Under the pieces are notes generated by a model that saw only the letters and a list, made by a program, of their open reading frames with translations, was not told the origin of the DNA and made no database searches. From positions 1 to 54,515 of the IMG/VR virus record IMGVR_UViG_3300006893_000010: 54,515 nucleotides of DNA; one strand, given 5' to 3'. Of the stretch, positions 1 through 54,515 are shown piece after piece. Position numbers and translations under genes: made by a program. The number at the start of each line of letters is the position of its first letter. Position 1 is the stretch's first letter. The DNA comes from a virus. Taxonomy: Duplodnaviria > Caudoviricetes.

Positions 1-79
1 AATCAGATGGTGTGAGTGTAGGTGCCATGGTACACTCCCGCCCGCGGCGGAGGTGAAGCGGCGGGCGGGAGGGGGGGAC

Positions 80-117
<38 letters not shown>

Positions 118-154
118 GAAGTCGTGAGCCACGAAAATAATTCTACGAATTATC

Positions 155-183
155 TTGACAAGGTAGTGTAAGCAGAGTAAGGT
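155..183 (+). promoter_or_regulatory. sigma70-type promoter for the replication operon
   Basis: TTGACA (155-160), 17 nt spacer, TAAGGT (178-183); AT-rich sequence upstream. Confidence 0.75.
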
Positions 184-190
184 AGCTAAC

Positions 191-349
191 GTGACAAAGG
201 TAGACAAGAACGGACAAGTTAATACACAGACGGTTCACGTAGCCTTCGATAAGGCCACCGTGCGTCAAATCAAGACTATGGCCGAGTTGGCCTGTCGATC
301 ACTGAGTGCTCAAGTGGCATGGATGGTAAGGCAACAATTACGTGGTTAG
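191..349 (+). CDS. Arc/CopG-like ribbon-helix-helix regulator, 52 aa (not in the ORF track)
   Basis: Hand translation MTKVDKNGQVNTQTVHVAFDKATVRQIKTMAELACRSLSAQVAWMVRQQLRG; beta-strand then helix then RSLS..V helix, as in RHH proteins. Confidence 0.7.
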   Translation: MTKVDKNGQVNTQTVHVAFDKATVRQIKTMAELACRSLSAQVAWMVRQQLRG

Positions 350-586
350 GTGACTGCATCTCTGGTACTTCGGTGGATGCGTGTTTATGGTCGTCTGCCG
401 ATGCGAATAGCCCTTCATCACATGTGTGGCAATAACTGGTGTATTAACTTGAATCATCTTACACCTGCTACATACTTAGAGCATTCGTATCTTGATAGAC
501 ATCTCCACAAGTGGCTGACGTGGAGACAATGGAACGCATACAGAAAGAGAGTTAATCATGGCAACTCACAGAAATCGCTACGTTAA
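350..586 (+). CDS. small, possibly degenerate HNH (His-Me finger) protein
   Basis: LHHMCGNNWCINLNHL resembles the H-x-C-x-N-x-x-C-x-N-P-x-H-L HNH motif. Confidence 0.5.
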   Translation: MTASLVLRWMRVYGRLPMRIALHHMCGNNWCINLNHLTPATYLEHSYLDRHLHKWLTWRQWNAYRKRVNHGNSQKSLR

Positions 587-815
587 AGTAATCCTATTCG
601 AACCCTCCCCCACCAACCTCCAAGGCGGGGTAGTGGTAGGTCAATATGGCGAGTATCTCTTAGTCGAGCGCCCGCAACCCAAGGAGCGCAAAGCATCCGC
701 GACGACGCCCCGTAAGCGCCGGACGAAGGCGGAACTGGCGGCGGCGGCAGGAGCCACATCCAAGCCGAACGCGAAGCCTCAGCCCGCGACGGCGTTCCCA
801 CCGGCGGTGGCGTAA
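558..815 (+). CDS. hypothetical protein with a basic, low-complexity C-terminus
   Basis: TAATG coupling to the next gene; upstream AAGAGAG. Confidence 0.6.
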   Translation: MATHRNRYVKVILFEPSPTNLQGGVVVGQYGEYLLVERPQPKERKASATTPRKRRTKAELAAAAGATSKPNAKPQPATAFPPAVA

Positions 816-1858
816 TGGCGCGCTCAGGACTCGTGTACGGTGACACTGGAACATTCAAGACGACCGCCATCGCTCACCTCGCGCGCTACATCGCCGAGCG
901 CACCGGCAAGGCCACGCTCCTGTTCAGCGCCGACGGCGGCGGCTGGGGACCGTGCCAGGAGGAGATCGAGGCGGGGATGATCCGCCCCTATCGCTGTGAC
1001 ACGGCGGTGATCCCGCTCCCTATCCTCCGCAAAGTGTCTCAGGGGTATTGGCCGTCGAACCCGGAGCAAACGGACATCTCGCAAGTAGACTTCATCCCCG
1101 TGAACTGGAACGAGGTCGGCGGTATCGCGGTCGAAGGCGTCACCTCCATCGGCACCATGCTAATGCGTCACCTCGCGGACAAGAATCTGAAGACCGGCGA
1201 GGAAGCCACCTCTCCGTTCCGTATGCCGATTCGCGTGGACGGTCAAGTCCGGGAGGAGACTTTCGCGGGGAACTCACGCGGGCACTACGCCTTCTGCCAA
1301 AACCAGCTCTACGGCCTTATCATGAACTTCGGCTCGCTCCCTGTGGAATACTTCCTTCTCACAGGCCACGACAAAAAGACGGAGGACGGCGACCGGCAGA
1401 CGGTCGGCGGCGTCTCAGCTCCAGGGAAGGCCATCTCGGCCCTCATCCCGACATGGATCGGCGATTGCATCCACGCGCAGGACTACCAGGTGGAGCGCAC
1501 GACGCAGATGCAGAAGATGGGTGGTAAGCCGGGAGAGATGGAAGTCGTATCGACCATCGACACGGTATGCCGCTACTACTTCAAGAAGCACCGCGATCCG
1601 GTCACCGGGATCGTCTACCCCGCGAAGCCGCGCGTGACGCATGGCGCGGTCGCCAAGCTCGACAAGATCTACCCGGACGGATTCTTCGTGCCGACGCCGG
1701 ACCACGGATTCGACGACTACCTGCGGAATCTGGATAAGCTGGCAGTGGAGTCGGGGAGCAACGAGAGCCTTAAAGGATGGCGTGAACGTGCCGACTCCAA
1801 ACTTGGACGCGGCAGGGTGACAGCGCCCACACCCACAGAGTTAACCGCAACAAAATAA
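815..1858 (+). CDS. P-loop ATPase, Sak4-like/AAA_24 single-strand annealing protein
   Basis: N-terminal Walker A GDTGTFKT, Walker B-like IAVEG, LLTGH motif; sits directly before an SSB-like gene. Confidence 0.7.
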   Translation: MARSGLVYGDTGTFKTTAIAHLARYIAERTGKATLLFSADGGGWGPCQEEIEAGMIRPYRCDTAVIPLPILRKVSQGYWPSNPEQTDISQVDFIPVNWNEVGGIAVEGVTSIGTMLMRHLADKNLKTGEEATSPFRMPIRVDGQVREETFAGNSRGHYAFCQNQLYGLIMNFGSLPVEYFLLTGHDKKTEDGDRQTVGGVSAPGKAISALIPTWIGDCIHAQDYQVERTTQMQKMGGKPGEMEVVSTIDTVCRYYFKKHRDPVTGIVYPAKPRVTHGAVAKLDKIYPDGFFVPTPDHGFDDYLRNLDKLAVESGSNESLKGWRERADSKLGRGRVTAPTPTELTATK

Positions 1859-1871
1859 AAAGGAGAATATC

Positions 1872-2639
1872 ATGGCTGGAGAATTCGGAGTAGTCACGTA
1901 TGAGCACGACGCTGCTGCACCTGTTGACGCTCAGCCCTCACCCGGCGAGCCGCAACAGCTAATCGACCCCAACGACCCTCGACTCACCTCGGAAGTCATC
2001 ACCGTGAATCCCGACGCGGATGCGTATGCGGTCCTGCCGCCGCTCCCCGACGGCAAATGGCGCGCCAAGGCCAAGCAGGTGGATATCAAGGACGACAAGG
2101 GCCAGCCCCAACGCTACGCCGTCTTCTCGCGCGCCAAGATGGCCAACGGAGCGCCCTTCTTCGCCACCAATATCGAATACTCGATCATCGACCATTCGGG
2201 CGAGTTCGATGGCGTCCGGCTGACCGACTACTGGGTTAAGACTCTGGTGGACGCTCGCAAGGGCACGTCGCAGGCGGCTACGATCACCGGCAAGCTGGGC
2301 GGCAAGGTTCCGGCTAGCGGCAACCAGAAGACCTACATGGACGCCCTGCTGGCTACGTTGGCCTCGGAGCCGGAACTCATATGGGAGACGGCTTGGTCGG
2401 CGGAGTGCCAGCACTGCCAGGAGGTAGCGAAGAAGAAGGGCGACCGCGCTCCGCGACCGTTCCTGCAAGGTATGCACCGCTTTCCTACGACCAAGGTTCC
2501 GGGGGTACACGACCCGATGGTCAAGTGTACGGGATGCGGGCAGATGGTGCGGGCGCAGGCTCGGCTGGTGGCTCCGTTCTCGCTGAAGGAAGCGCAGCCG
2601 ACGCGTGGGACGGGAACGACGCAGAAGAAGCCTGCTTAG
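1872..2639 (+). CDS. putative ssDNA-binding protein (DUF669-like) with Zn-ribbon
   Basis: AGGAG RBS; PLPDGKW motif followed by beta strands; CxxC..CxxC; position after the Sak4-like gene. Confidence 0.5.
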   Translation: MAGEFGVVTYEHDAAAPVDAQPSPGEPQQLIDPNDPRLTSEVITVNPDADAYAVLPPLPDGKWRAKAKQVDIKDDKGQPQRYAVFSRAKMANGAPFFATNIEYSIIDHSGEFDGVRLTDYWVKTLVDARKGTSQAATITGKLGGKVPASGNQKTYMDALLATLASEPELIWETAWSAECQHCQEVAKKKGDRAPRPFLQGMHRFPTTKVPGVHDPMVKCTGCGQMVRAQARLVAPFSLKEAQPTRGTGTTQKKPA

Positions 2640-2705
2640 AGTGTGGTACCACAGGGGCGGGATGAACCGACGCCCGCCCACATCTACTGAAGGAGTGTAA
2701 CGTCG

Positions 2706-2903
2706 ATGTCTACATCTACTGCAGTAGCTACACTAGCCAAGTACCGCAAGCTCCCAGCGCTGACGTGGACGACTCAGCGTAACCTGTCGCAGGCAAGCAA
2801 GGAGGGCCGCTGCGCCCGCCTCACCGGCCATACGCTGATCGTCAAGGGTGACCGTATAGAGTGTCAGGCGTGTGGCGCGGCGTGGAAAAATGAGGGATTT
2901 TGA
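2706..2903 (+). CDS. small Zn-ribbon hypothetical protein
   Basis: AAGGAG RBS; C..H..CQAC. Confidence 0.6.
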   Translation: MSTSTAVATLAKYRKLPALTWTTQRNLSQASKEGRCARLTGHTLIVKGDRIECQACGAAWKNEGF

Positions 2904-2906
2904 ATA

Positions 2907-3113
2907 ATGACCTACCATCCCCTAACTCGCGAGTCTGGTGGTGATGAGAACTCACGCTGCATGGAAGCACGCGACATTTGTCGCATGTTGGAAGAGTTCA
3001 GCGATGAGATGTCGCCACGTGAGAAAGACTTTATTGAGTCGATGACCGACTGTGACTACTGTACGACGAAGCAACTATTCTACCTACGAGATATTAAGGA
3101 CAGGTACGTATGA
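2907..3113 (+). CDS. hypothetical protein
   Basis: Tightly packed in the operon; MSPREKDFIESM...KQLFYL pattern of small phage proteins. Confidence 0.6.
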   Translation: MTYHPLTRESGGDENSRCMEARDICRMLEEFSDEMSPREKDFIESMTDCDYCTTKQLFYLRDIKDRYV

Positions 3114-3114
3114 T

Positions 3115-3432
3115 ATGGGCCGCCGTGCTCCCATCGTCGTCCCTACGCGATGCTTCCACGGACATAAACTAACCGAGTTCACCACCGTGTGGGACTCCAG
3201 GAGAGCATGGCGATGTCGGATATGCAAGAACAGAGCGAACCGGAAGTGGAGGCAACGGAGGAAGTCGAAGCAGGTGCTGGCACATCAGTGGATGCACTGG
3301 GCGACGAAACGCAAAGCGCAGCGGCAGCCGAACCTACTATCCCTTGTGAGTTTACCTGCGGGGTTGCAGGTTCGGGGAAGACATGGTACTGGCGCGAGCG
3401 TATCGCCGCGGACCCCTCCGACGGAATCCTAG
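3115..3432 (+). CDS. HNH-associated Zn-binding-like protein overlapping the helicase start
   Basis: TRCFHGH...RCRIC motif, like the C-terminal domain of phage HNH proteins; ATG 1 nt after the previous stop. Confidence 0.4.
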   Translation: MGRRAPIVVPTRCFHGHKLTEFTTVWDSRRAWRCRICKNRANRKWRQRRKSKQVLAHQWMHWATKRKAQRQPNLLSLVSLPAGLQVRGRHGTGASVSPRTPPTES

Positions 3433-4589
3433 CCGCCACAACCGGGATCGCTGCGGTCAACCTCGGTACGACTACTCTTAACTCCCTGCTCAAGTTTTTC
3501 GACACGGATTCCCTCCGCGACGCCTATCTCAACGGCTCCCTCGTCCGTCGGCTGAAAGAGATCCGCGAGGACTACCGCCGCATCGTGATCGACGAAGTGT
3601 CGATGATGGACGGCGACCAACTCGGGATACTGGTCCGCGCGGCGCTGGAATGTAACTCCTGGCTGTCGCCGAAGCACGCCCCGCCTCTGGGACTCACACT
3701 TGTCGGAGACTTCGCGCAACTCCCTCCCGTTCGCGCCAAGTGGGCCTTCGAGTCGGACGAGTGGTGGCGCTTCGAGGCCGCGACGACGCGCCTGACGAAG
3801 GTGTGGAGACAAGGCGCGGGATCGTTCTTGGATGCGTTGAACATGACGCGATCTGGAGACGGCAGTGGTGCCGCCGAGTTATTGTCACAGCAGGGCCTTG
3901 AATGGCATTCCTACTTGGATACTAATTTCGATGGTACCACTATCGTAAGTAAAAATGACCAAGTGGATCGGTATAACGGGATGGCCCTAGACCGTCTCCC
4001 TGGCGCGACCTTTACTCTCTTGAATCGCCGATGGGGCAAGCAGCGCGGCGAGTGGAAGCAGGTGCCGGATCGAGTGACGCTAAAGGTCGGTGCGTATGTG
4101 ATGCTGCTCGCGAACGCATACGACGACGAAGGCGACATGCTTTACGCCAACGGAGATTGCGGTCATATTGTATCGTGGCTCGGCGGTACGTTGGGCGTTG
4201 AGTTAGTGCGTAACGGTGTGACGGTAGACGTATATAAGATACGTAGAGACGTTGGACCTAAGGACAAGCCTGCCTCGTGGGACAAGACGATGGGGCACGG
4301 CGAGTGGCTCCCGCGACCGCACTGGATGCCGGACAAGAAGCGGTTCGTAGAGGGACAGGTGGAGATGTGGCCTATACGGCTGGCGTATGCGTCTACCGTG
4401 CATCGCAGCCAAGGACTAAGTTTGGATCGTGTGCAATTTGATTGTCGTGATCATTTCGCAGGCCAGCCGGCGATGTGCTACGTCGCAATGTCTAGGGCTA
4501 GAACCCTACAAGGCTTACGCATGGTGGGGCAACGAGAACGGTTCATTCGTCAATGCAACATAGATCCTCGTGTCAGGCCGTGGCTATGA
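3207..4589 (+). CDS. Pif1/RecD-like superfamily 1B DNA helicase
   Basis: GVAGSGKT, ATTGIAA, IDEVSM, GDFAQLPPV, LTKVWRQ, LAYASTVHRSQGLSL, YVAMSRA; start chosen after GGAG. Confidence 0.93.
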   Translation: MAMSDMQEQSEPEVEATEEVEAGAGTSVDALGDETQSAAAAEPTIPCEFTCGVAGSGKTWYWRERIAADPSDGILAATTGIAAVNLGTTTLNSLLKFFDTDSLRDAYLNGSLVRRLKEIREDYRRIVIDEVSMMDGDQLGILVRAALECNSWLSPKHAPPLGLTLVGDFAQLPPVRAKWAFESDEWWRFEAATTRLTKVWRQGAGSFLDALNMTRSGDGSGAAELLSQQGLEWHSYLDTNFDGTTIVSKNDQVDRYNGMALDRLPGATFTLLNRRWGKQRGEWKQVPDRVTLKVGAYVMLLANAYDDEGDMLYANGDCGHIVSWLGGTLGVELVRNGVTVDVYKIRRDVGPKDKPASWDKTMGHGEWLPRPHWMPDKKRFVEGQVEMWPIRLAYASTVHRSQGLSLDRVQFDCRDHFAGQPAMCYVAMSRARTLQGLRMVGQRERFIRQCNIDPRVRPWL

Positions 4590-4663
4590 GGGCCAAACCC
4601 TCATCCTGTGATGGCTGTTACTCTCACGGGACCGTGGACAGGCGGGCAGTATGTTGGGTATAA
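4586..4663 (+). pseudogene. truncated remnant of the original DNA polymerase 5' end
   Basis: ATGA-coupled to the helicase; MRAKPSSCDGCYSHGT parallels the polymerase N-terminus MARSKPKSCEGCACYNHGS. Confidence 0.65.
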
Positions 4664-4664
4664 T
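4635..4664 (+). promoter_or_regulatory. promoter of the homing endonuclease
   Basis: TGGACA, 18 nt spacer, TATAAT; ATG follows at 4671. Confidence 0.55.
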
Positions 4665-4670
4665 ACAGCC

Positions 4671-5225
4671 ATGACCAAGAAGGAATATCAAGACGGGCTG
4701 TTCGCAACCAGAACTAGCGCAGGCATTCGCGCTAAACAAGATTTAGATGCATACTTGGCGGGCTTCTTTGACGGCGAGGGACACATATCTATGCGTCGCG
4801 ATCCGCGTCGACCTTGGGCGGTGTATGTAGAAGTAGGTGCTACTCAAGTGTGTCGAGGGCCGCTAGAGTTACTAGTCAAGGCATACGGCGGAAACATCAT
4901 CAAGAAGGCTGTGGGTAAGAACAACGTTCAAGTCTGTTACGCGTGGAAGTGTGGAGAAAGCAAGAATGCTTTTTGGGCGCTATGGCGTATGCTTCCGTGG
5001 TTGATCGTCAAGCGAGCTAAGGCACGAGCTGCAGTTATAGTTCTACAAAACCGTCCACTTAATTGTGTGGGCGGCCAGATATCCTCCCACCAGAAGATGG
5101 CAATCACGAAAGCATTAAAGGGGTTTCACGTCATAAAGGCAGAGGAGAAGCGGTGGCAAGGTCGAAACCAAAATCGTGTGAAGGCTGCGCTTGCTACAAC
5201 CATGGATCAGATTTCTCAGCCGTAA
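4671..5225 (+). mobile_element. free-standing LAGLIDADG homing endonuclease gene
   Basis: YLAGFFDGEGHI motif, ...PWLIVKR; lower GC than the flanks. Confidence 0.9.
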
Positions 5226-8011
5226 CTGGAACTGGTTCGTTGGGTGTAATGATAGTCGCAGAGGCTTCAGGAGAACAGGAAGCAAGAGAACAGCGTCCGC
5301 TTGTTGAGTACGCGCCCGCTGGTTCCCTCCTCGAACGCACGTTCAAACGGATGGGCTACTCCCGCGCCCAGTTCTCCCTCACCAATACCCTCCGTTGTCG
5401 TCCCGCCCGCAACTGGCTGTCCGGCGCGCCGTGGGAGTTCTCTGCGCTCAATCATTGCCGCCCGAACCTCGATGCCGCGATCCGCGACCGGCGACCGCGA
5501 GCGATCCTGGCGCTAGGAGATACGGCGACACGGGAGCTGACCGGCGAGGCAGGGGAGGCTAGAGGCGTATCTCACCTTTGCGGCTATGTCCTTCCGACCT
5601 ATCAGCAAGTACCGGAGCCATGTACCGAGTCTGACTGTGTGATGACGGGCGCGGCGCGGCCCGATTGCTTCATGTGCGGTGGTAGTGGGATCAGCGGGAC
5701 CCAGAATGCACCAGCACAGAACGCAATCCCTGTGATACCAGCGTTCCACCCAAGTTTTATCAGGCGTGGCGCGGCTCACCTACAAGGGATATTCGCTCGC
5801 CATCTACAACGCGCCGTCAACGTCGCTGCGGGCAAGGACCACGAATGGATATGGGGCATCGACCCTGAAAGGAGTGAGACGTATGGATCCCTCAGATACT
5901 CGCTACATCCTAGCCTTGACGAGGCTGAACAATACACACAACGAATTGAGGCGGGATCAGGATACGTTGTCAGCTACGATATTGAGACTTTCGAGAGCGC
6001 AAGCCTCGATGAAGATGCTAGAGATGGATTTACCGACACTCGAATACGCCTCGTTCAATTCTCAACTGGCGCAGGTGGTGGTATTGCTTTCCCATGGGAG
6101 GGCAGGTATCGAGAACTTGCTGGACGAATTCTGCGTACCCCCAACGTCAAGTGCGGCCACAACCTCTGGCTCTTCGACAACAAAGTCCTCGAAGCCTGCG
6201 GCCTCCGCGAGGGACTGGACCTCACGCCGCGAGGAGTGATCCACGACACCCTCCAGATGTTCCACCACTGGCAGCCGGACCTCCCCGCCCATCTCCAGTT
6301 CGCAGCGCAGTTCGTGCAGTTCCCGTTCCCATGGAAGCATCTCGCCGCGACGAACCTGGAGTTCTATGGTTGCGTAGACGTGGACGCTACGCTACGCCTC
6401 TATGAGTTCCTGCTCGGAGCGCTCAAGAAGGACGGAATCTACGACTCTCCGTATGACGCGCAGGGGGATTGCGTCGGTGGGTATGTCGGCCAGGTGCAAC
6501 AGGTGAGGCCGATCCTGGCCGCGATGGAGCGCCGTGGACTCCCCGTGGACGACGCTGAGCGGCTGAAGCTGGACGGCGAGTTCGACCTGGCGCAACAGGA
6601 GCTGGGCAACAATCTCGACAGGAGGTTCCCCGATGAAGCACGTTCAATACATCCTAAACTTGGTTACAAGCGCGATCCAGTGGATACTGGTGGTCTCGTG
6701 CGCCACGATTTTGTGGTTGCTGGCATTGGTGGTGATGGTAATCCTTGTGATACCAGCGTATCTCGATGGTGTCGGCTGGAACCCTTCCTCCCGAACTCCG
6801 GGAAGCAACTCATCCGGTACATGAAGGTCAAGGGACACAAAGTCCCTAAGTCCCGTGAGCAGAACGCTGATGGCAACGACAAAGACACGACGGGGAAGAA
6901 AGAGTTAGTCCGCCTCGCGCATCGCACCGGCGACGACTTCTACCTCAAGGTGATCGAGTATCGGGAGTTGGGTAAGGCGCGCGGGACATACATTGAGGGA
7001 TTTAAGCCCCACGATGATGGATTCGTGCACACGACGTTCACCTTTGATACAGGCATAGGCCAGCTATCGTCCCGAAATCCAAACATTCAGAATTTTTTGA
7101 AGCATGGCCGTCTAGCCAAGGCCGTCCGGCGTATGATCGCCGCTAAGGAGGGATATGTCCTCACCGAATGGGACTACAAGTCGTGCCACGTTCTCACGCT
7201 GGGATTTCTGGCTGAGGATGCTAATTATATCCGTTGCGCCCGCATTGACATGCATTCCATTGTTACCGGACACAAGCTCGGACTGTGGCACGCTCTTGAA
7301 CTCCTCCGAGACCACGACGACGCCTACATCCGCACCAAGTGTCAATGGCTGAAGTCCAATCCCGAGTGGAAGCACATCCGCGACGCTCGTATGAAGCACG
7401 CTATCCTCGGCATCGGCAACGGGCTGAAGGCGCGCGGCCTCTACGAGAAGCACATGGAGGATTTCAGCGGAGTCAAGGAGGCACAGTCGTTCCTCGATGT
7501 CGTCGAAGCGTTGTTCCCACGCGTCTTCGAGTGGCACAAGACGGTGCAGCAGCGCGCACACGACCAACAATTCCAGCGTACTGAATACGGCCACATGCGG
7601 AGGTTCTATGAGGTATTCCGGTGGGATTATAAAAAGGCTGCTTACTCGCATGGGGATCAGGCGGAAGAAGCCATCTCCTATCACCTTTCTAATATTGCGT
7701 TTGGTTACATCCGAGAGCATATTAAGCTACTGGAGAGAGCTGGTCTCAACAAGCGCTATGGGCTGTGCAACAACGTACACGATTCTCTCGTCTTCCACTT
7801 CCCAGCAACCTTACTTGACGAGCACGTGCGTGAGGTATATCCACTCCTCGTCCGACCATCGGCGGTGCTGCGACATCCCACGATAGCGCCGGACGGGCTG
7901 TGGCTCGACGCGGAATGCAACGCTGGGCGTGACTGGAGTTCGATGGATGAGGTTCCGATTGCTAAGACTATGGCACAGGTGGCGGATACGCCACTCGTTG
8001 CGGGGGCGTAA
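5153..8011 (+). CDS. family A DNA polymerase with N-terminal uracil-DNA-glycosylase-like domain and 3'-5' exonuclease
   Basis: UDG-like IVAEASG, TNTLRCRP, FHPSF; exonuclease YDIET, GHN..FD, YGCVD; polymerase LSSRNPNIQN, motif A WDY, motif C VHDS; GTG start after AGAGGAG. Confidence 0.9.
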   Translation: MARSKPKSCEGCACYNHGSDFSAVTGTGSLGVMIVAEASGEQEAREQRPLVEYAPAGSLLERTFKRMGYSRAQFSLTNTLRCRPARNWLSGAPWEFSALNHCRPNLDAAIRDRRPRAILALGDTATRELTGEAGEARGVSHLCGYVLPTYQQVPEPCTESDCVMTGAARPDCFMCGGSGISGTQNAPAQNAIPVIPAFHPSFIRRGAAHLQGIFARHLQRAVNVAAGKDHEWIWGIDPERSETYGSLRYSLHPSLDEAEQYTQRIEAGSGYVVSYDIETFESASLDEDARDGFTDTRIRLVQFSTGAGGGIAFPWEGRYRELAGRILRTPNVKCGHNLWLFDNKVLEACGLREGLDLTPRGVIHDTLQMFHHWQPDLPAHLQFAAQFVQFPFPWKHLAATNLEFYGCVDVDATLRLYEFLLGALKKDGIYDSPYDAQGDCVGGYVGQVQQVRPILAAMERRGLPVDDAERLKLDGEFDLAQQELGNNLDRRFPDEARSIHPKLGYKRDPVDTGGLVRHDFVVAGIGGDGNPCDTSVSRWCRLEPFLPNSGKQLIRYMKVKGHKVPKSREQNADGNDKDTTGKKELVRLAHRTGDDFYLKVIEYRELGKARGTYIEGFKPHDDGFVHTTFTFDTGIGQLSSRNPNIQNFLKHGRLAKAVRRMIAAKEGYVLTEWDYKSCHVLTLGFLAEDANYIRCARIDMHSIVTGHKLGLWHALELLRDHDDAYIRTKCQWLKSNPEWKHIRDARMKHAILGIGNGLKARGLYEKHMEDFSGVKEAQSFLDVVEALFPRVFEWHKTVQQRAHDQQFQRTEYGHMRRFYEVFRWDYKKAAYSHGDQAEEAISYHLSNIAFGYIREHIKLLERAGLNKRYGLCNNVHDSLVFHFPATLLDEHVREVYPLLVRPSAVLRHPTIAPDGLWLDAECNAGRDWSSMDEVPIAKTMAQVADTPLVAGA

Positions 8012-8052
8012 CGCTCGCGTGCGTCAACTCCTGGAGTGGCACGACGCCGACG

Positions 8053-8835
8053 CTACTTCCACGGCCCTCCCGAATGCACGATCTTTAGGTCCGTCTGTGG
8101 ATCGTCGAGCACTGACTGCGCCATCCACACATACCCCCCAAGTCCCCAATCCTCGCCCCAGGAATTTTGAACAAGGAACGACGGCACGCTCCCCTGTGGG
8201 CGGATCGTAGGCGTCGTAGCCAAATCGCATCCTACGATCAATACTTCGTGCCCTCCCACCGGCTGCTCGCTGCTCGGGTTAGGATTATATACGCCACTCG
8301 ACGCTACGGCATCGCTCTCGAAGGAATCGAAGACCGTGAACCCAATCGCCACCGGCCATGGCACGGGATCAGCGATTACGGAATGCGCCACGTCGGAACT
8401 CGTCAATCCGTGATACGCGCCTAGCCGATACTGAGCCGCGTTCGTATCCATCGCTGGTGTGGGCTTCTGGATGATCTGACTGGAATCGGGGTAGAGTGAG
8501 TCCTCGCAACATCCGTTGGCGATAGTAACGTTCGACCCGGTGACTCCGGTAGACCCTACGTCGCTGGGGAAGTTGCCATCCGCTTGCAACTCCTTGGCGT
8601 AGAGGTAGAGAGGGCTAAGCGTGGGCTGCTTGCCGAGATACTTACGGTAGATCCACTCCATCGCGGATGCGAAGGCGTGTCCGGTGCAGGATCCGAGTTG
8701 GCCTTGGTTCTTGATAGTCCCACAGAAGGCGCGTAGATCGACTACGGGAGGTAGATTAGGGGAGACTCGGCTCAGCATCCGGTGAGGAGGGAGCGGGGCT
8801 GGGATTTTGCGACCGTAGCTGCGAAGGATTGGCAT
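8053..8835 (-). CDS. papain-family (C1) cysteine peptidase
   Basis: NQGQLGSCTGHA, GGHEV, QNSWGEDWG; ATG 8835 after AGGAG. Confidence 0.92.
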   Translation of the reverse strand: MPILRSYGRKIPAPLPPHRMLSRVSPNLPPVVDLRAFCGTIKNQGQLGSCTGHAFASAMEWIYRKYLGKQPTLSPLYLYAKELQADGNFPSDVGSTGVTGSNVTIANGCCEDSLYPDSSQIIQKPTPAMDTNAAQYRLGAYHGLTSSDVAHSVIADPVPWPVAIGFTVFDSFESDAVASSGVYNPNPSSEQPVGGHEVLIVGCDLATTPTIRPQGSVPSFLVQNSWGEDWGLGGYVWMAQSVLDDPQTDLKIVHSGGPWK

Positions 8836-8846
8836 GGTTGAATCTC

Positions 8847-9320
8847 CTAATCGAGGGTAATACCCCTCCCAATGAATATAGGACTCAGGTGCAGCGTCTC
8901 TGGCGTGACAAGATAGGCCCAGTCGGGCAGCACGTTCAACGGCTCCAGCCCGCCCGCCCGCAACCACAGCAGCATGAACGCCGAGCAGATGATCTCGTGA
9001 TCCGAGACACCGATCCGGCTGTGCAGGGCTAGCCCTACGATATCCTCGTAGTCGTAGGGGCAGCCGATCTTTGAGTCCATGAAGCGCATTGCGGCCTCAT
9101 ATTGCTCGTTGGTTACTGGGATGGAGTACCGGCGCTCGAACGTCGGCTTGCACCAATCATGTGGTCGAGACTGGACTCCCGTGCCTGCGTGAGCGCCGAC
9201 CCACGACTGTCCGTCCCTGCCGAGTCCCTCGGTGTGACAGAACAGCGAGTCCGTGGTCCACGTAATCAGCCGCGAGATAATCCCCGGCTCATTGATGAAT
9301 CGGATGGTCAGCCACGCCAT
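8847..9320 (-). CDS. permuted papain-like NlpC/P60 enzyme (YiiX/YaeF-like)
   Basis: ISRLITWTT..FCH at the N-terminus, IGCPYD, then IICSAF; His precedes Cys as in the permuted fold. Confidence 0.75.
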   Translation of the reverse strand: MAWLTIRFINEPGIISRLITWTTDSLFCHTEGLGRDGQSWVGAHAGTGVQSRPHDWCKPTFERRYSIPVTNEQYEAAMRFMDSKIGCPYDYEDIVGLALHSRIGVSDHEIICSAFMLLWLRAGGLEPLNVLPDWAYLVTPETLHLSPIFIGRGITLD

Positions 9321-9481
9321 AACGCCTCGGCTTCTGTAGGCGTCTCGTGTACGCCGTAGGTAGTCATGCCAGCCGTAACCGCAGATCCCGACCCGAACGG
9401 GGCGATCCCGGTGATGCTATCCGCGTCCACCGGGACCACCTGCGTCGGATTCATATGATCGTGGAACTCTACGATCCGCAT
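9308..9481 (-). CDS. small FlbD-like protein, 57 aa (not in the ORF track)
   Basis: MRIVEFHDHMNPTQVVPVDADSITGIAPFGSGSAVTAGMTTYGVHETPTEAEALWRG; TAATG-coupled, fills the gap exactly. Confidence 0.55.
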   Translation of the reverse strand: MRIVEFHDHMNPTQVVPVDADSITGIAPFGSGSAVTAGMTTYGVHETPTEAEALWRG

Positions 9482-10146
9482 TACACTACCTTCACCTGCG
9501 CCAGCTTGACCGTGGGATTCTTCTTCTGAGCCGCGCTCACCTTCTTATTGAAATCCCGTTGCCACGCGCTCAGGTTGAAGAACACGACTCCACTCGGCGG
9601 TAGGCTGGCCCGGAACTTGGTATGCGCCGTCCTAGCCTCAGACATCGCCGCGGGACTCTGTGCGATAGCCGCAGCGGGAGCGGCTGGGAACAGCGCCTCG
9701 ATGACGCTCAACAGAGTCTCAGCGGACAGCGCCACCGCGTTCGCCTCAGCCTGCGCTGCCGCGCCGCTGATCCTGAACAGGTCGAAGATCGCCGCCGTCT
9801 GACTCTCGAACACCTTGAACGCGGCGTCTAACAGGTTCCACGCGGAGACCGTTGCTCCACCAGCGGATACCTGCGCCTGATACGTGGCCAGGGTGGAGTT
9901 GAGGTCCGCGAGTGCGGTAGCCAGCGCCGGTCCTGCGGTAGCACACAGCGCTGCCGATGGCGTGAACGCACAGGCCAGTTGGAGCACATTCAGGATCACA
10001 GGATCGAACTTCGTGATGTCGCTGATGACCGTGATAACCTGCGCCTTGGTGCAGGACGTGGTGACGGCAATCGGCGTGATTGCCGCAGCCGCGCACAGGA
10101 TAGCGACCAGACCGGACTGCCACAAACGTGTTGCGATATTCTTCAT
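9481..10146 (-). CDS. putative lipoprotein, helical and Ala-rich (spanin-like candidate)
   Basis: GAGGAGG RBS; basic N-terminus, hydrophobic stretch, VTTSC lipobox-like site; lies in the lysis region. Confidence 0.55.
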   Translation of the reverse strand: MKNIATRLWQSGLVAILCAAAAITPIAVTTSCTKAQVITVISDITKFDPVILNVLQLACAFTPSAALCATAGPALATALADLNSTLATYQAQVSAGGATVSAWNLLDAAFKVFESQTAAIFDLFRISGAAAQAEANAVALSAETLLSVIEALFPAAPAAAIAQSPAAMSEARTAHTKFRASLPPSGVVFFNLSAWQRDFNKKVSAAQKKNPTVKLAQVKVV

Positions 10147-10553
10147 GATGGTTCCTCCTCTAGTGTAGCGATTGTATCCAAGTAGTGATCCCCCGAGTCC
10201 CATATCTTCTTACGAATCTCGTGCGGAAGCACCACACACCCATCCGACGCGTACCCTGGCGGCGGCGTCTCCCTCTCTCCGTGTATGCGTAATGTGTTAG
10301 GATCGCGGCCCAGCGCTAGCACGCTCAGCATAGTAGCCGCGTCCGGCGTCAGGATGATCGTGAACGGCCCAGTCCGAGGGCTATCCTCGACTCCGGTGAG
10401 TTGCCACGATCCGGGCGGGATCGGGCCTATCCCACGCTCACCAACCGCCGCGAGATCGTTGACGTGTGGTGGCTGACCGCTATAGCCTGTAGCCAATAGC
10501 GATCCGTCGTCGTAGTACATACGTCCGGTCGATATCTCATAGGCCCAACTCAC
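10143..10553 (-). CDS. Tlde1/DUF2778 L,D-transpeptidase-fold protein, putative endolysin
   Basis: GYSG, GPIPPG.W, IHG...ASDGCVVL (His...Cys catalytic motif). Confidence 0.82.
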   Translation of the reverse strand: MSWAYEISTGRMYYDDGSLLATGYSGQPPHVNDLAAVGERGIGPIPPGSWQLTGVEDSPRTGPFTIILTPDAATMLSVLALGRDPNTLRIHGERETPPPGYASDGCVVLPHEIRKKIWDSGDHYLDTIATLEEEPS

Positions 10554-10951
10554 GACGCATCCACCTTCGCCTGCTTCAACTCGTGCTTTGTGTACTCGTC
10601 TATGGCTGACTCCACACGCTTGTCGATGGCGTCGGCGGCAGCCTTGGCGGCATCGTTTCCAGGCGTAGTTGCTGCATGTGCCAGCACCGACATCGCCTTT
10701 AGCAGGTCAACCTTGTCGAGTAGTTGCTTGCCCATCGCGCTGTTGGTCAGGGTGTGTACCTTATCCACTGTCTTGTTCATCCTCGACTGCTTCCAGGTGT
10801 TCCACGCGACTAGCGCGGCGGTAGTCAGTGCGATCACCTCCGGCGTCGTGGTGCTGGTGAGTCCCCAGCCAGCGGCGATCAGTACGCCGGTAGCCAGCGC
10901 GATATTAAGCGCGGCTACCAGTTTGCATGCGAAAATGGGAGCGATGGTCAT
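10550..10951 (-). CDS. membrane protein with C-terminal coiled coil (holin/spanin candidate)
   Basis: Two N-terminal hydrophobic segments; adjacent to the endolysin. Confidence 0.55.
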   Translation of the reverse strand: MTIAPIFACKLVAALNIALATGVLIAAGWGLTSTTTPEVIALTTAALVAWNTWKQSRMNKTVDKVHTLTNSAMGKQLLDKVDLLKAMSVLAHAATTPGNDAAKAAADAIDKRVESAIDEYTKHELKQAKVDAS

Positions 10952-10960
10952 CTCAGGGCC

Positions 10961-11152
10961 TCAGTTGCGAATCCGTGGTACCGGCGTATTGACCAGCGCC
11001 AACACGCCGAACATCTGCAATAACCATAATACTAGGCAGATGATGACCACGGCGACGAGTATCCGCTTGATGGTCGCATCCATCGGAATGTAGGTCGTAG
11101 CTAACCAGAGCACGACTCCTACGACGATAATCACGAACATGATTTGTAGCAT
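10961..11152 (-). CDS. small two-TM membrane protein (Thivi_2564-like)
   Basis: IIVVGVVLWL...YIPMDATIKRIL..VVII..VLWLLQMFG. Confidence 0.7.
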   Translation of the reverse strand: MLQIMFVIIVVGVVLWLATTYIPMDATIKRILVAVVIICLVLWLLQMFGVLALVNTPVPRIRN

Positions 11153-11153
11153 G

Positions 11154-11426
11154 TTATTTAGCCTCCTGTGCGGCTGTAGATGGCGGGTTGGGGGGCACAG
11201 TAGTCTTCGACACCTGCCCGGTGAGTGAGGTCAGCATGCTAGGCCAGAATATAGCCAGCAGCCGAGGGAGTCCAGCGCCGATGGGTTGGGTGAACTGAAA
11301 GAACCACGTATATAGTGCGCTACTGCCGTCACGGGGAGTCGGAAGCGCGCCGATAGCGTTCGATAGCAGCCACATGGCTCCCACGCCCCACCACATCGGA
11401 TGATGCGACTGGATGTATTGCCACAT
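11154..11426 (-). CDS. holin-like membrane protein
   Basis: Hydrophobic; ALPTP...YTWFFQF motif; first gene of the lysis cassette. Confidence 0.5.
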   Translation of the reverse strand: MWQYIQSHHPMWWGVGAMWLLSNAIGALPTPRDGSSALYTWFFQFTQPIGAGLPRLLAIFWPSMLTSLTGQVSKTTVPPNPPSTAAQEAK

Positions 11427-11439
11427 TAGCTACCCCCTC

Positions 11440-14400
11440 TCAGTTTACCGAATCCACTGTCAGCATTCTCTCCGTCATCGAGTTCGAGGCGCTAGCGGAA
11501 GAGAATGCCCCGGTGATTTGCAGGAATAATTGCACTGTCGAATCAATCGCGCTGGATACCGCCGTATTGGTGTCGGCGTATACGGAGTCGGCGGCAGTCG
11601 TAGCCGCGCCCAGATCAATCAACAGAGAGCCGTGGGCCTCGTACTTGGAACTCGCGCCTGCGGTTTGTGTGCCGGAATTGAGTGACAACTGGATCGCATT
11701 GTTGGTAACAGCTAGGCTACCGAGCGCTCCTGACTGAATAGCCGCTAGTGTGATGACAGTCCCGCTTCCACATCCCGATACCGTGCAGAGTTTTGCGCTC
11801 ATCGTCATCTGGGAAGTAGAGAGCGCGGGCGTGGAGTAAATCCCATCCGCTTTGATTCGCAGTACGCGATTGAGACTGTTCAGTGCCCCGCCTGGAATGG
11901 TGCAGGCCATCAATAATTGATCCGTGGCAACGTTCGCTGAGACCGTGACTGGGGTGACGTTGACGCAACTATATTGTCCTGAATATATCCCATTGGGGCC
12001 TGTTAGTGTTCCAGTCAGGATTATATTTGCTGTCTTAATAGTTCCGGCTTTACTGCCAAGAGCGCCTGTGCCCACGTCCAGCACGCCCGCCGCATCTCTA
12101 GTCAGCGATAAGTCGCGCGCCGCTGCTGCACCATTCGAGAAACCAATGCCGCTTCCGTCCACTGAGGTTGTTCCGAACGCTAAATCGCTGGTGAGTACAT
12201 CAACACCGCTGACTGTGGTAATAACGTTTGTGCCGCCCGAGTAAAATCCGTTGGTGCCTCCACCGATTCTTATTGGTAAGGCCCCGGTCGATCCAGAAGG
12301 GGTACGGATAGCTCCTGTTGAAGTAAGATTGGTTACGGTGACCGTACCCGTACCCAAATTACTGTTGCCGTCGGTGACAGAAATCGCCAGTGGGTTAGGG
12401 TTGTGGGTTACGTCGAGTCCCACGCTGTCGATTTGTAAGGCGGCATAAGTGCTAAAAACACCAATGTTTCCACTCGGAGACCCGATGTGTATGGCATAGG
12501 CGTTACTGACCGTACCCCCTCCCTTGTTGTATAGAATTGGCCAATAGCCATTCAGGGTAGTGATAGCACCAGTGTTTCCAGGGTTGAGCGTTCCAGTGTC
12601 GGAGGTCGAACCGCTCATAATGCTTACGGTGCCGTTTCCTAAGTTGTAAGCCTCACTAGCCGCTCCTATGCAATCAGCAACAGTTCCCGATCCATTGTGA
12701 TCGCATTCCGCGTGTAGTCCGGCTAATTCGCTCGTATAGTTATGAGTCGAGGCAGGAAGAATTGCGATGTTCGCGTTAACGTTGAAATCCTCTACCGCAG
12801 AATCTACAGACGGTTGGCCTAAGTAAGTGGAAAAGTTATAAGGCAGTGTGAACGGGCCGCTCGAACCTCCTACTGTGTCGGTGTTGGTGTTCTCGGAATA
12901 AATCAAGGCAGGGGATTGAATCGTGCCATAATAATTAACGTTAGTCGTCGGCCCTATAGTCAAGCTACGTGCGGGTAGTTGTACGGTCGAGCCGGTAGCT
13001 TTGTTCCAGACATGAAATGCGTCACCCGCAAATGATCCCCCATCGTTGTATTGTATCTGGGTAGTAGAACCTCCAGGGGTGCCGCCGCTCGGTGTGCCGA
13101 ATCCTGTGCCGTCGGCCTTGACATAGCTCCCTGCTGACGCACCAGGAATGATGAGACAGCCGCTAGTATTGGTCACAGGGGCCGTGTTTCCGTCTCCCGC
13201 AAGGCCAGTGTCGTCGAAGGTCAAGAACGATGTACCCCCGCCGCCTTGATCAGTTGCTAGAGCTGTTCCGATCTTCCCCTGCGTCGCTCCGCCAACTGTG
13301 CGATACACGTCAATCCCCCAAGCGCCACCAGTTGGATCAATGTGGACTTGGGGGTGATTCGTTCCATTTGGACTGGCATTGCCTAGATTCGTTGTGCCTG
13401 TGGTTGAAGCCGCCGAATGTCCGCATCCGCCTTCAGCAACCAGAACGTAAGTGTAGGTAGTTGACCCAGCCGTGCCGACATTGGTTACCGATGAACCCAC
13501 TCCAGAAAAGGCGGGGGCGGTGACCTGCGAAAACGTCAGGCCGGAAACGGAGGGTTGAATTCCCAGCGTGGGGGTAATCGTAAATCCATTGGGAGTTTTA
13601 TAGGTCAAGGCAAGCGTACTGCTTGAGTCCGTGACTTTGCCAACGCTCTTAAATGCGAATTGATCGAAAGCGGGAGTTGCATTTGACAACGACCTGACAA
13701 AGATGAGTCGAGATGATGGATAGGATACAGATCCCCCACTTGCGCCTCCGTTGGGTAGTAGCGCCCAATCGCTGCTGGTACCTGCCGCTGGGGCACTATT
13801 AGCGACTGGACCTGTCGGACCCAGAAAGGTCATATTCCGCGCAAATGCCTGATAGGTGAGCAGGAAACTTCCGACATTCCCGCTGTCACTGAGTTGATTG
13901 CCGCCGAGATCATAAACGGACGCAGCAGGGCCGTTTGTCCCGTTCGTGTCGTCTCCTAAGAGAGTGTTGTTGTGGATTGCTACTGCAATCCCGCCATTGC
14001 CGAAGTCGTTGCCCCACATAAGATATGCCCCGCCCATTGCATTGATGGGGTAGACGGCAGAGTCAATCTGAGGGAATCCTATTTGGTTATTATGAATGCT
14101 GCGCCAACACGCTTGAGCGCCGGAGGTTGCGCTATCTCCTAGGAACGCCCCCGACGTTTCTGCCGCGATGACATAAGAAATCTCAGCAAAGCAACCGTTT
14201 CCGGTTGAACCCTCGAAGAAGTTTGCCCCCCCGGATCCGAATTGAGAGAAACTACCGTTTCCTCCAATATGAGAGTGTGAAACCCTAACCGTTCCTTGAT
14301 CAACCTCGATTCCACGGTAGCAAGTGGTAATGTGACTTTCCTCGTCTATGTCAGTGGAGTCGGCAGTCAGATCGTTGACCCAAATTCCAATGCTGCCTGT

Positions 14401-15624
14401 GGCTTGCTGGCAATAGACCTGAACGTGATGGATGGCATAGCCTTCTTGATTAGGTCCACCATCGATCTTAAGTCCGTAGAAATTCGCTGGAGGGGAGACC
14501 GCGTTATAGGCACTGTACATATCCATTGACGAAAATGTATTCCTAGATGGAGTGTACCCACCACTTGCGCTATTAGTAACACGGATGTCGCCGATAAAAC
14601 TGGAGGCACAACCATCACCCTTGGCGGCAAACGTTCCTCCATGAAAGTAAGAGAATCCGGTATCGTCGATACGAATTAAACCGTCCGCTGTTCCGCCACA
14701 TCCGAATACCCTAGTTCCGCCTTGAATAGGACTGCCGGATTGTCCACCTTGTCCAAACGTTCCACCGAAATCAACCTCGGTAAATTGCTGCCCCTTGATT
14801 AGCCACTGGGAGGTGAGGCGAATGCTCGGGCAATTCTTAAAGCTAAGCGTTTTCCCGGTTATCCCGTCAATTACCGTCAAGGTGTTTAGCGCCGTAGAAG
14901 AGTCGGTAGCTCCTGTGCAATCCACTCCCGAAATGTCTCTTGCCTCAATCACTGGCTTGAGTTGATATACACAAGGAACTCCGATACCGTTAGAAGCGCA
15001 GACTGATCCTGCGGCTACTCCGGTAGGTAAGCTAGAGGATGTGTGACACGCTCCATCAGCGCCTAGATACTGTGTCCCGGAGCATGAGCCAAATAGCCCA
15101 ACCACGTCCGACGCAATCGTAGGCACAGTCACATTGAGCGTTGTTCGCTTTACGATCCCACTAGAGCCTGGATCATGTAGCCCACTGACACCACCAACGA
15201 TGGGTAATAGCGGCATCAAGGGATCGACGATGGATGATATATCCTGCGTCACTCCGGTGATCGTGATCAGGATATTGTTCTTGCAGTACGGCCCCGCGAG
15301 GTATCCTACCGCCGAGCAGATCGAGAATGCCCACTTCGATGGCCCTGGCGACACTGTGTTGATGTTATCCGCGAGGTTAACCGTGAACTTGCCGAAGGCG
15401 TCACAGGTGCCTTGCTGGCCTTGGAGCAGCGCGTCTGGGGAGTAGGGGCCAGCGCCAGGAGGGCCTTGCGGCACGAATATTACCGACCACTGGCAGTTGG
15501 CGTAGGTCGTGGGAGTCGAGTCTTGGATGGTAGCGGTCACGACGGTCGTGGGGGGAGGTTGCTGTGCGGCGATGGAAGTTATAGCCAGCAACACGAAGAT
15601 GGAGGCAATGCGGTATAGTTTCAT
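11440..15624 (-). CDS. large tail fibre/spike-like protein with signal peptide, beta-helix-like centre and FN3-like module
   Basis: Start MKLYRIASIFVLLAITSIAA-QQ; G/S/T/N-rich; GVDCTGATDSSTALN spike-type motif; GGSTTQIQYNDGGSFAG fibre motif. Confidence 0.7.
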   Translation of the reverse strand: MKLYRIASIFVLLAITSIAAQQPPPTTVVTATIQDSTPTTYANCQWSVIFVPQGPPGAGPYSPDALLQGQQGTCDAFGKFTVNLADNINTVSPGPSKWAFSICSAVGYLAGPYCKNNILITITGVTQDISSIVDPLMPLLPIVGGVSGLHDPGSSGIVKRTTLNVTVPTIASDVVGLFGSCSGTQYLGADGACHTSSSLPTGVAAGSVCASNGIGVPCVYQLKPVIEARDISGVDCTGATDSSTALNTLTVIDGITGKTLSFKNCPSIRLTSQWLIKGQQFTEVDFGGTFGQGGQSGSPIQGGTRVFGCGGTADGLIRIDDTGFSYFHGGTFAAKGDGCASSFIGDIRVTNSASGGYTPSRNTFSSMDMYSAYNAVSPPANFYGLKIDGGPNQEGYAIHHVQVYCQQATGSIGIWVNDLTADSTDIDEESHITTCYRGIEVDQGTVRVSHSHIGGNGSFSQFGSGGANFFEGSTGNGCFAEISYVIAAETSGAFLGDSATSGAQACWRSIHNNQIGFPQIDSAVYPINAMGGAYLMWGNDFGNGGIAVAIHNNTLLGDDTNGTNGPAASVYDLGGNQLSDSGNVGSFLLTYQAFARNMTFLGPTGPVANSAPAAGTSSDWALLPNGGASGGSVSYPSSRLIFVRSLSNATPAFDQFAFKSVGKVTDSSSTLALTYKTPNGFTITPTLGIQPSVSGLTFSQVTAPAFSGVGSSVTNVGTAGSTTYTYVLVAEGGCGHSAASTTGTTNLGNASPNGTNHPQVHIDPTGGAWGIDVYRTVGGATQGKIGTALATDQGGGGTSFLTFDDTGLAGDGNTAPVTNTSGCLIIPGASAGSYVKADGTGFGTPSGGTPGGSTTQIQYNDGGSFAGDAFHVWNKATGSTVQLPARSLTIGPTTNVNYYGTIQSPALIYSENTNTDTVGGSSGPFTLPYNFSTYLGQPSVDSAVEDFNVNANIAILPASTHNYTSELAGLHAECDHNGSGTVADCIGAASEAYNLGNGTVSIMSGSTSDTGTLNPGNTGAITTLNGYWPILYNKGGGTVSNAYAIHIGSPSGNIGVFSTYAALQIDSVGLDVTHNPNPLAISVTDGNSNLGTGTVTVTNLTSTGAIRTPSGSTGALPIRIGGGTNGFYSGGTNVITTVSGVDVLTSDLAFGTTSVDGSGIGFSNGAAAARDLSLTRDAAGVLDVGTGALGSKAGTIKTANIILTGTLTGPNGIYSGQYSCVNVTPVTVSANVATDQLLMACTIPGGALNSLNRVLRIKADGIYSTPALSTSQMTMSAKLCTVSGCGSGTVITLAAIQSGALGSLAVTNNAIQLSLNSGTQTAGASSKYEAHGSLLIDLGAATTAADSVYADTNTAVSSAIDSTVQLFLQITGAFSSASASNSMTERMLTVDSVN

Positions 15625-15626
15625 GG

Positions 15627-17453
15627 CTAATCCACGATCCAGTATTCCCAACACGTCTGCCCGGAAGTGGATGGCAGAGAAAAAGTAAAACTGACTCCGG
15701 TGGAAATCGCCGAAATCGTGACCGCCGAAGTCACCGCTGGAGCTACGCAGGTCGGAGCACTCGGCAAATTGCTCGCAAAACTTATCGGCTGTAAGAAGAT
15801 TCGACTGCCCGTCACTGCCGCCGAAGTGTTGACCGTGTAAGTAGTAGTTGTGGTAGGAACAACTACTGCTCCGGATGCGGCTGCACTACAGGCCGCCGGG
15901 GATACAGAGTTAACCGCGCAATTGGTGTTGGTGATTTCTTTCCCTAGCGTAACCGTGCCTGCCCCTAGGTTGGAGTTTCCAGCCGCCACGCTGATCGCCA
16001 AAGGAGCTGGATTCGCCGCGCCGCCTGGAGTTGGATCGTCAATCTGCAATCCGGCGTAGTGAGAGACTGTGCCCGCAAGTTGCGGACTGTAGACATGCAA
16101 TCCGTAGCCGTTCGTGGCTGTGTTGCTCCCGAATGTCGTAATGACGAACAGGCCGCCGTTGATCGTACCTACTGCTCCAGTCCCGGCGTTAAGTGTTCCA
16201 GCCTCGCCTGTGATCCCAGCCAACACGGTCGCAGGACTAACCGAGCCGAGTGCATAAGCCTCCCCAGAGCTTCCAATGCAGAGCGCTACCAATCCAGATC
16301 CATTGTGATCGCATTCTCCGTGTATGCCGGATAGTTCACTCGTATAGGCAGCTATCGAGGCTGGTTGAACTACGACCTGACCCGCTATGTCGAAAAGCTC
16401 AATCGCGGACGTAGAACTAGCTGTAAGGTAAGTCGAGAAATAATAGGGCCATGTAAACGGCCCTCGCGTCCCACCCGCTATGCCTGCGTTGGTGTTTTCG
16501 GCGTAGAATTGTGGAGTCGATTGTAAAGTGTTATAACCTATATTCGTATTTCCACCAAACGTAAGAGGGGGATTGAGGCCAGTGTTCCCTAGCACACCGT
16601 TCTGCGTCCCAAACGGTACAGCCGCCTTAGCGTGTAAGGCGTACTGCATGGGAGTAACTCCAGAACTAGCATAGTTAGTGGTAGAAATTGTGATAGTGGT
16701 GCCTGCTGCTGCTTGCACGATCTGGGTTCCGAGCCAACCGCTTTTCGTGCCGGTCAGACCTATCGTGTTTCCGGTTAAGCCGCTGGGCGTAAGCGGAACT
16801 GCAGTTTGTGCTATTCCGGTGTCTGCGTCGGTCCAATTTACGTTACACACAGGTAAGGTAGAAGTAGAGGTGGCGGCCTGAGTCAGTACGACGTAGCAGG
16901 TAACTAGATATGATCCAGCTCCACCCGTAGGTACAGCATAGAGATTGGCGCTGGATATAGCTGCTGCCTGCGCCGATAAATCCACTGTGCCTACGATAAC
17001 GCTATTAATCGGCCCCCCGCCAGATACACTGATCTGACAACTGACAGTAGGCGACGTACCACCACTTAGCGTAGCTGGAACACAACCAATGAAACGATAG
17101 GCTGTTAAGTTAACACTTCTACCACCAACGATGCTAGTAGTGTCTATTTGTGTCCACGTCACATTGTCTAGCGATCCCATGAGGTTGATGGCAAGGCCAG
17201 TGGGAGAGCCAGTGGTTGAGACCTGCCACGTGAATACGGTAGGAAGTTGTCCACCACTAGTCAGTAGGTTGAAGGAGACGCAGCCACCAGCAAGGCCGGG
17301 GTTGACGCTAGTCGCGGTCGTGGTCGCGTTGCAGGATACGCCGACGCCGCCGGACGCTAGAGTTTGTGTGATCTGCGCGGCGCAAGGGATGGCCAACGAC
17401 AGCAGTAGGAGTGTCAGTAGCCATAGTCTTTTATTCATCATCGTAATCGTCAT
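15627..17453 (-). CDS. fibre/adhesin-like protein with signal peptide
   Basis: MNKRLWLLTLLLLSLAIPCAA-Q; shares an internal domain with 11440-15624. Confidence 0.65.
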   Translation of the reverse strand: MTITMMNKRLWLLTLLLLSLAIPCAAQITQTLASGGVGVSCNATTTATSVNPGLAGGCVSFNLLTSGGQLPTVFTWQVSTTGSPTGLAINLMGSLDNVTWTQIDTTSIVGGRSVNLTAYRFIGCVPATLSGGTSPTVSCQISVSGGGPINSVIVGTVDLSAQAAAISSANLYAVPTGGAGSYLVTCYVVLTQAATSTSTLPVCNVNWTDADTGIAQTAVPLTPSGLTGNTIGLTGTKSGWLGTQIVQAAAGTTITISTTNYASSGVTPMQYALHAKAAVPFGTQNGVLGNTGLNPPLTFGGNTNIGYNTLQSTPQFYAENTNAGIAGGTRGPFTWPYYFSTYLTASSTSAIELFDIAGQVVVQPASIAAYTSELSGIHGECDHNGSGLVALCIGSSGEAYALGSVSPATVLAGITGEAGTLNAGTGAVGTINGGLFVITTFGSNTATNGYGLHVYSPQLAGTVSHYAGLQIDDPTPGGAANPAPLAISVAAGNSNLGAGTVTLGKEITNTNCAVNSVSPAACSAAASGAVVVPTTTTTYTVNTSAAVTGSRIFLQPISFASNLPSAPTCVAPAVTSAVTISAISTGVSFTFSLPSTSGQTCWEYWIVD

Positions 17454-18994
17454 TGTCCTGTCTCCTGCGCTCGCTTGGCGGCTTCCATGAGTTGCTTCGA
17501 GAGAGACCAGTCGGGATGCTGGGCGCGGACGCGATCAAGGATGCCAGTGTCGCGGGCGGGATTAGCGGTATCGCGAAGGCGCTGGGCCTCGGGATCTCCC
17601 TTCCCAGTTGCTGCCTTCTGGACTCCACGTTGTGTAATCCTGTCGCCTATCTTGCGCCTCTCTTCGGCTACCATCTGCGTACTGGCGCGGCGCTCCACAG
17701 GGACCATATTCTGTCCTGGCTTTTGCGATTCCTTGGTCTTGCGTAGCCACTCTATGGGATCGACGGCGGTGGGAGTAGAGGATCGCACTGGCGCTACCTC
17801 TCGATTCTTCCCCGCTGACGCTAGTGCCTTCGACAGCGCTCCGCCCGCGGCTTCACCCGCATGCCCACCCGCCGACCCTAAGATGAGAGGATGCCCGACC
17901 TCCGTCCCCGCACCGTAGCCGAGCAGCCGTCCGCCAGCCTTCCCGACCGCGCGCATCGTCTTCCCGGACTGATACGTCTTCGCCATCTCCGCCTTGCCGC
18001 GGAGGTAGGTGGCGTCGAGGCCGTGTGGCTTTAACGCCTTCGCGGTGTCGTCGCCTATCGCCGAGCGCATCTTCTTCATCAGGCCGCCCATCTTGCCACC
18101 AGGATCGAGATCCCACGGAATCTTCGCACCGAGGGATTGCTCGAAGTTGCGGGCGGATTGATACGTCAGCGGATTCAGCTCCGCGCCACGGTCGATGGAC
18201 GCTCCCGGCTGACCCTCGACAGGCTCTACTCCCGGCTTCATCTTCGACTCGATCATGGCGATAAAGTCGGTCACCGGCTTCGGCACCGTGAATCCGTGCT
18301 TGCCGAGTTCCTCCGCCTTCTTGGCCCACTTATACGCAGCGGTATGATCGACTGGGATGTCCTGCGCGGCGGCGTCCACGCGATCCAGCAGCGTCTTCCC
18401 ACGCGTCTCTGCGCCCATGATCGACCCTGGCTTGGTCGGGTTGGCCTCGATTTCGCGTGGCGTCCCTTGTGCCGCACGACCGCCTATCATCTTCCCTAGC
18501 TTGCCAAATGTGAGCAGGTTGCTCATTGTGCGCGGCACCTGCATCGCTATGGCCTCCTTACCATACCCACTATGGTAGAGATCGCTGATCGCGCTGGGTA
18601 CCTTCCCGATATCCTTCAATGACTCTAGCGTCCCCTGCACCATGCGCTTGATGGGGACTGTGCCGGGGCCGAGGGCGTTCAGGACTTCCTCGCCCATACC
18701 CTCTGGTGGCTTGCCCATCTGATACACGGACTTTAGCGCGTCGCCCGCGCCGCCCGCGAGTTCCCCTCCCATCCACTTGGCTACGCCCATCTTCGAGGGG
18801 TCGATGCCGGTAGATAGAGCTAAGGTAGACTTACCGGCTTGGTCGGAGTGGGAAGTGTCTGCCGCGCCTGCTACGTCGTAATCAGGATGGGTCCGCAGGA
18901 ACGCGCCGGACTGGTGCGACGGGATGGTATAGAACTTCCCATCCGGTCCCTTGAGTCGGACGCGATCATCGACGGCTTGTGTCTGTGGTGGCAT
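17450..18994 (-). CDS. putative DNA ejection (internal virion) protein
   Basis: Helical, G/A/K-rich, with a glycine-zipper segment; last of four genes after the nozzle gene. Confidence 0.55.
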   Translation of the reverse strand: MPPQTQAVDDRVRLKGPDGKFYTIPSHQSGAFLRTHPDYDVAGAADTSHSDQAGKSTLALSTGIDPSKMGVAKWMGGELAGGAGDALKSVYQMGKPPEGMGEEVLNALGPGTVPIKRMVQGTLESLKDIGKVPSAISDLYHSGYGKEAIAMQVPRTMSNLLTFGKLGKMIGGRAAQGTPREIEANPTKPGSIMGAETRGKTLLDRVDAAAQDIPVDHTAAYKWAKKAEELGKHGFTVPKPVTDFIAMIESKMKPGVEPVEGQPGASIDRGAELNPLTYQSARNFEQSLGAKIPWDLDPGGKMGGLMKKMRSAIGDDTAKALKPHGLDATYLRGKAEMAKTYQSGKTMRAVGKAGGRLLGYGAGTEVGHPLILGSAGGHAGEAAGGALSKALASAGKNREVAPVRSSTPTAVDPIEWLRKTKESQKPGQNMVPVERRASTQMVAEERRKIGDRITQRGVQKAATGKGDPEAQRLRDTANPARDTGILDRVRAQHPDWSLSKQLMEAAKRAQETGQ

Positions 18995-20005
18995 CTATTG
19001 TGGCTCCGGCGACGCTTCCGGCTGGATATCGTATTGCTGTGGATCAGGGACGCCGACCGCGCCTGACTGCACGTCGGACTTCAAGGCGTTGTATTTGTCA
19101 TAGGCAGCCTGTTGCGCGATCCGGCCCAGCTTGAGGAAGTTGCGACGCTGCTCTGGGCTGAGTTGCGATCCATGCGCGCCAGACTGATACGCCCGTTGCA
19201 CACGCTCCATCAGCGCTACTGCGTTCTTATGTTCCTGAATCATAGCCATCGAGCGGGAGCCGCCTTTGATAGCGCCGAACGTAAGTGCGATGTGCTGGCT
19301 GAGCATATCCATGTCGAACGCGCCCGCGCCATCAGAGTACTTCTTGGGCTCACGTTCCGCGTTCTCGGCGTCGTTCATGTCGGCGACCATGCGGGTCACG
19401 CGGTTGTCGGCGTCGATGGATGCCTCGTGGTCGGTGAGCACCTTGGTATTCAGCTTCTCACGTTCGGCGAAGGCGTTGCGCTGGCGTCCAGCGGCGGCGT
19501 CGCGGGCTAGCTTGGCGCGATTGTCTATCGAGAGTTGAGACTTCTGCCGCCGCTCCTCCTCCGCTGCCTCTGTCTCTGCTCTCTGATTGAGTTGATTAAC
19601 GTAAGCCAACGACTTGGTTACTAACTCTTGTGGCTTGTTGACGAAGACCGGAGTAAGCGCCTCTGTGTATGCTTGCGCCTTGGCGCGAATCTTTGAATCG
19701 AGCGTAGCATAGTACTTATTCAAATCCTCTAGCGGGTTCGGGCGTTGTGGGTCTTCGATGAACTTCTGTTGTGATACCGACCACAAACGTCCTTCCGACA
19801 ACTCGTGTAACTCTCCAGCCTTCTTACGAAAGTCGAACTCCTGCGCTTGTCGCTCCTCCGCTTGCTTAGCGATCTGGAGGTATGCGTCCTGCACGTCCAT
19901 CTGGCGCGTCTTCTGCGCGGTGGCTTGCTTCTCCTGACGCGCCTCGTTCGACGCGCTGCCGTATTGGTCTGCGATAGAAGCAAGAGATGTGAATGCTGCA
20001 CTCAT
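18995..20005 (-). CDS. putative DNA ejection protein (coiled coil)
   Basis: Q/A/E/K-rich helical protein; podovirus-like position. Confidence 0.55.
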   Translation of the reverse strand: MSAAFTSLASIADQYGSASNEARQEKQATAQKTRQMDVQDAYLQIAKQAEERQAQEFDFRKKAGELHELSEGRLWSVSQQKFIEDPQRPNPLEDLNKYYATLDSKIRAKAQAYTEALTPVFVNKPQELVTKSLAYVNQLNQRAETEAAEEERRQKSQLSIDNRAKLARDAAAGRQRNAFAEREKLNTKVLTDHEASIDADNRVTRMVADMNDAENAEREPKKYSDGAGAFDMDMLSQHIALTFGAIKGGSRSMAMIQEHKNAVALMERVQRAYQSGAHGSQLSPEQRRNFLKLGRIAQQAAYDKYNALKSDVQSGAVGVPDPQQYDIQPEASPEPQ

Positions 20006-20008
20006 AAG

Positions 20009-20584
20009 TTATCCTCCGTAGAGCGCCGCAGCATCGTCGCCGCCACCTACAGTAGGTTGCGGAAGCATGGTCGTTAGCCCATAGTCCGTAGACGAGGGAT
20101 TCGGCACACTAGCCGGATTGATCCCTGCGGTGACGTTTCCCGGAGCCATCATCAGCATCTTTAGGATCGACGATATGTCAATCGGCTTCGTCGTCGGAGA
20201 GTTCTCGTATATGCCCAAGGATTGTAGCGCGGCCTGCTCGCCCTGATTCTTTTGTTGCGCCTCGATAGGGGCTAGCGCCTGTGCGTAGATATCCTTCATC
20301 ACCCCCGGCGAAGATCCCAACCCGCGCTCTGCCCCATACGCGTCCGTCTGCCGCGCCACGTCCGTCGTCAGGCCCGCCGTTAGTGGTTGCTGGAACCCAG
20401 AGACGAACTTGTTGAACGCGGCTGGATTCTGTATGAGGTTCTCGACGAACTTCTGCTTCTTCTGAGCCTCGTTATTGGCCATGAAGTTCTGGATGAGGCC
20501 GGTCCCTGCGACGGCCCCGCCCTCGACGGCTTTCCCGCCACCGCTCTGGAAGAACTGGCCGATCTGTGACATTACGTCCGACAT
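20009..20584 (-). CDS. putative ejection/pilot protein
   Basis: AERGLGSS motif, Gly-rich N-terminus, Q/A-rich. Confidence 0.55.
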   Translation of the reverse strand: MSDVMSQIGQFFQSGGGKAVEGGAVAGTGLIQNFMANNEAQKKQKFVENLIQNPAAFNKFVSGFQQPLTAGLTTDVARQTDAYGAERGLGSSPGVMKDIYAQALAPIEAQQKNQGEQAALQSLGIYENSPTTKPIDISSILKMLMMAPGNVTAGINPASVPNPSSTDYGLTTMLPQPTVGGGDDAAALYGG

Positions 20585-20585
20585 A

Positions 20586-20924
20586 CTAGCCTCCTAACGA
20601 CAGTCCCGGCGTCGAGCCGAATATCGTCTGTTGCGCCGAGCCGATATCCCCCGGCGATCCTGATAATTCCGCGATCATTGCCGATAGAGACGAGTCGCTG
20701 AGCGACCCCCCAGTCTGAGCCTGAGCGTTCGGCGCGGCACCTTTGAACATCTCCTGTTGCTGCGTCTGCTGCTGCTTCTGCTGAGCCTCGGTCGCCAAGA
20801 GCTGAGCGTTATTGTTGGCACCGCTGGTCGAGGGAGAGAGCGCGCCGGACGCCTGCAGGCCAATCTCCGTACCCGCCGTACCCGCCGTGATCAGCGACGG
20901 TATGAGTGGGATTATCCAAGCCAT
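20586..20924 (-). CDS. putative small ejection protein
   Basis: Hydrophobic N-terminus MAWIIPLIPSLITAG followed by a Q-rich segment. Confidence 0.5.
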   Translation of the reverse strand: MAWIIPLIPSLITAGTAGTEIGLQASGALSPSTSGANNNAQLLATEAQQKQQQTQQQEMFKGAAPNAQAQTGGSLSDSSLSAMIAELSGSPGDIGSAQQTIFGSTPGLSLGG

Positions 20925-20925
20925 A

Positions 20926-21327
20926 TCAATACCTTACCCCTAATCGTCCTGCCGCCCACACCCCGGTGCAAGGGACAAGATACCCACCCGCCCGAGATAC
21001 GATAGTCATCAGACGACGCTCGGCACGCCGGTTGTCGGCGAGGAAGGTCATGTAGCCGATCATGCCTAGCGCGCTGCAATCTTTGAACACGCGACGGCAT
21101 AGAGTCAGCGCCCATCCATGAGGAGCGTTGGGGAGTGCACTGATACGCATGATCGTCAGCACGCCATGAGTGTTTGCGCCCAGCAACTGCGCCACGACCT
21201 TGCCGTCGGCGACGAGCGCCCACTGCCACTCCGGGTCGATCTTGAACGCCTCGAAGCCGACGAGGAGTTCCGACGGCACCTCCCCGACGTACGGATGCCT
21301 CACTTCGATCTGACGCGTCTGTGTCAC
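20926..21327 (-). CDS. GNAT-fold-like protein preceding the ejection genes
   Basis: WALVADGKVVA strand pattern; position typical of podoviral acetyltransferase-like genes. Confidence 0.4.
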   Translation of the reverse strand: MTQTRQIEVRHPYVGEVPSELLVGFEAFKIDPEWQWALVADGKVVAQLLGANTHGVLTIMRISALPNAPHGWALTLCRRVFKDCSALGMIGYMTFLADNRRAERRLMTIVSRAGGYLVPCTGVWAAGRLGVRY

Positions 21328-23939
21328 GATATGATCAAGGCCGATCCCACCGGCTTCTCCGTTACTTCATAGCTGATCGCTTCCACCGTCGCAGGACCGC
21401 TCCCTGATACGGTGAGATTGAGATTCGCGGCCCGCTTGAGGATACGTACCCGAGCCTCGTATTGGTTCTGGCCTAGCGCAATCAGCGCCGCCTGCACCGT
21501 CTCTAACACCTTCCCATTCCGTTGCACCGTCGCTGCAATCGACGATGGGCCGCCGTCGCCGCGCATCACCACCTGATTATGGAATAGCTGCACCGTGCCA
21601 CCCTCCGCGAATACCTCGGCGTCCCTAAACGACCATTGCACATCCGTCACCGGAGCGCCGAAGTTGGTTGCGCCTGCGTCCCACGCCGGGTCTCCGGCCT
21701 GCCAGCGGCGGATCGCGCCGTCGAAGAATCCCGCCATCACGGTGATCGGCGAAGACCCCGGCGTGCGGAACTGTTTCAGGACGGATATTGGGAAGGGAAG
21801 ATCGACGACCGTCCACGATTTGAGGATGAGGTCGTAGCAGAACAGGCGAGAGAGGGATCCGCCAAGGCCGATGACGGGACTGCCTGCCGTGAACGTAGAG
21901 GATGGCGTTAGCGCGTAGGAGGTAGTAGTCGGAGAGATGGAGACGTATTCGTTCTCGCTGCCGGAGCCGCCCGTGCCCATGAATACCTTCCACGACGCAA
22001 CGGACGCGTTCGACGGAAGCGTGATGAAGATGAACGCGGTGCCGATGCGCGTGGACCCGTGGTGTATGGGATTGCTAATCGACACGACGTACTCGCCGCT
22101 GGAGAACGTCTGCCCTCCGATGGAAGTGAACTGGACGATGAAGCGGTAGGTGCCTGCTGTGAAGAACGGGCCGACAGTGTTGCCGAATGTTGTGATGCTA
22201 ACGCCGTCGAACACCGCCGTAGCCAATCCCTGCAATGGCACCGCGCACACATACATTGGGGGGTTGGCCGTCTGTGCCGCTTTGGCGAAGTATAGGTAGG
22301 ATTGGTCGATGGGCGTGATATCGCTCTCGGTAGACTCGGGGAACAGATACGGGCGAATGGCCTCTGGATCCTGTAACTTGTCTGAGATCCCATCCGTCAC
22401 CGCGAATCCCAAGTGAGAGAGCCGCATGATGCCGTAGCCAGGGACGAATTGCAGCGTCCGGGGTGCGACACATCCCAGATCCGTCTGTAGCCGCGTGATA
22501 GCGAAGTCCGTCGCGCCGAACACTCCCTGGATCAGATACGACGAGAAGTTCTTGAAGAACATGAGGAAGTTTTGCGGCGCGATCCCAGCCTCGGCCACGG
22601 TGAACGCCTTGATCCCGGTGCATTGGTCGCCGTCGTCGGGGGAGATCTGCGCCGCGTTCAACGGATTCCAAGACGCTGGATTGTTGAGGTCCGACATGCG
22701 AAGGGCCGAGGGGCCGTCGAGCTGATCGGCGGATTTGACGACGCCGGTGTTCGCCACCCACAGGGAGCCAGCGTAGACTTCGGCGTGAGCTGCACCACGC
22801 GGGGGCGGGGAGTTGCTGACCTGGCCCGAGTTCTTCCATAGGATATTATTGTCGGCGATGGTCGAGCCTAGTGTGGCGGAGAACGCTGGCGCGCTACCAC
22901 TGCCAGTGACGCCACCCTGCGACGCTGTAAACACGTAGAGTACAGAGCTAATACTCACCTGGATCTGGTCGCCTTGGTTAAATACCGTTGAGGTCGCCCA
23001 TACTGGATAGGAGGCGCTAAAGGAGTTGGTGATCTGGGTAGTCCCTCCGGTGGTCCCGTCGCTGGTATATGGCGTGATCCCGTTTCCTAGCGCCAGGATC
23101 ATCTTGTTGACGAACTGGACGATCTGTGGCAAGGGAGAGAGGTTGCCAGAGACGCCGCCGGTAGGGGTCGGAGGGGCGTAGCCGCTACCGCCTCCGCCAC
23201 CAGAGCCAGAGCCGCCGTAGCCGCCACCCGTGCCACCACCCTCGACGGGGAGGAAGTCGGCTGGGAGCGTCTTGATGATCTGCGCCACGCCGTAGGAGGG
23301 GAAGGTGAAGGCGTAGAACTCGCATACCTGCGTCGTGTCGGCGACCGGAGGCGTCCCTGCGCCAAGCGATATATCAGCGGTATTATCCGTGTAGGCTACA
23401 GTAGATTGTCCCGCGACCGTGGCGACGAATTTCTCGGTCCCCGTCGCTCCGCCCGCGACCGTCCGGTATACGTTATACCCCCCAACGGCGTTCACTAGCG
23501 CTGTCCAAGTCAGCGATCCCTTCTGCGCGGTCAGCGCTACGGTGACTTCGTTCGACGGCAGAGTCTCGCCGCCCGCACCGTCGAGGCCGGTGATGACGTA
23601 TTTATACGTGCCGGTGAGGACGCCGGATGCGCCAGCGGATGCAGCGAGGCTGACCGGCGTGCCAAGGTGCGTCGAGAGATCCTTGACGATGCCGAAGTAG
23701 GCAGCGTTAGCGCCAACCGGCTGGAATAGGAATACTTCCGTGATCGGCCCGAACGCGGATTGGAGCGCGCCGTTGAATTGCGCGATCAGGAGGGAGCCGT
23801 CGCAGGTCTTGAGTGCGCCACGACGGGTGAGGAGAAGGTTGGAGACGCGCGCGATGGATCCCTTCGGCTGAGCGTAGCGGTCAAAGCCGGACTGGAGACC
23901 CTTGAGCCAGCGAGAATGTGTAATAGGCTTGGCACTCAT
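21324..23939 (-). CDS. tail nozzle / DNA stabilisation protein (P22 gp10-like) with inserted FN3/Ig-like domains
   Basis: Size and position; LRMSDLNNPASW, LGCVAPRTL, LFCYDL..KSW beta-propeller-type motifs. Confidence 0.7.
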   Translation of the reverse strand: MSAKPITHSRWLKGLQSGFDRYAQPKGSIARVSNLLLTRRGALKTCDGSLLIAQFNGALQSAFGPITEVFLFQPVGANAAYFGIVKDLSTHLGTPVSLAASAGASGVLTGTYKYVITGLDGAGGETLPSNEVTVALTAQKGSLTWTALVNAVGGYNVYRTVAGGATGTEKFVATVAGQSTVAYTDNTADISLGAGTPPVADTTQVCEFYAFTFPSYGVAQIIKTLPADFLPVEGGGTGGGYGGSGSGGGGGSGYAPPTPTGGVSGNLSPLPQIVQFVNKMILALGNGITPYTSDGTTGGTTQITNSFSASYPVWATSTVFNQGDQIQVSISSVLYVFTASQGGVTGSGSAPAFSATLGSTIADNNILWKNSGQVSNSPPPRGAAHAEVYAGSLWVANTGVVKSADQLDGPSALRMSDLNNPASWNPLNAAQISPDDGDQCTGIKAFTVAEAGIAPQNFLMFFKNFSSYLIQGVFGATDFAITRLQTDLGCVAPRTLQFVPGYGIMRLSHLGFAVTDGISDKLQDPEAIRPYLFPESTESDITPIDQSYLYFAKAAQTANPPMYVCAVPLQGLATAVFDGVSITTFGNTVGPFFTAGTYRFIVQFTSIGGQTFSSGEYVVSISNPIHHGSTRIGTAFIFITLPSNASVASWKVFMGTGGSGSENEYVSISPTTTSYALTPSSTFTAGSPVIGLGGSLSRLFCYDLILKSWTVVDLPFPISVLKQFRTPGSSPITVMAGFFDGAIRRWQAGDPAWDAGATNFGAPVTDVQWSFRDAEVFAEGGTVQLFHNQVVMRGDGGPSSIAATVQRNGKVLETVQAALIALGQNQYEARVRILKRAANLNLTVSGSGPATVEAISYEVTEKPVGSALIIS

Positions 23940-25177
23940 GGGATCAGCACTCCGCCGAACCGCGACCCGAGACCCGCAGCCGTCTCTGGCCCGATGCCGC
24001 CGTATGCGTTGATCTGGCGAGGCCCCGCGATAATCCGGTTGGCGCTCAAGTCCTTCATCTTAGCCTCCGCCTCCTTCAGGTTCGCGGCGGCTCCCGCCTC
24101 GTCCTGCTCGGCCTTGCGGAAGCGGTATAGGATGTAGCTGACCAGCGCCTCGTCCCATCCTGGTGGGAGATACAGCGTCGATGCCGCTTGTCCCACGCCA
24201 TACGTCGAAGGGACGCGGTAGCCAGCGATCATTAAGTTTAGCTCGGTTACAGCCTGCGCCGCCCACGCTGCTGGCACCGTGCCACACATCCCACGCGTCA
24301 ACCCCGTCAGTCGTGTGTTGACACCGTCGATGGCAGAGTAGTTGACAATCTCTGCTCCGATCTGGCTCATGCCGAAGCCGAGGACATAGTTGGCGACGGA
24401 GGTGAGGCTGGCGACGGTATCCGTGATCGCCATTGACAGCGCCAGCGTAGTCTGATTCGACGTGCGGTTGGGCTGGGGCCAGCACTCGACCATCAGCCGG
24501 TCGGAGGCTTGGAACACGACCAACATGCCAGCGTAGCCAGGAACCGGGTTGCGCCGGAATACGTTGCTCTTGGCGAGGAGTCCTAGAGGATAGCCGTCGT
24601 ACCACGCCGAGTCGATCTTCTTCCAATAGCCGGGGACGGTATATAGTCCTTGGCCGCCGATGGTCCCGACCGCGCCAAAGTCCGGCAGGCCGCCGTGATT
24701 CTTGGCCGCCGCCCAGCCGAGAGCTTGGTTGAGCCAGCGGTAGAGGGCGAATACGCCGACCGCGCTACCGTCGGTATCTGGCATGTAGGCAGTCGAGCGG
24801 GCGGGAGGGTTCTGCGCTATAGGATTGAGATTGGTCAGTGTGAACGTCCCGGAGCCTCCGGAGATGGCGTATTGCTGATAGGCAGACTCCGCACCGGAGG
24901 CGGTCCCCCAATAGATACGGATGAAGGTAGCGGCAGGTGAGCAGGTGATCGGAACAGCGATGTTGCTGATGGCGCTAAGGGTGATAGACGCCTCCGTCGC
25001 GCCGACGGACTCGCCCCATTGGTTGAGTTGGGTGGCGACAAGGTAGTAGGTGCCAGCAGGGAAGGATGGGAATACGCTCAGGGGCGCGAGCGTACCGATG
25101 ACCGGCGCGTCAAGGGATTGCGGCAGGTCCGTCATCGACTCACGCGCGCTCAATATTAGATCGCCTACAAGTGACAT
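23936..25177 (-). CDS. head-tail adaptor-like protein with inserted domains
   Basis: N-terminal VGDLILSARE, LYRWLNQA, C-terminal LPPGWDEALVSY helices typical of adaptors. Confidence 0.6.
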   Translation of the reverse strand: MSLVGDLILSARESMTDLPQSLDAPVIGTLAPLSVFPSFPAGTYYLVATQLNQWGESVGATEASITLSAISNIAVPITCSPAATFIRIYWGTASGAESAYQQYAISGGSGTFTLTNLNPIAQNPPARSTAYMPDTDGSAVGVFALYRWLNQALGWAAAKNHGGLPDFGAVGTIGGQGLYTVPGYWKKIDSAWYDGYPLGLLAKSNVFRRNPVPGYAGMLVVFQASDRLMVECWPQPNRTSNQTTLALSMAITDTVASLTSVANYVLGFGMSQIGAEIVNYSAIDGVNTRLTGLTRGMCGTVPAAWAAQAVTELNLMIAGYRVPSTYGVGQAASTLYLPPGWDEALVSYILYRFRKAEQDEAGAAANLKEAEAKMKDLSANRIIAGPRQINAYGGIGPETAAGLGSRFGGVLIP

Positions 25178-25197
25178 AATTCCTCTGTTCTACTGTT

Positions 25198-25536
25198 CTA
25201 CTGTAAGGTTCCTGTCTGTGCTGGATGGGCCGGAACCGACACAGTAATTCCCAAAGCCAGAACAGCAGCTTTCGTTAAAGGAACCTGCGTCTCGGATATC
25301 CATGCCGTTGGCGCAGAGTTGAGCGCGTAGTACCGGATCATGGTTACGGGACTTCCTTCGACAACTAAACATTCTGCGAGCGCTAATTGAGTAGTCGGCG
25401 GGATCACGGGCCAGTAGCAGGCTGCGAGCGAAGCCACAACTACCGGGCCTTCGTAGACTCCTACGCCGGAGGGAGCCTGCGCGGAAAGCAGAGTCATAGT
25501 CACGAATATGAGCAGGAAGAAAAGTATCCGTTTCAT
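25198..25536 (-). CDS. small protein with signal peptide
   Basis: MKRILFFLLIFVTMTLLSA-Q; GAGG RBS. Confidence 0.65.
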   Translation of the reverse strand: MKRILFFLLIFVTMTLLSAQAPSGVGVYEGPVVVASLAACYWPVIPPTTQLALAECLVVEGSPVTMIRYYALNSAPTAWISETQVPLTKAAVLALGITVSVPAHPAQTGTLQ

Positions 25537-25548
25537 AAAGTCCTCATT

Positions 25549-27858
25549 TCACTGAATCCTCACCACGAACACCTGCGAAGCACAATTTGCGATTACTGTG
25601 CAAGTCGCGTTGCCGCTCGTATCCCCAAGCTGCCCCATGCCAGTAGAGGAATTCGCCATCGGTGAAGTAAATAAAGCGAAGTGACCCAATGGCGAGATTT
25701 CCGCTAGAGCGTATTCCCCTTGGAACTCAACTGGAGCCGCGTAGTTATGCGCAATGCGAATCAGTCTTCCGGAATTGGCGATATTGGCCGGAGAGTACAT
25801 CAGCATGATTTCATCCACACCACAGCCTGAGTAAACTGCATTGCTAGAGCCAGAAGACGTGGAAACCAAGAATGGCTCCTGATCCGCTCCCGAGTTCCAC
25901 CACCAGCTCGGGTGATCGTCAAGCGCAACCGAAGGGGGATTGCTGCCGCAGTAGGTAGTGGCCGCGGGGAAGGTAGAGAACGTCGAGCTGCCCCACGTTC
26001 GCCAGTCGTGGTAGGGGGTGTTGTCTTCGTTTACGATGCCGGTGTAGCCAGCGACCCAGTGACCGCTATTTCCTCCCACCATCTCGTAGACGTTGAGCGT
26101 TCCGATTTGCCAGATATATTCCCCGGCCCCGTAAAAGCAAGTAGAGGTGCAGGTCGCGGGAGTAACGACGGCCCATGTGCCAGTCGGGTCTATCTTCAAG
26201 TTGTGGATGGTGAACTGGCCGGGAGAGATAGGATGGCCGGGGCAGTTTTGACAGACCGCCGCGCCGGTCGATCCCCAGTCAGCGGTGATAGCCCCTGTGC
26301 TTGTGTTCCACGCGGTGATCCCCGACCCTACCTTGTAGAAAGCGACATAGATGGCCGTGTTCTGCGTTCCTGAGTTGGAGAAACATCCACCAAAGATAGT
26401 ATCTGCATTGTTGACTACCGGAGCTTCGCACAGGTTCACGTAGGAACTGGGAACCCCATTGGCGCTCGAAGCGAAGTCGTAAACCGTCGGCCCTTTGCCG
26501 GAGAGAGAGAGCGGGCAACTTCCGGTCGTGGGGTATGAACTCATCACGGTACCGACTGCCGTGCCAGCAGGATTCGAGAAGGAGTAAACCTTCTTTGCGG
26601 TGAGACCAGAGTAGATTGCCCCGCCAAACCAAGGGACAAGATTCCCCGCAGCGGTGCGCTGAGTGAAGCATGGTGTAGCTATCATCGTGGAGGTGTTGAA
26701 ATTCCAGATGTGAACTGCGGCTCCCGCGTTATAGGTTAGAAACTGCGATTCGTCGTTCGACCAGTTTCGATCTTCACCATCCCCCGGATCAATGAACTCT
26801 GAGTAGTTAGCCTGAAGCGGGCAACCCGTCGCATCGCCTTGCGCTACACAAAGATTGCTGGACGAGTTGCTGTCCGAAACTTCCGCCATTGGATTATTCA
26901 GCCCGAAAGCTCCATAAGTAGAATAGTTGCTGGGCTCTGGATTTAAGACTACTGTGCCTGCTCCAGTGCGCCCCGAAAACGGCGCAACAATAGGAGGAGG
27001 AATCGTAGCAACAGATGAGGAGCCGACTCCAGCCATTCCAAAACCGCACGGATCAGAGTACGGAATCCCGGTCGTCCCTGCCGTCAAGATATTAAAGTAG
27101 GCTGCATCTGTCGGGGGATCGTAAGCTCCTGTACCTGTATTCCAATCCTGCGTCGTCCAGGCTACCCATCCGTAAGTTCCGCTCGTATCGAAGGTGTTAG
27201 TTTCCTTGACTGAGGCTGCTTGATGGGTGTAACCGGCGGCTAGATCCCATTCATATTCCAGGTGGACTGTGTGCAGGTTAGGCGGCAAGTTCGAACCCGC
27301 TCCCGGAATAGTTTCGACGTAAGGGCCAGTCAGTGTGACTTTTACGTAGCCTATATTTGCATAGGTCGCCGTTCCGCACGCCGTGTAAATGGCGAACCTC
27401 GAATCGGACGAATACACAGAATCGCCAATGTTCATGTACCTTTTTGCGTAGGGGACGCCCTTGAATCCGATGCTGGGATTCAGAGATTCGAATCGTTTCC
27501 CCTCGCTGCACGAGGCGTATGTCAGTTCCGTGGTCGAGAGGTAAATATAATTCGCGTCGAAAGTGTTGATGTCCCACGGACAAGCTGGTGAATCTCCCTT
27601 GGTCGCATAGTAGTCGCCTGTTAGGAGTTGGTTGTAAATGTGATTTGAGGCCGAAAGGTTTAGCTTCGTCCCGGCCATGTGATCGGCTGCACGCAAGGAC
27701 GGTGACAGGAGCATCAGGGAGAGCATGTCGTAGGTGCCGCCCGACGGGATGCCGGAAGAAATGCCACCGCCAATCTGAAGTCCGCCCGAGACGGTCTGCG
27801 CGGAGACAGATACAACGAGAAACATAATGCCGAGCAGGGTTCTCAAAAACATTTCCAA
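25549..27858 (-). CDS. signal-peptide protein with probable C-terminal beta-propeller (carbohydrate-binding or lyase-like)
   Basis: MFLRTLLGIMFLVVSVSA-Q; WSNDESQF, IDPTGTW, ISPLGHFALFTS blade-like repeats; many Cys. Confidence 0.6.
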   Translation of the reverse strand: MEMFLRTLLGIMFLVVSVSAQTVSGGLQIGGGISSGIPSGGTYDMLSLMLLSPSLRAADHMAGTKLNLSASNHIYNQLLTGDYYATKGDSPACPWDINTFDANYIYLSTTELTYASCSEGKRFESLNPSIGFKGVPYAKRYMNIGDSVYSSDSRFAIYTACGTATYANIGYVKVTLTGPYVETIPGAGSNLPPNLHTVHLEYEWDLAAGYTHQAASVKETNTFDTSGTYGWVAWTTQDWNTGTGAYDPPTDAAYFNILTAGTTGIPYSDPCGFGMAGVGSSSVATIPPPIVAPFSGRTGAGTVVLNPEPSNYSTYGAFGLNNPMAEVSDSNSSSNLCVAQGDATGCPLQANYSEFIDPGDGEDRNWSNDESQFLTYNAGAAVHIWNFNTSTMIATPCFTQRTAAGNLVPWFGGAIYSGLTAKKVYSFSNPAGTAVGTVMSSYPTTGSCPLSLSGKGPTVYDFASSANGVPSSYVNLCEAPVVNNADTIFGGCFSNSGTQNTAIYVAFYKVGSGITAWNTSTGAITADWGSTGAAVCQNCPGHPISPGQFTIHNLKIDPTGTWAVVTPATCTSTCFYGAGEYIWQIGTLNVYEMVGGNSGHWVAGYTGIVNEDNTPYHDWRTWGSSTFSTFPAATTYCGSNPPSVALDDHPSWWWNSGADQEPFLVSTSSGSSNAVYSGCGVDEIMLMYSPANIANSGRLIRIAHNYAAPVEFQGEYALAEISPLGHFALFTSPMANSSTGMGQLGDTSGNATCTVIANCASQVFVVRIQ

Positions 27859-29420
27859 ATAACTCCATTCGAAAAGGCCAAAGCCTTATTCGTGCTCGAA
27901 CCCACACAGGTCTGACCTTCGGCAGAAACCGTGGTGGAATCCGTTACGAGCATCATCATTCCCGCAGAAGATGAAGCGGCTGGTAAAGCTGCGACCATGA
28001 CCGGAGTTCCAGCGGTGATCGAGTTTGTCGCTACTAAGGCTGGCACGTTTACACTCCGCCCAGCTGGCGGATTCATAGATATGTTGCCAGTAATATCTGC
28101 GTAGATGGTGGCAAGTAACCCTGTGCCTGAACTATTGGTTGGTGAAAACGTAACGGACTGGCTGACCTGAGATGATCCTGTAGCAACAGCTTGAGCGAAC
28201 AACGCTGTCGGGGATGCTCCGGTAGCAGAGACGAACGATGCATCCCATCCCTGTCCGGCTCCAGGTCCAAGCGGTTTCCCTGCATAGAATGCGGAAGATG
28301 ACGCTGGATGCACATTCCAGTAGCCAAGAGTGTTGATTCCTAAAACCGTCGTACCCGTGTGGTAAACATTAACGTCAAACTCATTCTTTAGGGTGATAGA
28401 CCCACCCGTACCTATAACGGCAGGACCGTTGTCTGAAACAATAGTATTCACGCCCCAGCAGAAACCGCTGGCAACGTTGACCAGGCAATAGCCAAAGACA
28501 GGAACCGGATAACTGGTCGTTGACTCGTTGCGAATATATGCCGCTAAGCAATTGGTTTGAAGGATAGTGGAGGAGTTCGGAACCACCATTCCGCACGTCA
28601 TAGCATCGGTAGCAACTCCGGTCCCTGGCGAAGTGTTTTCAAACTGAGTAATTGGGACGAGTCCATTAACAATGAAAGTAGAATTAGTGTTATAGGTTGT
28701 GGGCGTAAACACTCCCGCACTGGAAAAATCATTGGAGTTGGTGAATCTCCCCACTCCCGAAAGATTGAGCGGCCCGGTAAGATTATTGGTTCCGCTGGAA
28801 GTGACCGTGCCGGAGAAGCTATCGGTTCCAGTAAAAGTGGTAGTTCCAGAGAAGCTGTCTGTTCCCGTGAAGGCGATAGAACCAGAAAACGTAGAATTTC
28901 CTGCGTAGGTTCCAGATAAACTACCGCCACTAAAGTACCCTAGCCCTGGTGTAACGTTACCAATCGAGGGCGGCGCAGCGAGGTTGAGCGTGCCTACCTG
29001 TGGGAGGATCGGCAGCACCGCTGCAAGGGTGGTAGTCAGAGATTGCGTGGCCCCGGTGATCGTGACGAGGATGTTCGACTTACAGTAAGGTCCAGCGACG
29101 TAGCCCTGCGCGGAGCATATAGAGAAGGACCATTGCGAGGGGGTAGGCTTGATGGTGTTTACGTTGTCGGCGAGGTTGACGGTCAGGTTGCCAGAGGAGT
29201 CACACGTCCCTTGTTGGCCGACGAGGAGTGGCGCGGGGGAGTAGGGGCCGACGCCGGGAGAGGTGTTCTGGCCGACGAACACGGCGGACCATTGACAGTT
29301 GACGTAGATATCGCCGTTAGCGTCCATAATTATAGCGCTGACAACAGTCGTGCCCGCTTGCCCTAGCGCAGAGAGCGCCGACGCTAGCAGCGCCGCGAGG
29401 ATGAGTAGGAGCGCCCGCAT
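27843..29420 (-). CDS. fibre-like protein with signal peptide
   Basis: MRALLLILAALLASALSALG-Q; FTGTDSFSG repeats; N-terminal domain shared with 11440-15624. Confidence 0.68.
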   Translation of the reverse strand: MRALLLILAALLASALSALGQAGTTVVSAIIMDANGDIYVNCQWSAVFVGQNTSPGVGPYSPAPLLVGQQGTCDSSGNLTVNLADNVNTIKPTPSQWSFSICSAQGYVAGPYCKSNILVTITGATQSLTTTLAAVLPILPQVGTLNLAAPPSIGNVTPGLGYFSGGSLSGTYAGNSTFSGSIAFTGTDSFSGTTTFTGTDSFSGTVTSSGTNNLTGPLNLSGVGRFTNSNDFSSAGVFTPTTYNTNSTFIVNGLVPITQFENTSPGTGVATDAMTCGMVVPNSSTILQTNCLAAYIRNESTTSYPVPVFGYCLVNVASGFCWGVNTIVSDNGPAVIGTGGSITLKNEFDVNVYHTGTTVLGINTLGYWNVHPASSSAFYAGKPLGPGAGQGWDASFVSATGASPTALFAQAVATGSSQVSQSVTFSPTNSSGTGLLATIYADITGNISMNPPAGRSVNVPALVATNSITAGTPVMVAALPAASSSAGMMMLVTDSTTVSAEGQTCVGSSTNKALAFSNGVIWKCF

Positions 29421-29425
29421 GAGAC

Positions 29426-29539
29426 CTAGCTCCGCTTGCCGCCCTTACGTCCGCCGTGCTTCATCTTGTCACGGAATCCGTATACCTTTGACAGATACTT
29501 GCGATCCGTCTTACCTGATCCCTTGTGTCGCGTCGCCAT
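29426..29539 (-). CDS. basic micro-protein, 37 aa (not in the ORF track)
   Basis: GGAGGG RBS; MATRHKGSGKTDRKYLSKVYGFRDKMKHGGRKGGKRS. Confidence 0.65.
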   Translation of the reverse strand: MATRHKGSGKTDRKYLSKVYGFRDKMKHGGRKGGKRS

Positions 29540-29550
29540 GTCGTCCCTCC

Positions 29551-29591
29551 AATAAAAATAGCCGGGAGCCAGACGATGCCGACTCCCGGCT
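29551..29591 (-). terminator. rho-independent terminator after the capsid genes
   Basis: Minus strand AGCCGGGAGTC...GGCTCCCGGCT stem followed by ATTTTTATT. Confidence 0.75.
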
Positions 29592-29619
29592 CCCCATTGC
29601 TACACCCATCATAAATCGT

Positions 29620-30081
29620 CTATGGTCCGGCAGCCACCTCGACCGACATGACCGCGTTCCCCAGCGAGTTGATGTTGGTCACGTTGATAGCGATGTTCAC
29701 ATTCTGGAGCAGCATGTCGCAGGAGAACTCGAAGATCTCGTCGATGTTCTGGTTGGCTGCGGCAGCCGAGCCATCACCCGCGTAGAGCTGTACCGTGTTC
29801 GAGTTGCCGTCGTCGCCCCAAATGTTGAGGATGCGGATCAGCGCGGCGTTCGGGAATAGGTTGCCGTTGCCGACGTTGAGCGTCCCGACGGCTTCCGTCT
29901 TCACCCGCACGAAGCCACACGAGACCGGCCCCTGGCCCTGCTGGTTGGCTTGGACGTTCGAGCCGACGGGCATCGAGACGGTCGTGTTGCCGTTGGTGAT
30001 GTTGAAATTGTTGTTGGTGAAGTAGACCGAGGGAGAGCCTCCCGATGGGTACCACTTGCGAATCGTGTTGATGATGGGCAT
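29620..30081 (-). CDS. putative capsid decoration/minor capsid protein
   Basis: Beta-rich, N-rich; downstream of the major capsid gene and before the terminator; AGGAG RBS. Confidence 0.55.
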   Translation of the reverse strand: MPIINTIRKWYPSGGSPSVYFTNNNFNITNGNTTVSMPVGSNVQANQQGQGPVSCGFVRVKTEAVGTLNVGNGNLFPNAALIRILNIWGDDGNSNTVQLYAGDGSAAAANQNIDEIFEFSCDMLLQNVNIAINVTNINSLGNAVMSVEVAAGP

Positions 30082-30092
30082 TTTGGAGTCTC

Positions 30093-30608
30093 CTAAGCCA
30101 TCTTCCTGAATCCGTCGATGACCTCAAATCTTTGAACCTTTTGTTCCTCCAGCTTTCGCTTAAGGAATTCACGTTGCTCTATAATTTCCTGTGGGAGTCG
30201 TTGACCGCGCATCTGCGTCCAAGCAATATCGCAGAAGGCTAGCGCAGTATCTGCTTGCTCCCGTTTTATAATGAAGTGAGGCATACATCCATGTAGTATG
30301 GCCTCTGCTCGCTTAGAAGTAGCAAACCAATCAAAGAAGTCTCGGTGTTTGGGATTCCTCTTGCTTATCTCTCGATGATACAAGCCTCCACCAAAACGCT
30401 CGTAACACCAAAGAGCAAGGCGTGGATCAGTGTTTCCCATACGAAGTTGAAGCGAGTGTTGAATGGATACAGCATGTTTGTGATACTTAGAGAAGTCTCC
30501 GGACTGGATACGAATACATCCTTCCATGTCAAGCGAGACTGCCATCTTAGCCCAGTCGAGTTCCGTTATAAGTTTCGGGAACCCCTCGAATTTACTTCGT
30601 CCACTCAT
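30093..30608 (-). mobile_element. free-standing LAGLIDADG homing endonuclease gene
   Basis: MAVSLDMEGCI, MGNTD, FGG, PHFIIKREQA; lower GC than the flanks. Confidence 0.85.
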
Positions 30609-30625
30609 AAGTAAACCACTGTAAC

Positions 30626-31615
30626 CTAAGCAGTCACGTTGGTCAGTTTTATCTGCATTCTAGGAGAGATACAAGACAATTGCCATGTCAAGTACATGGT
30701 TGAAACTAACACACGTTGGTTGCTCGGCTTGATGAACGGATCGACGTTAAAGTAATCCGCCTCGTGGAACACTGGGAACGAGTACTTCGAGTTGAGGAAG
30801 TACGCCGAGTTCGCCAGCGCCCACACGTCCGGCACCACGATGGCGTTGTTGAACAGGAAATGGTTGCGGAAGCCAACCTGCAACGCCTCCTCGTCCTGCA
30901 TCCCCTGGCCGAAACGTACCAGAGTCGTGAAGTTCCCTTTGAATCCGGCGTAGCGGTTCTGCACGATGACCATCAGGTCCGGCTCGTCGTAGCCGAAGGT
31001 GACGGCCTGGTAGGCGATCTCAGCGTTAGTTGGAGTGAGCGCGCCGGATGTGTTGGATTGGTTAGCCGCTGGCTGCCAAAAGGCGTTCTGCGCGAGGTTG
31101 CGGTTGATGCCAGCGATGGTATTCGTCGTCTGGCCGAACCAAGAGTCGATGTCGTCGATGTCAAGGGATGTGTTCTGCGGCGACGTGTGCCATAACGCAC
31201 GGGATAGTTTGTGCAGGAACGACGCCGAAGCCGTCTGGTACTTGAGCTTGATGATATCGAGGTTGCCAGCGCCGCCGCGATTCAGGATCACGTCGGTGAT
31301 GGGGATCACAATCGGCTGCCGGTAAGGACGCCACAACTGGTTTGCTGGCTGCACGGAATCCACGACGGACGTATCGAGGAGCTGGTCGCCGTAGTACGCG
31401 CCACCGGGGAGTTCCTCTTGGTTGATCTCGGGAAATACGAGTTCACCGGCCCCGAACTTCTTGCCGTCGCGCATCAGCGCCCAGAACACGGGAGAGGGCT
31501 TGAACACGTTGTCGCCGAGTACTGGGACAATGTATTTCTGTGAGATCGCGTTGACGGTATTCGAGAGTTGGGCCGTCGGTGTCGAGATGCCGATTCCCAC
31601 TACGCTGTTCGCCAT
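30626..31615 (-). CDS. major capsid protein
   Basis: 329 aa after the scaffold; DNVFK.SP, IAGINR...FWQ, EPDL, YFLNSKY motifs. Confidence 0.85.
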   Translation of the reverse strand: MANSVVGIGISTPTAQLSNTVNAISQKYIVPVLGDNVFKPSPVFWALMRDGKKFGAGELVFPEINQEELPGGAYYGDQLLDTSVVDSVQPANQLWRPYRQPIVIPITDVILNRGGAGNLDIIKLKYQTASASFLHKLSRALWHTSPQNTSLDIDDIDSWFGQTTNTIAGINRNLAQNAFWQPAANQSNTSGALTPTNAEIAYQAVTFGYDEPDLMVIVQNRYAGFKGNFTTLVRFGQGMQDEEALQVGFRNHFLFNNAIVVPDVWALANSAYFLNSKYSFPVFHEADYFNVDPFIKPSNQRVLVSTMYLTWQLSCISPRMQIKLTNVTA

Positions 31616-31660
31616 AAGAGGCTCCTTGATATCACTGCTGCGTCTGCGTCGCTTGCGTCG

Positions 31661-32497
31661 CTACTGCGTCTGCGTGATGCCCTTCCATAGATCGGAATCC
31701 GTGAGGGCATCGTTCAGAACTTCGTCGAAGTCTTTAGTGCGTCCCTTCTCGTTGAACAGGGACTTATCCGGTTTGACGTTGATGCGCGTACCGGACGGAC
31801 GTGGCGCGGCGGCGAGGACGCGGGCGTCGTCGTTCTTTTTGGATAATTCAGCCGCCATCGTCTCGGCGTCGGCCTTCACCCGGTCGTCGTAGGTCAGGTC
31901 GCGGACGGCCTTGGCGAGGTCGAGTCGGCCACGGGCGTCCTTGAGACCGTTCTTCTGCGCGTAGTCCATCGCCGCCTGGCGCTCTACCTTCGCGCCTTTG
32001 GGGAGGGTGGGGGCCAGCTTGTCCCACTTGGATTCGTAGTAGTCTTCAAGGTAGGTGTTGAGCATCGGGCCGAGTGCGTCGGAGCGCGTCTTCTTGATCT
32101 CGGTGTCCTGCGCCTCGATGCGAGCCTGCATCGTCTTCATCTGCTTGACGAGGGAGCCTACCAGAGGGTCGGATTCGTCCATCTCGTTGGCGTCAGCTAC
32201 CTGCTTCTTCGTCGGAGCCTTGCCGGTCAGGAAATCGTCCACGGAGAGGCCAGCGCGTTCGGCCGTTTTCTCGATCACGGTAGCGAGTTGCACAGAGGCG
32301 TCGTTGACGTTCTTCTCGCGCTTCTGGATATCGGTTTCGCGCCGCGTGAGGTCGGCGGTCAGAGCGCCACGGGTCTCGGTGTCGTAGGCGCGCATGTCGC
32401 CGAGGGACAGGGATTCTTCCTTGTCGCCGTTCTTGACGCGGACCACGAAGTCGTCGGGGAACTGCTTGGAGTCTTTAAGTACGTCAGCCCATTTCAT
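31661..32497 (-). CDS. capsid scaffolding protein
   Basis: Charged coiled-coil protein immediately upstream of the major capsid gene. Confidence 0.65.
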   Translation of the reverse strand: MKWADVLKDSKQFPDDFVVRVKNGDKEESLSLGDMRAYDTETRGALTADLTRRETDIQKREKNVNDASVQLATVIEKTAERAGLSVDDFLTGKAPTKKQVADANEMDESDPLVGSLVKQMKTMQARIEAQDTEIKKTRSDALGPMLNTYLEDYYESKWDKLAPTLPKGAKVERQAAMDYAQKNGLKDARGRLDLAKAVRDLTYDDRVKADAETMAAELSKKNDDARVLAAAPRPSGTRINVKPDKSLFNEKGRTKDFDEVLNDALTDSDLWKGITQTQ

Positions 32498-32922
32498 TGC
32501 GCTGCTCCTTCTTGCGGCTGTGCACCCGGACCACCCGGCCCGCCTGGCTGCTGCGGCTGCTGCGGGTTGATCCCGGCGTTGTTAACAATCGGCGAGGACA
32601 CGGTGTTCGCGGTCGCGGCGGCCTGCTGGAGCGCCTTGATTGCGGCGTCGAGCGACTTTTGCGCCTGCGCCATATGCCGTGCGGCCTCTGGTACTTGGAA
32701 CGCGGTACGGACTTGGATCGCTAGTGCCATCGCCTTCATTTGTTCGGCGGCTTTGGTCAGCAGGGATGGGTCCGCGCCTTTTAGTTCGGATAGTTGCTGG
32801 GAGAGTTGCTGGCCGCTAGCGTCCGGCGAGGTGCCACCCTGCGATGGTCCGCCGCGCTTAGCCAGTTGCTCGACCATCTGTCGAGCCTGCATCCCACGGA
32901 CATCGACGGGAGCGCTACCCAC
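32494..32922 (-). CDS. Q/A/P-rich hypothetical head-module protein
   Basis: GTG 32922 after GGAGGG; ATGA-coupled to the scaffold gene. Confidence 0.6.
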   Translation of the reverse strand: MGSAPVDVRGMQARQMVEQLAKRGGPSQGGTSPDASGQQLSQQLSELKGADPSLLTKAAEQMKAMALAIQVRTAFQVPEAARHMAQAQKSLDAAIKALQQAAATANTVSSPIVNNAGINPQQPQQPGGPGGPGAQPQEGAAQ

Positions 32923-33061
32923 GAAGCCCTCCGCGACGGCCCTTGACTTTGTGACCACGTCGTGGAGACTTCATCGGTATCCGCGAATGGCCGAACTTGA
33001 ACTTCTTGACCGGCTTCAGCGACTTGCTGGAGTGGTGCGAGTTGGAGTGGTGATGCATCAT
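32915..33061 (-). CDS. His/Lys/Arg-rich micro-protein, 48 aa (not in the ORF track)
   Basis: GGGAGGG RBS; MMHHHSNSHHSSKSLKPVKKFKFGHSRIPMKSPRRGHKVKGRRGGLRG. Confidence 0.6.
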   Translation of the reverse strand: MMHHHSNSHHSSKSLKPVKKFKFGHSRIPMKSPRRGHKVKGRRGGLRG

Positions 33062-33070
33062 CGCCCTCCC

Positions 33071-33250
33071 TCAGAGATTGGACTTCTTGCCTGACGTGCG
33101 AGAGTTGCCGGGGATGAACTTCATGGGGTCGGTAGGCTGAGCCACGGGAATGTTGTTCGTTTCCGGGCCGGGTTCCCGACCGGGGCGTCCTACGGTCAAG
33201 GGAGACTTGAGCATCTCATCATCAAAACCTTTGCCAAACTTGCCTGCCAT
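33071..33250 (-). CDS. small hypothetical protein, 59 aa (not in the ORF track)
   Basis: GGAGGT RBS; MAGKFGKGFDDEMLKSPLTVGRPG... Confidence 0.7.
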   Translation of the reverse strand: MAGKFGKGFDDEMLKSPLTVGRPGREPGPETNNIPVAQPTDPMKFIPGNSRTSGKKSNL

Positions 33251-33321
33251 CGTGCTACCTCCGTCGGTTAGCTAAGAAGGACGGCCTTTTGAAGCCGCCC
33301 TCCAGGTTGGACTATCAAACG

Positions 33322-33357
33322 CTACTTACGTTTCGGATGACGTTTCCGTCGTGCCAT
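33322..33357 (-). CDS. 11-aa basic peptide MARRKRHPKRK (not in the ORF track)
   Basis: Near-perfect AGGAGGTG Shine-Dalgarno directly upstream of the ATG. Confidence 0.5.
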   Translation of the reverse strand: MARRKRHPKRK

Positions 33358-33414
33358 GATGCACCTCCTCTCAAAAACTCCACAGTGCGAGAGAAGAGAA
33401 CCAGTCCACTGTGG

Positions 33415-33657
33415 TCAAGCAACAAACTCCGCCGCGCACTCCTGACGTTGCTCGCGGGCGTCGCCGTAAGCGTCGAGGAGGGTACGGGCCTGCCGCGCCA
33501 GGAAGGATTCGAAATCCTGGCGGCGCGGGAAATCTTCGATGAATGTGGACTTGGGGATTTCGAACGGGATGACAAGATGGCCATCGAGCGCCACGCGGGC
33601 GCGGACGTAATCGGAGCCCATAACGTCTAGCTCCAGAATCTCAAGTCCTGACTCCAT
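33415..33657 (-). CDS. hypothetical protein
   Basis: Fills the gap in the late operon; protein-like composition. Confidence 0.55.
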   Translation of the reverse strand: MESGLEILELDVMGSDYVRARVALDGHLVIPFEIPKSTFIEDFPRRQDFESFLARQARTLLDAYGDAREQRQECAAEFVA

Positions 33658-33699
33658 GGATACGAGAATGCGCGGCGTGGGGGCACAGACGCAAGGGGT

Positions 33700-33900
33700 C
33701 TAGGTCCGAGGTACGCGTATCCACCAAGCGTTACCAGTGGGATTACTAGTGCGATAGGTGAGGAATCCGAATGCAGTAAGAGTACCGTCACAACACCAGC
33801 GACGGACTTGCCGCTCACAGCGACCGTATTCGATGGCGATCTCGGCGGGGGTGAGCCATTGGTAGCGGAGATCGACGGTAGTGGTAGGAGCGGTGGTCAC
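33700..33900 (-). CDS. small winged-HTH (excisionase/MerR-like) DNA-binding protein
   Basis: WLTPAEIA.EYGR.ERQVRRWC.DGTL; GTGA overlap with the portal stop. Confidence 0.65.
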   Translation of the reverse strand: MTTAPTTTVDLRYQWLTPAEIAIEYGRCERQVRRWCCDGTLTAFGFLTYRTSNPTGNAWWIRVPRT

Positions 33901-35584
33901 TTTCGAGCGCCTTTCGTCTTCGCTAACGCCGTCAACGCCATTTCCTGCTCGATGTTCGTGGCGATCTTCTCCGCGTCGGGGAACTCCAGCGTATCCAGAG
34001 TCGTGTGTACGTCCAAGAGGCCCGCCTTCCGCAACTCCGGTGCCATCTTCCGTAGCATAGCCTGCGAGAACGGGAGGATCGAAGCGTCGTCGAGTTCGAA
34101 GTCGTACTGGTCGGGCCGGTTCGTCGATTGCCACTTGACCGACTCATACCCCTGCGAGGTCTTCATGAACATGGTCTGTGAGGGAGCGTAGCGGAGCATA
34201 GTGTAGAAGATGAGTTCGCCGATGCGCTGGAAGGATACGGAATTGAGGCGGCCACGAAGCTGTGTAACGCCCTGCGACCGGATGACGGAGGAGTCGAATA
34301 GCTCCGTCGAGATGTTGCCCGCCCCCGGCTTCCCTGAGCGCGCGTCGGTGAATCCCTGCAACTCTTTTTGTTTATCGAGCAGGAGTTGCGGGAGCTGCGT
34401 CATCTGCTGCGGCATCGCCTGTGGGAACACCATCTGCGGCACGGGAGAGTTAGCGTTGATAACTTGGACCTCTCCCGGCATGCCGCCGAAGGACTCCGGG
34501 TCGATCCCGGTGCGCTCGTCGATGAACCACACACCGTTGTTGAGCCGTACGGCGTTCTCGAACAGGCCGGTGTAGAGGCGCTCGGCGGTCTGTTGGATGT
34601 CTTTGGAGTAGCGGATCGCCGGGACCGCCCATATGGAATAGAGTGGGAGTGTAGACCAGAACGGGACCGCGGGGAACATTTTCAAGGGATAAGGATTGTC
34701 GCCGTCTTGGAGCGTATACCCCTCGCACTCGACGATGAGGCGACCGTTGGGGTAGAGCCACGCGAAGTCGGCGGGGACGATAGCGCCGCTAGGGAGTTTG
34801 TGATCCTCGATCTTCTCGCGGGTGTAGTCGTGGCAGTAGCACCAGCGGACGCGCACTCGGTTGTCGTTGGGAATGGAGCGGTTCGAGGGAAGTCCCGGCA
34901 TGTTCGACATGGGGCCGGATGGCATTTGAACGCCGTAGCCGGAGTCGCCCAGCATCGGGGAGATGGAGCGGCCTTGGACGCGGGGCTTGACGCCAACGGA
35001 CGTGAGCGGCCATCGCGCACGGACTTCTTCGAGATGCATCCGGTCCTCGAAGGTGACATACGACCAATTGCAGGTGTAGTCCGTCCAGGGGTCGCAGCGG
35101 AAGGTGCGCGGGTCACGCATCTTGGCCCAGCAAGAGCCACGGCCCTGGCGCGCGTCTGGGTCGTAGCCGATCTGCATCGGGCACATCCCGGAGAAGAGGG
35201 ACATCAGAGTCGTGAACATGGCGTGGTAGTTGACGTTCGAGGTACGCCACGCGCACTGGAGTCCCTTCTCGCGGTCCTCGTCGCGCTCGCCTTTGAGATG
35301 GTTGACGATATACGGGCGTGGGGAGGTTTCAGAGAGGTCGTTGGCCTCGTGCATCATCAGGACTTGGAGTTGCGGGACGCGGATCATCGGACGGAAGGAG
35401 GGGAGAGGGTCGCCGCCGTCGGCGAGGGAATAGAATTGTTCACACTCGTCGAACCAGTTGCGTCCGAGTTGGTGGTCGCGGTGATCGTCGGAGAGGCGGT
35501 CCCACTCATCGATCAAAGGTGCCGTGAGATGGGAGAGTAGTAATCCGCGCTCTTACGGCTGGTTATCAACGCTAGGTTGGCCAT
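33897..35584 (-). CDS. portal protein; 5' end split by a frame break at about 35516
   Basis: 539-aa ORF between terminase and scaffold; DP.TF..DP, GDNPYP...FP.VPF motifs; strong-RBS ATG at 35584 is out of frame with the main ORF. Confidence 0.82.
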
Positions 35585-35893
35585 TTAGGCACCTCCCTTC
35601 TCGGGAGGAAAGTCCCCGCAATCATAGTCTTTCAACTTTAACATGACGTGCCAGCCGCATCCATCGTCACTGCCTTGCGGATGTTGTCCTTTTGCGGCGT
35701 GGAAGAATGAAGCAGTAACCGTTCCATCAGCATGGACGTGATGAAGCCCAATACCTGACCACTGACCACAGTTGCATCTAATAATCGGTTTGAGTTGCTT
35801 CCCCTCGTGGCTCACACAACTAGCCCATCCCGGAGTCTTGGCGTACCAGTCATCGTGCTCTGTGATATGCGGGATTTCTACGTTATCTGCCAC
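35585..35893 (-). CDS. small Cys/His protein (DUF6527-like), low-GC insertion
   Basis: RCNCG, HHVHADGTVTASF, CGWH. Confidence 0.5.
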   Translation of the reverse strand: MADNVEIPHITEHDDWYAKTPGWASCVSHEGKQLKPIIRCNCGQWSGIGLHHVHADGTVTASFFHAAKGQHPQGSDDGCGWHVMLKLKDYDCGDFPPEKGGA

Positions 35894-36077
35894 GCGGCCT
35901 TTGTGTTATCGGTCCCGGTTGCCACGATCCGTCGCGTCGTTGAGGCGAGTCTGACCGTCCGGGGATGCCAACGCGCGTGCCGGGACGCGTCCCTTGACGC
36001 TTGCGGAACACGCGGTTGGATTCTTCGTCAGCGGAGCCATAGTCGGACGACGGTAGTGGGGCCGGAGGGCGAGGCAT
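35883..36077 (-). CDS. Pro/Arg-rich hypothetical protein
   Basis: ATG 36077 after GGAGG. Confidence 0.5.
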   Translation of the reverse strand: MPRPPAPLPSSDYGSADEESNRVFRKRQGTRPGTRVGIPGRSDSPQRRDGSWQPGPITQRPRGR

Positions 36078-36078
36078 C

Positions 36079-36198
36079 TCAGTATCGCCTCCGGTGGCGC
36101 GGCGTGCGCGTGTGGACGCGGCCCTTGCCGCTACGCCCTGAAGGATGAGATGCGGCACGGTGGTAGTGGTATTTATGTGGGTTGCGTTTAAGCCTCAT
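36079..36198 (-). CDS. Arg/His-rich micro-protein, 39 aa (not in the ORF track)
   Basis: GGAG RBS; MRLKRNPHKYHYHRAASHPSGRSGKGRVHTRTPRHRRRY; fills the gap exactly. Confidence 0.55.
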   Translation of the reverse strand: MRLKRNPHKYHYHRAASHPSGRSGKGRVHTRTPRHRRRY

Positions 36199-36376
36199 AA
36201 AACTGTTCTCCATAGCCGGTGTTGCGATCCACGCGGAACATCCGATCACGCAGGTTGCAGGAGAGGTCGCCTTCGTGCTTCATCGACGCTACGCGCTGAT
36301 CCTGCTCGGAAACTAACTTGAGCGCGATCCCACATGCAGGGCATTCGACGTGGCCGCTGATGGAGATGAATTGCAT
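36188..36376 (-). CDS. Zn-finger hypothetical protein
   Basis: CPAC...H....C. Confidence 0.55.
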   Translation of the reverse strand: MQFISISGHVECPACGIALKLVSEQDQRVASMKHEGDLSCNLRDRMFRVDRNTGYGEQFYEA

Positions 36377-36377
36377 G

Positions 36378-36710
36378 TCAGGAGTCCCCCTCGCCGCCAG
36401 ATGCGCCATTTAACCAAGAGTTAAAAATATCCGTTACCGACTTGCCTGATGTTCCTGATTTCTTGATATGAGTTTGTAAGTCCTCGATCTTATCCAGCAA
36501 CTCCTTCGCCGACATCAACCCTCCGCTGACCAGCAGCGCGCCATAATCCATCAAGTCGGTCAGGAGGCGTCCGTAAGCTTGCGGCTCCGATTCGTCGAAT
36601 CCCTTGGCGAACGCCTGCGATATCCGCTGGAACGCCTGAAGGCCGGAGAGCCGATCCTTGTTGATGTCGCCGGTGATCTCTACTGGCGCGTTGGTGGCTG
36701 GTTCCGCCAC
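36378..36710 (-). CDS. hypothetical helical protein
   Basis: Packed into the operon downstream of the terminase. Confidence 0.6.
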   Translation of the reverse strand: MAEPATNAPVEITGDINKDRLSGLQAFQRISQAFAKGFDESEPQAYGRLLTDLMDYGALLVSGGLMSAKELLDKIEDLQTHIKKSGTSGKSVTDIFNSWLNGASGGEGDS

Positions 36711-37138
36711 GGCATCGCTCCGGCCTGCGCTCGCGCCTCTCGGAGACGATCCTGCTGGGCCTTCTGCGCGCGCGACGCCATCTCCTCCTCGCGCAGCGCC
36801 AGGTCCACGTCGTCGTGAATCGCGTGACGGGGCGTCGATGGGGATGGCGACGAGTCTGCCACCCGTGACTTCGATACCTGTCTCGTCGGCGTCGATGGCG
36901 AATCCTCCGTCGCGGTGAGGAAGTACGCTTCCGCACCCTTACGCGCGAATCGTAGCACGAGATGGGTACCCGTGTCATCCGGGTATTTGTGGAAGGACGC
37001 GCCGTCTTCGATGGAGGTGAGGTCGGTGAGGTCGAGGGAGACTTCGCCGCCCTGCTTGCGGATCAGGGCGAGGAGGAGGAGGAGGAGGGTGCGCTCACGG
37101 GATTCGTTGTCGAGGAATGCGAACGGATTGCGGCTCAT
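36680..37138 (-). CDS. hypothetical protein
   Basis: ATGA-coupled to the terminase. Confidence 0.6.
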   Translation of the reverse strand: MSRNPFAFLDNESRERTLLLLLLALIRKQGGEVSLDLTDLTSIEDGASFHKYPDDTGTHLVLRFARKGAEAYFLTATEDSPSTPTRQVSKSRVADSSPSPSTPRHAIHDDVDLALREEEMASRAQKAQQDRLREARAQAGAMPWRNQPPTRQ

Positions 37139-38898
37139 ACCCCCCTCAATCTATCACGGCTAGCGGCGTTCTTGTGCCAGTTCATCACACGGTCCAAGTG
37201 TTTCTGCGACGACATCCCTATGATACCCGCAGCGGTAGTCTCCGGCGAGTCCATAACGGTGACAGGGAGCTTAGGCTCGCGGGCCTCCAAGGTAGATCCT
37301 ACTTGGCGGAGGTCGGGATGGGGGATGTGGTAGTGGGCCATCGCGATCCATCCGAGCCATGCGGCCATTGCGATGTCGTCGTGCCCTTTCAGAACCCGCC
37401 AGCGGAATCCTATGTCGCTTTGGGCCTTCGAGCACTGGGAGTAGAGCTGGATGTCACGCACGACGATTTCCTTGTTCTGTACGAGTTGTCCATCTCCATA
37501 ATTTTTTGGTAGAGAGTTACGTACAGATGTACGGAACACGTTAAACAGCATTTGACGAGTGCGATCGGTAGTTTCCCAGCCCAGTGCCTGACGCGGCTTG
37601 GTGTCCGGCTTGTCATCGCGGCTCCTCCATAGATACTGGTTAGGGTAGTGGAATTGGTCGCGTAGGGCCTTGACGACGATATACCCCCAACCACCGGTAA
37701 CTTCTACGTTCACCATCGCCTTGTTGTACCAGCGGCATAGGTGGTTCACCTTTTCGGCGAGGGCTTCCGGGCCGACGCGTCCGGCGTAGCGGAAGGCTTG
37801 CGCGCCGGTCTCCGCGTTCCAGCCGACGATGGCCGCGAAGTCGCCTTCCTCGACGCCCTTGGCTGCATCAACGCCGACGAAGTAGTGGGTGAGAGGCGCG
37901 GGTTTCTCCCAGAGGTAGAGCGGGCCTTCACGCTTCTCCATGAAGAACATGTCGCCGGGAGGGCCTTGGATGTCGCCCTTGGCGATGGGGTCGCAGCAGG
38001 AGGAGCGCATGTACTCTAACTCGATAGGGTCGAAGATCGGCTCGCCGCTAGAGATGAACGCCTCATCCGGTGTCGCCGGGTATTCCTGCCGCCATTTGTA
38101 GATCGAGCCGCCGCACTTCGTTTCGAGGGTGGAACGGTACCACGCGATCTGGCCCTTGGAGCACTTGAAGTCGCGCATCAGCCAAGTCTCGTATTCGTCG
38201 GCGGGCGCGTCCGGGGCTAGTTCGTCGGGGAGGCGCGAGGCGGGGTCTTCCCACCAAGGGAGGAAGATGGCGAGGAACTCGTTATCGCCGGATTCCGCGC
38301 CCTTCCAGTAGTTATAGTAAGTCTCTCCAGGGCCTTCTAATCCATTAGCGGTAGTTTCGATAACGACAACGTTGTCGGGGTCAGCAGCCGAAACAGTATT
38401 GAGGAGAGATATAAACGAATCCTCTCCTGGATAGAACGCCGCCTCAGTAAGATGAAGAAATGAGTGTGTAAGTCCGCGACCTCCGATAACAGTTTTGGCA
38501 GTTGCTCGGGAAAGTTTGGATACTCCACCTGAATGTGGAAAGTACATCTCCCGCTGAGTTCTAAGCGGCAGACGCATTGGAAGTTGGTCGGCGAACTCTC
38601 CACACTGGTCATACATTTCCTTTCCGGTCTCGGTGAGTTGCGCCACAACTTTGGCGTTAGCGTTAACCTTATGGAGACAGTGGGCGTCGGCGTAAGCGGA
38701 GGACCATCGGCTGATCCCCAGCCGTCGTGCCTTCAAGAATATGACCCATGCATGGCGCTTCTTGTCCATGTGAGCTTGGAGCTTGGTCATTATTTTACGC
38801 TGCGATGGGTTGAAGCGGAAGGGGACCATCGCGCCGGTATCACGGTCCTTCAGCAGCAACCTACCACAAAATTTCTCGAACCTATAAAGGTTGAGCAC
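37135..38898 (-). CDS. terL: terminase large subunit
   Basis: FNPSQ, LKARRLGIS, LHLTEAAF, IETTANG, QEYP, VGVDAAKG, HDDIAMA. Confidence 0.95.
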   Translation of the reverse strand: MLNLYRFEKFCGRLLLKDRDTGAMVPFRFNPSQRKIMTKLQAHMDKKRHAWVIFLKARRLGISRWSSAYADAHCLHKVNANAKVVAQLTETGKEMYDQCGEFADQLPMRLPLRTQREMYFPHSGGVSKLSRATAKTVIGGRGLTHSFLHLTEAAFYPGEDSFISLLNTVSAADPDNVVVIETTANGLEGPGETYYNYWKGAESGDNEFLAIFLPWWEDPASRLPDELAPDAPADEYETWLMRDFKCSKGQIAWYRSTLETKCGGSIYKWRQEYPATPDEAFISSGEPIFDPIELEYMRSSCCDPIAKGDIQGPPGDMFFMEKREGPLYLWEKPAPLTHYFVGVDAAKGVEEGDFAAIVGWNAETGAQAFRYAGRVGPEALAEKVNHLCRWYNKAMVNVEVTGGWGYIVVKALRDQFHYPNQYLWRSRDDKPDTKPRQALGWETTDRTRQMLFNVFRTSVRNSLPKNYGDGQLVQNKEIVVRDIQLYSQCSKAQSDIGFRWRVLKGHDDIAMAAWLGWIAMAHYHIPHPDLRQVGSTLEAREPKLPVTVMDSPETTAAGIIGMSSQKHLDRVMNWHKNAASRDRLRGV

Positions 38899-39501
38899 TC
38901 ACTTTTTCTCCGCTAACTCTGTCTGAGACGCATGTGTAAGCCTTGGATGATTTTGCGGATTATCTTTTGCCAACATGCCTTGATCGGCTACTCCCTTGAC
39001 GCCCTGCGTCCGGTTGTTTTCCAAACTTACACAGGCGCTAGAGCAGAAGTGAAGGACATGAATGATATTGCGATCCTCTTTATCGTAATATGGTTTATTA
39101 AGCCACCAGTCCGGCTTCCCACGCTTCTTGAGGTCGTCGTAGGTTAGCCCACACGTCTTGCATTTCTGGTCCCCTGGCGCGTTGATGCGGGAGTTCAGGA
39201 TTTGTCCCGCGGTGGTGCAGTTGGCGCGCATCTTGGCGAGGAGCGCGAGGGCCTTTTCGAGCGGGAGGGATTCGAAGTGGACGCGCAGGTCGTCCTCGGC
39301 GGCGGCCTCACCGGCCCAGCGGGCCTGGATGGCCCTCGCCTGTTGTTTCATCGGGCGCTGTGGTTGCGAGGATATCGACGAGTCTTCCGGTTCCGTTGAC
39401 TCTGAGTCCTTCGGCATCTCGCTCGGCGGAGTCGTCGTGTCCGTTGGCTCCGTTGCTTCCGTCGCTGGTAGTTCCGGCTGGCCGTACTTGTGTCGTGGCA
39501 T
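38899..39501 (-). CDS. hypothetical protein with treble-clef/TRASH-like Zn finger; positional small-terminase candidate
   Basis: CKTCG...HFCSSAC; directly upstream of terL. Confidence 0.5.
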   Translation of the reverse strand: MPRHKYGQPELPATEATEPTDTTTPPSEMPKDSESTEPEDSSISSQPQRPMKQQARAIQARWAGEAAAEDDLRVHFESLPLEKALALLAKMRANCTTAGQILNSRINAPGDQKCKTCGLTYDDLKKRGKPDWWLNKPYYDKEDRNIIHVLHFCSSACVSLENNRTQGVKGVADQGMLAKDNPQNHPRLTHASQTELAEKK

Positions 39502-40333
39502 GGGTCTCCTTGTTCGGCTTGGTCTCGGCGTTGATATAGCCGCCGGTTGCGGTCAATAGGTCTGCAATAGCGGGCATATCTAAGGGATATAAGTGTACGC
39601 CGATGTGATGCGTCTTGATCCAGAAGCAACAGTATACAGTGCCGCCGAGGTTGCGCCAGGTGCGGCAGAACCACCAATCCTCGCTCAGATACTCCTGCGT
39701 CTCCGGCCATACGCCGACACGGAAGTAGTCGTAGGCGTGGTCGGTGCCGTAGTGCGCCACTTCCTCGCCGGAGCGGCGGTAGCGGGTCTCCGGATGCGCG
39801 TCGGCCATCATGCGGAACACTTTGCGCTTGACCAGCCAGAATCCCGAGCCAGCTTCGAGGACCGGCATGGGTTCGTCGCAGCGGACGGGATTCGTAACCC
39901 AGTTGACGTTAGGCGTGCCGACGACACGCATGATCCGGTCGTTGTCCCAGCCAAGGCGCACGGCTTCGGCCATACGGTCCACGTGGAATCCCTTTTTGGA
40001 GTAAGGCGCGGCCACGAAGTCGAGGTCCAGCGCCAACATTTGGAGGACGGATTGCGGGTCAAACAGGATGTCGCAGTCGAGCCATAAGGAGTAGTGATCG
40101 GAGTCGTCGGTGGAGTCGCGCATGAAGATGGAGGCGAGGTTGTTGCGGGCGCGGGTGACAAGGGAGTCGCCGGGGAGGTAGTGCAGGCGGTACCATATCC
40201 CGTGGATGCGGAGAAGGCCAAGGAGGGTGATGAGGTGGGTGGAGAAGGTCGCGTGGATGAGGTCTCCGGCGGCGGGGATCAGGATCCAGACGCGGAGGCG
40301 GGAGGCGCGGGCAGCAGGGATGGTTAGTTGCAC
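39308..40333 (-). CDS. GT-A fold glycosyltransferase
   Basis: SLVTRARN, WLDCD (DxD), GSGFWLVKRKVF, YLSEDWWFC; GTG start after AAGGAG. Confidence 0.85.
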   Translation of the reverse strand: MQLTIPAARASRLRVWILIPAAGDLIHATFSTHLITLLGLLRIHGIWYRLHYLPGDSLVTRARNNLASIFMRDSTDDSDHYSLWLDCDILFDPQSVLQMLALDLDFVAAPYSKKGFHVDRMAEAVRLGWDNDRIMRVVGTPNVNWVTNPVRCDEPMPVLEAGSGFWLVKRKVFRMMADAHPETRYRRSGEEVAHYGTDHAYDYFRVGVWPETQEYLSEDWWFCRTWRNLGGTVYCCFWIKTHHIGVHLYPLDMPAIADLLTATGGYINAETKPNKETHATTQVRPAGTTSDGSNGANGHDDSAERDAEGLRVNGTGRLVDILATTAPDETTGEGHPGPLGR

Positions 40334-41217
40334 GCGGAGAACTCCTTCGTAGCGACGCCGACGGTATCGAGGACGTAAGTAGCGAGACGCTCGGTCGTCA
40401 TGGTAGCTCGGAGTCGCGTCATCATGTAGCCGATCAAGTCGTCGTAGATGGCGTGCAGCGTCGAGTCGCGGAGGAGTCGCGGCGTGTCGAAGCATTCCTG
40501 CACGAGGCGCAGGTCACGCTTGGGGAGCAGGGACAGGACCGTCGATGGGCACTGATCGAGGCAGCGGAAGTACGGGATGCACCATTGGGACATAATTTCA
40601 TAGTGGCGCAGGCAGTCCCACCCGGCCTTACGCATGGTTGCGGCGTAGTAGGAGTCGGCGTACTGTGCGTAATAGGCTGCCTCCGTCGTATACACATACG
40701 TCGATTTATCCTGAGGGTCCATAGGAGCCATCAGGCGCGACTTCGCGGGCATCGAGGGAAGAATCTTCGACGCCGGGATAGCGAACTGAATCGGATAGAC
40801 GCCGGGAGGCACAGGCGAGCGTAGCTCACGCTTGAAGTAGTAGCCAGGGAGGTTCGGCAGGCAGGCGGAGAAGTCCTCGCCGTCGATCAGCGCGATGCGA
40901 GAGGGATGGTACATCGACGTGACCTCGGCGAGGTAGGACTGAGAGCGGTGGATACTGCCAAATATCACGGCGTCGTAGTATTTCGTTGTGATCTTGCGTG
41001 GGATGTTGGTGCGATCCACGTCGGAGTCGTCGGGCAGAAGGCCATAGATGGAAAATCCTCCGCCGTAACAAGACGTTACGTCGTAGCCTTTGTACATCGT
41101 ATCTACGCGGTTCACGTCAACCACGTCAGGGCCGAACAGAGACTTCAAACCATGTAAACACATGTCGCGCATGTAGTCGCAGGTGTGGCCGCCTTCAGAC
41201 AGGAATAGAATCTTCAT
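40324..41217 (-). CDS. putative glycosyltransferase (GT-B-like)
   Basis: MKILFL, DYMRD...HGL, IDGED, YFKREL, KAGWDCLRHYEI; flanked by other glycosyltransferases. Confidence 0.65.
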   Translation of the reverse strand: MKILFLSEGGHTCDYMRDMCLHGLKSLFGPDVVDVNRVDTMYKGYDVTSCYGGGFSIYGLLPDDSDVDRTNIPRKITTKYYDAVIFGSIHRSQSYLAEVTSMYHPSRIALIDGEDFSACLPNLPGYYFKRELRSPVPPGVYPIQFAIPASKILPSMPAKSRLMAPMDPQDKSTYVYTTEAAYYAQYADSYYAATMRKAGWDCLRHYEIMSQWCIPYFRCLDQCPSTVLSLLPKRDLRLVQECFDTPRLLRDSTLHAIYDDLIGYMMTRLRATMTTERLATYVLDTVGVATKEFSACN

Positions 41218-41471
41218 ATAACAACTCCTCGCACGCGCACGCACTCCTCTCTATAAGTCTGCCGAGACTTCAACACTTTAGCTATTACCTTATTTGCAAG
41301 ATCGCACTCGGTACAGGTGATATCTTTAGTACAGTTATGATTAGATTTATACCAACAGGCTATCCGATAAGAAAAGTCCTGTCTTTTCCTACTTAATTTG
41401 GATCGTATGCACCTAAAGCAGAAGATATTGGAGGGCCAATGGTAACCCCGCGCTTCCTCATACGAGTTCAC
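41214..41471 (-). CDS. small Cys-rich hypothetical protein, low-GC insertion
   Basis: CFRC, CTEC; overlaps both neighbours. Confidence 0.45.
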   Translation of the reverse strand: MNSYEEARGYHWPSNIFCFRCIRSKLSRKRQDFSYRIACWYKSNHNCTKDITCTECDLANKVIAKVLKSRQTYREECVRVRGVVI

Positions 41472-42990
41472 GAGCGGCCTCCTTCGCTACTGACACGGGC
41501 TTCTTGAGCACGCCCATCCCGTACTTGCCGGGGAGTTCCTCATGCGTCCATCCCTGCGCCGCCTGCACCACGCAGAGTTCCTCGTATACGCGCTTCACGT
41601 CGTCTCCCGGCCACGACATATCATTGCAACCTGAAGGACGGGATTCCGGCGCGATATCATGGAGCAACAGAAGGCCGCCAGGGCGGAGTTGGCGGGCGTA
41701 CTCGATGTCGTTGATAACGCCAGCGCGAGAGTGGTCGCCGTCGATAAGTAACACGTCGAGTTCGAACGGCATTGCCTTGGTCACGGTCGGGAAGTCGGTA
41801 GAGTTAGCGTGGATGAAGGTCCACTGCGGATGACCCTCGAATAATTTGGCGCACGACGCGTCACAATCTACGGAATAGACGTGTCCGCCATGCTGCTCTA
41901 CACCTGCGAGGAACGCAGAGGTAGATGCGCCGTCGCGCGTGCCGATTTCCATCACATTTCCTTTGGCGTGCTCTCGCATCCATTGAACGAAGTCTTTCAT
42001 GTCGCCGGAGGCGCAGGCGGCAAGGTAGCGCTTGGCCACGCGTTGATCCGGCTGCATGCCCCGAGCCTGCGATAAGTAGCTACGTTGCGCCTCCTTGCGC
42101 TCCATCTTGAACTCCATCGGACGGGACACGGCGGGAGTGGGAGAGGGAGAGGGAGCGGAGTCGAGCGCTGCGGCGACGGCGGCGGTGAAGTCGCGGCGAC
42201 GGATAGCCTCGAACGCACACTGCTCCATCTTCTCGCGTTCGACATTGGCCGAGGGCGCACAGTAGGAGCGGCAGGTGTCTACGAGCATGCGGTAGGGGGC
42301 ACGGGATAGTCCGCTGTATAGGTCAGCGTATTCGTCTTCGTCGCTGCTGGATTCCGTCACTACTAGCTTGGAGTTGGCCATCAGGTAGCTGACGCGGACG
42401 ATCTCGAACATATCCCTACCGTCGTGATGCGCGTTCAAACAGACCTTGCTACGCGAGATGATGTTGTCCCGCCCACCACCGTAACAGTTGGCGCTGGCGA
42501 ACACTTTAAGTCCTGCCGCGCGTAACGCGTCCACCAGCCCCACTCGGCGCTGAGTCATCCATGCGAACAGACATACGTCAATGTCCTGCTCTGCGGCTTT
42601 AGGAATGCGTACTAAGTTCGGCGTGAATCCCACCGGAAGATGCTGGCAGGTGTAGCCTTCTGCTCGCCACTCGACGGATTGGCGATGGCTGAAGTCCCAT
42701 ACGGTAACGGCTTTAGTTAGTCGCTTCACCTGCTCGATGCGGGGGTGAGAGAACTGTTCGAGTTGGTAGATGATCGTATTGCGAGGTAGGCGTTGGAAGT
42801 CGGCGATCAACTCACAGCCGAACACGATGTTTGTTTCACCGTGCTCGCTGAACCAATTCTCCGTGATAGAGACTTCATGTCCTAGCGAGGACAAGGCCCA
42901 CGCCAGCGAGTCGCGGATTTCGTCGAAGGCGTGGTGGTGAATCATGCCATCAGGCGACACCTTAGTTAAATTGTACTTAGCCACGCTCAC
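41458..42990 (-). CDS. glycosyltransferase fused to a class I SAM-dependent methyltransferase (Methyltransf_24-like)
   Basis: DIDVCLF, ISRSKVCLNAH, FEIVRVSYLMAN..VVTE; C-terminal MEIGTRDGAST, IDGDHS, GGLLLLHD. Confidence 0.85.
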   Translation of the reverse strand: MSVAKYNLTKVSPDGMIHHHAFDEIRDSLAWALSSLGHEVSITENWFSEHGETNIVFGCELIADFQRLPRNTIIYQLEQFSHPRIEQVKRLTKAVTVWDFSHRQSVEWRAEGYTCQHLPVGFTPNLVRIPKAAEQDIDVCLFAWMTQRRVGLVDALRAAGLKVFASANCYGGGRDNIISRSKVCLNAHHDGRDMFEIVRVSYLMANSKLVVTESSSDEDEYADLYSGLSRAPYRMLVDTCRSYCAPSANVEREKMEQCAFEAIRRRDFTAAVAAALDSAPSPSPTPAVSRPMEFKMERKEAQRSYLSQARGMQPDQRVAKRYLAACASGDMKDFVQWMREHAKGNVMEIGTRDGASTSAFLAGVEQHGGHVYSVDCDASCAKLFEGHPQWTFIHANSTDFPTVTKAMPFELDVLLIDGDHSRAGVINDIEYARQLRPGGLLLLHDIAPESRPSGCNDMSWPGDDVKRVYEELCVVQAAQGWTHEELPGKYGMGVLKKPVSVAKEAARELV

Positions 42991-43417
42991 TCTCCTTGAT
43001 GCTCCGATCCACGTAGTCGCAGAGATCGTCGTCGCTCATCGTCGTCACGTCGGCGCATGGCGGCGCGTCATGGTCCACCACGCCCGCGGTAGAGTCGTCC
43101 CACGTTACTTGCTCGTGCGCCAGCGCAGCCTGCGCCTCTTTCTCCAACCTCGCCGACCACGTATGCTGAGCCTCGGTGAGGCCGAAGTCCTGCTCGACCG
43201 GAGCGTCCATGCGCAGGAGCATCTGGTCGCGCCATTGCTCGGCGCTATAGTGAGCGCGAGCCGTAGCGGGATCGCCGATGACATCCCAGCCTAGTTGATG
43301 GCGGTAATCGGCGTAGCTGGCGCGCAGGAAGGCTAGAGAGGCGGCACGGAACTCGGAGCGGAGTTCAGCGTAGGAGCGTTCCTCGTCAGGATGTGGAGTC
43401 ACTAGAATATCAGGCAT
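42977..43417 (-). CDS. hypothetical protein
   Basis: GGAGG RBS; overlaps neighbours. Confidence 0.55.
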   Translation of the reverse strand: MPDILVTPHPDEERSYAELRSEFRAASLAFLRASYADYRHQLGWDVIGDPATARAHYSAEQWRDQMLLRMDAPVEQDFGLTEAQHTWSARLEKEAQAALAHEQVTWDDSTAGVVDHDAPPCADVTTMSDDDLCDYVDRSIKESERG

Positions 43418-43712
43418 CTGGACCTCCCGACTGGCGTAAATTGCTAGCGTTGGGGTCGATTGTGTTGATAGGCTCCGAGAGTTCCTTGATCTTACGTTCG
43501 ATCTCCCAGACGATATCGACTGTCATGCAAGCCTCGTTGCGACGCAATCCAAGAGCTGCCGCGAAAACATCAATAATTGCTAGTTGTGCAGATTGAATCT
43601 CTCGTTGCTTGCGGAGCTGCTCAATCTCAGTTTTGGCTGTACTAAAAATGTGCAACAGTTCACTGTTCATATATTCTCCTTCTCGTGTAGAGTGTAGAGT
43701 GTCGTCGGTCAT
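43410..43712 (-). CDS. hypothetical coiled-coil protein
   Basis: ATGA-coupled; lower GC. Confidence 0.55.
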   Translation of the reverse strand: MTDDTLHSTREGEYMNSELLHIFSTAKTEIEQLRKQREIQSAQLAIIDVFAAALGLRRNEACMTVDIVWEIERKIKELSEPINTIDPNASNLRQSGGPDA

Positions 43713-44029
43713 TTTACCTCCCGGTATCGTGTGGTGCCGTTGGGGCCGCCTTCAGGCAGGCGCACCCGGCCACGCTTGCGCGCCATCAAGAGGCGAAGGA
43801 GGGGAGGGTCCATATGGCGGCGCTGCTCATCGACGACATGGCGGGCACGAGCGACGCCACGGGGCAGAGTGCGGACCTGGATGACGGCGACGTGGGTGAT
43901 TTCCGTGCAGCGTCGGCAACACCATACAACCTTCTCCGAGTCTTCCTCGACGGCGACCATATAACGCTTACGGTCGTCGCCGCGGGGATGCGCGGAACAG
44001 GCGCAGGCGGGGATATCGTCGTTGGTCAT
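43709..44029 (-). CDS. Cys-containing hypothetical protein
   Basis: CAC...CCRRC; ATGA-coupled start at 44029. Confidence 0.5.
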   Translation of the reverse strand: MTNDDIPACACSAHPRGDDRKRYMVAVEEDSEKVVWCCRRCTEITHVAVIQVRTLPRGVARARHVVDEQRRHMDPPLLRLLMARKRGRVRLPEGGPNGTTRYREVK

Positions 44030-44286
44030 GCTAGGTATACCTTCTCCTCCGTACGCTTGAATTCCTCGCAGAGTTGCCATCCGAATAGGATACAGCCGAG
44101 GAATGAGTTGGCGATGGGGGCCTGGAGACAGATGGCGCAGTATTCGCGGAACCATGCAGAGTCGCCGATGGCGTCGCAGATGGCGAGGTCGGGAACCTTG
44201 CGGTCGGCTCGGATAGCGTCGGCGGCGGCCTTGAGGCGGTCGGAGACGGCGTTGTCGGCTGCCTGTTGCATGATCTTCTTGGTCAT
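44026..44286 (-). CDS. hypothetical protein
   Basis: ATGA-coupled start after GGAG. Confidence 0.55.
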   Translation of the reverse strand: MTKKIMQQAADNAVSDRLKAAADAIRADRKVPDLAICDAIGDSAWFREYCAICLQAPIANSFLGCILFGWQLCEEFKRTEEKVYLA

Positions 44287-44801
44287 CGTCGTGCTCCGTA
44301 GCGTCTCATAATCCCCTCCCCGCGGCAAATCGGGCAGGTCGTCTCCGCTGGCTTGCCTCCGTCCATCAGTACTTCTATCTTGCCCGCGCCGCTACAGCGC
44401 TGGCACTGTTCGTCGTGGCCCGCGACCGGAGCGGGACGCTTACGCCGGACGACCTTCGTCTGCTGCGGCGTCTCACCGACGATCTCGGACGCGGGAGGCG
44501 CGCCAGGGTCGGCTCCGGCGTCGATGGCGTCAATCGCGGCCTGAGTCTCAGCATCTACCACGTCTGTTGTCTCTGGTATAGCATCCGCGATCTCCGTCGG
44601 TCCCGTACCATTACCGCCCACCACATTGAATACTTTGATATCCGACGGCGTGATCAGCACGAACGAGGTAGCGTCGGTGAGCAGCTTGGTCACGCCGATC
44701 ACCAGCGGGCGATGACGCACGTCGGCCACTCTTAAAATATATTGACCGTTGGTGCCCTCATGGACGGAGAGCACCGCCGGTTGCTCGGTCAGTGATTTCA
44801 T
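44283..44801 (-). CDS. protein with C-terminal DnaJ-type Zn finger
   Basis: CQRCSGAG and CPICRGEG. Confidence 0.65.
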   Translation of the reverse strand: MKSLTEQPAVLSVHEGTNGQYILRVADVRHRPLVIGVTKLLTDATSFVLITPSDIKVFNVVGGNGTGPTEIADAIPETTDVVDAETQAAIDAIDAGADPGAPPASEIVGETPQQTKVVRRKRPAPVAGHDEQCQRCSGAGKIEVLMDGGKPAETTCPICRGEGIMRRYGARR

Positions 44802-45013
44802 CGCACAGGCTCCCTAGCACGTAGTTTATTTATCTCCGCTATGGCTAGGTCGAAGTCGTCGTCTGTAATAACTACACCCCCGTCCTTACCTTTCGCGTCC
44901 AGCCAAGGAGTACGCACCACGAGTGTAATCTTAGGTCGCTGTGTAAACATAGCGGCGACCTTATCCAAGTGGTAAGCAATCCTATCCCGTAGATCAAGCA
45001 TCTTGTCGTTCAT
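44798..45013 (-). CDS. hypothetical protein
   Basis: ATGA-coupled to the next gene. Confidence 0.55.
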   Translation of the reverse strand: MNDKMLDLRDRIAYHLDKVAAMFTQRPKITLVVRTPWLDAKGKDGGVVITDDDFDLAIAEINKLRAREPVR

Positions 45014-45025
45014 CGTCGTCCGCTC

Positions 45026-45469
45026 CTACTCCAATGTTAGCGTCATGGTAGTGAGCACGGGCACAGGCGCGGTCACGGTTAGCACGTCGGCGCTGGATGT
45101 GACTCCACTCACCGTCGCAGTGATCGAATCTCCCGCGTCCGGCGCGACGCCAGTGACGACGATAGTCGCGGTCCCATCGGGATTGACCGATGGCGTACCG
45201 AACGACACGTCGGTAGGGACGGACGCGGCGAGCGCGATCACGTCTGTGGGCGTGAGTGGGAAGGGCTTCCCCAGTTGATCGAATGCGGCGATGACAGCGT
45301 TGGCGGTGGCTCCTACGGCGATGGTCTTTGGCATGATGGTAATCTCCACGGATCGGATTGGGTTCAGGTGATACAGGATCAGGCGAACGTAGTGACGGAT
45401 ATCCCGGAGGATGCAACGGGAACAGTCGCAGGCGTGGTGATGGTGGCGCAGAGGACGGTTATCTTCCAT
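45026..45469 (-). CDS. Ig-like domain protein with two possible in-frame starts (45469, 45334)
   Basis: AFDQLGKP...VTGVAP...ITATVSGV...LTVTA Ig-like pattern; GGAGG and GGAG RBSs. Confidence 0.6.
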   Translation of the reverse strand: MEDNRPLRHHHHACDCSRCILRDIRHYVRLILYHLNPIRSVEITIMPKTIAVGATANAVIAAFDQLGKPFPLTPTDVIALAASVPTDVSFGTPSVNPDGTATIVVTGVAPDAGDSITATVSGVTSSADVLTVTAPVPVLTTMTLTLE

Positions 45470-45653
45470 GATAATCCTCCCGCTCCTTCTCCAATCGCGA
45501 TAGCTCCTGGCGCGCAGTGATCGAGTTCGGCCATCGTTTGAGGATGCTCCGGTAGGCGTTGATCCTCCTAGCGCGTCGCTGAGCCTCAGAGTTGGCGTTG
45601 CCGCCACGCGCTCCAATGCGAGCGAGATGCTGGCTCAGTTCCACCGAAGTCAT
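45459..45653 (-). CDS. small basic protein (KGG-like motif)
   Basis: HLARIGARGG..SEAQRRARRIN; GGAGG RBS. Confidence 0.6.
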   Translation of the reverse strand: MTSVELSQHLARIGARGGNANSEAQRRARRINAYRSILKRWPNSITARQELSRLEKEREDYHGR

Positions 45654-45827
45654 GCAGCCTCCCGACGACGCCTGCGATCATCCTGCCTGCGCCGGGTCTC
45701 GCATGTTCGATGCCATTGCAGCATAGCGCTCCGCGTTTCTGCTACTTTACGCTCCCATACCCACAACCTCTGATAGCGCGCATGAGCGTCGAGGCACGCA
45801 CGGCATACGTTATGGTAAGGCTCGTAA

Positions 45828-46002
45828 GCGTCAATATGAACACAGCGCCGACGTAATCCTAAGTATTTCATAGAACCGAATGCGAGGCTGGTGCTCAGAA
45901 GGAACAGCGGTACGGTAGCCTTTCGCGAGGGACGCCGTGAGTGAGCCGCTAAGAGCACCAACCTCGATCTGGACGACGGATTTCATAATCAACATAGACA
46001 CC
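45828..46002 (-). ncRNA. candidate structured RNA / late leader
   Basis: 14-bp stem 45883-45896 with 45953-45966; outer stem 45830-45840 with 45982-45993; begins at the predicted transcription start. Confidence 0.45.
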
Positions 46003-46008
46003 ATAGAC

Positions 46009-46037
46009 ACCATACGCCATAAGCCGCTCACTGTCAA
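46009..46037 (-). promoter_or_regulatory. sigma70-type promoter heading the late operon
   Basis: TTGACA (46037-46032), 17 nt spacer, TATGGT (46014-46009); AT-rich upstream. Confidence 0.75.
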
Positions 46038-46145
46038 CCAGAAAATATTATATATAGGGTCATACGCTCCCGTATTCCTCCTCCCCTCTCCCTTCCCTGG
46101 TCGTGGCTCGGATCGCGGGGACGCTAAGGTTCATTCGAGGTGACG

Positions 46146-46279
46146 GTAACGTTACATTGATACGCGTCGATGTAACGTGGGACGCGTCAGGAGGGACAAG
46201 GGACGCGTGGGCGTACGTACAATGTTGTATGGACGTTACTGTAACGTCGTTACGTGGGAGGATGTAACGTCGTTACGTG
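46146..46279. repeat. cluster of GTAACG/CGTTAC direct and inverted repeats
   Basis: TGTAACGTCGTTACGTG at 46240 and 46263; palindromes GTAACGTTAC (46146) and GACGTTACTGTAACGTC (46232). Confidence 0.8.
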
Positions 46280-46674
46280 AGGTCGAGGTCCGGCGCGGCG
46301 TCGAGTAACGCGATGACCGGCTGACCAAAGGCACGCCCGGCTTCGATATCAGCCTTGATACGCGCGTACCGTGCGCGATGCCCATAGAATGACGCGCGCT
46401 TCTGTCCATGCCAATCAAGCCAGACGTGACCAGGTTTCTGTTCGTACTTCCGCATCTTGTCATCATTATAACGATGTGTTGGGCTAGATTGCTCATGCCA
46501 AGTACGAAGGCCGTGCCAGCGAGCCAGATTGAGGATTAGCTTACGGTGAGACGCGTCCGGCTGCCCGCGTCCGGTCTCCCACTTGATAACAGAACGGATA
46601 GACGCACACACGTGGCGTGCGAATCGCGCTTGGGACCATCCGAGCTGGGCGCGTAGTTCTCTTACTGTTTGCAT
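46273..46674 (-). CDS. XRE-family HTH regulator (repressor candidate)
   Basis: VRELRAQLGWSQARFA...SVIKWETGRGQP. Confidence 0.85.
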   Translation of the reverse strand: MQTVRELRAQLGWSQARFARHVCASIRSVIKWETGRGQPDASHRKLILNLARWHGLRTWHEQSSPTHRYNDDKMRKYEQKPGHVWLDWHGQKRASFYGHRARYARIKADIEAGRAFGQPVIALLDAAPDLDLT

Positions 46675-46766
46675 GGTGCAACGTTGCACCTATCTTCGCT
46701 GTGTTGTCAAGGGATTAGCGGAGAAGTGAAGAATTGTGTTGACAAGTGAGGGAGGTGTGTGAGAAT
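46675..46766. promoter_or_regulatory. divergent promoters with palindromic operator
   Basis: Back-to-back TTGACA (minus 46710-46705; plus 46739-46744); perfect palindrome GGTGCAACGTTGCACC at 46675-46690. Confidence 0.6.
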
Positions 46767-46802
46767 ATTCGAGTGCAGATGGGGAGAATGACCGGGGGGA
46801 AT

Positions 46803-47012
46803 ATGACAGACAAGGAATTAGTTCTACTGAAGGACAAGCGAGACACGAAAGCCCTATCACTTGCCGACGCCCGCGAACAATTGGCCGTCTATTGCAAGTA
46901 CAAAATATGGGCTGGTCGCTATTTCGGGTTAAATGCCCGTGTTCAAGACTTGGCTTGCCGACAGTGGGTCAAGGAAGATGTATTCGGGCATACGTTTACT
47001 AGCGGAGTGTGA
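46803..47012 (+). CDS. early hypothetical protein
   Basis: First ORF after the rightward promoter. Confidence 0.5.
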   Translation: MTDKELVLLKDKRDTKALSLADAREQLAVYCKYKIWAGRYFGLNARVQDLACRQWVKEDVFGHTFTSGV

Positions 47013-47110
47013 TGGACGCCCTGGGGTATGAGCGCCGACAGTGAGACCGGAACCTATTAGCCCGGTCAATCTGTGGGGAGTTCAAATCTGAGACGAATGG
47101 AGACACTAAG

Positions 47111-47323
47111 ATGTCAATGTCAAAGAAGGACTTCGTAGCACTGGCTGACGCTATCAAGGAGCACAATGCGCTACAGGATGGCACTACCAATGCTATCAAG
47201 TTTGGTCCCTTCCACATAAACACGTTAGCTAATTTTTGCCGCTCCCAGAATAGCAGATTCATGCGTGAGCGTTGGCTAGGCTACATCGCTGGTGAGAATG
47301 GTAAGAATGGTGGTACGTTATGA
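47111..47323 (+). CDS. early hypothetical protein
   Basis: GGAG RBS; MSKKDFVALADAI...LA.F..QN.RF..ERWL pattern of small phage proteins. Confidence 0.65.
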   Translation: MSMSKKDFVALADAIKEHNALQDGTTNAIKFGPFHINTLANFCRSQNSRFMRERWLGYIAGENGKNGGTL

Positions 47324-47721
47324 CATTCATGCAAAAGCAAGTCACTCCAAAGGAAGGGGTGGTTACGGAGGATAAAGCAATGCAAGCCAGTAGCAATAAG
47401 CAATTCGAACATGATGCTCAGTACTGGGTCGAGGTACGTCACCAAGACCATTGTGCGTTCTGTAAGGACGCGGTTCGCAACGATTGCGCGAGTGCTCCGA
47501 AAGACGCACCGAAGCGTAGGACGCGGGTCGCACAGTTCATCTATTTTATGGAAGCCATCGACTACGCACAGGCATTACAGAAGGCTGGTATTCAGTGTTG
47601 GCTGCGCAAGCCAGTGTATAAGACGATTGAGAATGGCAATCGTGCGCGGGTGATTGAGTCTGACTACAGCCATTATGGATGGGAGCCACGATTGCAGACT
47701 CCGATTGTGTTTGGACGGTAA
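47320..47721 (+). CDS. early hypothetical protein (alternative start 47380)
   Basis: ATGA-coupled; GGAGG before 47380. Confidence 0.55.
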   Translation: MTFMQKQVTPKEGVVTEDKAMQASSNKQFEHDAQYWVEVRHQDHCAFCKDAVRNDCASAPKDAPKRRTRVAQFIYFMEAIDYAQALQKAGIQCWLRKPVYKTIENGNRARVIESDYSHYGWEPRLQTPIVFGR

Positions 47722-47742
47722 GGCTGGAATCGCGGTGAGCCA

Positions 47743-47967
47743 ATGACACAGCCCATGACCATGACGCACGCAATTGGCTGGAAGCGATTCCAGCGTGCGC
47801 TCCTGAACATCGGACGCGACGCCAAACGCTATCCTCATCTACTTAACTCGCAGCGTCATAGAGATGCCGTAGAGATATTGGGACGCGGAACTGAGGAAGA
47901 ACTGAAATACGAGATGGCTCAATGGCGTATGGATTTCCCAGAGCTATTCAAGGATTCGACAGACTGA
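47743..47967 (+). CDS. early hypothetical protein
   Basis: Operon packing. Confidence 0.5.
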   Translation: MTQPMTMTHAIGWKRFQRALLNIGRDAKRYPHLLNSQRHRDAVEILGRGTEEELKYEMAQWRMDFPELFKDSTD

Positions 47968-47971
47968 CGCT

Positions 47972-48223
47972 ATGACACTTAAACGAGCGCACGTTACGAG
48001 TACACCCCAAAGGCAGTTTCAAGAATATGTGGAAGGCTGCCCGGACTGTGTAAAAGACACGAAACGTTGGCTGGTAATCTACGAAACTGCGATCTCTGAC
48101 CATGTTTCTCGTTATCACACACAACCAGCAGCGAAAGAGTTTTATGACGCGCTAGATAATCATACCGTCCTAAGTCGTACGTTGGCGAAACTGGTCGAGT
48201 ATGAGAATCGACGCAAGGGCTAA
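47972..48223 (+). CDS. early hypothetical protein
   Basis: Operon packing; CPDC. Confidence 0.5.
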   Translation: MTLKRAHVTSTPQRQFQEYVEGCPDCVKDTKRWLVIYETAISDHVSRYHTQPAAKEFYDALDNHTVLSRTLAKLVEYENRRKG

Positions 48224-48268
48224 TAGGCTAGTTCCTGCACCCCATAAAGTTACGAAAGGAATACTCTA

Positions 48269-48991
48269 ATGTGCCGTGCCTTCAGTTGTATCGTCGATCA
48301 AGCCGCGAAAGTGACGTGGAAGCTAGGCGTCGATTCGCACAAAACGTTGCTGGCTGGAACCACCTACAAGGATAATACCGCCGATTCCGCGCTCATGGAA
48401 TTCGCGCGAGTTGAGATCACACCGAACAACGGTAGCTACCTGGAGCCGGATGTCTGGACGCTGAAAGTAGATCAGACCATCACTCCGGTATGGTTCACGG
48501 AGAGGCACAAGGATGCTGCCCGTAAGGCGCACGCGAAATGGTTGGCTAAGCTGGACAAGATACTGATTCGTAAAAAGATCATTCACCCGTTCAATATCGC
48601 GCCACCGGCTGAGATTACCAAGAAGCACATATCTATGCTGAGGCAATGGGCCAGCGTGTGGGACAGCGTGGGGGACAGCGTGTGGGCCAGCGTGTGGGAC
48701 AGCGTGTGGGCCAGCGTGGGGGACAGCGTGTGGGCCAGCGTGGGGGACAGCGTGGGGGCCAGCGTGCGGGCCAGCGTGGGGGACAGCGTGTGGGCCTATA
48801 CCGGATCGTTCTTCAGTATCCCCCAGTGGAAATACATTAAGCATCCCAAGGGACGCTATCCGTATGGCCCCTGCGTCTCGTTATGGAAACTCGGTTTAGT
48901 GTCGAGCTTCGATGGTAAGACGTGGAGACTCCACGGAGGACCGAAGGCCGCTATCCTGTTCGAGATCACGGCTGAGGAGCTACGCAAATGA
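48269..48991 (+). CDS. hypothetical protein with (W/G)(A/D)SV tetrapeptide repeats
   Basis: AAGGA RBS; WASVWDSVGDSV... tract. Confidence 0.75.
   Translation: MCRAFSCIVDQAAKVTWKLGVDSHKTLLAGTTYKDNTADSALMEFARVEITPNNGSYLEPDVWTLKVDQTITPVWFTERHKDAARKAHAKWLAKLDKILIRKKIIHPFNIAPPAEITKKHISMLRQWASVWDSVGDSVWASVWDSVWASVGDSVWASVGDSVGASVRASVGDSVWAYTGSFFSIPQWKYIKHPKGRYPYGPCVSLWKLGLVSSFDGKTWRLHGGPKAAILFEITAEELRK
48648..48796 (+). repeat. coding 12-bp tandem repeat, about 12 copies
   Basis: Units TGGGCCAGCGTG / GGGGACAGCGTG. Confidence 0.9.
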
Positions 48992-49356
48992 AAATCAACG
49001 ATGTGGGAAAACTTACTTGTGTTTTGCATCGGTCGGAAGTCGAGCGTCTATTGTCTTGGCTACGTTGTTATCCAGTTGTGGGTCGCGAGAATGAACGCAA
49101 GTCACTAGAAGCTCTCTTACACATGTCCCTATCCCTAAGCGAGCGTGGGGTCAAGGAAATTAAAGCGGATGGCTCTCTCGTTACGATGTCTCTCCAAGAA
49201 ACATGCGAGTTTCGTGAATCTACGCAAGGTAACAAAGGGTTGGGAACGTGTCAAGCGTTTGCTCACAAACATGCTCTACATACCAAGAACACATTCTGTG
49301 AGAACTGGCAGAAGTCTTCGTTCTTAAAGCCTAACGAGGAGGAGCCACTAAAATGA
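48988..49356 (+). CDS. hypothetical protein
   Basis: ATGA-coupled. Confidence 0.5.
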   Translation: MKINDVGKLTCVLHRSEVERLLSWLRCYPVVGRENERKSLEALLHMSLSLSERGVKEIKADGSLVTMSLQETCEFRESTQGNKGLGTCQAFAHKHALHTKNTFCENWQKSSFLKPNEEEPLK

Positions 49357-49478
49357 GAAGGGAATCGTCTGTTGTGGCATGGACCTTCTACGACTACGCC
49401 ATCGCGGTCGCTATCGCCGGGCTAGGATGGGGAGCGCTAGCGGGGGTGGTGTGGTGTGTATGGGAGTGGACGCACTGA
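49353..49478 (+). CDS. 41-aa single-TM peptide (not in the ORF track)
   Basis: GAGGAGGAG RBS; YAIAVAIAGLGWGALAGVVWCVW. Confidence 0.55.
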   Translation: MRRESSVVAWTFYDYAIAVAIAGLGWGALAGVVWCVWEWTH

Positions 49479-49495
49479 GAGACGCTGAGAGACGG

Positions 49496-50596
49496 TCACA
49501 TAATCTTGTCCGAGGGTGATACCACACGATCACCCTCGCCTTCGAGCAGCTTGAGCAGCTTGCGATTCTGCTCCCATATCTCATCCAGTCGGCCCCGCAG
49601 CTCCAAGGCGGTCATGGGACGGTCCAGTCCAAGGTCGTCCAGCGTCATCGCAGGATCGAGCACGTGTTGCACTTGGGATTTTACTTTGACCATAATGCTT
49701 AGTCGCTCCTCTTCGGTAAGAACTCGGTTCGTCATGTTAGACGCATTGAGCGGGAGACTGGATGCAATACGCGCGATTACCTGCTCAGCTTCCTCTAAGC
49801 GGGTCCAGAATCCTATACGGGTAGAATTGCCCATGGTGGTGTGCAACTTGTCAAGATGTTCCTCTCGGTCGCTCATTCGAACGCCTCGCAGAGCACCGAT
49901 GGCTTCGAACTGTCGGCTGCGGTGTGTCATCCACTCTACGATCTGCTCTGGATGACAGTTTGTAATCTGTGCTGTAGACCACCACTCTAGGTATAACTGC
50001 CATGCTGTCCCCAACTTACCGTGCATGGGGTAGACGTCTATGCCCATCTTGCGCAGCCGATCCTCGTCCAAATCGGCCTCGGGGGACGCAAAAACTAAAC
50101 TATTGAAAACAAAGGCTGCGGATGGTTTACGGCTATTACTATATACAATAGCCGTAAACCATCCGCAAACTGACTCTCCTGCCCACTCTCCGGTCATGGC
50201 AGGAATGCACCCGCGATCTTTGCGCCCCAGGATGCGAGACAACTGGTAGCCGCTTAGTCTACGGGGTAGAAGGCCTGCCAGTAGCCATACTCTGGACCGC
50301 TCACCATCCTTGCCTCCACCTAGCTTTCTGGCCGCGCGCAGGATGCTAGGGAAGTCTTTGCGCCGCGCCGCCACTACGTTGATCGGATCCATGCACTTCG
50401 GACACTTGTATCGCAAGGCGCAGCGGATTTGTGATGTCTCGGGGGACATGGTGCGAGAGTAAAGGCGAGCTATGTAATGCGGGACGTGGTGCAGGCAATC
50501 GCGGAACTGCGAGTGTTTGCGCGCTAATTTGTCGTTTTGGGCGAGGATTGCAAGGACTAGTTTTTGCTTATTTAGGGGCGTGATTCCATCTGACAT
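49496..50596 (-). CDS. hypothetical protein with Rep/IS91-like Zn motif
   Basis: RDC...RCALRYKCPKC; opposite orientation to its flanks. Confidence 0.5.
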   Translation of the reverse strand: MSDGITPLNKQKLVLAILAQNDKLARKHSQFRDCLHHVPHYIARLYSRTMSPETSQIRCALRYKCPKCMDPINVVAARRKDFPSILRAARKLGGGKDGERSRVWLLAGLLPRRLSGYQLSRILGRKDRGCIPAMTGEWAGESVCGWFTAIVYSNSRKPSAAFVFNSLVFASPEADLDEDRLRKMGIDVYPMHGKLGTAWQLYLEWWSTAQITNCHPEQIVEWMTHRSRQFEAIGALRGVRMSDREEHLDKLHTTMGNSTRIGFWTRLEEAEQVIARIASSLPLNASNMTNRVLTEEERLSIMVKVKSQVQHVLDPAMTLDDLGLDRPMTALELRGRLDEIWEQNRKLLKLLEGEGDRVVSPSDKIM

Positions 50597-50721
50597 TTGG
50601 CTCCGGGAACCTAATAGGGGGCTAGGTTCCCGGCCCAACCCCCTTGGATAGTACCTAGCGGCACAGGGACGCTGCCGCGTCCTTGGGGATAAACATCCCA
50701 TATCCACACTCAAAATGTCAA

Positions 50722-51039
50722 TTATTTTCGACGACTTCGTTTCCTCGCGTTACTCGGCCCCTTGATCCATACGAGGGAATAGGCCGGATTGCGTCGATCC
50801 GGCAGCGCCTGGATGTGAATCCCGAGGCCCTTCCACGTGGCGGCGGAGCGGAGTGACCGCCGCTCGGCCTTCGACAGCGCCGACCGGGTGCGATACGCCT
50901 TCATCGGCGATCCTTTGAGGAGTTCGATGATCTCGGCCCATCTCCCCCAGGAGCGGGATTCCAGCGATGGAATAGGCACGAGGTCCGGGGATTCGACAAC
51001 GGGAGGGGTAGCGATTGGTGTCGTATGTCGAGTGCTCAT
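50722..51039 (-). CDS. small basic putative DNA-binding protein
   Basis: VPIPS...GRWAEII..LK pattern; own promoter. Confidence 0.5.
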   Translation of the reverse strand: MSTRHTTPIATPPVVESPDLVPIPSLESRSWGRWAEIIELLKGSPMKAYRTRSALSKAERRSLRSAATWKGLGIHIQALPDRRNPAYSLVWIKGPSNARKRSRRK

Positions 51040-51046
51040 GGTCGAT

Positions 51047-51129
51047 ACACTAGCATAATACCAACTAGTAGTCAAATGGAAATATTAGTAAAGATTTCGC
51101 TTGACAGGTATGAGTGAGGGTGCTATACC
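51047..51129. promoter_or_regulatory. second pair of divergent promoters
   Basis: Minus: TTGACT-17-TAGTGT with TG extension; plus: TTGACA (51101)-17-TATACC with TG extension. Confidence 0.65.
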
Positions 51130-51161
51130 AGAATCCTACATGCATGGAGGAGGGTAGCAAA

Positions 51162-51584
51162 ATGGCAAAGAAGAACGCAGTCAGCGTGGAAGCCGCTGGG
51201 TGGTTGCGAAAGGCGGTCAAACACATCCTCGCGGAACCTCGAAGGTATGACCAAGACAGGACTCTGATGAAGGTAGAACCAGGGAAGCAATTTTATTATA
51301 CCACCATCGGCGCTTATAAGGCTCCCGCATGTGGCACAGTGGGATGCTTGGCTGGTTGGGTCACTGCATTATCACTTCCACTCGATGAATCTATGAGAGT
51401 CGAGCCTGTTTCATATGCGTCCGATAAACTAGGATTGAATCCCTACCAAAGAGATACTTTGTTTGGTGTCGTTGAGCGCTGGCCGACTAAGTATTCAGAC
51501 CAGTACTGCGCAGCCAAAACTCCAAAACAAGTGGCCCGCGTCGCCGCACGGCGCGTAGAACACTTCATCAAGACAGGCGAGTAG
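51162..51584 (+). CDS. hypothetical protein
   Basis: GGAGGAGG RBS; CGTVGCLAGW motif common in phage proteins. Confidence 0.7.
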   Translation: MAKKNAVSVEAAGWLRKAVKHILAEPRRYDQDRTLMKVEPGKQFYYTTIGAYKAPACGTVGCLAGWVTALSLPLDESMRVEPVSYASDKLGLNPYQRDTLFGVVERWPTKYSDQYCAAKTPKQVARVAARRVEHFIKTGE

Positions 51585-51631
51585 GGACTACAGCTCCGGT
51601 ATCCAACTTCTAGAAAGGAAGTCAGCCTGAC

Positions 51632-51820
51632 ATGTCCAACTCTGGCCCCACTCAAACGTTACTCTCATCCTCGCTCCCTCGACCATCGCCGAGCCTCAGC
51701 CCTCTAGTGTTGTCGTTGGCCGAGCAGGCATCGACGGAGCAGGATCCACGTAAACTCATAGCGCTCGTGCGACGCCTGTGCGCCGCTATCGACGATTCAC
51801 GTCTGGGAGGACGACAATGA
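51632..51820 (+). CDS. hypothetical protein
   Basis: LAEQASTEQDPRKLIALV..L helical hairpin. Confidence 0.55.
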   Translation: MSNSGPTQTLLSSSLPRPSPSLSPLVLSLAEQASTEQDPRKLIALVRRLCAAIDDSRLGGRQ

Positions 51821-52023
51821 CGCGAATGGAACTGGCTCGTAGCACTGGGATAGGGTTTATGTTCTCAGTGGGATGGACAGCACTCACATACCATTGGCTT
51901 CATCGTTGGGGTTGGGGTGGACGCCCACTCCTCACTTCAGCATCATTTATGCTGGGTTGGACCGGCTACGATCTCGTAAAACTATATCTCCGTGGGGGAT
52001 TCACACGAAAGGACAAGCCATGA
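51817..52023 (+). CDS. small membrane protein
   Basis: Two hydrophobic segments; GGAGG RBS. Confidence 0.55.
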   Translation: MTRMELARSTGIGFMFSVGWTALTYHWLHRWGWGGRPLLTSASFMLGWTGYDLVKLYLRGGFTRKDKP

Positions 52024-52352
52024 AACGATTCCTTGTGATCGAATGTGACACGGCCTACTTGACCGTATTAGTGCATGAAGTGACGCAGGAGTTCACTGCG
52101 GACGACGATCCTGGCAGAGGCGTAGCGTATCATCGTGGCCCTAGTGAGTCCTCGCTGATCTGCGACGGCCTCGGCTCGAAGTTCTACGGCAAGCTGGACG
52201 CGTTGCTGGTGACGCGGGATAGGATCGAGGACGCCATGCCGATAGAGCCTGAGCCACCTGCGCCCAAGGTCCACCCTGAGCCGGAGGATATCTTGGAGAC
52301 TCCTGCACATGTCGCCGACTTCCTCGCCGCGCCGATCACGGAGGGGCCATGA
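52020..52352 (+). CDS. hypothetical protein
   Basis: ATGA-coupled start at 52020. Confidence 0.55.
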   Translation: MKRFLVIECDTAYLTVLVHEVTQEFTADDDPGRGVAYHRGPSESSLICDGLGSKFYGKLDALLVTRDRIEDAMPIEPEPPAPKVHPEPEDILETPAHVADFLAAPITEGP

Positions 52353-52407
52353 TCGCCCACCTAGTCGCGGCGCTGATCGAACTGCTGGTGGGACGGAGGA
52401 GACGGTG

Positions 52408-54087
52408 ATGACGAAGGTAATCTACACGGATCGTTCTAGGACTGAGAGCCACCAGAGGTGCGCGAGGCTGAGGTTCTTGGAGTATCACCAAAACGGGATT
52501 GGCATTCAGCCGATGAATAAGCCTCTCCCTCTCGTCGTCGGAGGCTCTGTCCACGTCGGACTCGAACATCTCCTGCTAGGCCGGACGGAGGACCAAGCCG
52601 TCGCCGCGGCCCTCTCAGACTTCTCCCTTCACCGTTCCGCCCTTGCCCTCGACACCACCGAGACCGCAGCGATGGCCGTCACTCCTATCGACGGCTTCGA
52701 CGTTCAGATGGCGGCGCAGGCGCGGGAGCTGGGCATGGACCCCGGCGATCCTCAGTTGACCGAGTTGTTCCAGCGGCAACGGAATGCGGCGGCGGAGTTC
52801 GATGGGTGGCTGTTCAACGAACAGGCTAGCTTGGTGGAGGCGCTCGTCAGAGCCTACAGTAGGCGTAGGCTGCGTCCGTTGCTGGAAGAGTTCGAGGTGT
52901 TGGAGGTGGAGAGGGAGGGGGATTGGTCGCTCGCAAGTGTGGCGCTTGAGACTCCTAAGTGGGTGTGTGTGGACTGTGGTAAGTATGTTGATAAGGGCAA
53001 CGAATACGGGAAGTCTCCCTGCTGTATAGCTGAATTAGCAGAGTACGAGAGTGCCGAAATCCGCTTCATGTCCCGCCCCGACGCCCTCCTGCGATCCCGC
53101 GCCGACAACTCCCTCTACATCCTCTCCTACAAGACAGCCGCGACGTGGGACATCCGCAAAGCTAGAGACGCCGAGCACGACATGCAGGGACTCTCAGAGG
53201 GAGTAGAGGTAGAGCGGCGGCTGGGGGAGTGGTGGCAACAGATACAGGCGGTAAAGGCGTTAGGTAGGGATGGAGACTTAGCTAAAACGGACGACATTCC
53301 AAAGGCTACATGGGCTTACCTCCGCGATCTCTCCGCCCCTCCTCGCATCCTCGGTATCCGCTACGAATACCTCCTCAAAGGCTACCGCAGTGAAGACAAG
53401 GATCTCTCCGCGCGGTTCGGCATCAAGGTGTGGGCGCAGAAGTCCCATCTTATACGGAAGTACGTCGCTACCAGCGTCCCTAGCCGCGGCGCGTCAGCGT
53501 ATAGCGTGGGAGATGAGTGTTGGTCTTACGACTGGATCAAGGACGACGGCTCCACCTCGAAACTGGCGTGGCAAAATTGGAAAAGTCGCCCAGTGTGGGA
53601 GGACGGCACCGTCAAGGCGTGGATCGACGCCCTGGACGACACGCAGATGGCGATGTCGGCCTACGACTCTACGACCGGAGCCGAGCCGCGGGAGATGGGG
53701 TATAAGGGAGCGGCGCAGGCGCTAGGCTATACCGCGACACATCCGCTGGACGAGGTGTTTCCAGCGCCGATGATCGTCTACCGGAGCGATGATCAACTCC
53801 GGGACTGGATTGAGCAGGTGGAGGCGCAGGAGACGCGGGTTGTGGAGGCGGTAGCGCGGGTCGAGGCGGCTACGGATGAGGGCGAGAAGCGTCACCTGCT
53901 AAATGTGTTAATGCCGATGTCGAGGCGAGCATGCTCCTACCCCACCGAGTGCGCGTTTACAAAGCTATGCTACGGCGGGGATGATGTCAGGAGATCGCCG
54001 CTGGAGTCAGGGCTGTACCGTGCCAGAGAGCCTCATCACACGCCGGAGAGAAGGTCGCATTCCGCCAAGCAGAAACGGACTACATGA
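52408..54087 (+). CDS. PD-(D/E)XK / Cas4-like recombination exonuclease
   Basis: N-terminal C.R...Y, GGSVH..LE, RPDAL...SYKT, C-terminal CSYPTECAFTKLC (1+3 Cys Fe-S pattern); GGAGGAG RBS. Confidence 0.75.
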   Translation: MTKVIYTDRSRTESHQRCARLRFLEYHQNGIGIQPMNKPLPLVVGGSVHVGLEHLLLGRTEDQAVAAALSDFSLHRSALALDTTETAAMAVTPIDGFDVQMAAQARELGMDPGDPQLTELFQRQRNAAAEFDGWLFNEQASLVEALVRAYSRRRLRPLLEEFEVLEVEREGDWSLASVALETPKWVCVDCGKYVDKGNEYGKSPCCIAELAEYESAEIRFMSRPDALLRSRADNSLYILSYKTAATWDIRKARDAEHDMQGLSEGVEVERRLGEWWQQIQAVKALGRDGDLAKTDDIPKATWAYLRDLSAPPRILGIRYEYLLKGYRSEDKDLSARFGIKVWAQKSHLIRKYVATSVPSRGASAYSVGDECWSYDWIKDDGSTSKLAWQNWKSRPVWEDGTVKAWIDALDDTQMAMSAYDSTTGAEPREMGYKGAAQALGYTATHPLDEVFPAPMIVYRSDDQLRDWIEQVEAQETRVVEAVARVEAATDEGEKRHLLNVLMPMSRRACSYPTECAFTKLCYGGDDVRRSPLESGLYRAREPHHTPERRSHSAKQKRTT

Positions 54088-54419
54088 ATAGGTTAAAGGC
54101 TCCTAATTGCAAACGCTGTGGACATGTAGCCTCGCTACACGTCGGCGCAACGGGCTGCAATGGGCACGCAAGCACAGGAAGCCTACCCCAAAAGGGAACA
54201 AGTGAATACTGCTCATGCGAGGGCTACTTAGGCGCTGCGGCATCGCCACAGGACGATCTACATCGACGCCTAATCCACGATATAACTGTCATCGCCAACA
54301 TCTGTGAAAATTCCAACCCGACATATAAGACACGAATCGCGCAAATAAAAGCAATCACTGACAAGTTAAAAGCGGATTTGACGGCGAATCGTTGGAAGAT
54401 GCCTTCTCACAGTGGCTGA
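54084..54419 (+). CDS. Cys/His-rich hypothetical protein
   Basis: CKRCGH...H...C...CSC; ATGA-coupled. Confidence 0.55.
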   Translation: MNRLKAPNCKRCGHVASLHVGATGCNGHASTGSLPQKGTSEYCSCEGYLGAAASPQDDLHRRLIHDITVIANICENSNPTYKTRIAQIKAITDKLKADLTANRWKMPSHSG

Positions 54420-54515
54420 TGAACCGTCTGAACTCGGGGAACTCGAACTACACTCCGTACCAGGGGGGGGGGGGGGGGGGGAGGGTGGGGGGCAAAAAAA
54501 AAAAATTAAAATAAT

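Follow-up and report, generated by a model that had tools for sequence, protein, structure and literature searches.

A phage DNA polymerase of family A, fused to UDG and 3′-5′ exonuclease domains, was found to carry Gln and His at R668 and E710 (E. coli numbering), an Arg and a Glu that textbooks treat as fixed in enzymes of the Pol I type, and this Q/H pair marks a large, apparently undescribed branch of homologues. The gene probably provides the only DNA polymerase of this uncultured phage, with the Q/H signature reflecting a co-adapted alternative pocket that would still make DNA from dNTPs on primers from elsewhere.

The window, i.e. the whole stretch of DNA analyzed, is a linear IMG/VR record of 54,515 bp. 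An earlier, sequence-only reading had described it as an apparently complete genome; near-completeness stands (93% according to CheckV), and no terminal repeat was found. Scanning genome contigs for a hint of the host yielded just four short MAG contigs from four different orders, so that no host can be named. Three putative glycosyltransferase-like genes are located at 39308–42990 of the window. The polymerase ORF comprises 982 aa counted from a TTG start, while the database gene call has 920 aa, and homology to relatives starts near residue 21. Pfam assigned residues 59–237 to UDG (8.2e-16) and residues 573–929 to DNA_pol_A (PF00476; 86.9 bits versus a curated cut-off of 34.3). Structure prediction, which the sequence-only reading had named as a check, gave a confident AF2 model (pLDDT 88.6, pTM 0.86) with a Klenow-like predicted fold: Foldseek matched it to Klenow 1kfs (E 3e-24, TM by target 0.75) and to Bst and Taq (TM by target 0.77–0.81). 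Among the scanned ORFs of the window, UDG-PolA was the sole polymerase match, and within this scope it is predicted to be the only DNA polymerase of the phage. Coordinates of all relevant features are listed in the table.

Table. Features of the polymerase gene and its neighbors in the window
Feature	Coordinates	Strand	Evidence and remarks
Cassette gene 1: PD-(D/E)XK (RecB/Cas4-like) nuclease, 592 aa	52309..54087	+	1+3 Cys Fe-S signature
Cassette gene 2: Sak4-like / RecA-fold ATPase, 347 aa	815..1858	+	phrog_124 8.6e-08; in 5/5 genomes
Cassette gene 3: OB-fold, SSB-like protein, 255 aa	1872..2639	+	structure match, middling
Cassette gene 4: SF1B (Dda/PIF1-like) helicase, 466 aa	3189..4589	+	phrog_325 2.6e-49; Pfam PIF1 1.6e-11; in 5/5 genomes
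LAGLIDADG-type homing endonuclease	4608..5225	+	phrog_5046 5.5e-16; weak LAGLIDADG Pfam matches
UDG-3′-5′ exonuclease-family A polymerase fusion gene	5063..8011	+	Pfam, AF2, Foldseek
Family-4 UDG domain (about residues 35–245)	5165..5797	+	Pfam UDG; clade conservation
3′-5′ exonuclease domain	5930..6472	+	Exo I–III intact: D306, E308, N367, D372, Y435, D439
'TGR' motif, IGQLSS: Q667 for R668	7055..7072	+	phmmer, MAFFT
Motif A, DYKSCH: D704 kept; H709 for steric-gate E710, K706 for S707, C708 for I709	7172..7189	+	
Motif B (O-helix end), KHAILGIGNG: K778=K758, L782=F762, N786=Y766	7394..7423	+	MAFFT
Motif 6, AISYHLSN: S872=N845, S876=Q849	7670..7693	+	phmmer, MAFFT
Motif C, VHDS: H906 and D907 kept, S908 for E883	7775..7786	+	phmmer, MAFFT

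The substitutions read by eye in the sequence-only reading, R668Q, E710H, F762L, Y766N, N845S and Q849S, were reproduced by alignment in residue and register, with the codons of Q667, H709, L782 and N786 at nt 7061, 7187, 7406 and 7418; a proper alignment thus does not restore the canonical residues. By phmmer, IGQLSS, DYKSCH, AISYHLSN and VHDS pair with TGRLSS, DYSQIE, AFNMPVQG and VHDE of KlenTaq. For motif B, MAFFT L-INS-i with E. coli Pol I, T7 gp5, N4 gp39, the SP-10 polymerase and 46 clade members (rerun with four further cultured phage PolAs) gave the register K758=K778, F762=L782, G763=G783, Y766=N786 and G767=G787, and in the AF2 model the motif B helix spans residues 767–785. A local alignment of the clade profile with Klenow that starts inside motif B was four residues off; this register was rejected because it would place a Leu on the invariant K758 and because the position lies at the alignment edge. 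The catalytic and motif residues D705, K758, H881 and D882 are kept, as had been claimed for the two Asp residues (D704 and D907 of the window enzyme). Of the hallmarks of family A, the PF00476 match, the Klenow-like fold and the catalytic Asp, Lys and His are present, and the TGR Arg (Q667) and the steric-gate Glu at position A2 (H709) are absent, as are the aromatic residue at B4 (N786) and N845 and Q849 of motif 6 (S872, S876). According to PMC10201439, the TGR-motif Arg is conserved in 19 PolA clusters. In DpoZ, the aromatic residue at B4 is Phe.

To assess conservation, a clade sample of 267 proteins was collected from two independent database searches. Position 667 is Q in 253/262 rows and position 709 is H in 257/259, one row (P0176) reading V or H depending on the overlapping HMM stretch chosen. 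The catalytic residues D704 (259/259) and D907 (256/256) are invariant, K778 (247/252) and H906 (254/256) nearly so, and position 782 is L in 234/255 rows. The remaining positions vary: Asn and Phe share most of position 786 (117 and 109 of 256 rows), Leu occurring there in 25 and Tyr in 4; positions 872 (A184/S69) and 876 (A139/S80/Q30) are mixed among 257 rows, and so is position 908 (S186/A42/E12). Variation at position 786 follows subclades, as C708 and I665 each occur with N786 in 106 rows, while F/Y708 occurs with F786 in 98 and T665 with F786 in 96 rows. The Y766N change is therefore peculiar to the subclade of the window, the other large subclade having F. Of the substitution set to be checked for conservation in a clade, Gln and His are conserved, and Asn is not. 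Homologues sharing the changes number more than 250, down to 32% identity, and this conservation shows that the substitutions are beyond chance and not private to the window. Mean pairwise identity is 0.39 for palm and fingers, 0.41 for the exonuclease and 0.44 for the UDG domain. Because conservation of the polymerase domain matches that of the other two, the window PolA is predicted to be a working enzyme, in agreement with the earlier view of a concerted change rather than decay.

The accessory domains are retained as well. The UDG domain keeps four Fe-S cysteines, motif A (AEASGEQE) and motif B (HPSF), and the respective residues are conserved in the clade (C39 184/185, C42 185/187, E67 204/214, N108 219/223, C112 211/223, C132 219/224, H229 214/222). 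The clade profile matches family-4 UDGs in the PDB at values as low as 2.6e-32; with the four cysteines and the family-4 motifs (A, GE.xG..E; B, HPS/A), the domain belongs to this family, and the fused UDG looks active judging from these residues. In the exonuclease domain, D306 (225/231), E308 (228/230), D372 (238/242), Y435 (246/247) and D439 (246/247) are conserved.

The nearest relatives have canonical residues. Among 32 further IMG/VR loci, 23 carry Q and H, one Q and F, one is truncated, and seven (L070, L072, L074, L075, L076, L079, L080; all uncultured) carry R, E, Y and Q. In a tree of 53 rows, calculated by FastTree only, with motif columns included and with the long-branched N4 and T7 placed uncertainly, the 39 Q/H rows fall on one side of a branch with support 100, the seven R/E rows group with support 99, and both are joined as nearest relatives with support 99. 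Position 668 is R in 7/7 sister loci and 7/7 references, and position 710 is E in 7/7 sister loci; under a strict rule just eight columns split the two clades, R668 and E710 among them. The tree points to a single origin of the Q/H state in the clade ancestor, and because of this single origin, the coupling of R-to-Q and E-to-H counts as one evolutionary event and not as repeated ones. The sister clade resembles the Q/H clade in that the match covers the whole protein including the UDG end, N845 is already replaced by Ala, motif C is mostly HDS and a RecB-like nuclease is present in 5/7 loci; it differs in retaining R668, I709-E710, Y766 and Q849 and in having His or Tyr at B3.

Only five genes are common to the relatives, i.e. 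those for the PD-(D/E)XK nuclease, the Sak4-like ATPase, the OB-fold protein, the SF1 helicase and UDG-PolA. This cassette is shared by six otherwise dissimilar Q/H genomes and is traceable to about 30% PolA identity; the genomes are otherwise unrelated phages of 55–65 kb, and the cassette is the one thing kept. The 592-aa nuclease, present in 5/5 compared genomes, had zero Pfam, PHROG or PDB sequence matches, and Atlas related it to PDDEXK_1 clusters (feature score 0.96, TM 0.63/0.78). In the 255-aa protein (AF2 pLDDT 72.6), a Cys/His cluster is present and a disordered motif at the N-terminus is conserved. The protein had no match in Pfam or PHROG, none by Foldseek at E ≤ 0.001 and none to the N4 SSB by hhalign; VIA-align gave middling matches only (PrgE, Z 6.1; RPA, PriB and Pf3 SSB, Z 3–3.4), and the sole Atlas lead was DUF669 (0.77). 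Complex prediction of this protein with PolA residues 270–982 gave no answer (score 0.00) and speaks neither for nor against binding. The homing endonuclease gene sits between those of helicase and polymerase, overlapping the start of the polymerase ORF; it had zero tblastn matches across 17 related loci and lies outside the cassette.

As the sequence-only reading had noted for the window, no primase was detectable: HMM searches of the window and 24 related complete genomes gave zero matches to DnaG, AEP, D5 or DnaB models, the set applied to the 12 deeper Q/H genomes being without DNAG_N, DNA_primase_S, D5_N and Toprim_3. The suggested connection to the altered pocket found no support, however. 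Five sister genomes which keep R668, E710, Y766 and Q849, searched with Toprim_2, Prim-Pol, D5_N and DnaB_C, also had zero matches to the first three models and no DnaB_C match above cut-off. Since canonical-pocket genomes also have no primase matches, their absence is not special to the remodelled enzymes, and a link of the pocket change to a missing primase or to self-priming is not supported by these comparisons. The N4 gp43 primase had no match in five Q/H or five sister genomes, in a search run without positive control. Two cassette proteins were considered as hidden primases and rejected: motifs and Atlas point to a PD-(D/E)XK nuclease for the 592-aa protein, the profile of which gave only a short Cys-motif match to N4 gp43 and gp42 by hhalign, and structure comparison of the 255-aa protein gave the middling OB-fold matches mentioned above. 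As numerous ORFs of these genomes are without a family assignment, a very divergent primase or nucleotide-modifying enzyme may be among them.

By tblastn, 75 of 50,697 phage records matched, all below 60% identity and none spanning 80% of the query, and the four nearest cultured PolAs among those aligned have canonical motifs. SPO1-like and SP15-like UDG-PolAs (SPO1, SP-10; SP-15, YerA41, phiLo; Czernecki et al. 2023, PMC10201439; Missoury et al. 2026, PMC13697223) have the same order of an N-terminal family-4 UDG with retained catalytic motifs, an active 3′-5′ exonuclease and PolA, and are replicative-type phage polymerases; motif C of SP-10, which is 22% identical over 40% of the query, is also HDS. 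They differ in keeping TGR, the Glu gate, F/Y at B3-B4 and N..Q (SP-10 alignment; gate of YerA41 and phiLo from PMC13697223), and their phages carry thymidine-modification genes, whereas ThyA-like genes were found here in 0/13 genomes. The SP15-like type is defined by two large inserts and a C-terminal domain, together with co-occurring thymidine-modification genes, Pol beta and ligase; YerA41 has 1306 aa, compared with 982 aa here. N4 gp39 (cluster 17) shares the UDG-exonuclease-PolA build and has an SF1 helicase, an exonuclease, a Sak4-like protein and an SSB as neighbors, but keeps Arg and the Glu gate, is accompanied by the gp43 primase and lies on a long branch outside the joint Q/H and R/E clade. 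In N4-like enzymes the UDG is devoid of its catalytic residues and Phe occupies B3 (PMC10201439), whereas here the UDG motifs are kept and B3 is Leu. Klenow, Bst and KlenTaq share fold and catalytic Asp, Lys and His with the window enzyme at 17–20% identity, but R668, E710, F762, Y766, N845, Q849 and E883 all differ and the UDG is an addition. The literature searched yielded no account of a PolA clade naturally carrying Gln and His, although the supplementary cluster membership lists of PMC10201439, outside this search, might include members; E710H, E615H and E480H were not found either, and R668Q was mentioned mostly as an MMP-9 polymorphism and never for a polymerase.

In the favored reading, the minor-groove- and sugar-contacting R668 and the steric-gate E710 would have been replaced jointly by Gln and His in the clade ancestor. 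Alongside, F762 would have changed to Leu, I709 to an aromatic residue or Cys and S707 usually to Lys, a new invariant Arg would have appeared where the O helix begins, and Y766 would have been lost, as usually Q849. A linked trio may then have followed in the subclade of the window (T to I before the Gly, F/Y708 to C, F786 to N). The result would be an alternative co-adapted pocket around the nascent base pair. In it, the planar imidazole ring may take over the steric gating that Tyr or Phe provides in other polymerase families, and inspection of the minor groove would be weaker or wired differently. Judging from the analogous solved SP15-like UDG-PolAs and from its retained motifs, the UDG domain may scan the template for uracil. 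Primers would most likely come either from the host primase or from 3′ ends generated by the four co-inherited cassette partners (nuclease, Sak4-like ATPase, OB-fold protein, SF1 helicase), the latter amounting to recombination-dependent initiation on a terminally redundant genome. That the enzyme is active and selects dNTPs, what His does and where primers originate are what we infer here. PMC11122685 reports that human Pol gamma no longer synthesizes DNA with the same Arg-to-Gln change (R853Q) and that mutating R668 of Klenow lowers proficiency about 1300-fold; because equivalent changes cripple these enzymes, the predicted activity depends on the proposed compensation.

There is a small chance that the enzyme is not the replicase, and that host DnaB, DnaG and Pol III copy the genome, the cassette being a recombination, repair and gap-filling module with UDG-PolA acting like Pol I. 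The 25 Q/H genomes without hexameric helicase or primase matches, the character of the cassette partners (RecB-like nuclease, Sak4-like annealing ATPase, SSB-like protein, SF1 helicase) and the fusion to a repair glycosylase are consistent with this. However, the N4 replicative module has similar neighbors, though also a primase, SP15-like UDG-PolAs are described as replicative in PMC13697223, and the cassette is the sole thing kept across unrelated phages, as an essential replication core would be.

Similarly unlikely is an altered substrate use, with the remodelled sugar and minor-groove pocket admitting rNTPs or sugar- or base-modified dNTPs or, with less stringent inspection of the minor groove, copying templates that are modified or abasic. 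All residues packing against the sugar (E710, F762, Y766, I709) and all minor-groove readers (R668, Q849, N845) are changed, and the fused UDG appears to be active. The SP15-like UDG makes abasic sites which the polymerase must bypass (PMC13697223), and other UDG-PolA phages bear hypermodified thymidine; the window itself has glycosyltransferase-like genes and a methyltransferase domain. Against this stands that Thymidylat_synt (ThyA-like) and Adenylsucc_synt (PurZ) were each found in 0/13 genomes, and the Q/H signature is not accompanied by a nucleotide pathway encoded by the phage, since the six Q/H genomes have only the five genes for replication and recombination in common; both points disfavor a special nucleotide made by the phage. 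Among five relatives, one shares the 395-aa glycosyltransferase-like gene and none the methyltransferase gene. His is bulky, unlike Gly or Ala which open the gate to rNTPs, and would not open it here. Moreover, SP15-like enzymes take 5hm-dUTP with a canonical gate, as reported in PMC13697223.

Clearly less probable is self-priming, in which the polymerase alone or with the OB-fold protein starts chains de novo, like CcPol with MP of SCCmec, and which would explain the missing primase. Bebel et al. 2020 (PMC7581432) and Rice 2023 (PMC10061031) provide a precedent of PolA with an OB-fold primase, in some cases with a full exonuclease domain, and as here a PolA lies near an OB-fold protein and a helicase in a mobile module; no primase was detectable by HMM in the Q/H genomes, and the OB-fold gene belongs to the same cassette, two genes upstream of the polymerase. 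But sister genomes with the canonical pocket equally have no primase matches, and the OB-fold profile had no match in 7/7 sister loci and 11/25 Q/H loci, six of these 11 with an upstream flank of at least about 9 kb. CcPol retains E710 and F762 (PMC7581432), a precedent without this pocket change, and the known PolA-OB pairs are N-terminally truncated, reside in Bacillota mobile elements and have a different helicase, whereas in the window the N-terminus is complete with exonuclease and UDG and the OB-fold gene is upstream of the helicase and not between. Just as improbable is a primase-independent system in which the polymerase, perhaps with the OB-fold protein docked via its disordered N-terminal motif, binds the initiating nucleotide and self-starts, or uses rNTPs first; if true, the five genes of the mobile cassette would suffice as a replisome, without primase and hexameric helicase. 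Decay or an alignment or sequencing artefact, suggested by changes on residues whose mutation cripples canonical enzymes (PMC11122685), is refuted by the open 982-codon frame, the many divergent homologues, the intact catalytic residues and the even conservation of the domains.

This very large natural clade with its Q/H pair is a ready-made experiment on second-site changes that rebuild the network aligning primer end, sugar and catalytic loop, and it may be a source of polymerases whose tolerance toward the sugar or the minor groove is unusual. A cassette moving between unrelated phages without a recognizable primase or hexameric helicase also raises the question of how these phages prime DNA synthesis.

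All coordinates and residue assignments given for the polymerase in the sequence-only reading held when positions were checked on the ORF and alignments were calculated with phmmer and MAFFT. For the TGR motif, motif A, motif 6 and motif C, phmmer against KlenTaq returned the alignment that had been made by eye. The register of motif B was obtained by MAFFT L-INS-i using E. coli Pol I, T7 gp5, N4 gp39 and SP-10 pol as references, with four further cultured phage PolAs added in a second run. Thereby, K778, L782, G783, N786 and G787 of the window protein were placed on K758, F762, G763, Y766 and G767 of E. coli Pol I. A profile-to-Klenow alignment starting inside motif B, which set this motif four residues off, was rejected, as the invariant lysine would be lost. 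In the following, changed sites are named by their E. coli Pol I residue, whereas D704, K778, H906, D907, K706, R773 and positions 665, 708 and 786 are numbered as in the window protein.

The polymerase is encoded on a viral metagenome record of 54,515 bp with a CheckV completeness of 93%, and its ORF matched phrog_17 ('DNA polymerase') at 3e-56 in PHROGs. The Exo I-III motifs are intact. An AlphaFold2 model calculated with 46 homologues as input was confident (pLDDT 88.6, pTM 0.86), and Klenow, Bst and KlenTaq were obtained as structural matches (E about 1e-22 to 3e-24; TM by target 0.75-0.81). Relatives have nothing that corresponds to the N-terminal ~20 residues. For the homing endonuclease gene located upstream, tblastn gave no match in 17 related loci, and the gene is therefore regarded as a recent insertion. 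Coordinates of the features are collected in the table.

Features of the window in the order of the polymerase gene, its cassette and other regions
Feature	Position	Strand	Size	Remarks
UDG-exonuclease-PolA gene (cassette)	5063-8011		982 aa	
UDG domain	residues 59-237			Pfam
DNA_pol_A domain	residues 573-929			Pfam
LAGLIDADG-type homing endonuclease gene	4608-5225			between helicase and polymerase; overlaps first 160 nt of polymerase ORF
PD-(D/E)XK nuclease (cassette)			592 aa	Fe-S Cys signature
Sak4-like ATPase (cassette)				
OB-fold SSB-like protein (cassette)	1872-2639		255 aa	moderate evidence
SF1B helicase (cassette)				
Protein with C-terminal Methyltransf_24 domain and phrog_1574 protein	39308-42990		510 aa; 395 aa	upstream of terminase; "glycosyltransferase and methyltransferase cassette" of the sequence-only reading
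Repeat-containing ORF	48269-48991		240 aa	near-identical 8-residue unit repeated about six times; no family match
Counter-oriented ORF	49496-50713	-	405 aa	early region; no Pfam/PHROG match; suggested to be Rep-like by the sequence-only reading
Large late genes	11440-29420	-	1404, 871, 769, 608, 525, 514 aa	most without Pfam/PHROG match
Contig ends	1-80; 54436-54515			G-runs and A-run (poly-G, poly-A tails)

Conservation of the pocket was analyzed in 267 homologous proteins from two database searches, with identities down to about 32%; one of these searches yielded roughly 700 representatives at E < 1e-30. The two central changes are not private to the window, since the R668 site is Gln in 253/262 and the steric-gate site E710 is His in 257/259 homologues; the F762 site is Leu in 234 of 255. 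The N845, Q849 and E883 sites read A184/S69, A139/S80/Q30 and S186/A42/E12, respectively. Asn at the Y766 site is not shared clade-wide, this site being N in 117, F in 109, L in 25 and Y in 4 homologues. This split covaries with two further pocket positions, giving I665-C708-N786 in the subclade of the window and T665-F/Y708-F786 in the other large one (F-subclade). Decay of the enzyme is contradicted by this conservation, by the catalytic residues (D704 259/259, K778 247/252, H906 254/256, D907 256/256) and by a mean pairwise identity of palm and fingers (0.39) comparable to that of the exonuclease (0.41) and UDG (0.44) domains. Many clade members (P0033, P0062, P0065, P0096, P0128, P0237 and others) have a length of 1200-1700 aa and align with the query in 3-7 pieces, so that inteins or other insertions within the polymerase are suspected; one long member has a Pfam LAGLIDADG_2 match (PF03161).

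A second IMG/VR scan with an alignment of the F-subclade yielded 32 loci, comprising 23 with Gln and His (Q/H), one with Gln and Phe, one truncated and seven, at 24-28% identity, with the canonical R, I-E, Y and Q. In a FastTree phylogeny of 53 rows, 39 Q/H rows formed one group (support 100) with the seven canonical R/E rows as its sister (99; pair 99). The references fell outside this pair, the placement of the long-branched N4 and T7 enzymes being uncertain. Arg and Glu occur in 7/7 references and 7/7 sister rows, Gln and His in 39/39 Q/H rows; under a strict rule only eight columns, including R668 and E710, separate the two groups. Because the sister group also has N845A and HDS in motif C, these features are older than the Gln/His signature. 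No arginine occupies the R754 position (K-4) of motif B in the Q/H clade or in the sister loci (L070-L080), and the motif reads Y-D-x-x-K-R in the sister versus R-D-x-x-x-K in the Q/H clade, which has one extra residue. Among the cultured PolAs retrieved, the four nearest (RcMenchie, JP1, HJ05, PG28) have canonical motifs, and in RcMenchie and JP1 the PolA gene has a gene for a DnaB-like helicase on one side and one for a primase on the other.

The suspected lack of a primase was borne out by HMM searches. Pfam and PHROG scans detected none in the ORFs. Six-frame searches covered the window plus 12 relatives, of which 8 have terminal repeats and 10 are 99-100% complete by rating. The result was 0/13 with every model used, namely DNAG_N, Toprim_2, Toprim_3, Prim-Pol, DNA_primase_S, D5_N and DnaB_C; each of the seven detected matches in control genomes. 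In deeper Q/H genomes, Toprim_2, Prim-Pol and DnaB_C gave 0/12. N4 primase gp43 matched none of five Q/H and five sister genomes, in a search run without positive control. At the sensitivity of these searches, neither a primase nor a hexameric helicase is recognisable, and this lack is taken as real. A causal link between the remodelled pocket and the missing primase, as in the proposed self-priming, is not upheld: the sister genomes with canonical pocket equally gave 0/5 for Toprim_2, Prim-Pol and D5_N, and 0/5 over the cut-off for DnaB_C (one 11-bit match). Lack of a primase is therefore not special to the remodelled enzymes.

Six full genomes compared have only five genes in common, the cassette listed in the table, and nothing beyond it. 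Since structural genes differ between the genomes, the cassette must be passed from phage to phage; relatives with PolA identities down to about 30% still show it. In N4, genes of these kinds are accompanied by a primase gene. The profile of the OB-fold protein matches 14/25 Q/H loci and 0/7 sister loci. Within its residues 30-60, D32, N34, D35, P36, L38, S40, E41 ... D50, Y52, A53 and P57 are invariant in 11 sequences; this motif falls in a region predicted by AlphaFold to be disordered, a setting typical of peptides that dock onto another protein.

With regard to modified DNA, thymidylate-synthase-like and PurZ-like genes were absent from 13/13 genomes. The glycosyltransferase-like and methyltransferase genes upstream of the terminase are not conserved among relatives; of these only the 395-aa gene is shared, with one of five relatives. 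Outside the conserved cassette, the counter-oriented 405-aa ORF is shared only with the relative genome G001 (65% identity). A podovirus-like tail is hinted at by a 413-aa protein of the late region with a weak SU10 adaptor family match, which at 25.5 bits stays under the cut-off of 27. The homopolymer runs at the contig ends look like assembly or sequencing artefacts and not like genuine termini of the genome; direct terminal repeats are present in 8/12 relatives, while the window has no detected terminal repeat.

UDG-PolA fusions are known from N4-, SPO1- and SP15-like groups (PMC10201439 and PMC13697223). In the Q/H clade, >94% of rows retain the Fe-S cysteines of the UDG domain and its motifs A and B; the N4-like enzymes differ in this respect, whereas SPO1- and SP15-like enzymes resemble the clade. 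Leu at B3 is an already known variant. In the main texts of the literature searched, we found no description of a natural PolA clade that combines Gln at the TGR arginine with a steric-gate His.

Most likely, the Q/H enzyme is a working, proofreading DNA polymerase with a pocket rebuilt in one set of steps. The charged pair (Arg+, Glu-) would have been swapped for Gln and His, positive residues added nearby (K706 and R773, the latter invariant only in the Q/H clade), and aromatic sugar-packing residues replaced by Leu, Phe or Asn. Pol gamma is inactivated by the corresponding R-to-Q change (PMC11122685), and compensation in the Q/H enzymes is therefore expected; which residues provide it we can only infer. 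The His may form a planar steric gate, template scanning may be the task of the UDG domain (cf. PMC13697223), and primers could come from host primase or recombination intermediates. As a whole, the sequence-only reading was confirmed in its observation and supported in part in its interpretation, the link between pocket and missing primase finding no support. Of interest here are the enzymology of a rewired pocket and the primase-less cassette, rather than any demonstrated new function.

What the first reader, a model, noticed from the sequence alone, without database searches (positions are those of the whole stretch)
11440..29420. Five virion-module fibre/adhesin genes all carry Sec-type signal peptides: possible periplasmically matured virion appendages
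Seen: the ORFs at 27843-29420, 25549-27858, 25198-25536, 15627-17453 and 11440-15624 each start with basic residue(s), a hydrophobic core and a small-residue site followed by Gln (ALG-Q, VSA-Q, LSA-Q, CAA-Q, IAA-Q). The four large ones contain many closely spaced Cys. They sit where fibre and decoration genes normally lie: after the capsid genes and after the ejection genes. The capsid, adaptor and nozzle have no such leader. Established: tailed phages assemble in the cytoplasm, so their fibres normally lack signal peptides, and disulfides form in the periplasm. Inference: this phage exports its receptor-binding/decoration proteins, folds them oxidatively (perhaps with N-terminal pyroglutamate) and docks them on virions only at lysis. 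Alternatively they are secreted decoys or host-surface remodellers. No leaderless fibre gene is evident elsewhere in the genome.
Basis: partly seen in the sequence, partly recalled or inferred. Interest (0 to 1): 0.9.

Follow-up and report, generated by a model that had tools for sequence, protein, structure and literature searches.

The report
Phage tail fibres carrying export signals
An uncultured short-tailed soil phage, probably of Acidobacteriota, puts its host's own secretion signal and paired cysteines on all five of its fibre-type proteins, so its host-recognition gear very probably folds outside the cytoplasm where the particle itself is built.

Summary
The window is a complete 54.5-kb podovirus-like genome. 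All five ORFs begin with a basic n-region, a hydrophobic core and a small-residue site followed by Gln. Capsid, scaffold, adaptor-like, nozzle-like and internal proteins do not.

The leaders are conserved. Proteins A and E share a 125-aa, four-Cys N-terminal domain with 375 cluster representatives. Of the 153 I examined, 133 carry a leader, and 131 of those end in [AGSC]-Gln. The four Cys are kept or lost only as the pairs 42+73 and 102+113. Of 19 leaderless relatives, 14 have none of them.

Mature Cys counts are even in 50 of 59 leader-bearing proteins of this phage group, against 23 even and 31 odd in leaderless controls. A likely host genome uses the same "A|Q" leaders in 23 of 24 exported proteins.

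A syntenic sister phage has a leaderless, Cys-free fibre with the same N-domain in the same slot. The cultured phage Tunturi_2 shows the same pattern.

Export and oxidative folding are well supported. Docking on virions at lysis is inferred, not shown. Earlier notes of this scan report the same pattern on other genomes. My searches found no paper describing it for tail fibres.

The parts
27843..29420 (-). Protein A, 525 aa: leader, shared N-domain, variable body with 10 Cys
29361..29420 (-). Leader of A (residues 1-20, ...SALG|Q)
28986..29360 (-). N-domain of A (residues 21-145): transthyretin-like beta-sandwich with Cys 42, 73, 102 and 113
25549..27858 (-). Protein B, 769 aa (767 aa from the ATG at 27852): leader, conserved domain at about residues 40-290, beta-propeller-like C-terminal part, 18 Cys
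25198..25536 (-). Protein C, 112 aa: leader plus a small body with one Cys pair (40, 56). Small leader-bearing genes follow the large ones in relatives too.
15627..17453 (-). Protein D, 608 aa: leader, its own conserved N-domain (residues 6-148), a domain at 150-276 found at the C-termini of other proteins, 12 Cys in the mature part
11440..15624 (-). Protein E, 1394 aa: leader, the same N-domain as A (62% identity over 120 aa), long body with 24 Cys. It sits in the slot after the internal virion proteins.
15190..15564 (-). N-domain of E (residues 21-145)
12334..12963 (-). Module of E shared with D (50% identity over 211 aa). D's copy is at 15945-16565.
23936..25177 (-). Adaptor-like protein, 413 aa, no leader, 3 Cys (context; identity by position and synteny)
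21324..23939 (-). Nozzle-like protein, 871 aa, no leader, 6 Cys (context; identity by position and synteny)
17450..20924 (-). Four Cys-free, leaderless proteins (112, 191, 336 and 514 aa), taken as internal/ejection proteins by position
30626..31615 (-). Major capsid protein, no leader, 1 Cys (context)

Best explanation
The five proteins are the phage's host-recognition set: fibres, spikes, depolymerase-like proteins and a small accessory.

Proposed route:
1. They are translated late, together with the virion genes.
2. They are sent through the host Sec translocon and cut by signal peptidase I at a small-residue|Gln site.
3. The new N-terminal Gln is probably cyclised by the host glutaminyl cyclase.
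4. They fold in the periplasm with disulfide bonds.
5. A and E carry a transthyretin-like N-terminal domain. In leaderless relatives this domain heads the ordinary cytoplasmic tail fibre of the same phage lineage, so it is the likely plug into the tail.
6. Heads and tails are built in the cytoplasm. The exported proteins would therefore meet the particles only when holin lesions and lysis mix the two compartments.

What is shown: leaders, their conservation, host-like cleavage sites, paired Cys, synteny and modular architecture.

What is inferred: actual export, cleavage, pyroglutamate, disulfides, and above all attachment to virions.
For: Leaders and starts.

Conservation of the leader:
- 9 of 9 homologues of A have a small-residue-Gln junction; 8 have a full leader and one is 5'-short.
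- 133 of 153 N-domain proteins carry a leader, and 131 of those 133 end in [AGSC]Q.
- 3 of 3 N-terminal homologues of D, and 4 homologues of B (P0165-P0167, P0171), keep leaders. P0166 and P0167 align with B from the N-terminus and share its overall architecture.

Disulfide signature in the N-domain:
- Cys patterns among leader-bearing proteins are CCCC 87, --CC 28, CC-- 15, ---- 3. None is unpaired.
- C102 and C113 change together in 6 of 6 independent pairs. C42 and C73 change together in 3-4 of 5, with none opposite. C42 against C102 do not co-vary.

Cys use across the group:
- Mature Cys counts are even in 50 of 59 unique leader-bearing ORFs (p = 5e-8).
- Leaderless controls give 23 even and 31 odd.
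- The variable bodies hold a median 2.06 Cys per 100 aa with a leader (n = 111) against 0.63 without (n = 14).

Host:
- A capsid relative (75% identity) lies in a genome titled uncultured Terracidiphilus sp..
- There, 23 of 24 detected leaders of CarboxypepD_reg proteins have the same small|Q site.
- A Glu_cyclase_2 gene fragment is present.

Fibre identity:
- Gene order is capsid, [A B C], adaptor-like, nozzle-like, internal proteins, [D E], lysis. Relatives with 90% identical capsids share it.
- Sister phage L066 has the same order. Its fibre slot holds a leaderless, Cys-free 445-aa protein with the same N-domain.
- The N-domain model (pLDDT 88.5) matches predicted viral proteins at TM about 0.5. 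From rank 7 down, several are named tail fibre; the four matches with E <= 0.001 bear no such name.
- Homologue P0009 has a pectate-lyase-like beta-helix above the Pfam cut-off.
- No other fibre candidate turned up among the 25 window proteins I scanned.

Cultured Tunturiibacter phage Tunturi_2 carries leaders with an A|Q site on gp12, gp13 ('tail fiber protein'), gp16 and gp17 ('virion structural protein'). gp14 ('pectin lyase') has a leader without a following Q. gp12, gp13, gp14 and gp17 hold 10-34 Cys and gp16 holds 2. Its capsid, portal, gp31/32 and gp37/38 have neither leader nor many Cys.
Against: - No trained signal-peptide predictor and no experiment was available. E passes only the 95th percentile of the host-trained matrix.
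- On the tree the leader state changes only about 4 times, with 2 well-supported independent pairs. The leader-Cys link therefore rests on few events and does not reach significance by sign test.
- Cys are not exclusive to exported forms. B's domain at residues 40-290 occurs at 44-65% identity in 5 leaderless proteins, and 4 of them keep Cys161 and Cys271.
- Some leaderless N-domain proteins have 9-14 Cys in their bodies.
- D's domain at residues 150-276 also occurs in leaderless proteins.
- A published phage forms an extensive disulfide network in its tail; I saw only the search listing and the start of the abstract of PMC10811340. I recall no export being reported there. If so, Cys-rich virion parts need not be exported.
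- The N-domain fold is a very common sandwich (best Z 9.0, many unrelated rows at Z 7-8). It shows no specific likeness to T7 gp17 or the P22 head-binding domain.
- Adaptor and nozzle identities are positional only.
- I know of no tailed phage that joins exported parts to cytoplasmic particles.
Confidence: 0.5

Rival explanations
1. The proteins are exported but are not virion parts. They would be free periplasmic or secreted enzymes and adhesins made late in infection. Possible roles are loosening the host's capsule or slime so progeny escape, destroying receptors, or blocking superinfection. The particle would adsorb through the extra domains of its adaptor-like and nozzle-like proteins.
For: - The leaders and the disulfide signature fit this reading equally well.
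- Depolymerase-type domains occur in relatives: Pect-lyase_RHGA_epim in P0009 and in Tunturi_2 gp14, and a weak K1-lyase_C match in P0006.
- B resembles beta-propeller proteins of Acidobacteriota and, weakly (TM 0.38), an oligogalacturonate lyase cluster.
- In L053 and L054 a short leaderless N-domain protein is followed by a separate leader-bearing protein of 877-908 aa. That could be a free enzyme.
- The adaptor-like protein is about twice the size I recall for T7 gp11, and part of it matches tail and esterase PHROGs.
Against: - A and E fuse the exported body to the same N-domain that heads the sole fibre-slot protein of the syntenic, leaderless sister phage L066.
- A conserved N-domain with a hypervariable body, seen in 375 clusters, is the usual build of particle-bound receptor-binding proteins (established knowledge, recalled).
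- The five genes take up about 10.2 kb of 54.5 kb and sit inside the virion operon, with overlapping or abutting reading frames.
- No other fibre gene was found.
Confidence: 0.3
2. The hydrophobic N-termini are not used for export of the virion pool. They might act as uncleaved membrane tethers, assembly or timing devices, or pro-peptides removed by another protease. Or only a side fraction is exported, while fibres that stay in the cytoplasm are built into particles and their Cys oxidise after release.
For: - Tailed phages are known to assemble in the cytoplasm (established knowledge).
- Leaderless proteins with B's domain keep its Cys pair.
- Disulfide-rich tails exist in a phage with, as far as I recall, no export reported (PMC10811340, search listing and start of the abstract only).
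- E scores weakly with the host-trained matrix.
Against: - 131 of 133 leaders end in the small-residue|Gln site that the likely host uses in 23 of 24 exported proteins. A tether or a phage-protease site has no reason to copy it.
- The leaders have no lipobox Cys at +1 and no twin arginine.
- Cys come in pairs and in even numbers only in leader-bearing proteins.
- Leaderless homologues of the N-domain mostly lack the four Cys (14 of 19).
Confidence: 0.15
3. Annotation artefact: the true starts lie downstream and the 'leaders' are untranslated.
For: B has two possible starts (TTG at 27858, ATG at 27852) and D has three Met codons in its first six residues.
Against: - All alternative starts are still upstream of the hydrophobic core.
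- The next in-frame Met of A (residue 32) would cut into invariant columns T25 and A29 of the domain.
- The leaders are conserved as protein sequence in 133 of 153 relatives.
Confidence: 0.02

Closest known systems
Leaderless fibres with the same N-domain in sister phages (L066 10001-11338, 445 aa; L053 and L054, 226 aa; P0063-P0070 and others)
   Same: They share a homologous N-terminal domain (about 35-50% identity) at the extreme N-terminus, followed by a variable body. In L066 the slot after the internal proteins is the same, in a syntenic genome.
   Different: They start directly at the domain (MTLVTATV..., MSGYT...), with no leader. 14 of 19 lack all four Cys. Their bodies hold about a third as many Cys.
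Podovirus fibre and tailspike anchors (T7 gp17 N-domain; the small fibre adaptor of SP6/K1-5-type phages; P22 gp9 head-binding domain). All are named from memory.
   Same: The gene lies after the internal core genes. A conserved N-terminal part is joined to exchangeable receptor-binding or depolymerase bodies. Two proteins of one phage share the N-part. L053 and L054 show the short 'adaptor plus separate spike' layout.
   Different: There is no sequence match. The fold is a transthyretin-like sandwich, and no T7 gp17 or P22 gp9 chain appeared among the 50 rows shown by each solved-structure search, which does not exclude them. Those known anchors have no signal peptide.
Tunturiibacter phage Tunturi_2 gp12, gp13, gp14, gp16, gp17 (PP885685; paper PMC11924767, of which I read passages)
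   Same: It is a cultured podovirus of Acidobacteriota with a block of large proteins behind leaders, placed next to the tail genes. gp12, gp13, gp16 and gp17 have an A|Q site, and the four large proteins hold 10-34 Cys. The record annotates them as tail fiber, pectin lyase and virion structural protein.
   Different: No detectable sequence similarity to the window's five proteins (tested for E only). The genome is larger (63 kb) with another layout. The paper's main text does not contain 'signal peptide' or 'mass spectrometry'.
Q-rule signal-peptide genes of Porphyromonas gingivalis phages (Matrishin et al. 2023, PMC10367356, passages read) and the Bacteroidetes Q-rule (PMC5837995, passages read)
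   Same: These are phage genes whose predicted SPase I cleavage exposes Gln, copying the host's habit.
   Different: There the genes are five of unknown function, read as modifiers of the host surface, and tail parts are not mentioned. The Q-rule paper did not analyse Acidobacteria: the word has 0 occurrences.
Sec-dependent phage proteins already known: signal-arrest-release endolysins, T4 antiholin RI (PMC8385771, search listing only), and the coat proteins pIII/pVIII of filamentous phages (recalled)
   Same: They are phage late proteins that use the host Sec pathway. In filamentous phages, exported and disulfide-bonded proteins do become virion parts.
   Different: The first two are lysis proteins, not virion parts. 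Filamentous phages assemble at the membrane by extrusion, whereas tailed phages fill preformed heads in the cytoplasm.

Membership tests
Sec / signal peptidase I (type I) signal peptide | Positively charged n-region | tested here: met
   A has R2, C has K2 R3, D has K8 R9, E has K2 R5. B has R4 (net +1 from the ATG start, net 0 from the TTG start).
Sec / signal peptidase I (type I) signal peptide | Uncharged hydrophobic core of about 8-17 residues | tested here: met
   The heuristic finds cores of 13-17 residues with mean Kyte-Doolittle hydropathy of at least 1.7 in all five.
Sec / signal peptidase I (type I) signal peptide | Small residues at -3 and -1 of the cleavage site, no Pro at +1 | tested here: met
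   The sites are ALG|Q, VSA|Q, LSA|Q, CAA|Q and IAA|Q. A leucine at -3 is less usual but is accepted by my rule.
Sec / signal peptidase I (type I) signal peptide | Not a lipoprotein (no lipobox Cys at +1) and not Tat (no twin arginine) | tested here: met
   All five have Gln at +1 and none has RR. D's Cys24 is at -3 with Pro before it, which is not a lipobox.
Sec / signal peptidase I (type I) signal peptide | Positive call by a trained predictor, or shown cleavage and export | not testable with these tools
   SignalP is not on hand. As a stand-in, a host-trained matrix puts 4 of 5 above the 99th percentile of shuffles and E above the 95th.
Q-rule substrates (Gln at +1, cyclised to pyroglutamate) | Gln directly after the predicted cleavage site | tested here: met
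   5 of 5 in the window, and 131 of 133 leader-bearing N-domain relatives.
Q-rule substrates (Gln at +1, cyclised to pyroglutamate) | The host follows the rule and has a glutaminyl cyclase | tested here: met
   In the genome holding L018, 23 of 24 detected leaders have a small|Q site. There is a Glu_cyclase_2 match of 105 bits, cut by a contig end. The host link itself rests on one binned contig.
Q-rule substrates (Gln at +1, cyclised to pyroglutamate) | Pyroglutamate at the mature N-terminus | not testable with these tools
   Needs mass spectrometry.
Podovirus tail fibre / tailspike with an N-terminal particle-binding domain | Gene in the virion module, after the internal (ejection) protein genes or beside the tail genes | tested here: met
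   D and E follow the Cys-free internal proteins. A, B and C lie between the capsid and the adaptor-like gene. Relatives use the same two slots.
Podovirus tail fibre / tailspike with an N-terminal particle-binding domain | Conserved N-terminal domain joined to exchangeable bodies | tested here: met
   375 clusters carry the domain. In the 153 proteins examined it lies at the extreme N-terminus, and the proteins run from 116 to 1864 aa. A and E share it within one genome.
Podovirus tail fibre / tailspike with an N-terminal particle-binding domain | Sequence or fold likeness to a known anchor (T7 gp17 N-domain, P22 head-binding) or to known fibre bodies | tested here: inconclusive
   No Pfam or PHROG hit for any of the five. 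The N-domain matches BFVD proteins at TM 0.45-0.59, several of the lower rows named tail fibre. Solved-structure matches are generic transthyretin-like sandwiches. For E, the Atlas gives only a lead to P22 tailspike (score 0.77).
Podovirus tail fibre / tailspike with an N-terminal particle-binding domain | Presence in purified virions, bound to the tail | not testable with these tools
   Needs virion proteomics or cryo-EM.
CarboxypepD_reg / transthyretin-like domain (PF13620 clan) | Seven-strand transthyretin-like beta-sandwich fold | tested here: met
   The model has pLDDT 88.5. It matches 5aq0_B at Z 8.7 (rmsd 2.3, 80 residues aligned), 1qmu_A at Z 8.4, and the SusC N-terminal extension 9hfj_A at Z 8.6. 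Z near 8 is common for this kind of fold.
CarboxypepD_reg / transthyretin-like domain (PF13620 clan) | Match to the Pfam profile | tested here: not met
   A and E have no Pfam family at E <= 0.1.

The most novel reading that the evidence does not exclude
In a lineage of soil podophages of Acidobacteriota, a tailed-phage particle is finished across the membrane. Head, tail and internal proteins assemble in the cytoplasm. All receptor-binding proteins are exported by Sec, trimmed to an N-terminal (pyro)Gln, disulfide-bonded in the periplasm, and plugged into the tail only in the seconds after holin lesions join the two compartments. The switch between the cytoplasmic and the exported route has happened within one fibre family, with cysteine pairs gained or lost along with the leader.
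Probability: 0.45. Interest if true: 0.9.

Novelty: new variant of a known kind. Interest (0 to 1): 0.78.

Why it matters
Textbook tailed-phage assembly is wholly cytoplasmic. If receptor-binding proteins of common soil phages mature in the periplasm, several things follow.

- Assembly has a late, compartment-crossing step tied to lysis.
- Fibre stability in soil may depend on host disulfide and pyroglutamate machinery.
- Recombinant expression of such fibres and depolymerases would need periplasmic routes.
- The style of the leader, here the A|Q site, becomes a clue to the host of uncultured phages.
- The side result that an acidobacterial genome follows the 'Bacteroidetes' Q-rule widens that rule.
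- A cultured system with the same pattern, the Tunturi phages on Tunturiibacter, makes the question directly testable.

Tried and rejected
Searches with no hit or no relative:
- Pfam and PHROGs on the five proteins gave nothing.
- Megablast of the region, and tblastn of E, against the phage collection gave nothing.
- The first scan of viral contigs with A alone found no relative.
- The scan of genome contigs with the A alignment found none.

Models and complex prediction:
- AlphaFold2 of whole A with an 11-row alignment gave pLDDT 36 and was unusable. Both fold jobs were then spent, so B, D, E, the adaptor-like and the nozzle-like proteins were not modelled.
- Complex prediction with the adaptor-like protein plus three copies of the N-domain returned 'no answer' (score 0.00; controls not run). 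It counts neither for nor against binding.

Further dead ends:
- Sequence searches of solved structures with the nozzle-like protein, the adaptor alignment and E found nothing significant.
- PHROGs on six leaderless relatives of B and D found nothing.
- Two viral-contig scans for the genomic context of leaderless B-domain proteins found none. What those proteins are remains unknown.
- The phylogenetic test of leader against Cys lacks power: 2 supported independent pairs.

Literature. I ran six full-text searches and found no paper describing signal peptides on tail fibres or tailspikes:
- tail fiber + signal peptide + bacteriophage + periplasm;
- Acidobacteria + phage + tail fiber + signal peptide;
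- virion proteins / signal peptides / Sec / tailed phage / secreted;
- Q-rule terms;
- Acidobacteriota podovirus isolates;
- tailspike / signal peptide / disulfide / exported.
For most results I read only listings, plus passages of four papers. Supplementary tables, for example the gene annotations of the Tunturi and Porphyromonas phage papers, were closed and may hold signal-peptide calls I could not see.

Readings considered and set aside:
- Lipoprotein or Tat signals: there is no +1 Cys and no RR.
- A downstream start for A: it would cut conserved columns.
- Myxococcus phage Mx8 as a model: only its capsid is related, at 25% identity.

Full report
WHAT THE WINDOW IS. The 54,515 bases are the whole record, a virus genome.

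The late genes lie on the minus strand in this order:
- terminase (37135-38898) and portal (33897-35516);
- a scaffold-like gene;
- major capsid protein (30626-31615; PHROG major head protein E 1e-17, about 25% identical to Myxococcus phages Mx8 and Mx9);
- an HNH endonuclease and a 153-aa gene;
- A, B and C;
- a 413-aa adaptor-like gene and an 871-aa nozzle-like gene;
- a 133-aa gene;
- four Cys-free proteins, taken as internal/ejection proteins;
- D and E;
- a lysis region with a papain-like peptidase and a Tlde1/YkuD-like enzyme.

'Adaptor' and 'nozzle' rest on position, size and conserved synteny. Neither has a significant family or solved-structure match.

THE OBSERVATION. All five ORFs start with a basic residue, an uncharged hydrophobic core of 13-17 residues, and a small-residue site followed by Gln. 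The starts lie upstream of the leaders. A, B, C and D have Shine-Dalgarno-like sites; E has only a weak one. The frames overlap or abut those of the neighbouring virion genes.

A crude heuristic places the five among the six best of 66 ORFs. A weight matrix trained on 23 leaders of the likely host scores A 18.6, D 13.8, B 6.6, C 5.8 and E 2.3. The median ORF scores -13.9 and the 99th percentile of shuffles is 4.7. Four of the five are clear, E is borderline by this small matrix, and two doubtful small ORFs also score high.

Mature Cys counts are 10, 18, 2, 12 and 24, and the Cys lie mostly in close pairs. The capsid has 1 Cys. The scaffold and the internal proteins have none.

ARE THE LEADERS CONSERVED? 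A and E share a 125-aa domain directly behind the leader, at 62% identity. A search of 1.84 billion cluster representatives with A's first 150 residues found 375 proteins at E <= 0.001. I examined the best 150 together with the homologues of A from the earlier search, 153 proteins in all.
- The domain always sits at the extreme N-terminus of proteins 116 to 1864 aa long.
- 133 carry a leader, 19 do not, and one is 5'-truncated.
- 131 of the 133 leaders end in [AGSC]-Gln.
- Three of three N-terminal homologues of D keep leaders.
- Four homologues of B (P0165-P0167, P0171) keep leaders. P0166 and P0167 align with B from the N-terminus.

Related phage genomes of 54-58 kb, with capsids 90% and nozzle-like proteins about 70% identical, have leader-bearing, Cys-rich genes in the same two slots.

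THE CYSTEINE SIGNATURE. In the N-domain the four Cys columns show only paired patterns among leader-bearing proteins: all four in 87, only 102+113 in 28, only 42+73 in 15, none in 3, and never an unpaired pattern.

On a tree built without those columns:
- C102 and C113 change together in 6 of 6 independent pairs (p = 0.03);
- C42 and C73 change together in 3-4 of 5, with none opposite;
- C42 and C102 do not co-vary.

This is what two disulfides, 42-73 and 102-113, would give. I could not check distances in the model because no coordinates are returned.

Of the 19 leaderless relatives, 14 have none of the four Cys. They start directly at the domain (MSGYT..., MTLVTATV...).

Across 59 unique leader-bearing ORFs of this phage group, the mature part has an even number of Cys in 50 (p = 5e-8). 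Leaderless proteins of the same loci give 23 even and 31 odd, and the window's own give 20 and 29. The variable bodies behind the N-domain hold a median 2.06 Cys per 100 residues with a leader (n = 111) and 0.63 without (n = 14).

RESULTS THAT CUT THE OTHER WAY.
- The leader state changes only about four times on the tree, and only two independent pairs lie on supported branches. The leader-Cys association is therefore largely a difference between clades and cannot reach significance.
- B's conserved domain (residues 40-290) occurs at 44-65% identity in five leaderless proteins. Four of them keep Cys161 and Cys271, so Cys pairs are not confined to exported forms.
- D's domain at residues 150-276 also ends two leaderless proteins.
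- Some leaderless N-domain proteins have 9-14 Cys in their bodies.
- A published phage tail holds an extensive disulfide network. I saw only the listing and the start of the abstract, and I recall no export being reported.

HOST AND THE GLN. A capsid relative (75% identity) lies on a 5.8-kb contig of a genome whose title names an uncultured Terracidiphilus sp.. This is a single binned contig, so the link is suggestive only.

In that genome, 24 of 30 loci with a CarboxypepD_reg domain gave a detectable leader, and 23 of the 24 have a small-residue|Gln junction. A glutaminyl cyclase (Glu_cyclase_2) fragment is present. The phage leaders thus copy the host's own exported proteins.

The 'Q-rule' is described in print for Bacteroidetes. 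In the passages I read, that paper does not treat Acidobacteria. A paper on Porphyromonas phages notes five Q-rule genes of unknown function and does not mention tail parts.

ARE THEY FIBRES? The best evidence is comparative. Sister phage L066 (a 58-kb contig) has the same order of adaptor-like, nozzle-like and Cys-free internal proteins. Its fibre slot holds a leaderless, Cys-free 445-aa protein with the same N-domain, and no large leader-bearing gene follows. In L053 and L054, a leaderless 226-aa N-domain protein is followed by a leader-bearing protein of 877-908 aa with 12-20 Cys.

The N-domain model is confident (pLDDT 88.5). It is a transthyretin-like sandwich (Z 8.7 to the carboxypeptidase D domain), which is a common fold. 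Its matches among predicted viral proteins (TM 0.45-0.59) include several named tail fibre, from rank 7 down.

Bodies of relatives include a pectate-lyase-like beta-helix (P0009, above cut-off) and a weak K1-lyase C-terminal match (P0006, below cut-off). B looks like a beta-propeller (Atlas model, TM about 0.5 to acidobacterial clusters). For E there is only a weak lead to the P22 tailspike.

None of this shows presence in virions.

A CULTURED PARALLEL. Tunturiibacter phage Tunturi_2 is an imaged podovirus of Acidobacteriota (passages of PMC11924767). It encodes five leader-bearing proteins:
- gp12;
- gp13, annotated tail fiber protein;
- gp14, annotated pectin lyase;
- gp16;
- gp17, annotated virion structural protein.

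gp12, gp13, gp16 and gp17 have an A|Q site. gp12, gp13, gp14 and gp17 hold 10-34 Cys, and gp16 holds 2. Its capsid, portal and other tail proteins have neither a leader nor many Cys. The paper's main text contains neither 'signal peptide' nor 'mass spectrometry'.

HOW IT MOST LIKELY WORKS. The late operon makes the head, tail and internal proteins in the cytoplasm. The five proteins go through Sec, are cut before Gln, fold with disulfides in the periplasm, and meet the particles when holin lesions and lysis mix the compartments. A and E would plug in through the shared N-domain. B, C and D would ride on them or act beside them.

The mixing step is my inference. It is kinetically reasonable by rough reasoning, given micromolar local concentrations in a cell-sized volume, but nothing I ran tests it. 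I give this reading 0.5. I give 0.3 to exported free enzymes or adhesins, 0.15 to leaders not serving export of the virion pool, and 0.02 to an artefact.

COMPARISON AND NOVELTY. The parts are ordinary in build: an N-terminal anchor plus exchangeable bodies, in fibre slots. The export signal and disulfide signature on every one of them are not ordinary. My six literature searches found no description of this for tailed-phage fibres.

Earlier notes of this scan report the same pattern on several other genomes, with later checks pricing the bold reading low. Those notes are unchecked leads. I set my odds on the tests above.

I file this as a new variant of a known kind. The assembly route, if shown, would be new for tailed phages.

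Noticed in passing
L019-L048 (genome holding L018): An acidobacterial genome (record title: uncultured Terracidiphilus sp.) follows the 'Bacteroidetes' Q-rule. 23 of 24 detected leaders of CarboxypepD_reg-domain proteins are cut before Gln, and a Glu_cyclase_2 gene fragment is present (L049). The Q-rule paper did not analyse this phylum.
   Followed up: partly
L069 9802-22744 (Tunturiibacter phage Tunturi_2): This cultured podophage of Acidobacteriota has five leader-bearing proteins: gp12, gp13 'tail fiber', gp14 'pectin lyase', gp16 and gp17 'virion structural'. The four large ones hold 10-34 Cys. gp17 also has Chitobiase C-terminal and Fn3-associated domains. It is a ready system for testing.
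   Followed up: partly
window 25549-27858, residues 40-290 of B: A well-conserved domain (44-65% identity) is shared with five leaderless proteins of 510-1145 aa and with leader-bearing ones. B alone has an extra Cys pair (93, 117). The genomic context of the leaderless carriers could not be fetched.
   Followed up: partly
window 23936-25177 and 21324-23939: The adaptor-like and nozzle-like proteins each hold a similar short stretch (GTYYLVATQLNQWGES... and GTYKYVITGLDGAGGET...), as if an Fn3-like insert were shared. The adaptor-like stretch matches tail, esterase and head-closure PHROGs weakly.
   Followed up: no
window 30093-30608; L001 171-653; L002 23-568 and 8794-9285: An HNH-type homing endonuclease gene (phrog_5046, E 1e-14) sits beside the capsid gene. 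Related copies occur at varying places in relatives, two of them in L002.
   Followed up: no
window 8053-8967 and 10143-10553: The lysis region encodes a papain-family peptidase (Peptidase_C1, E 8e-13) and a Tlde1/YkuD-like L,D-transpeptidase-fold protein. No classical lysozyme or amidase was seen among the five ORFs I scanned.
   Followed up: partly
window 41458-42990: A 510-aa late protein has a Methyltransf_24 domain at residues 348-446. The two neighbouring ORFs that another note calls glycosyltransferases gave no Pfam hit at E <= 0.01.
   Followed up: no
L017 15298-21940 (Myxococcus phage Mx8): Several small Mx8 ORFs outside the virion module start with lipoprotein-like or signal-like leaders (for example ...LFA|CGGP and ...PAAA|QVF). 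My heuristic flagged none of the Mx8 ORFs annotated as virion structural.
   Followed up: no
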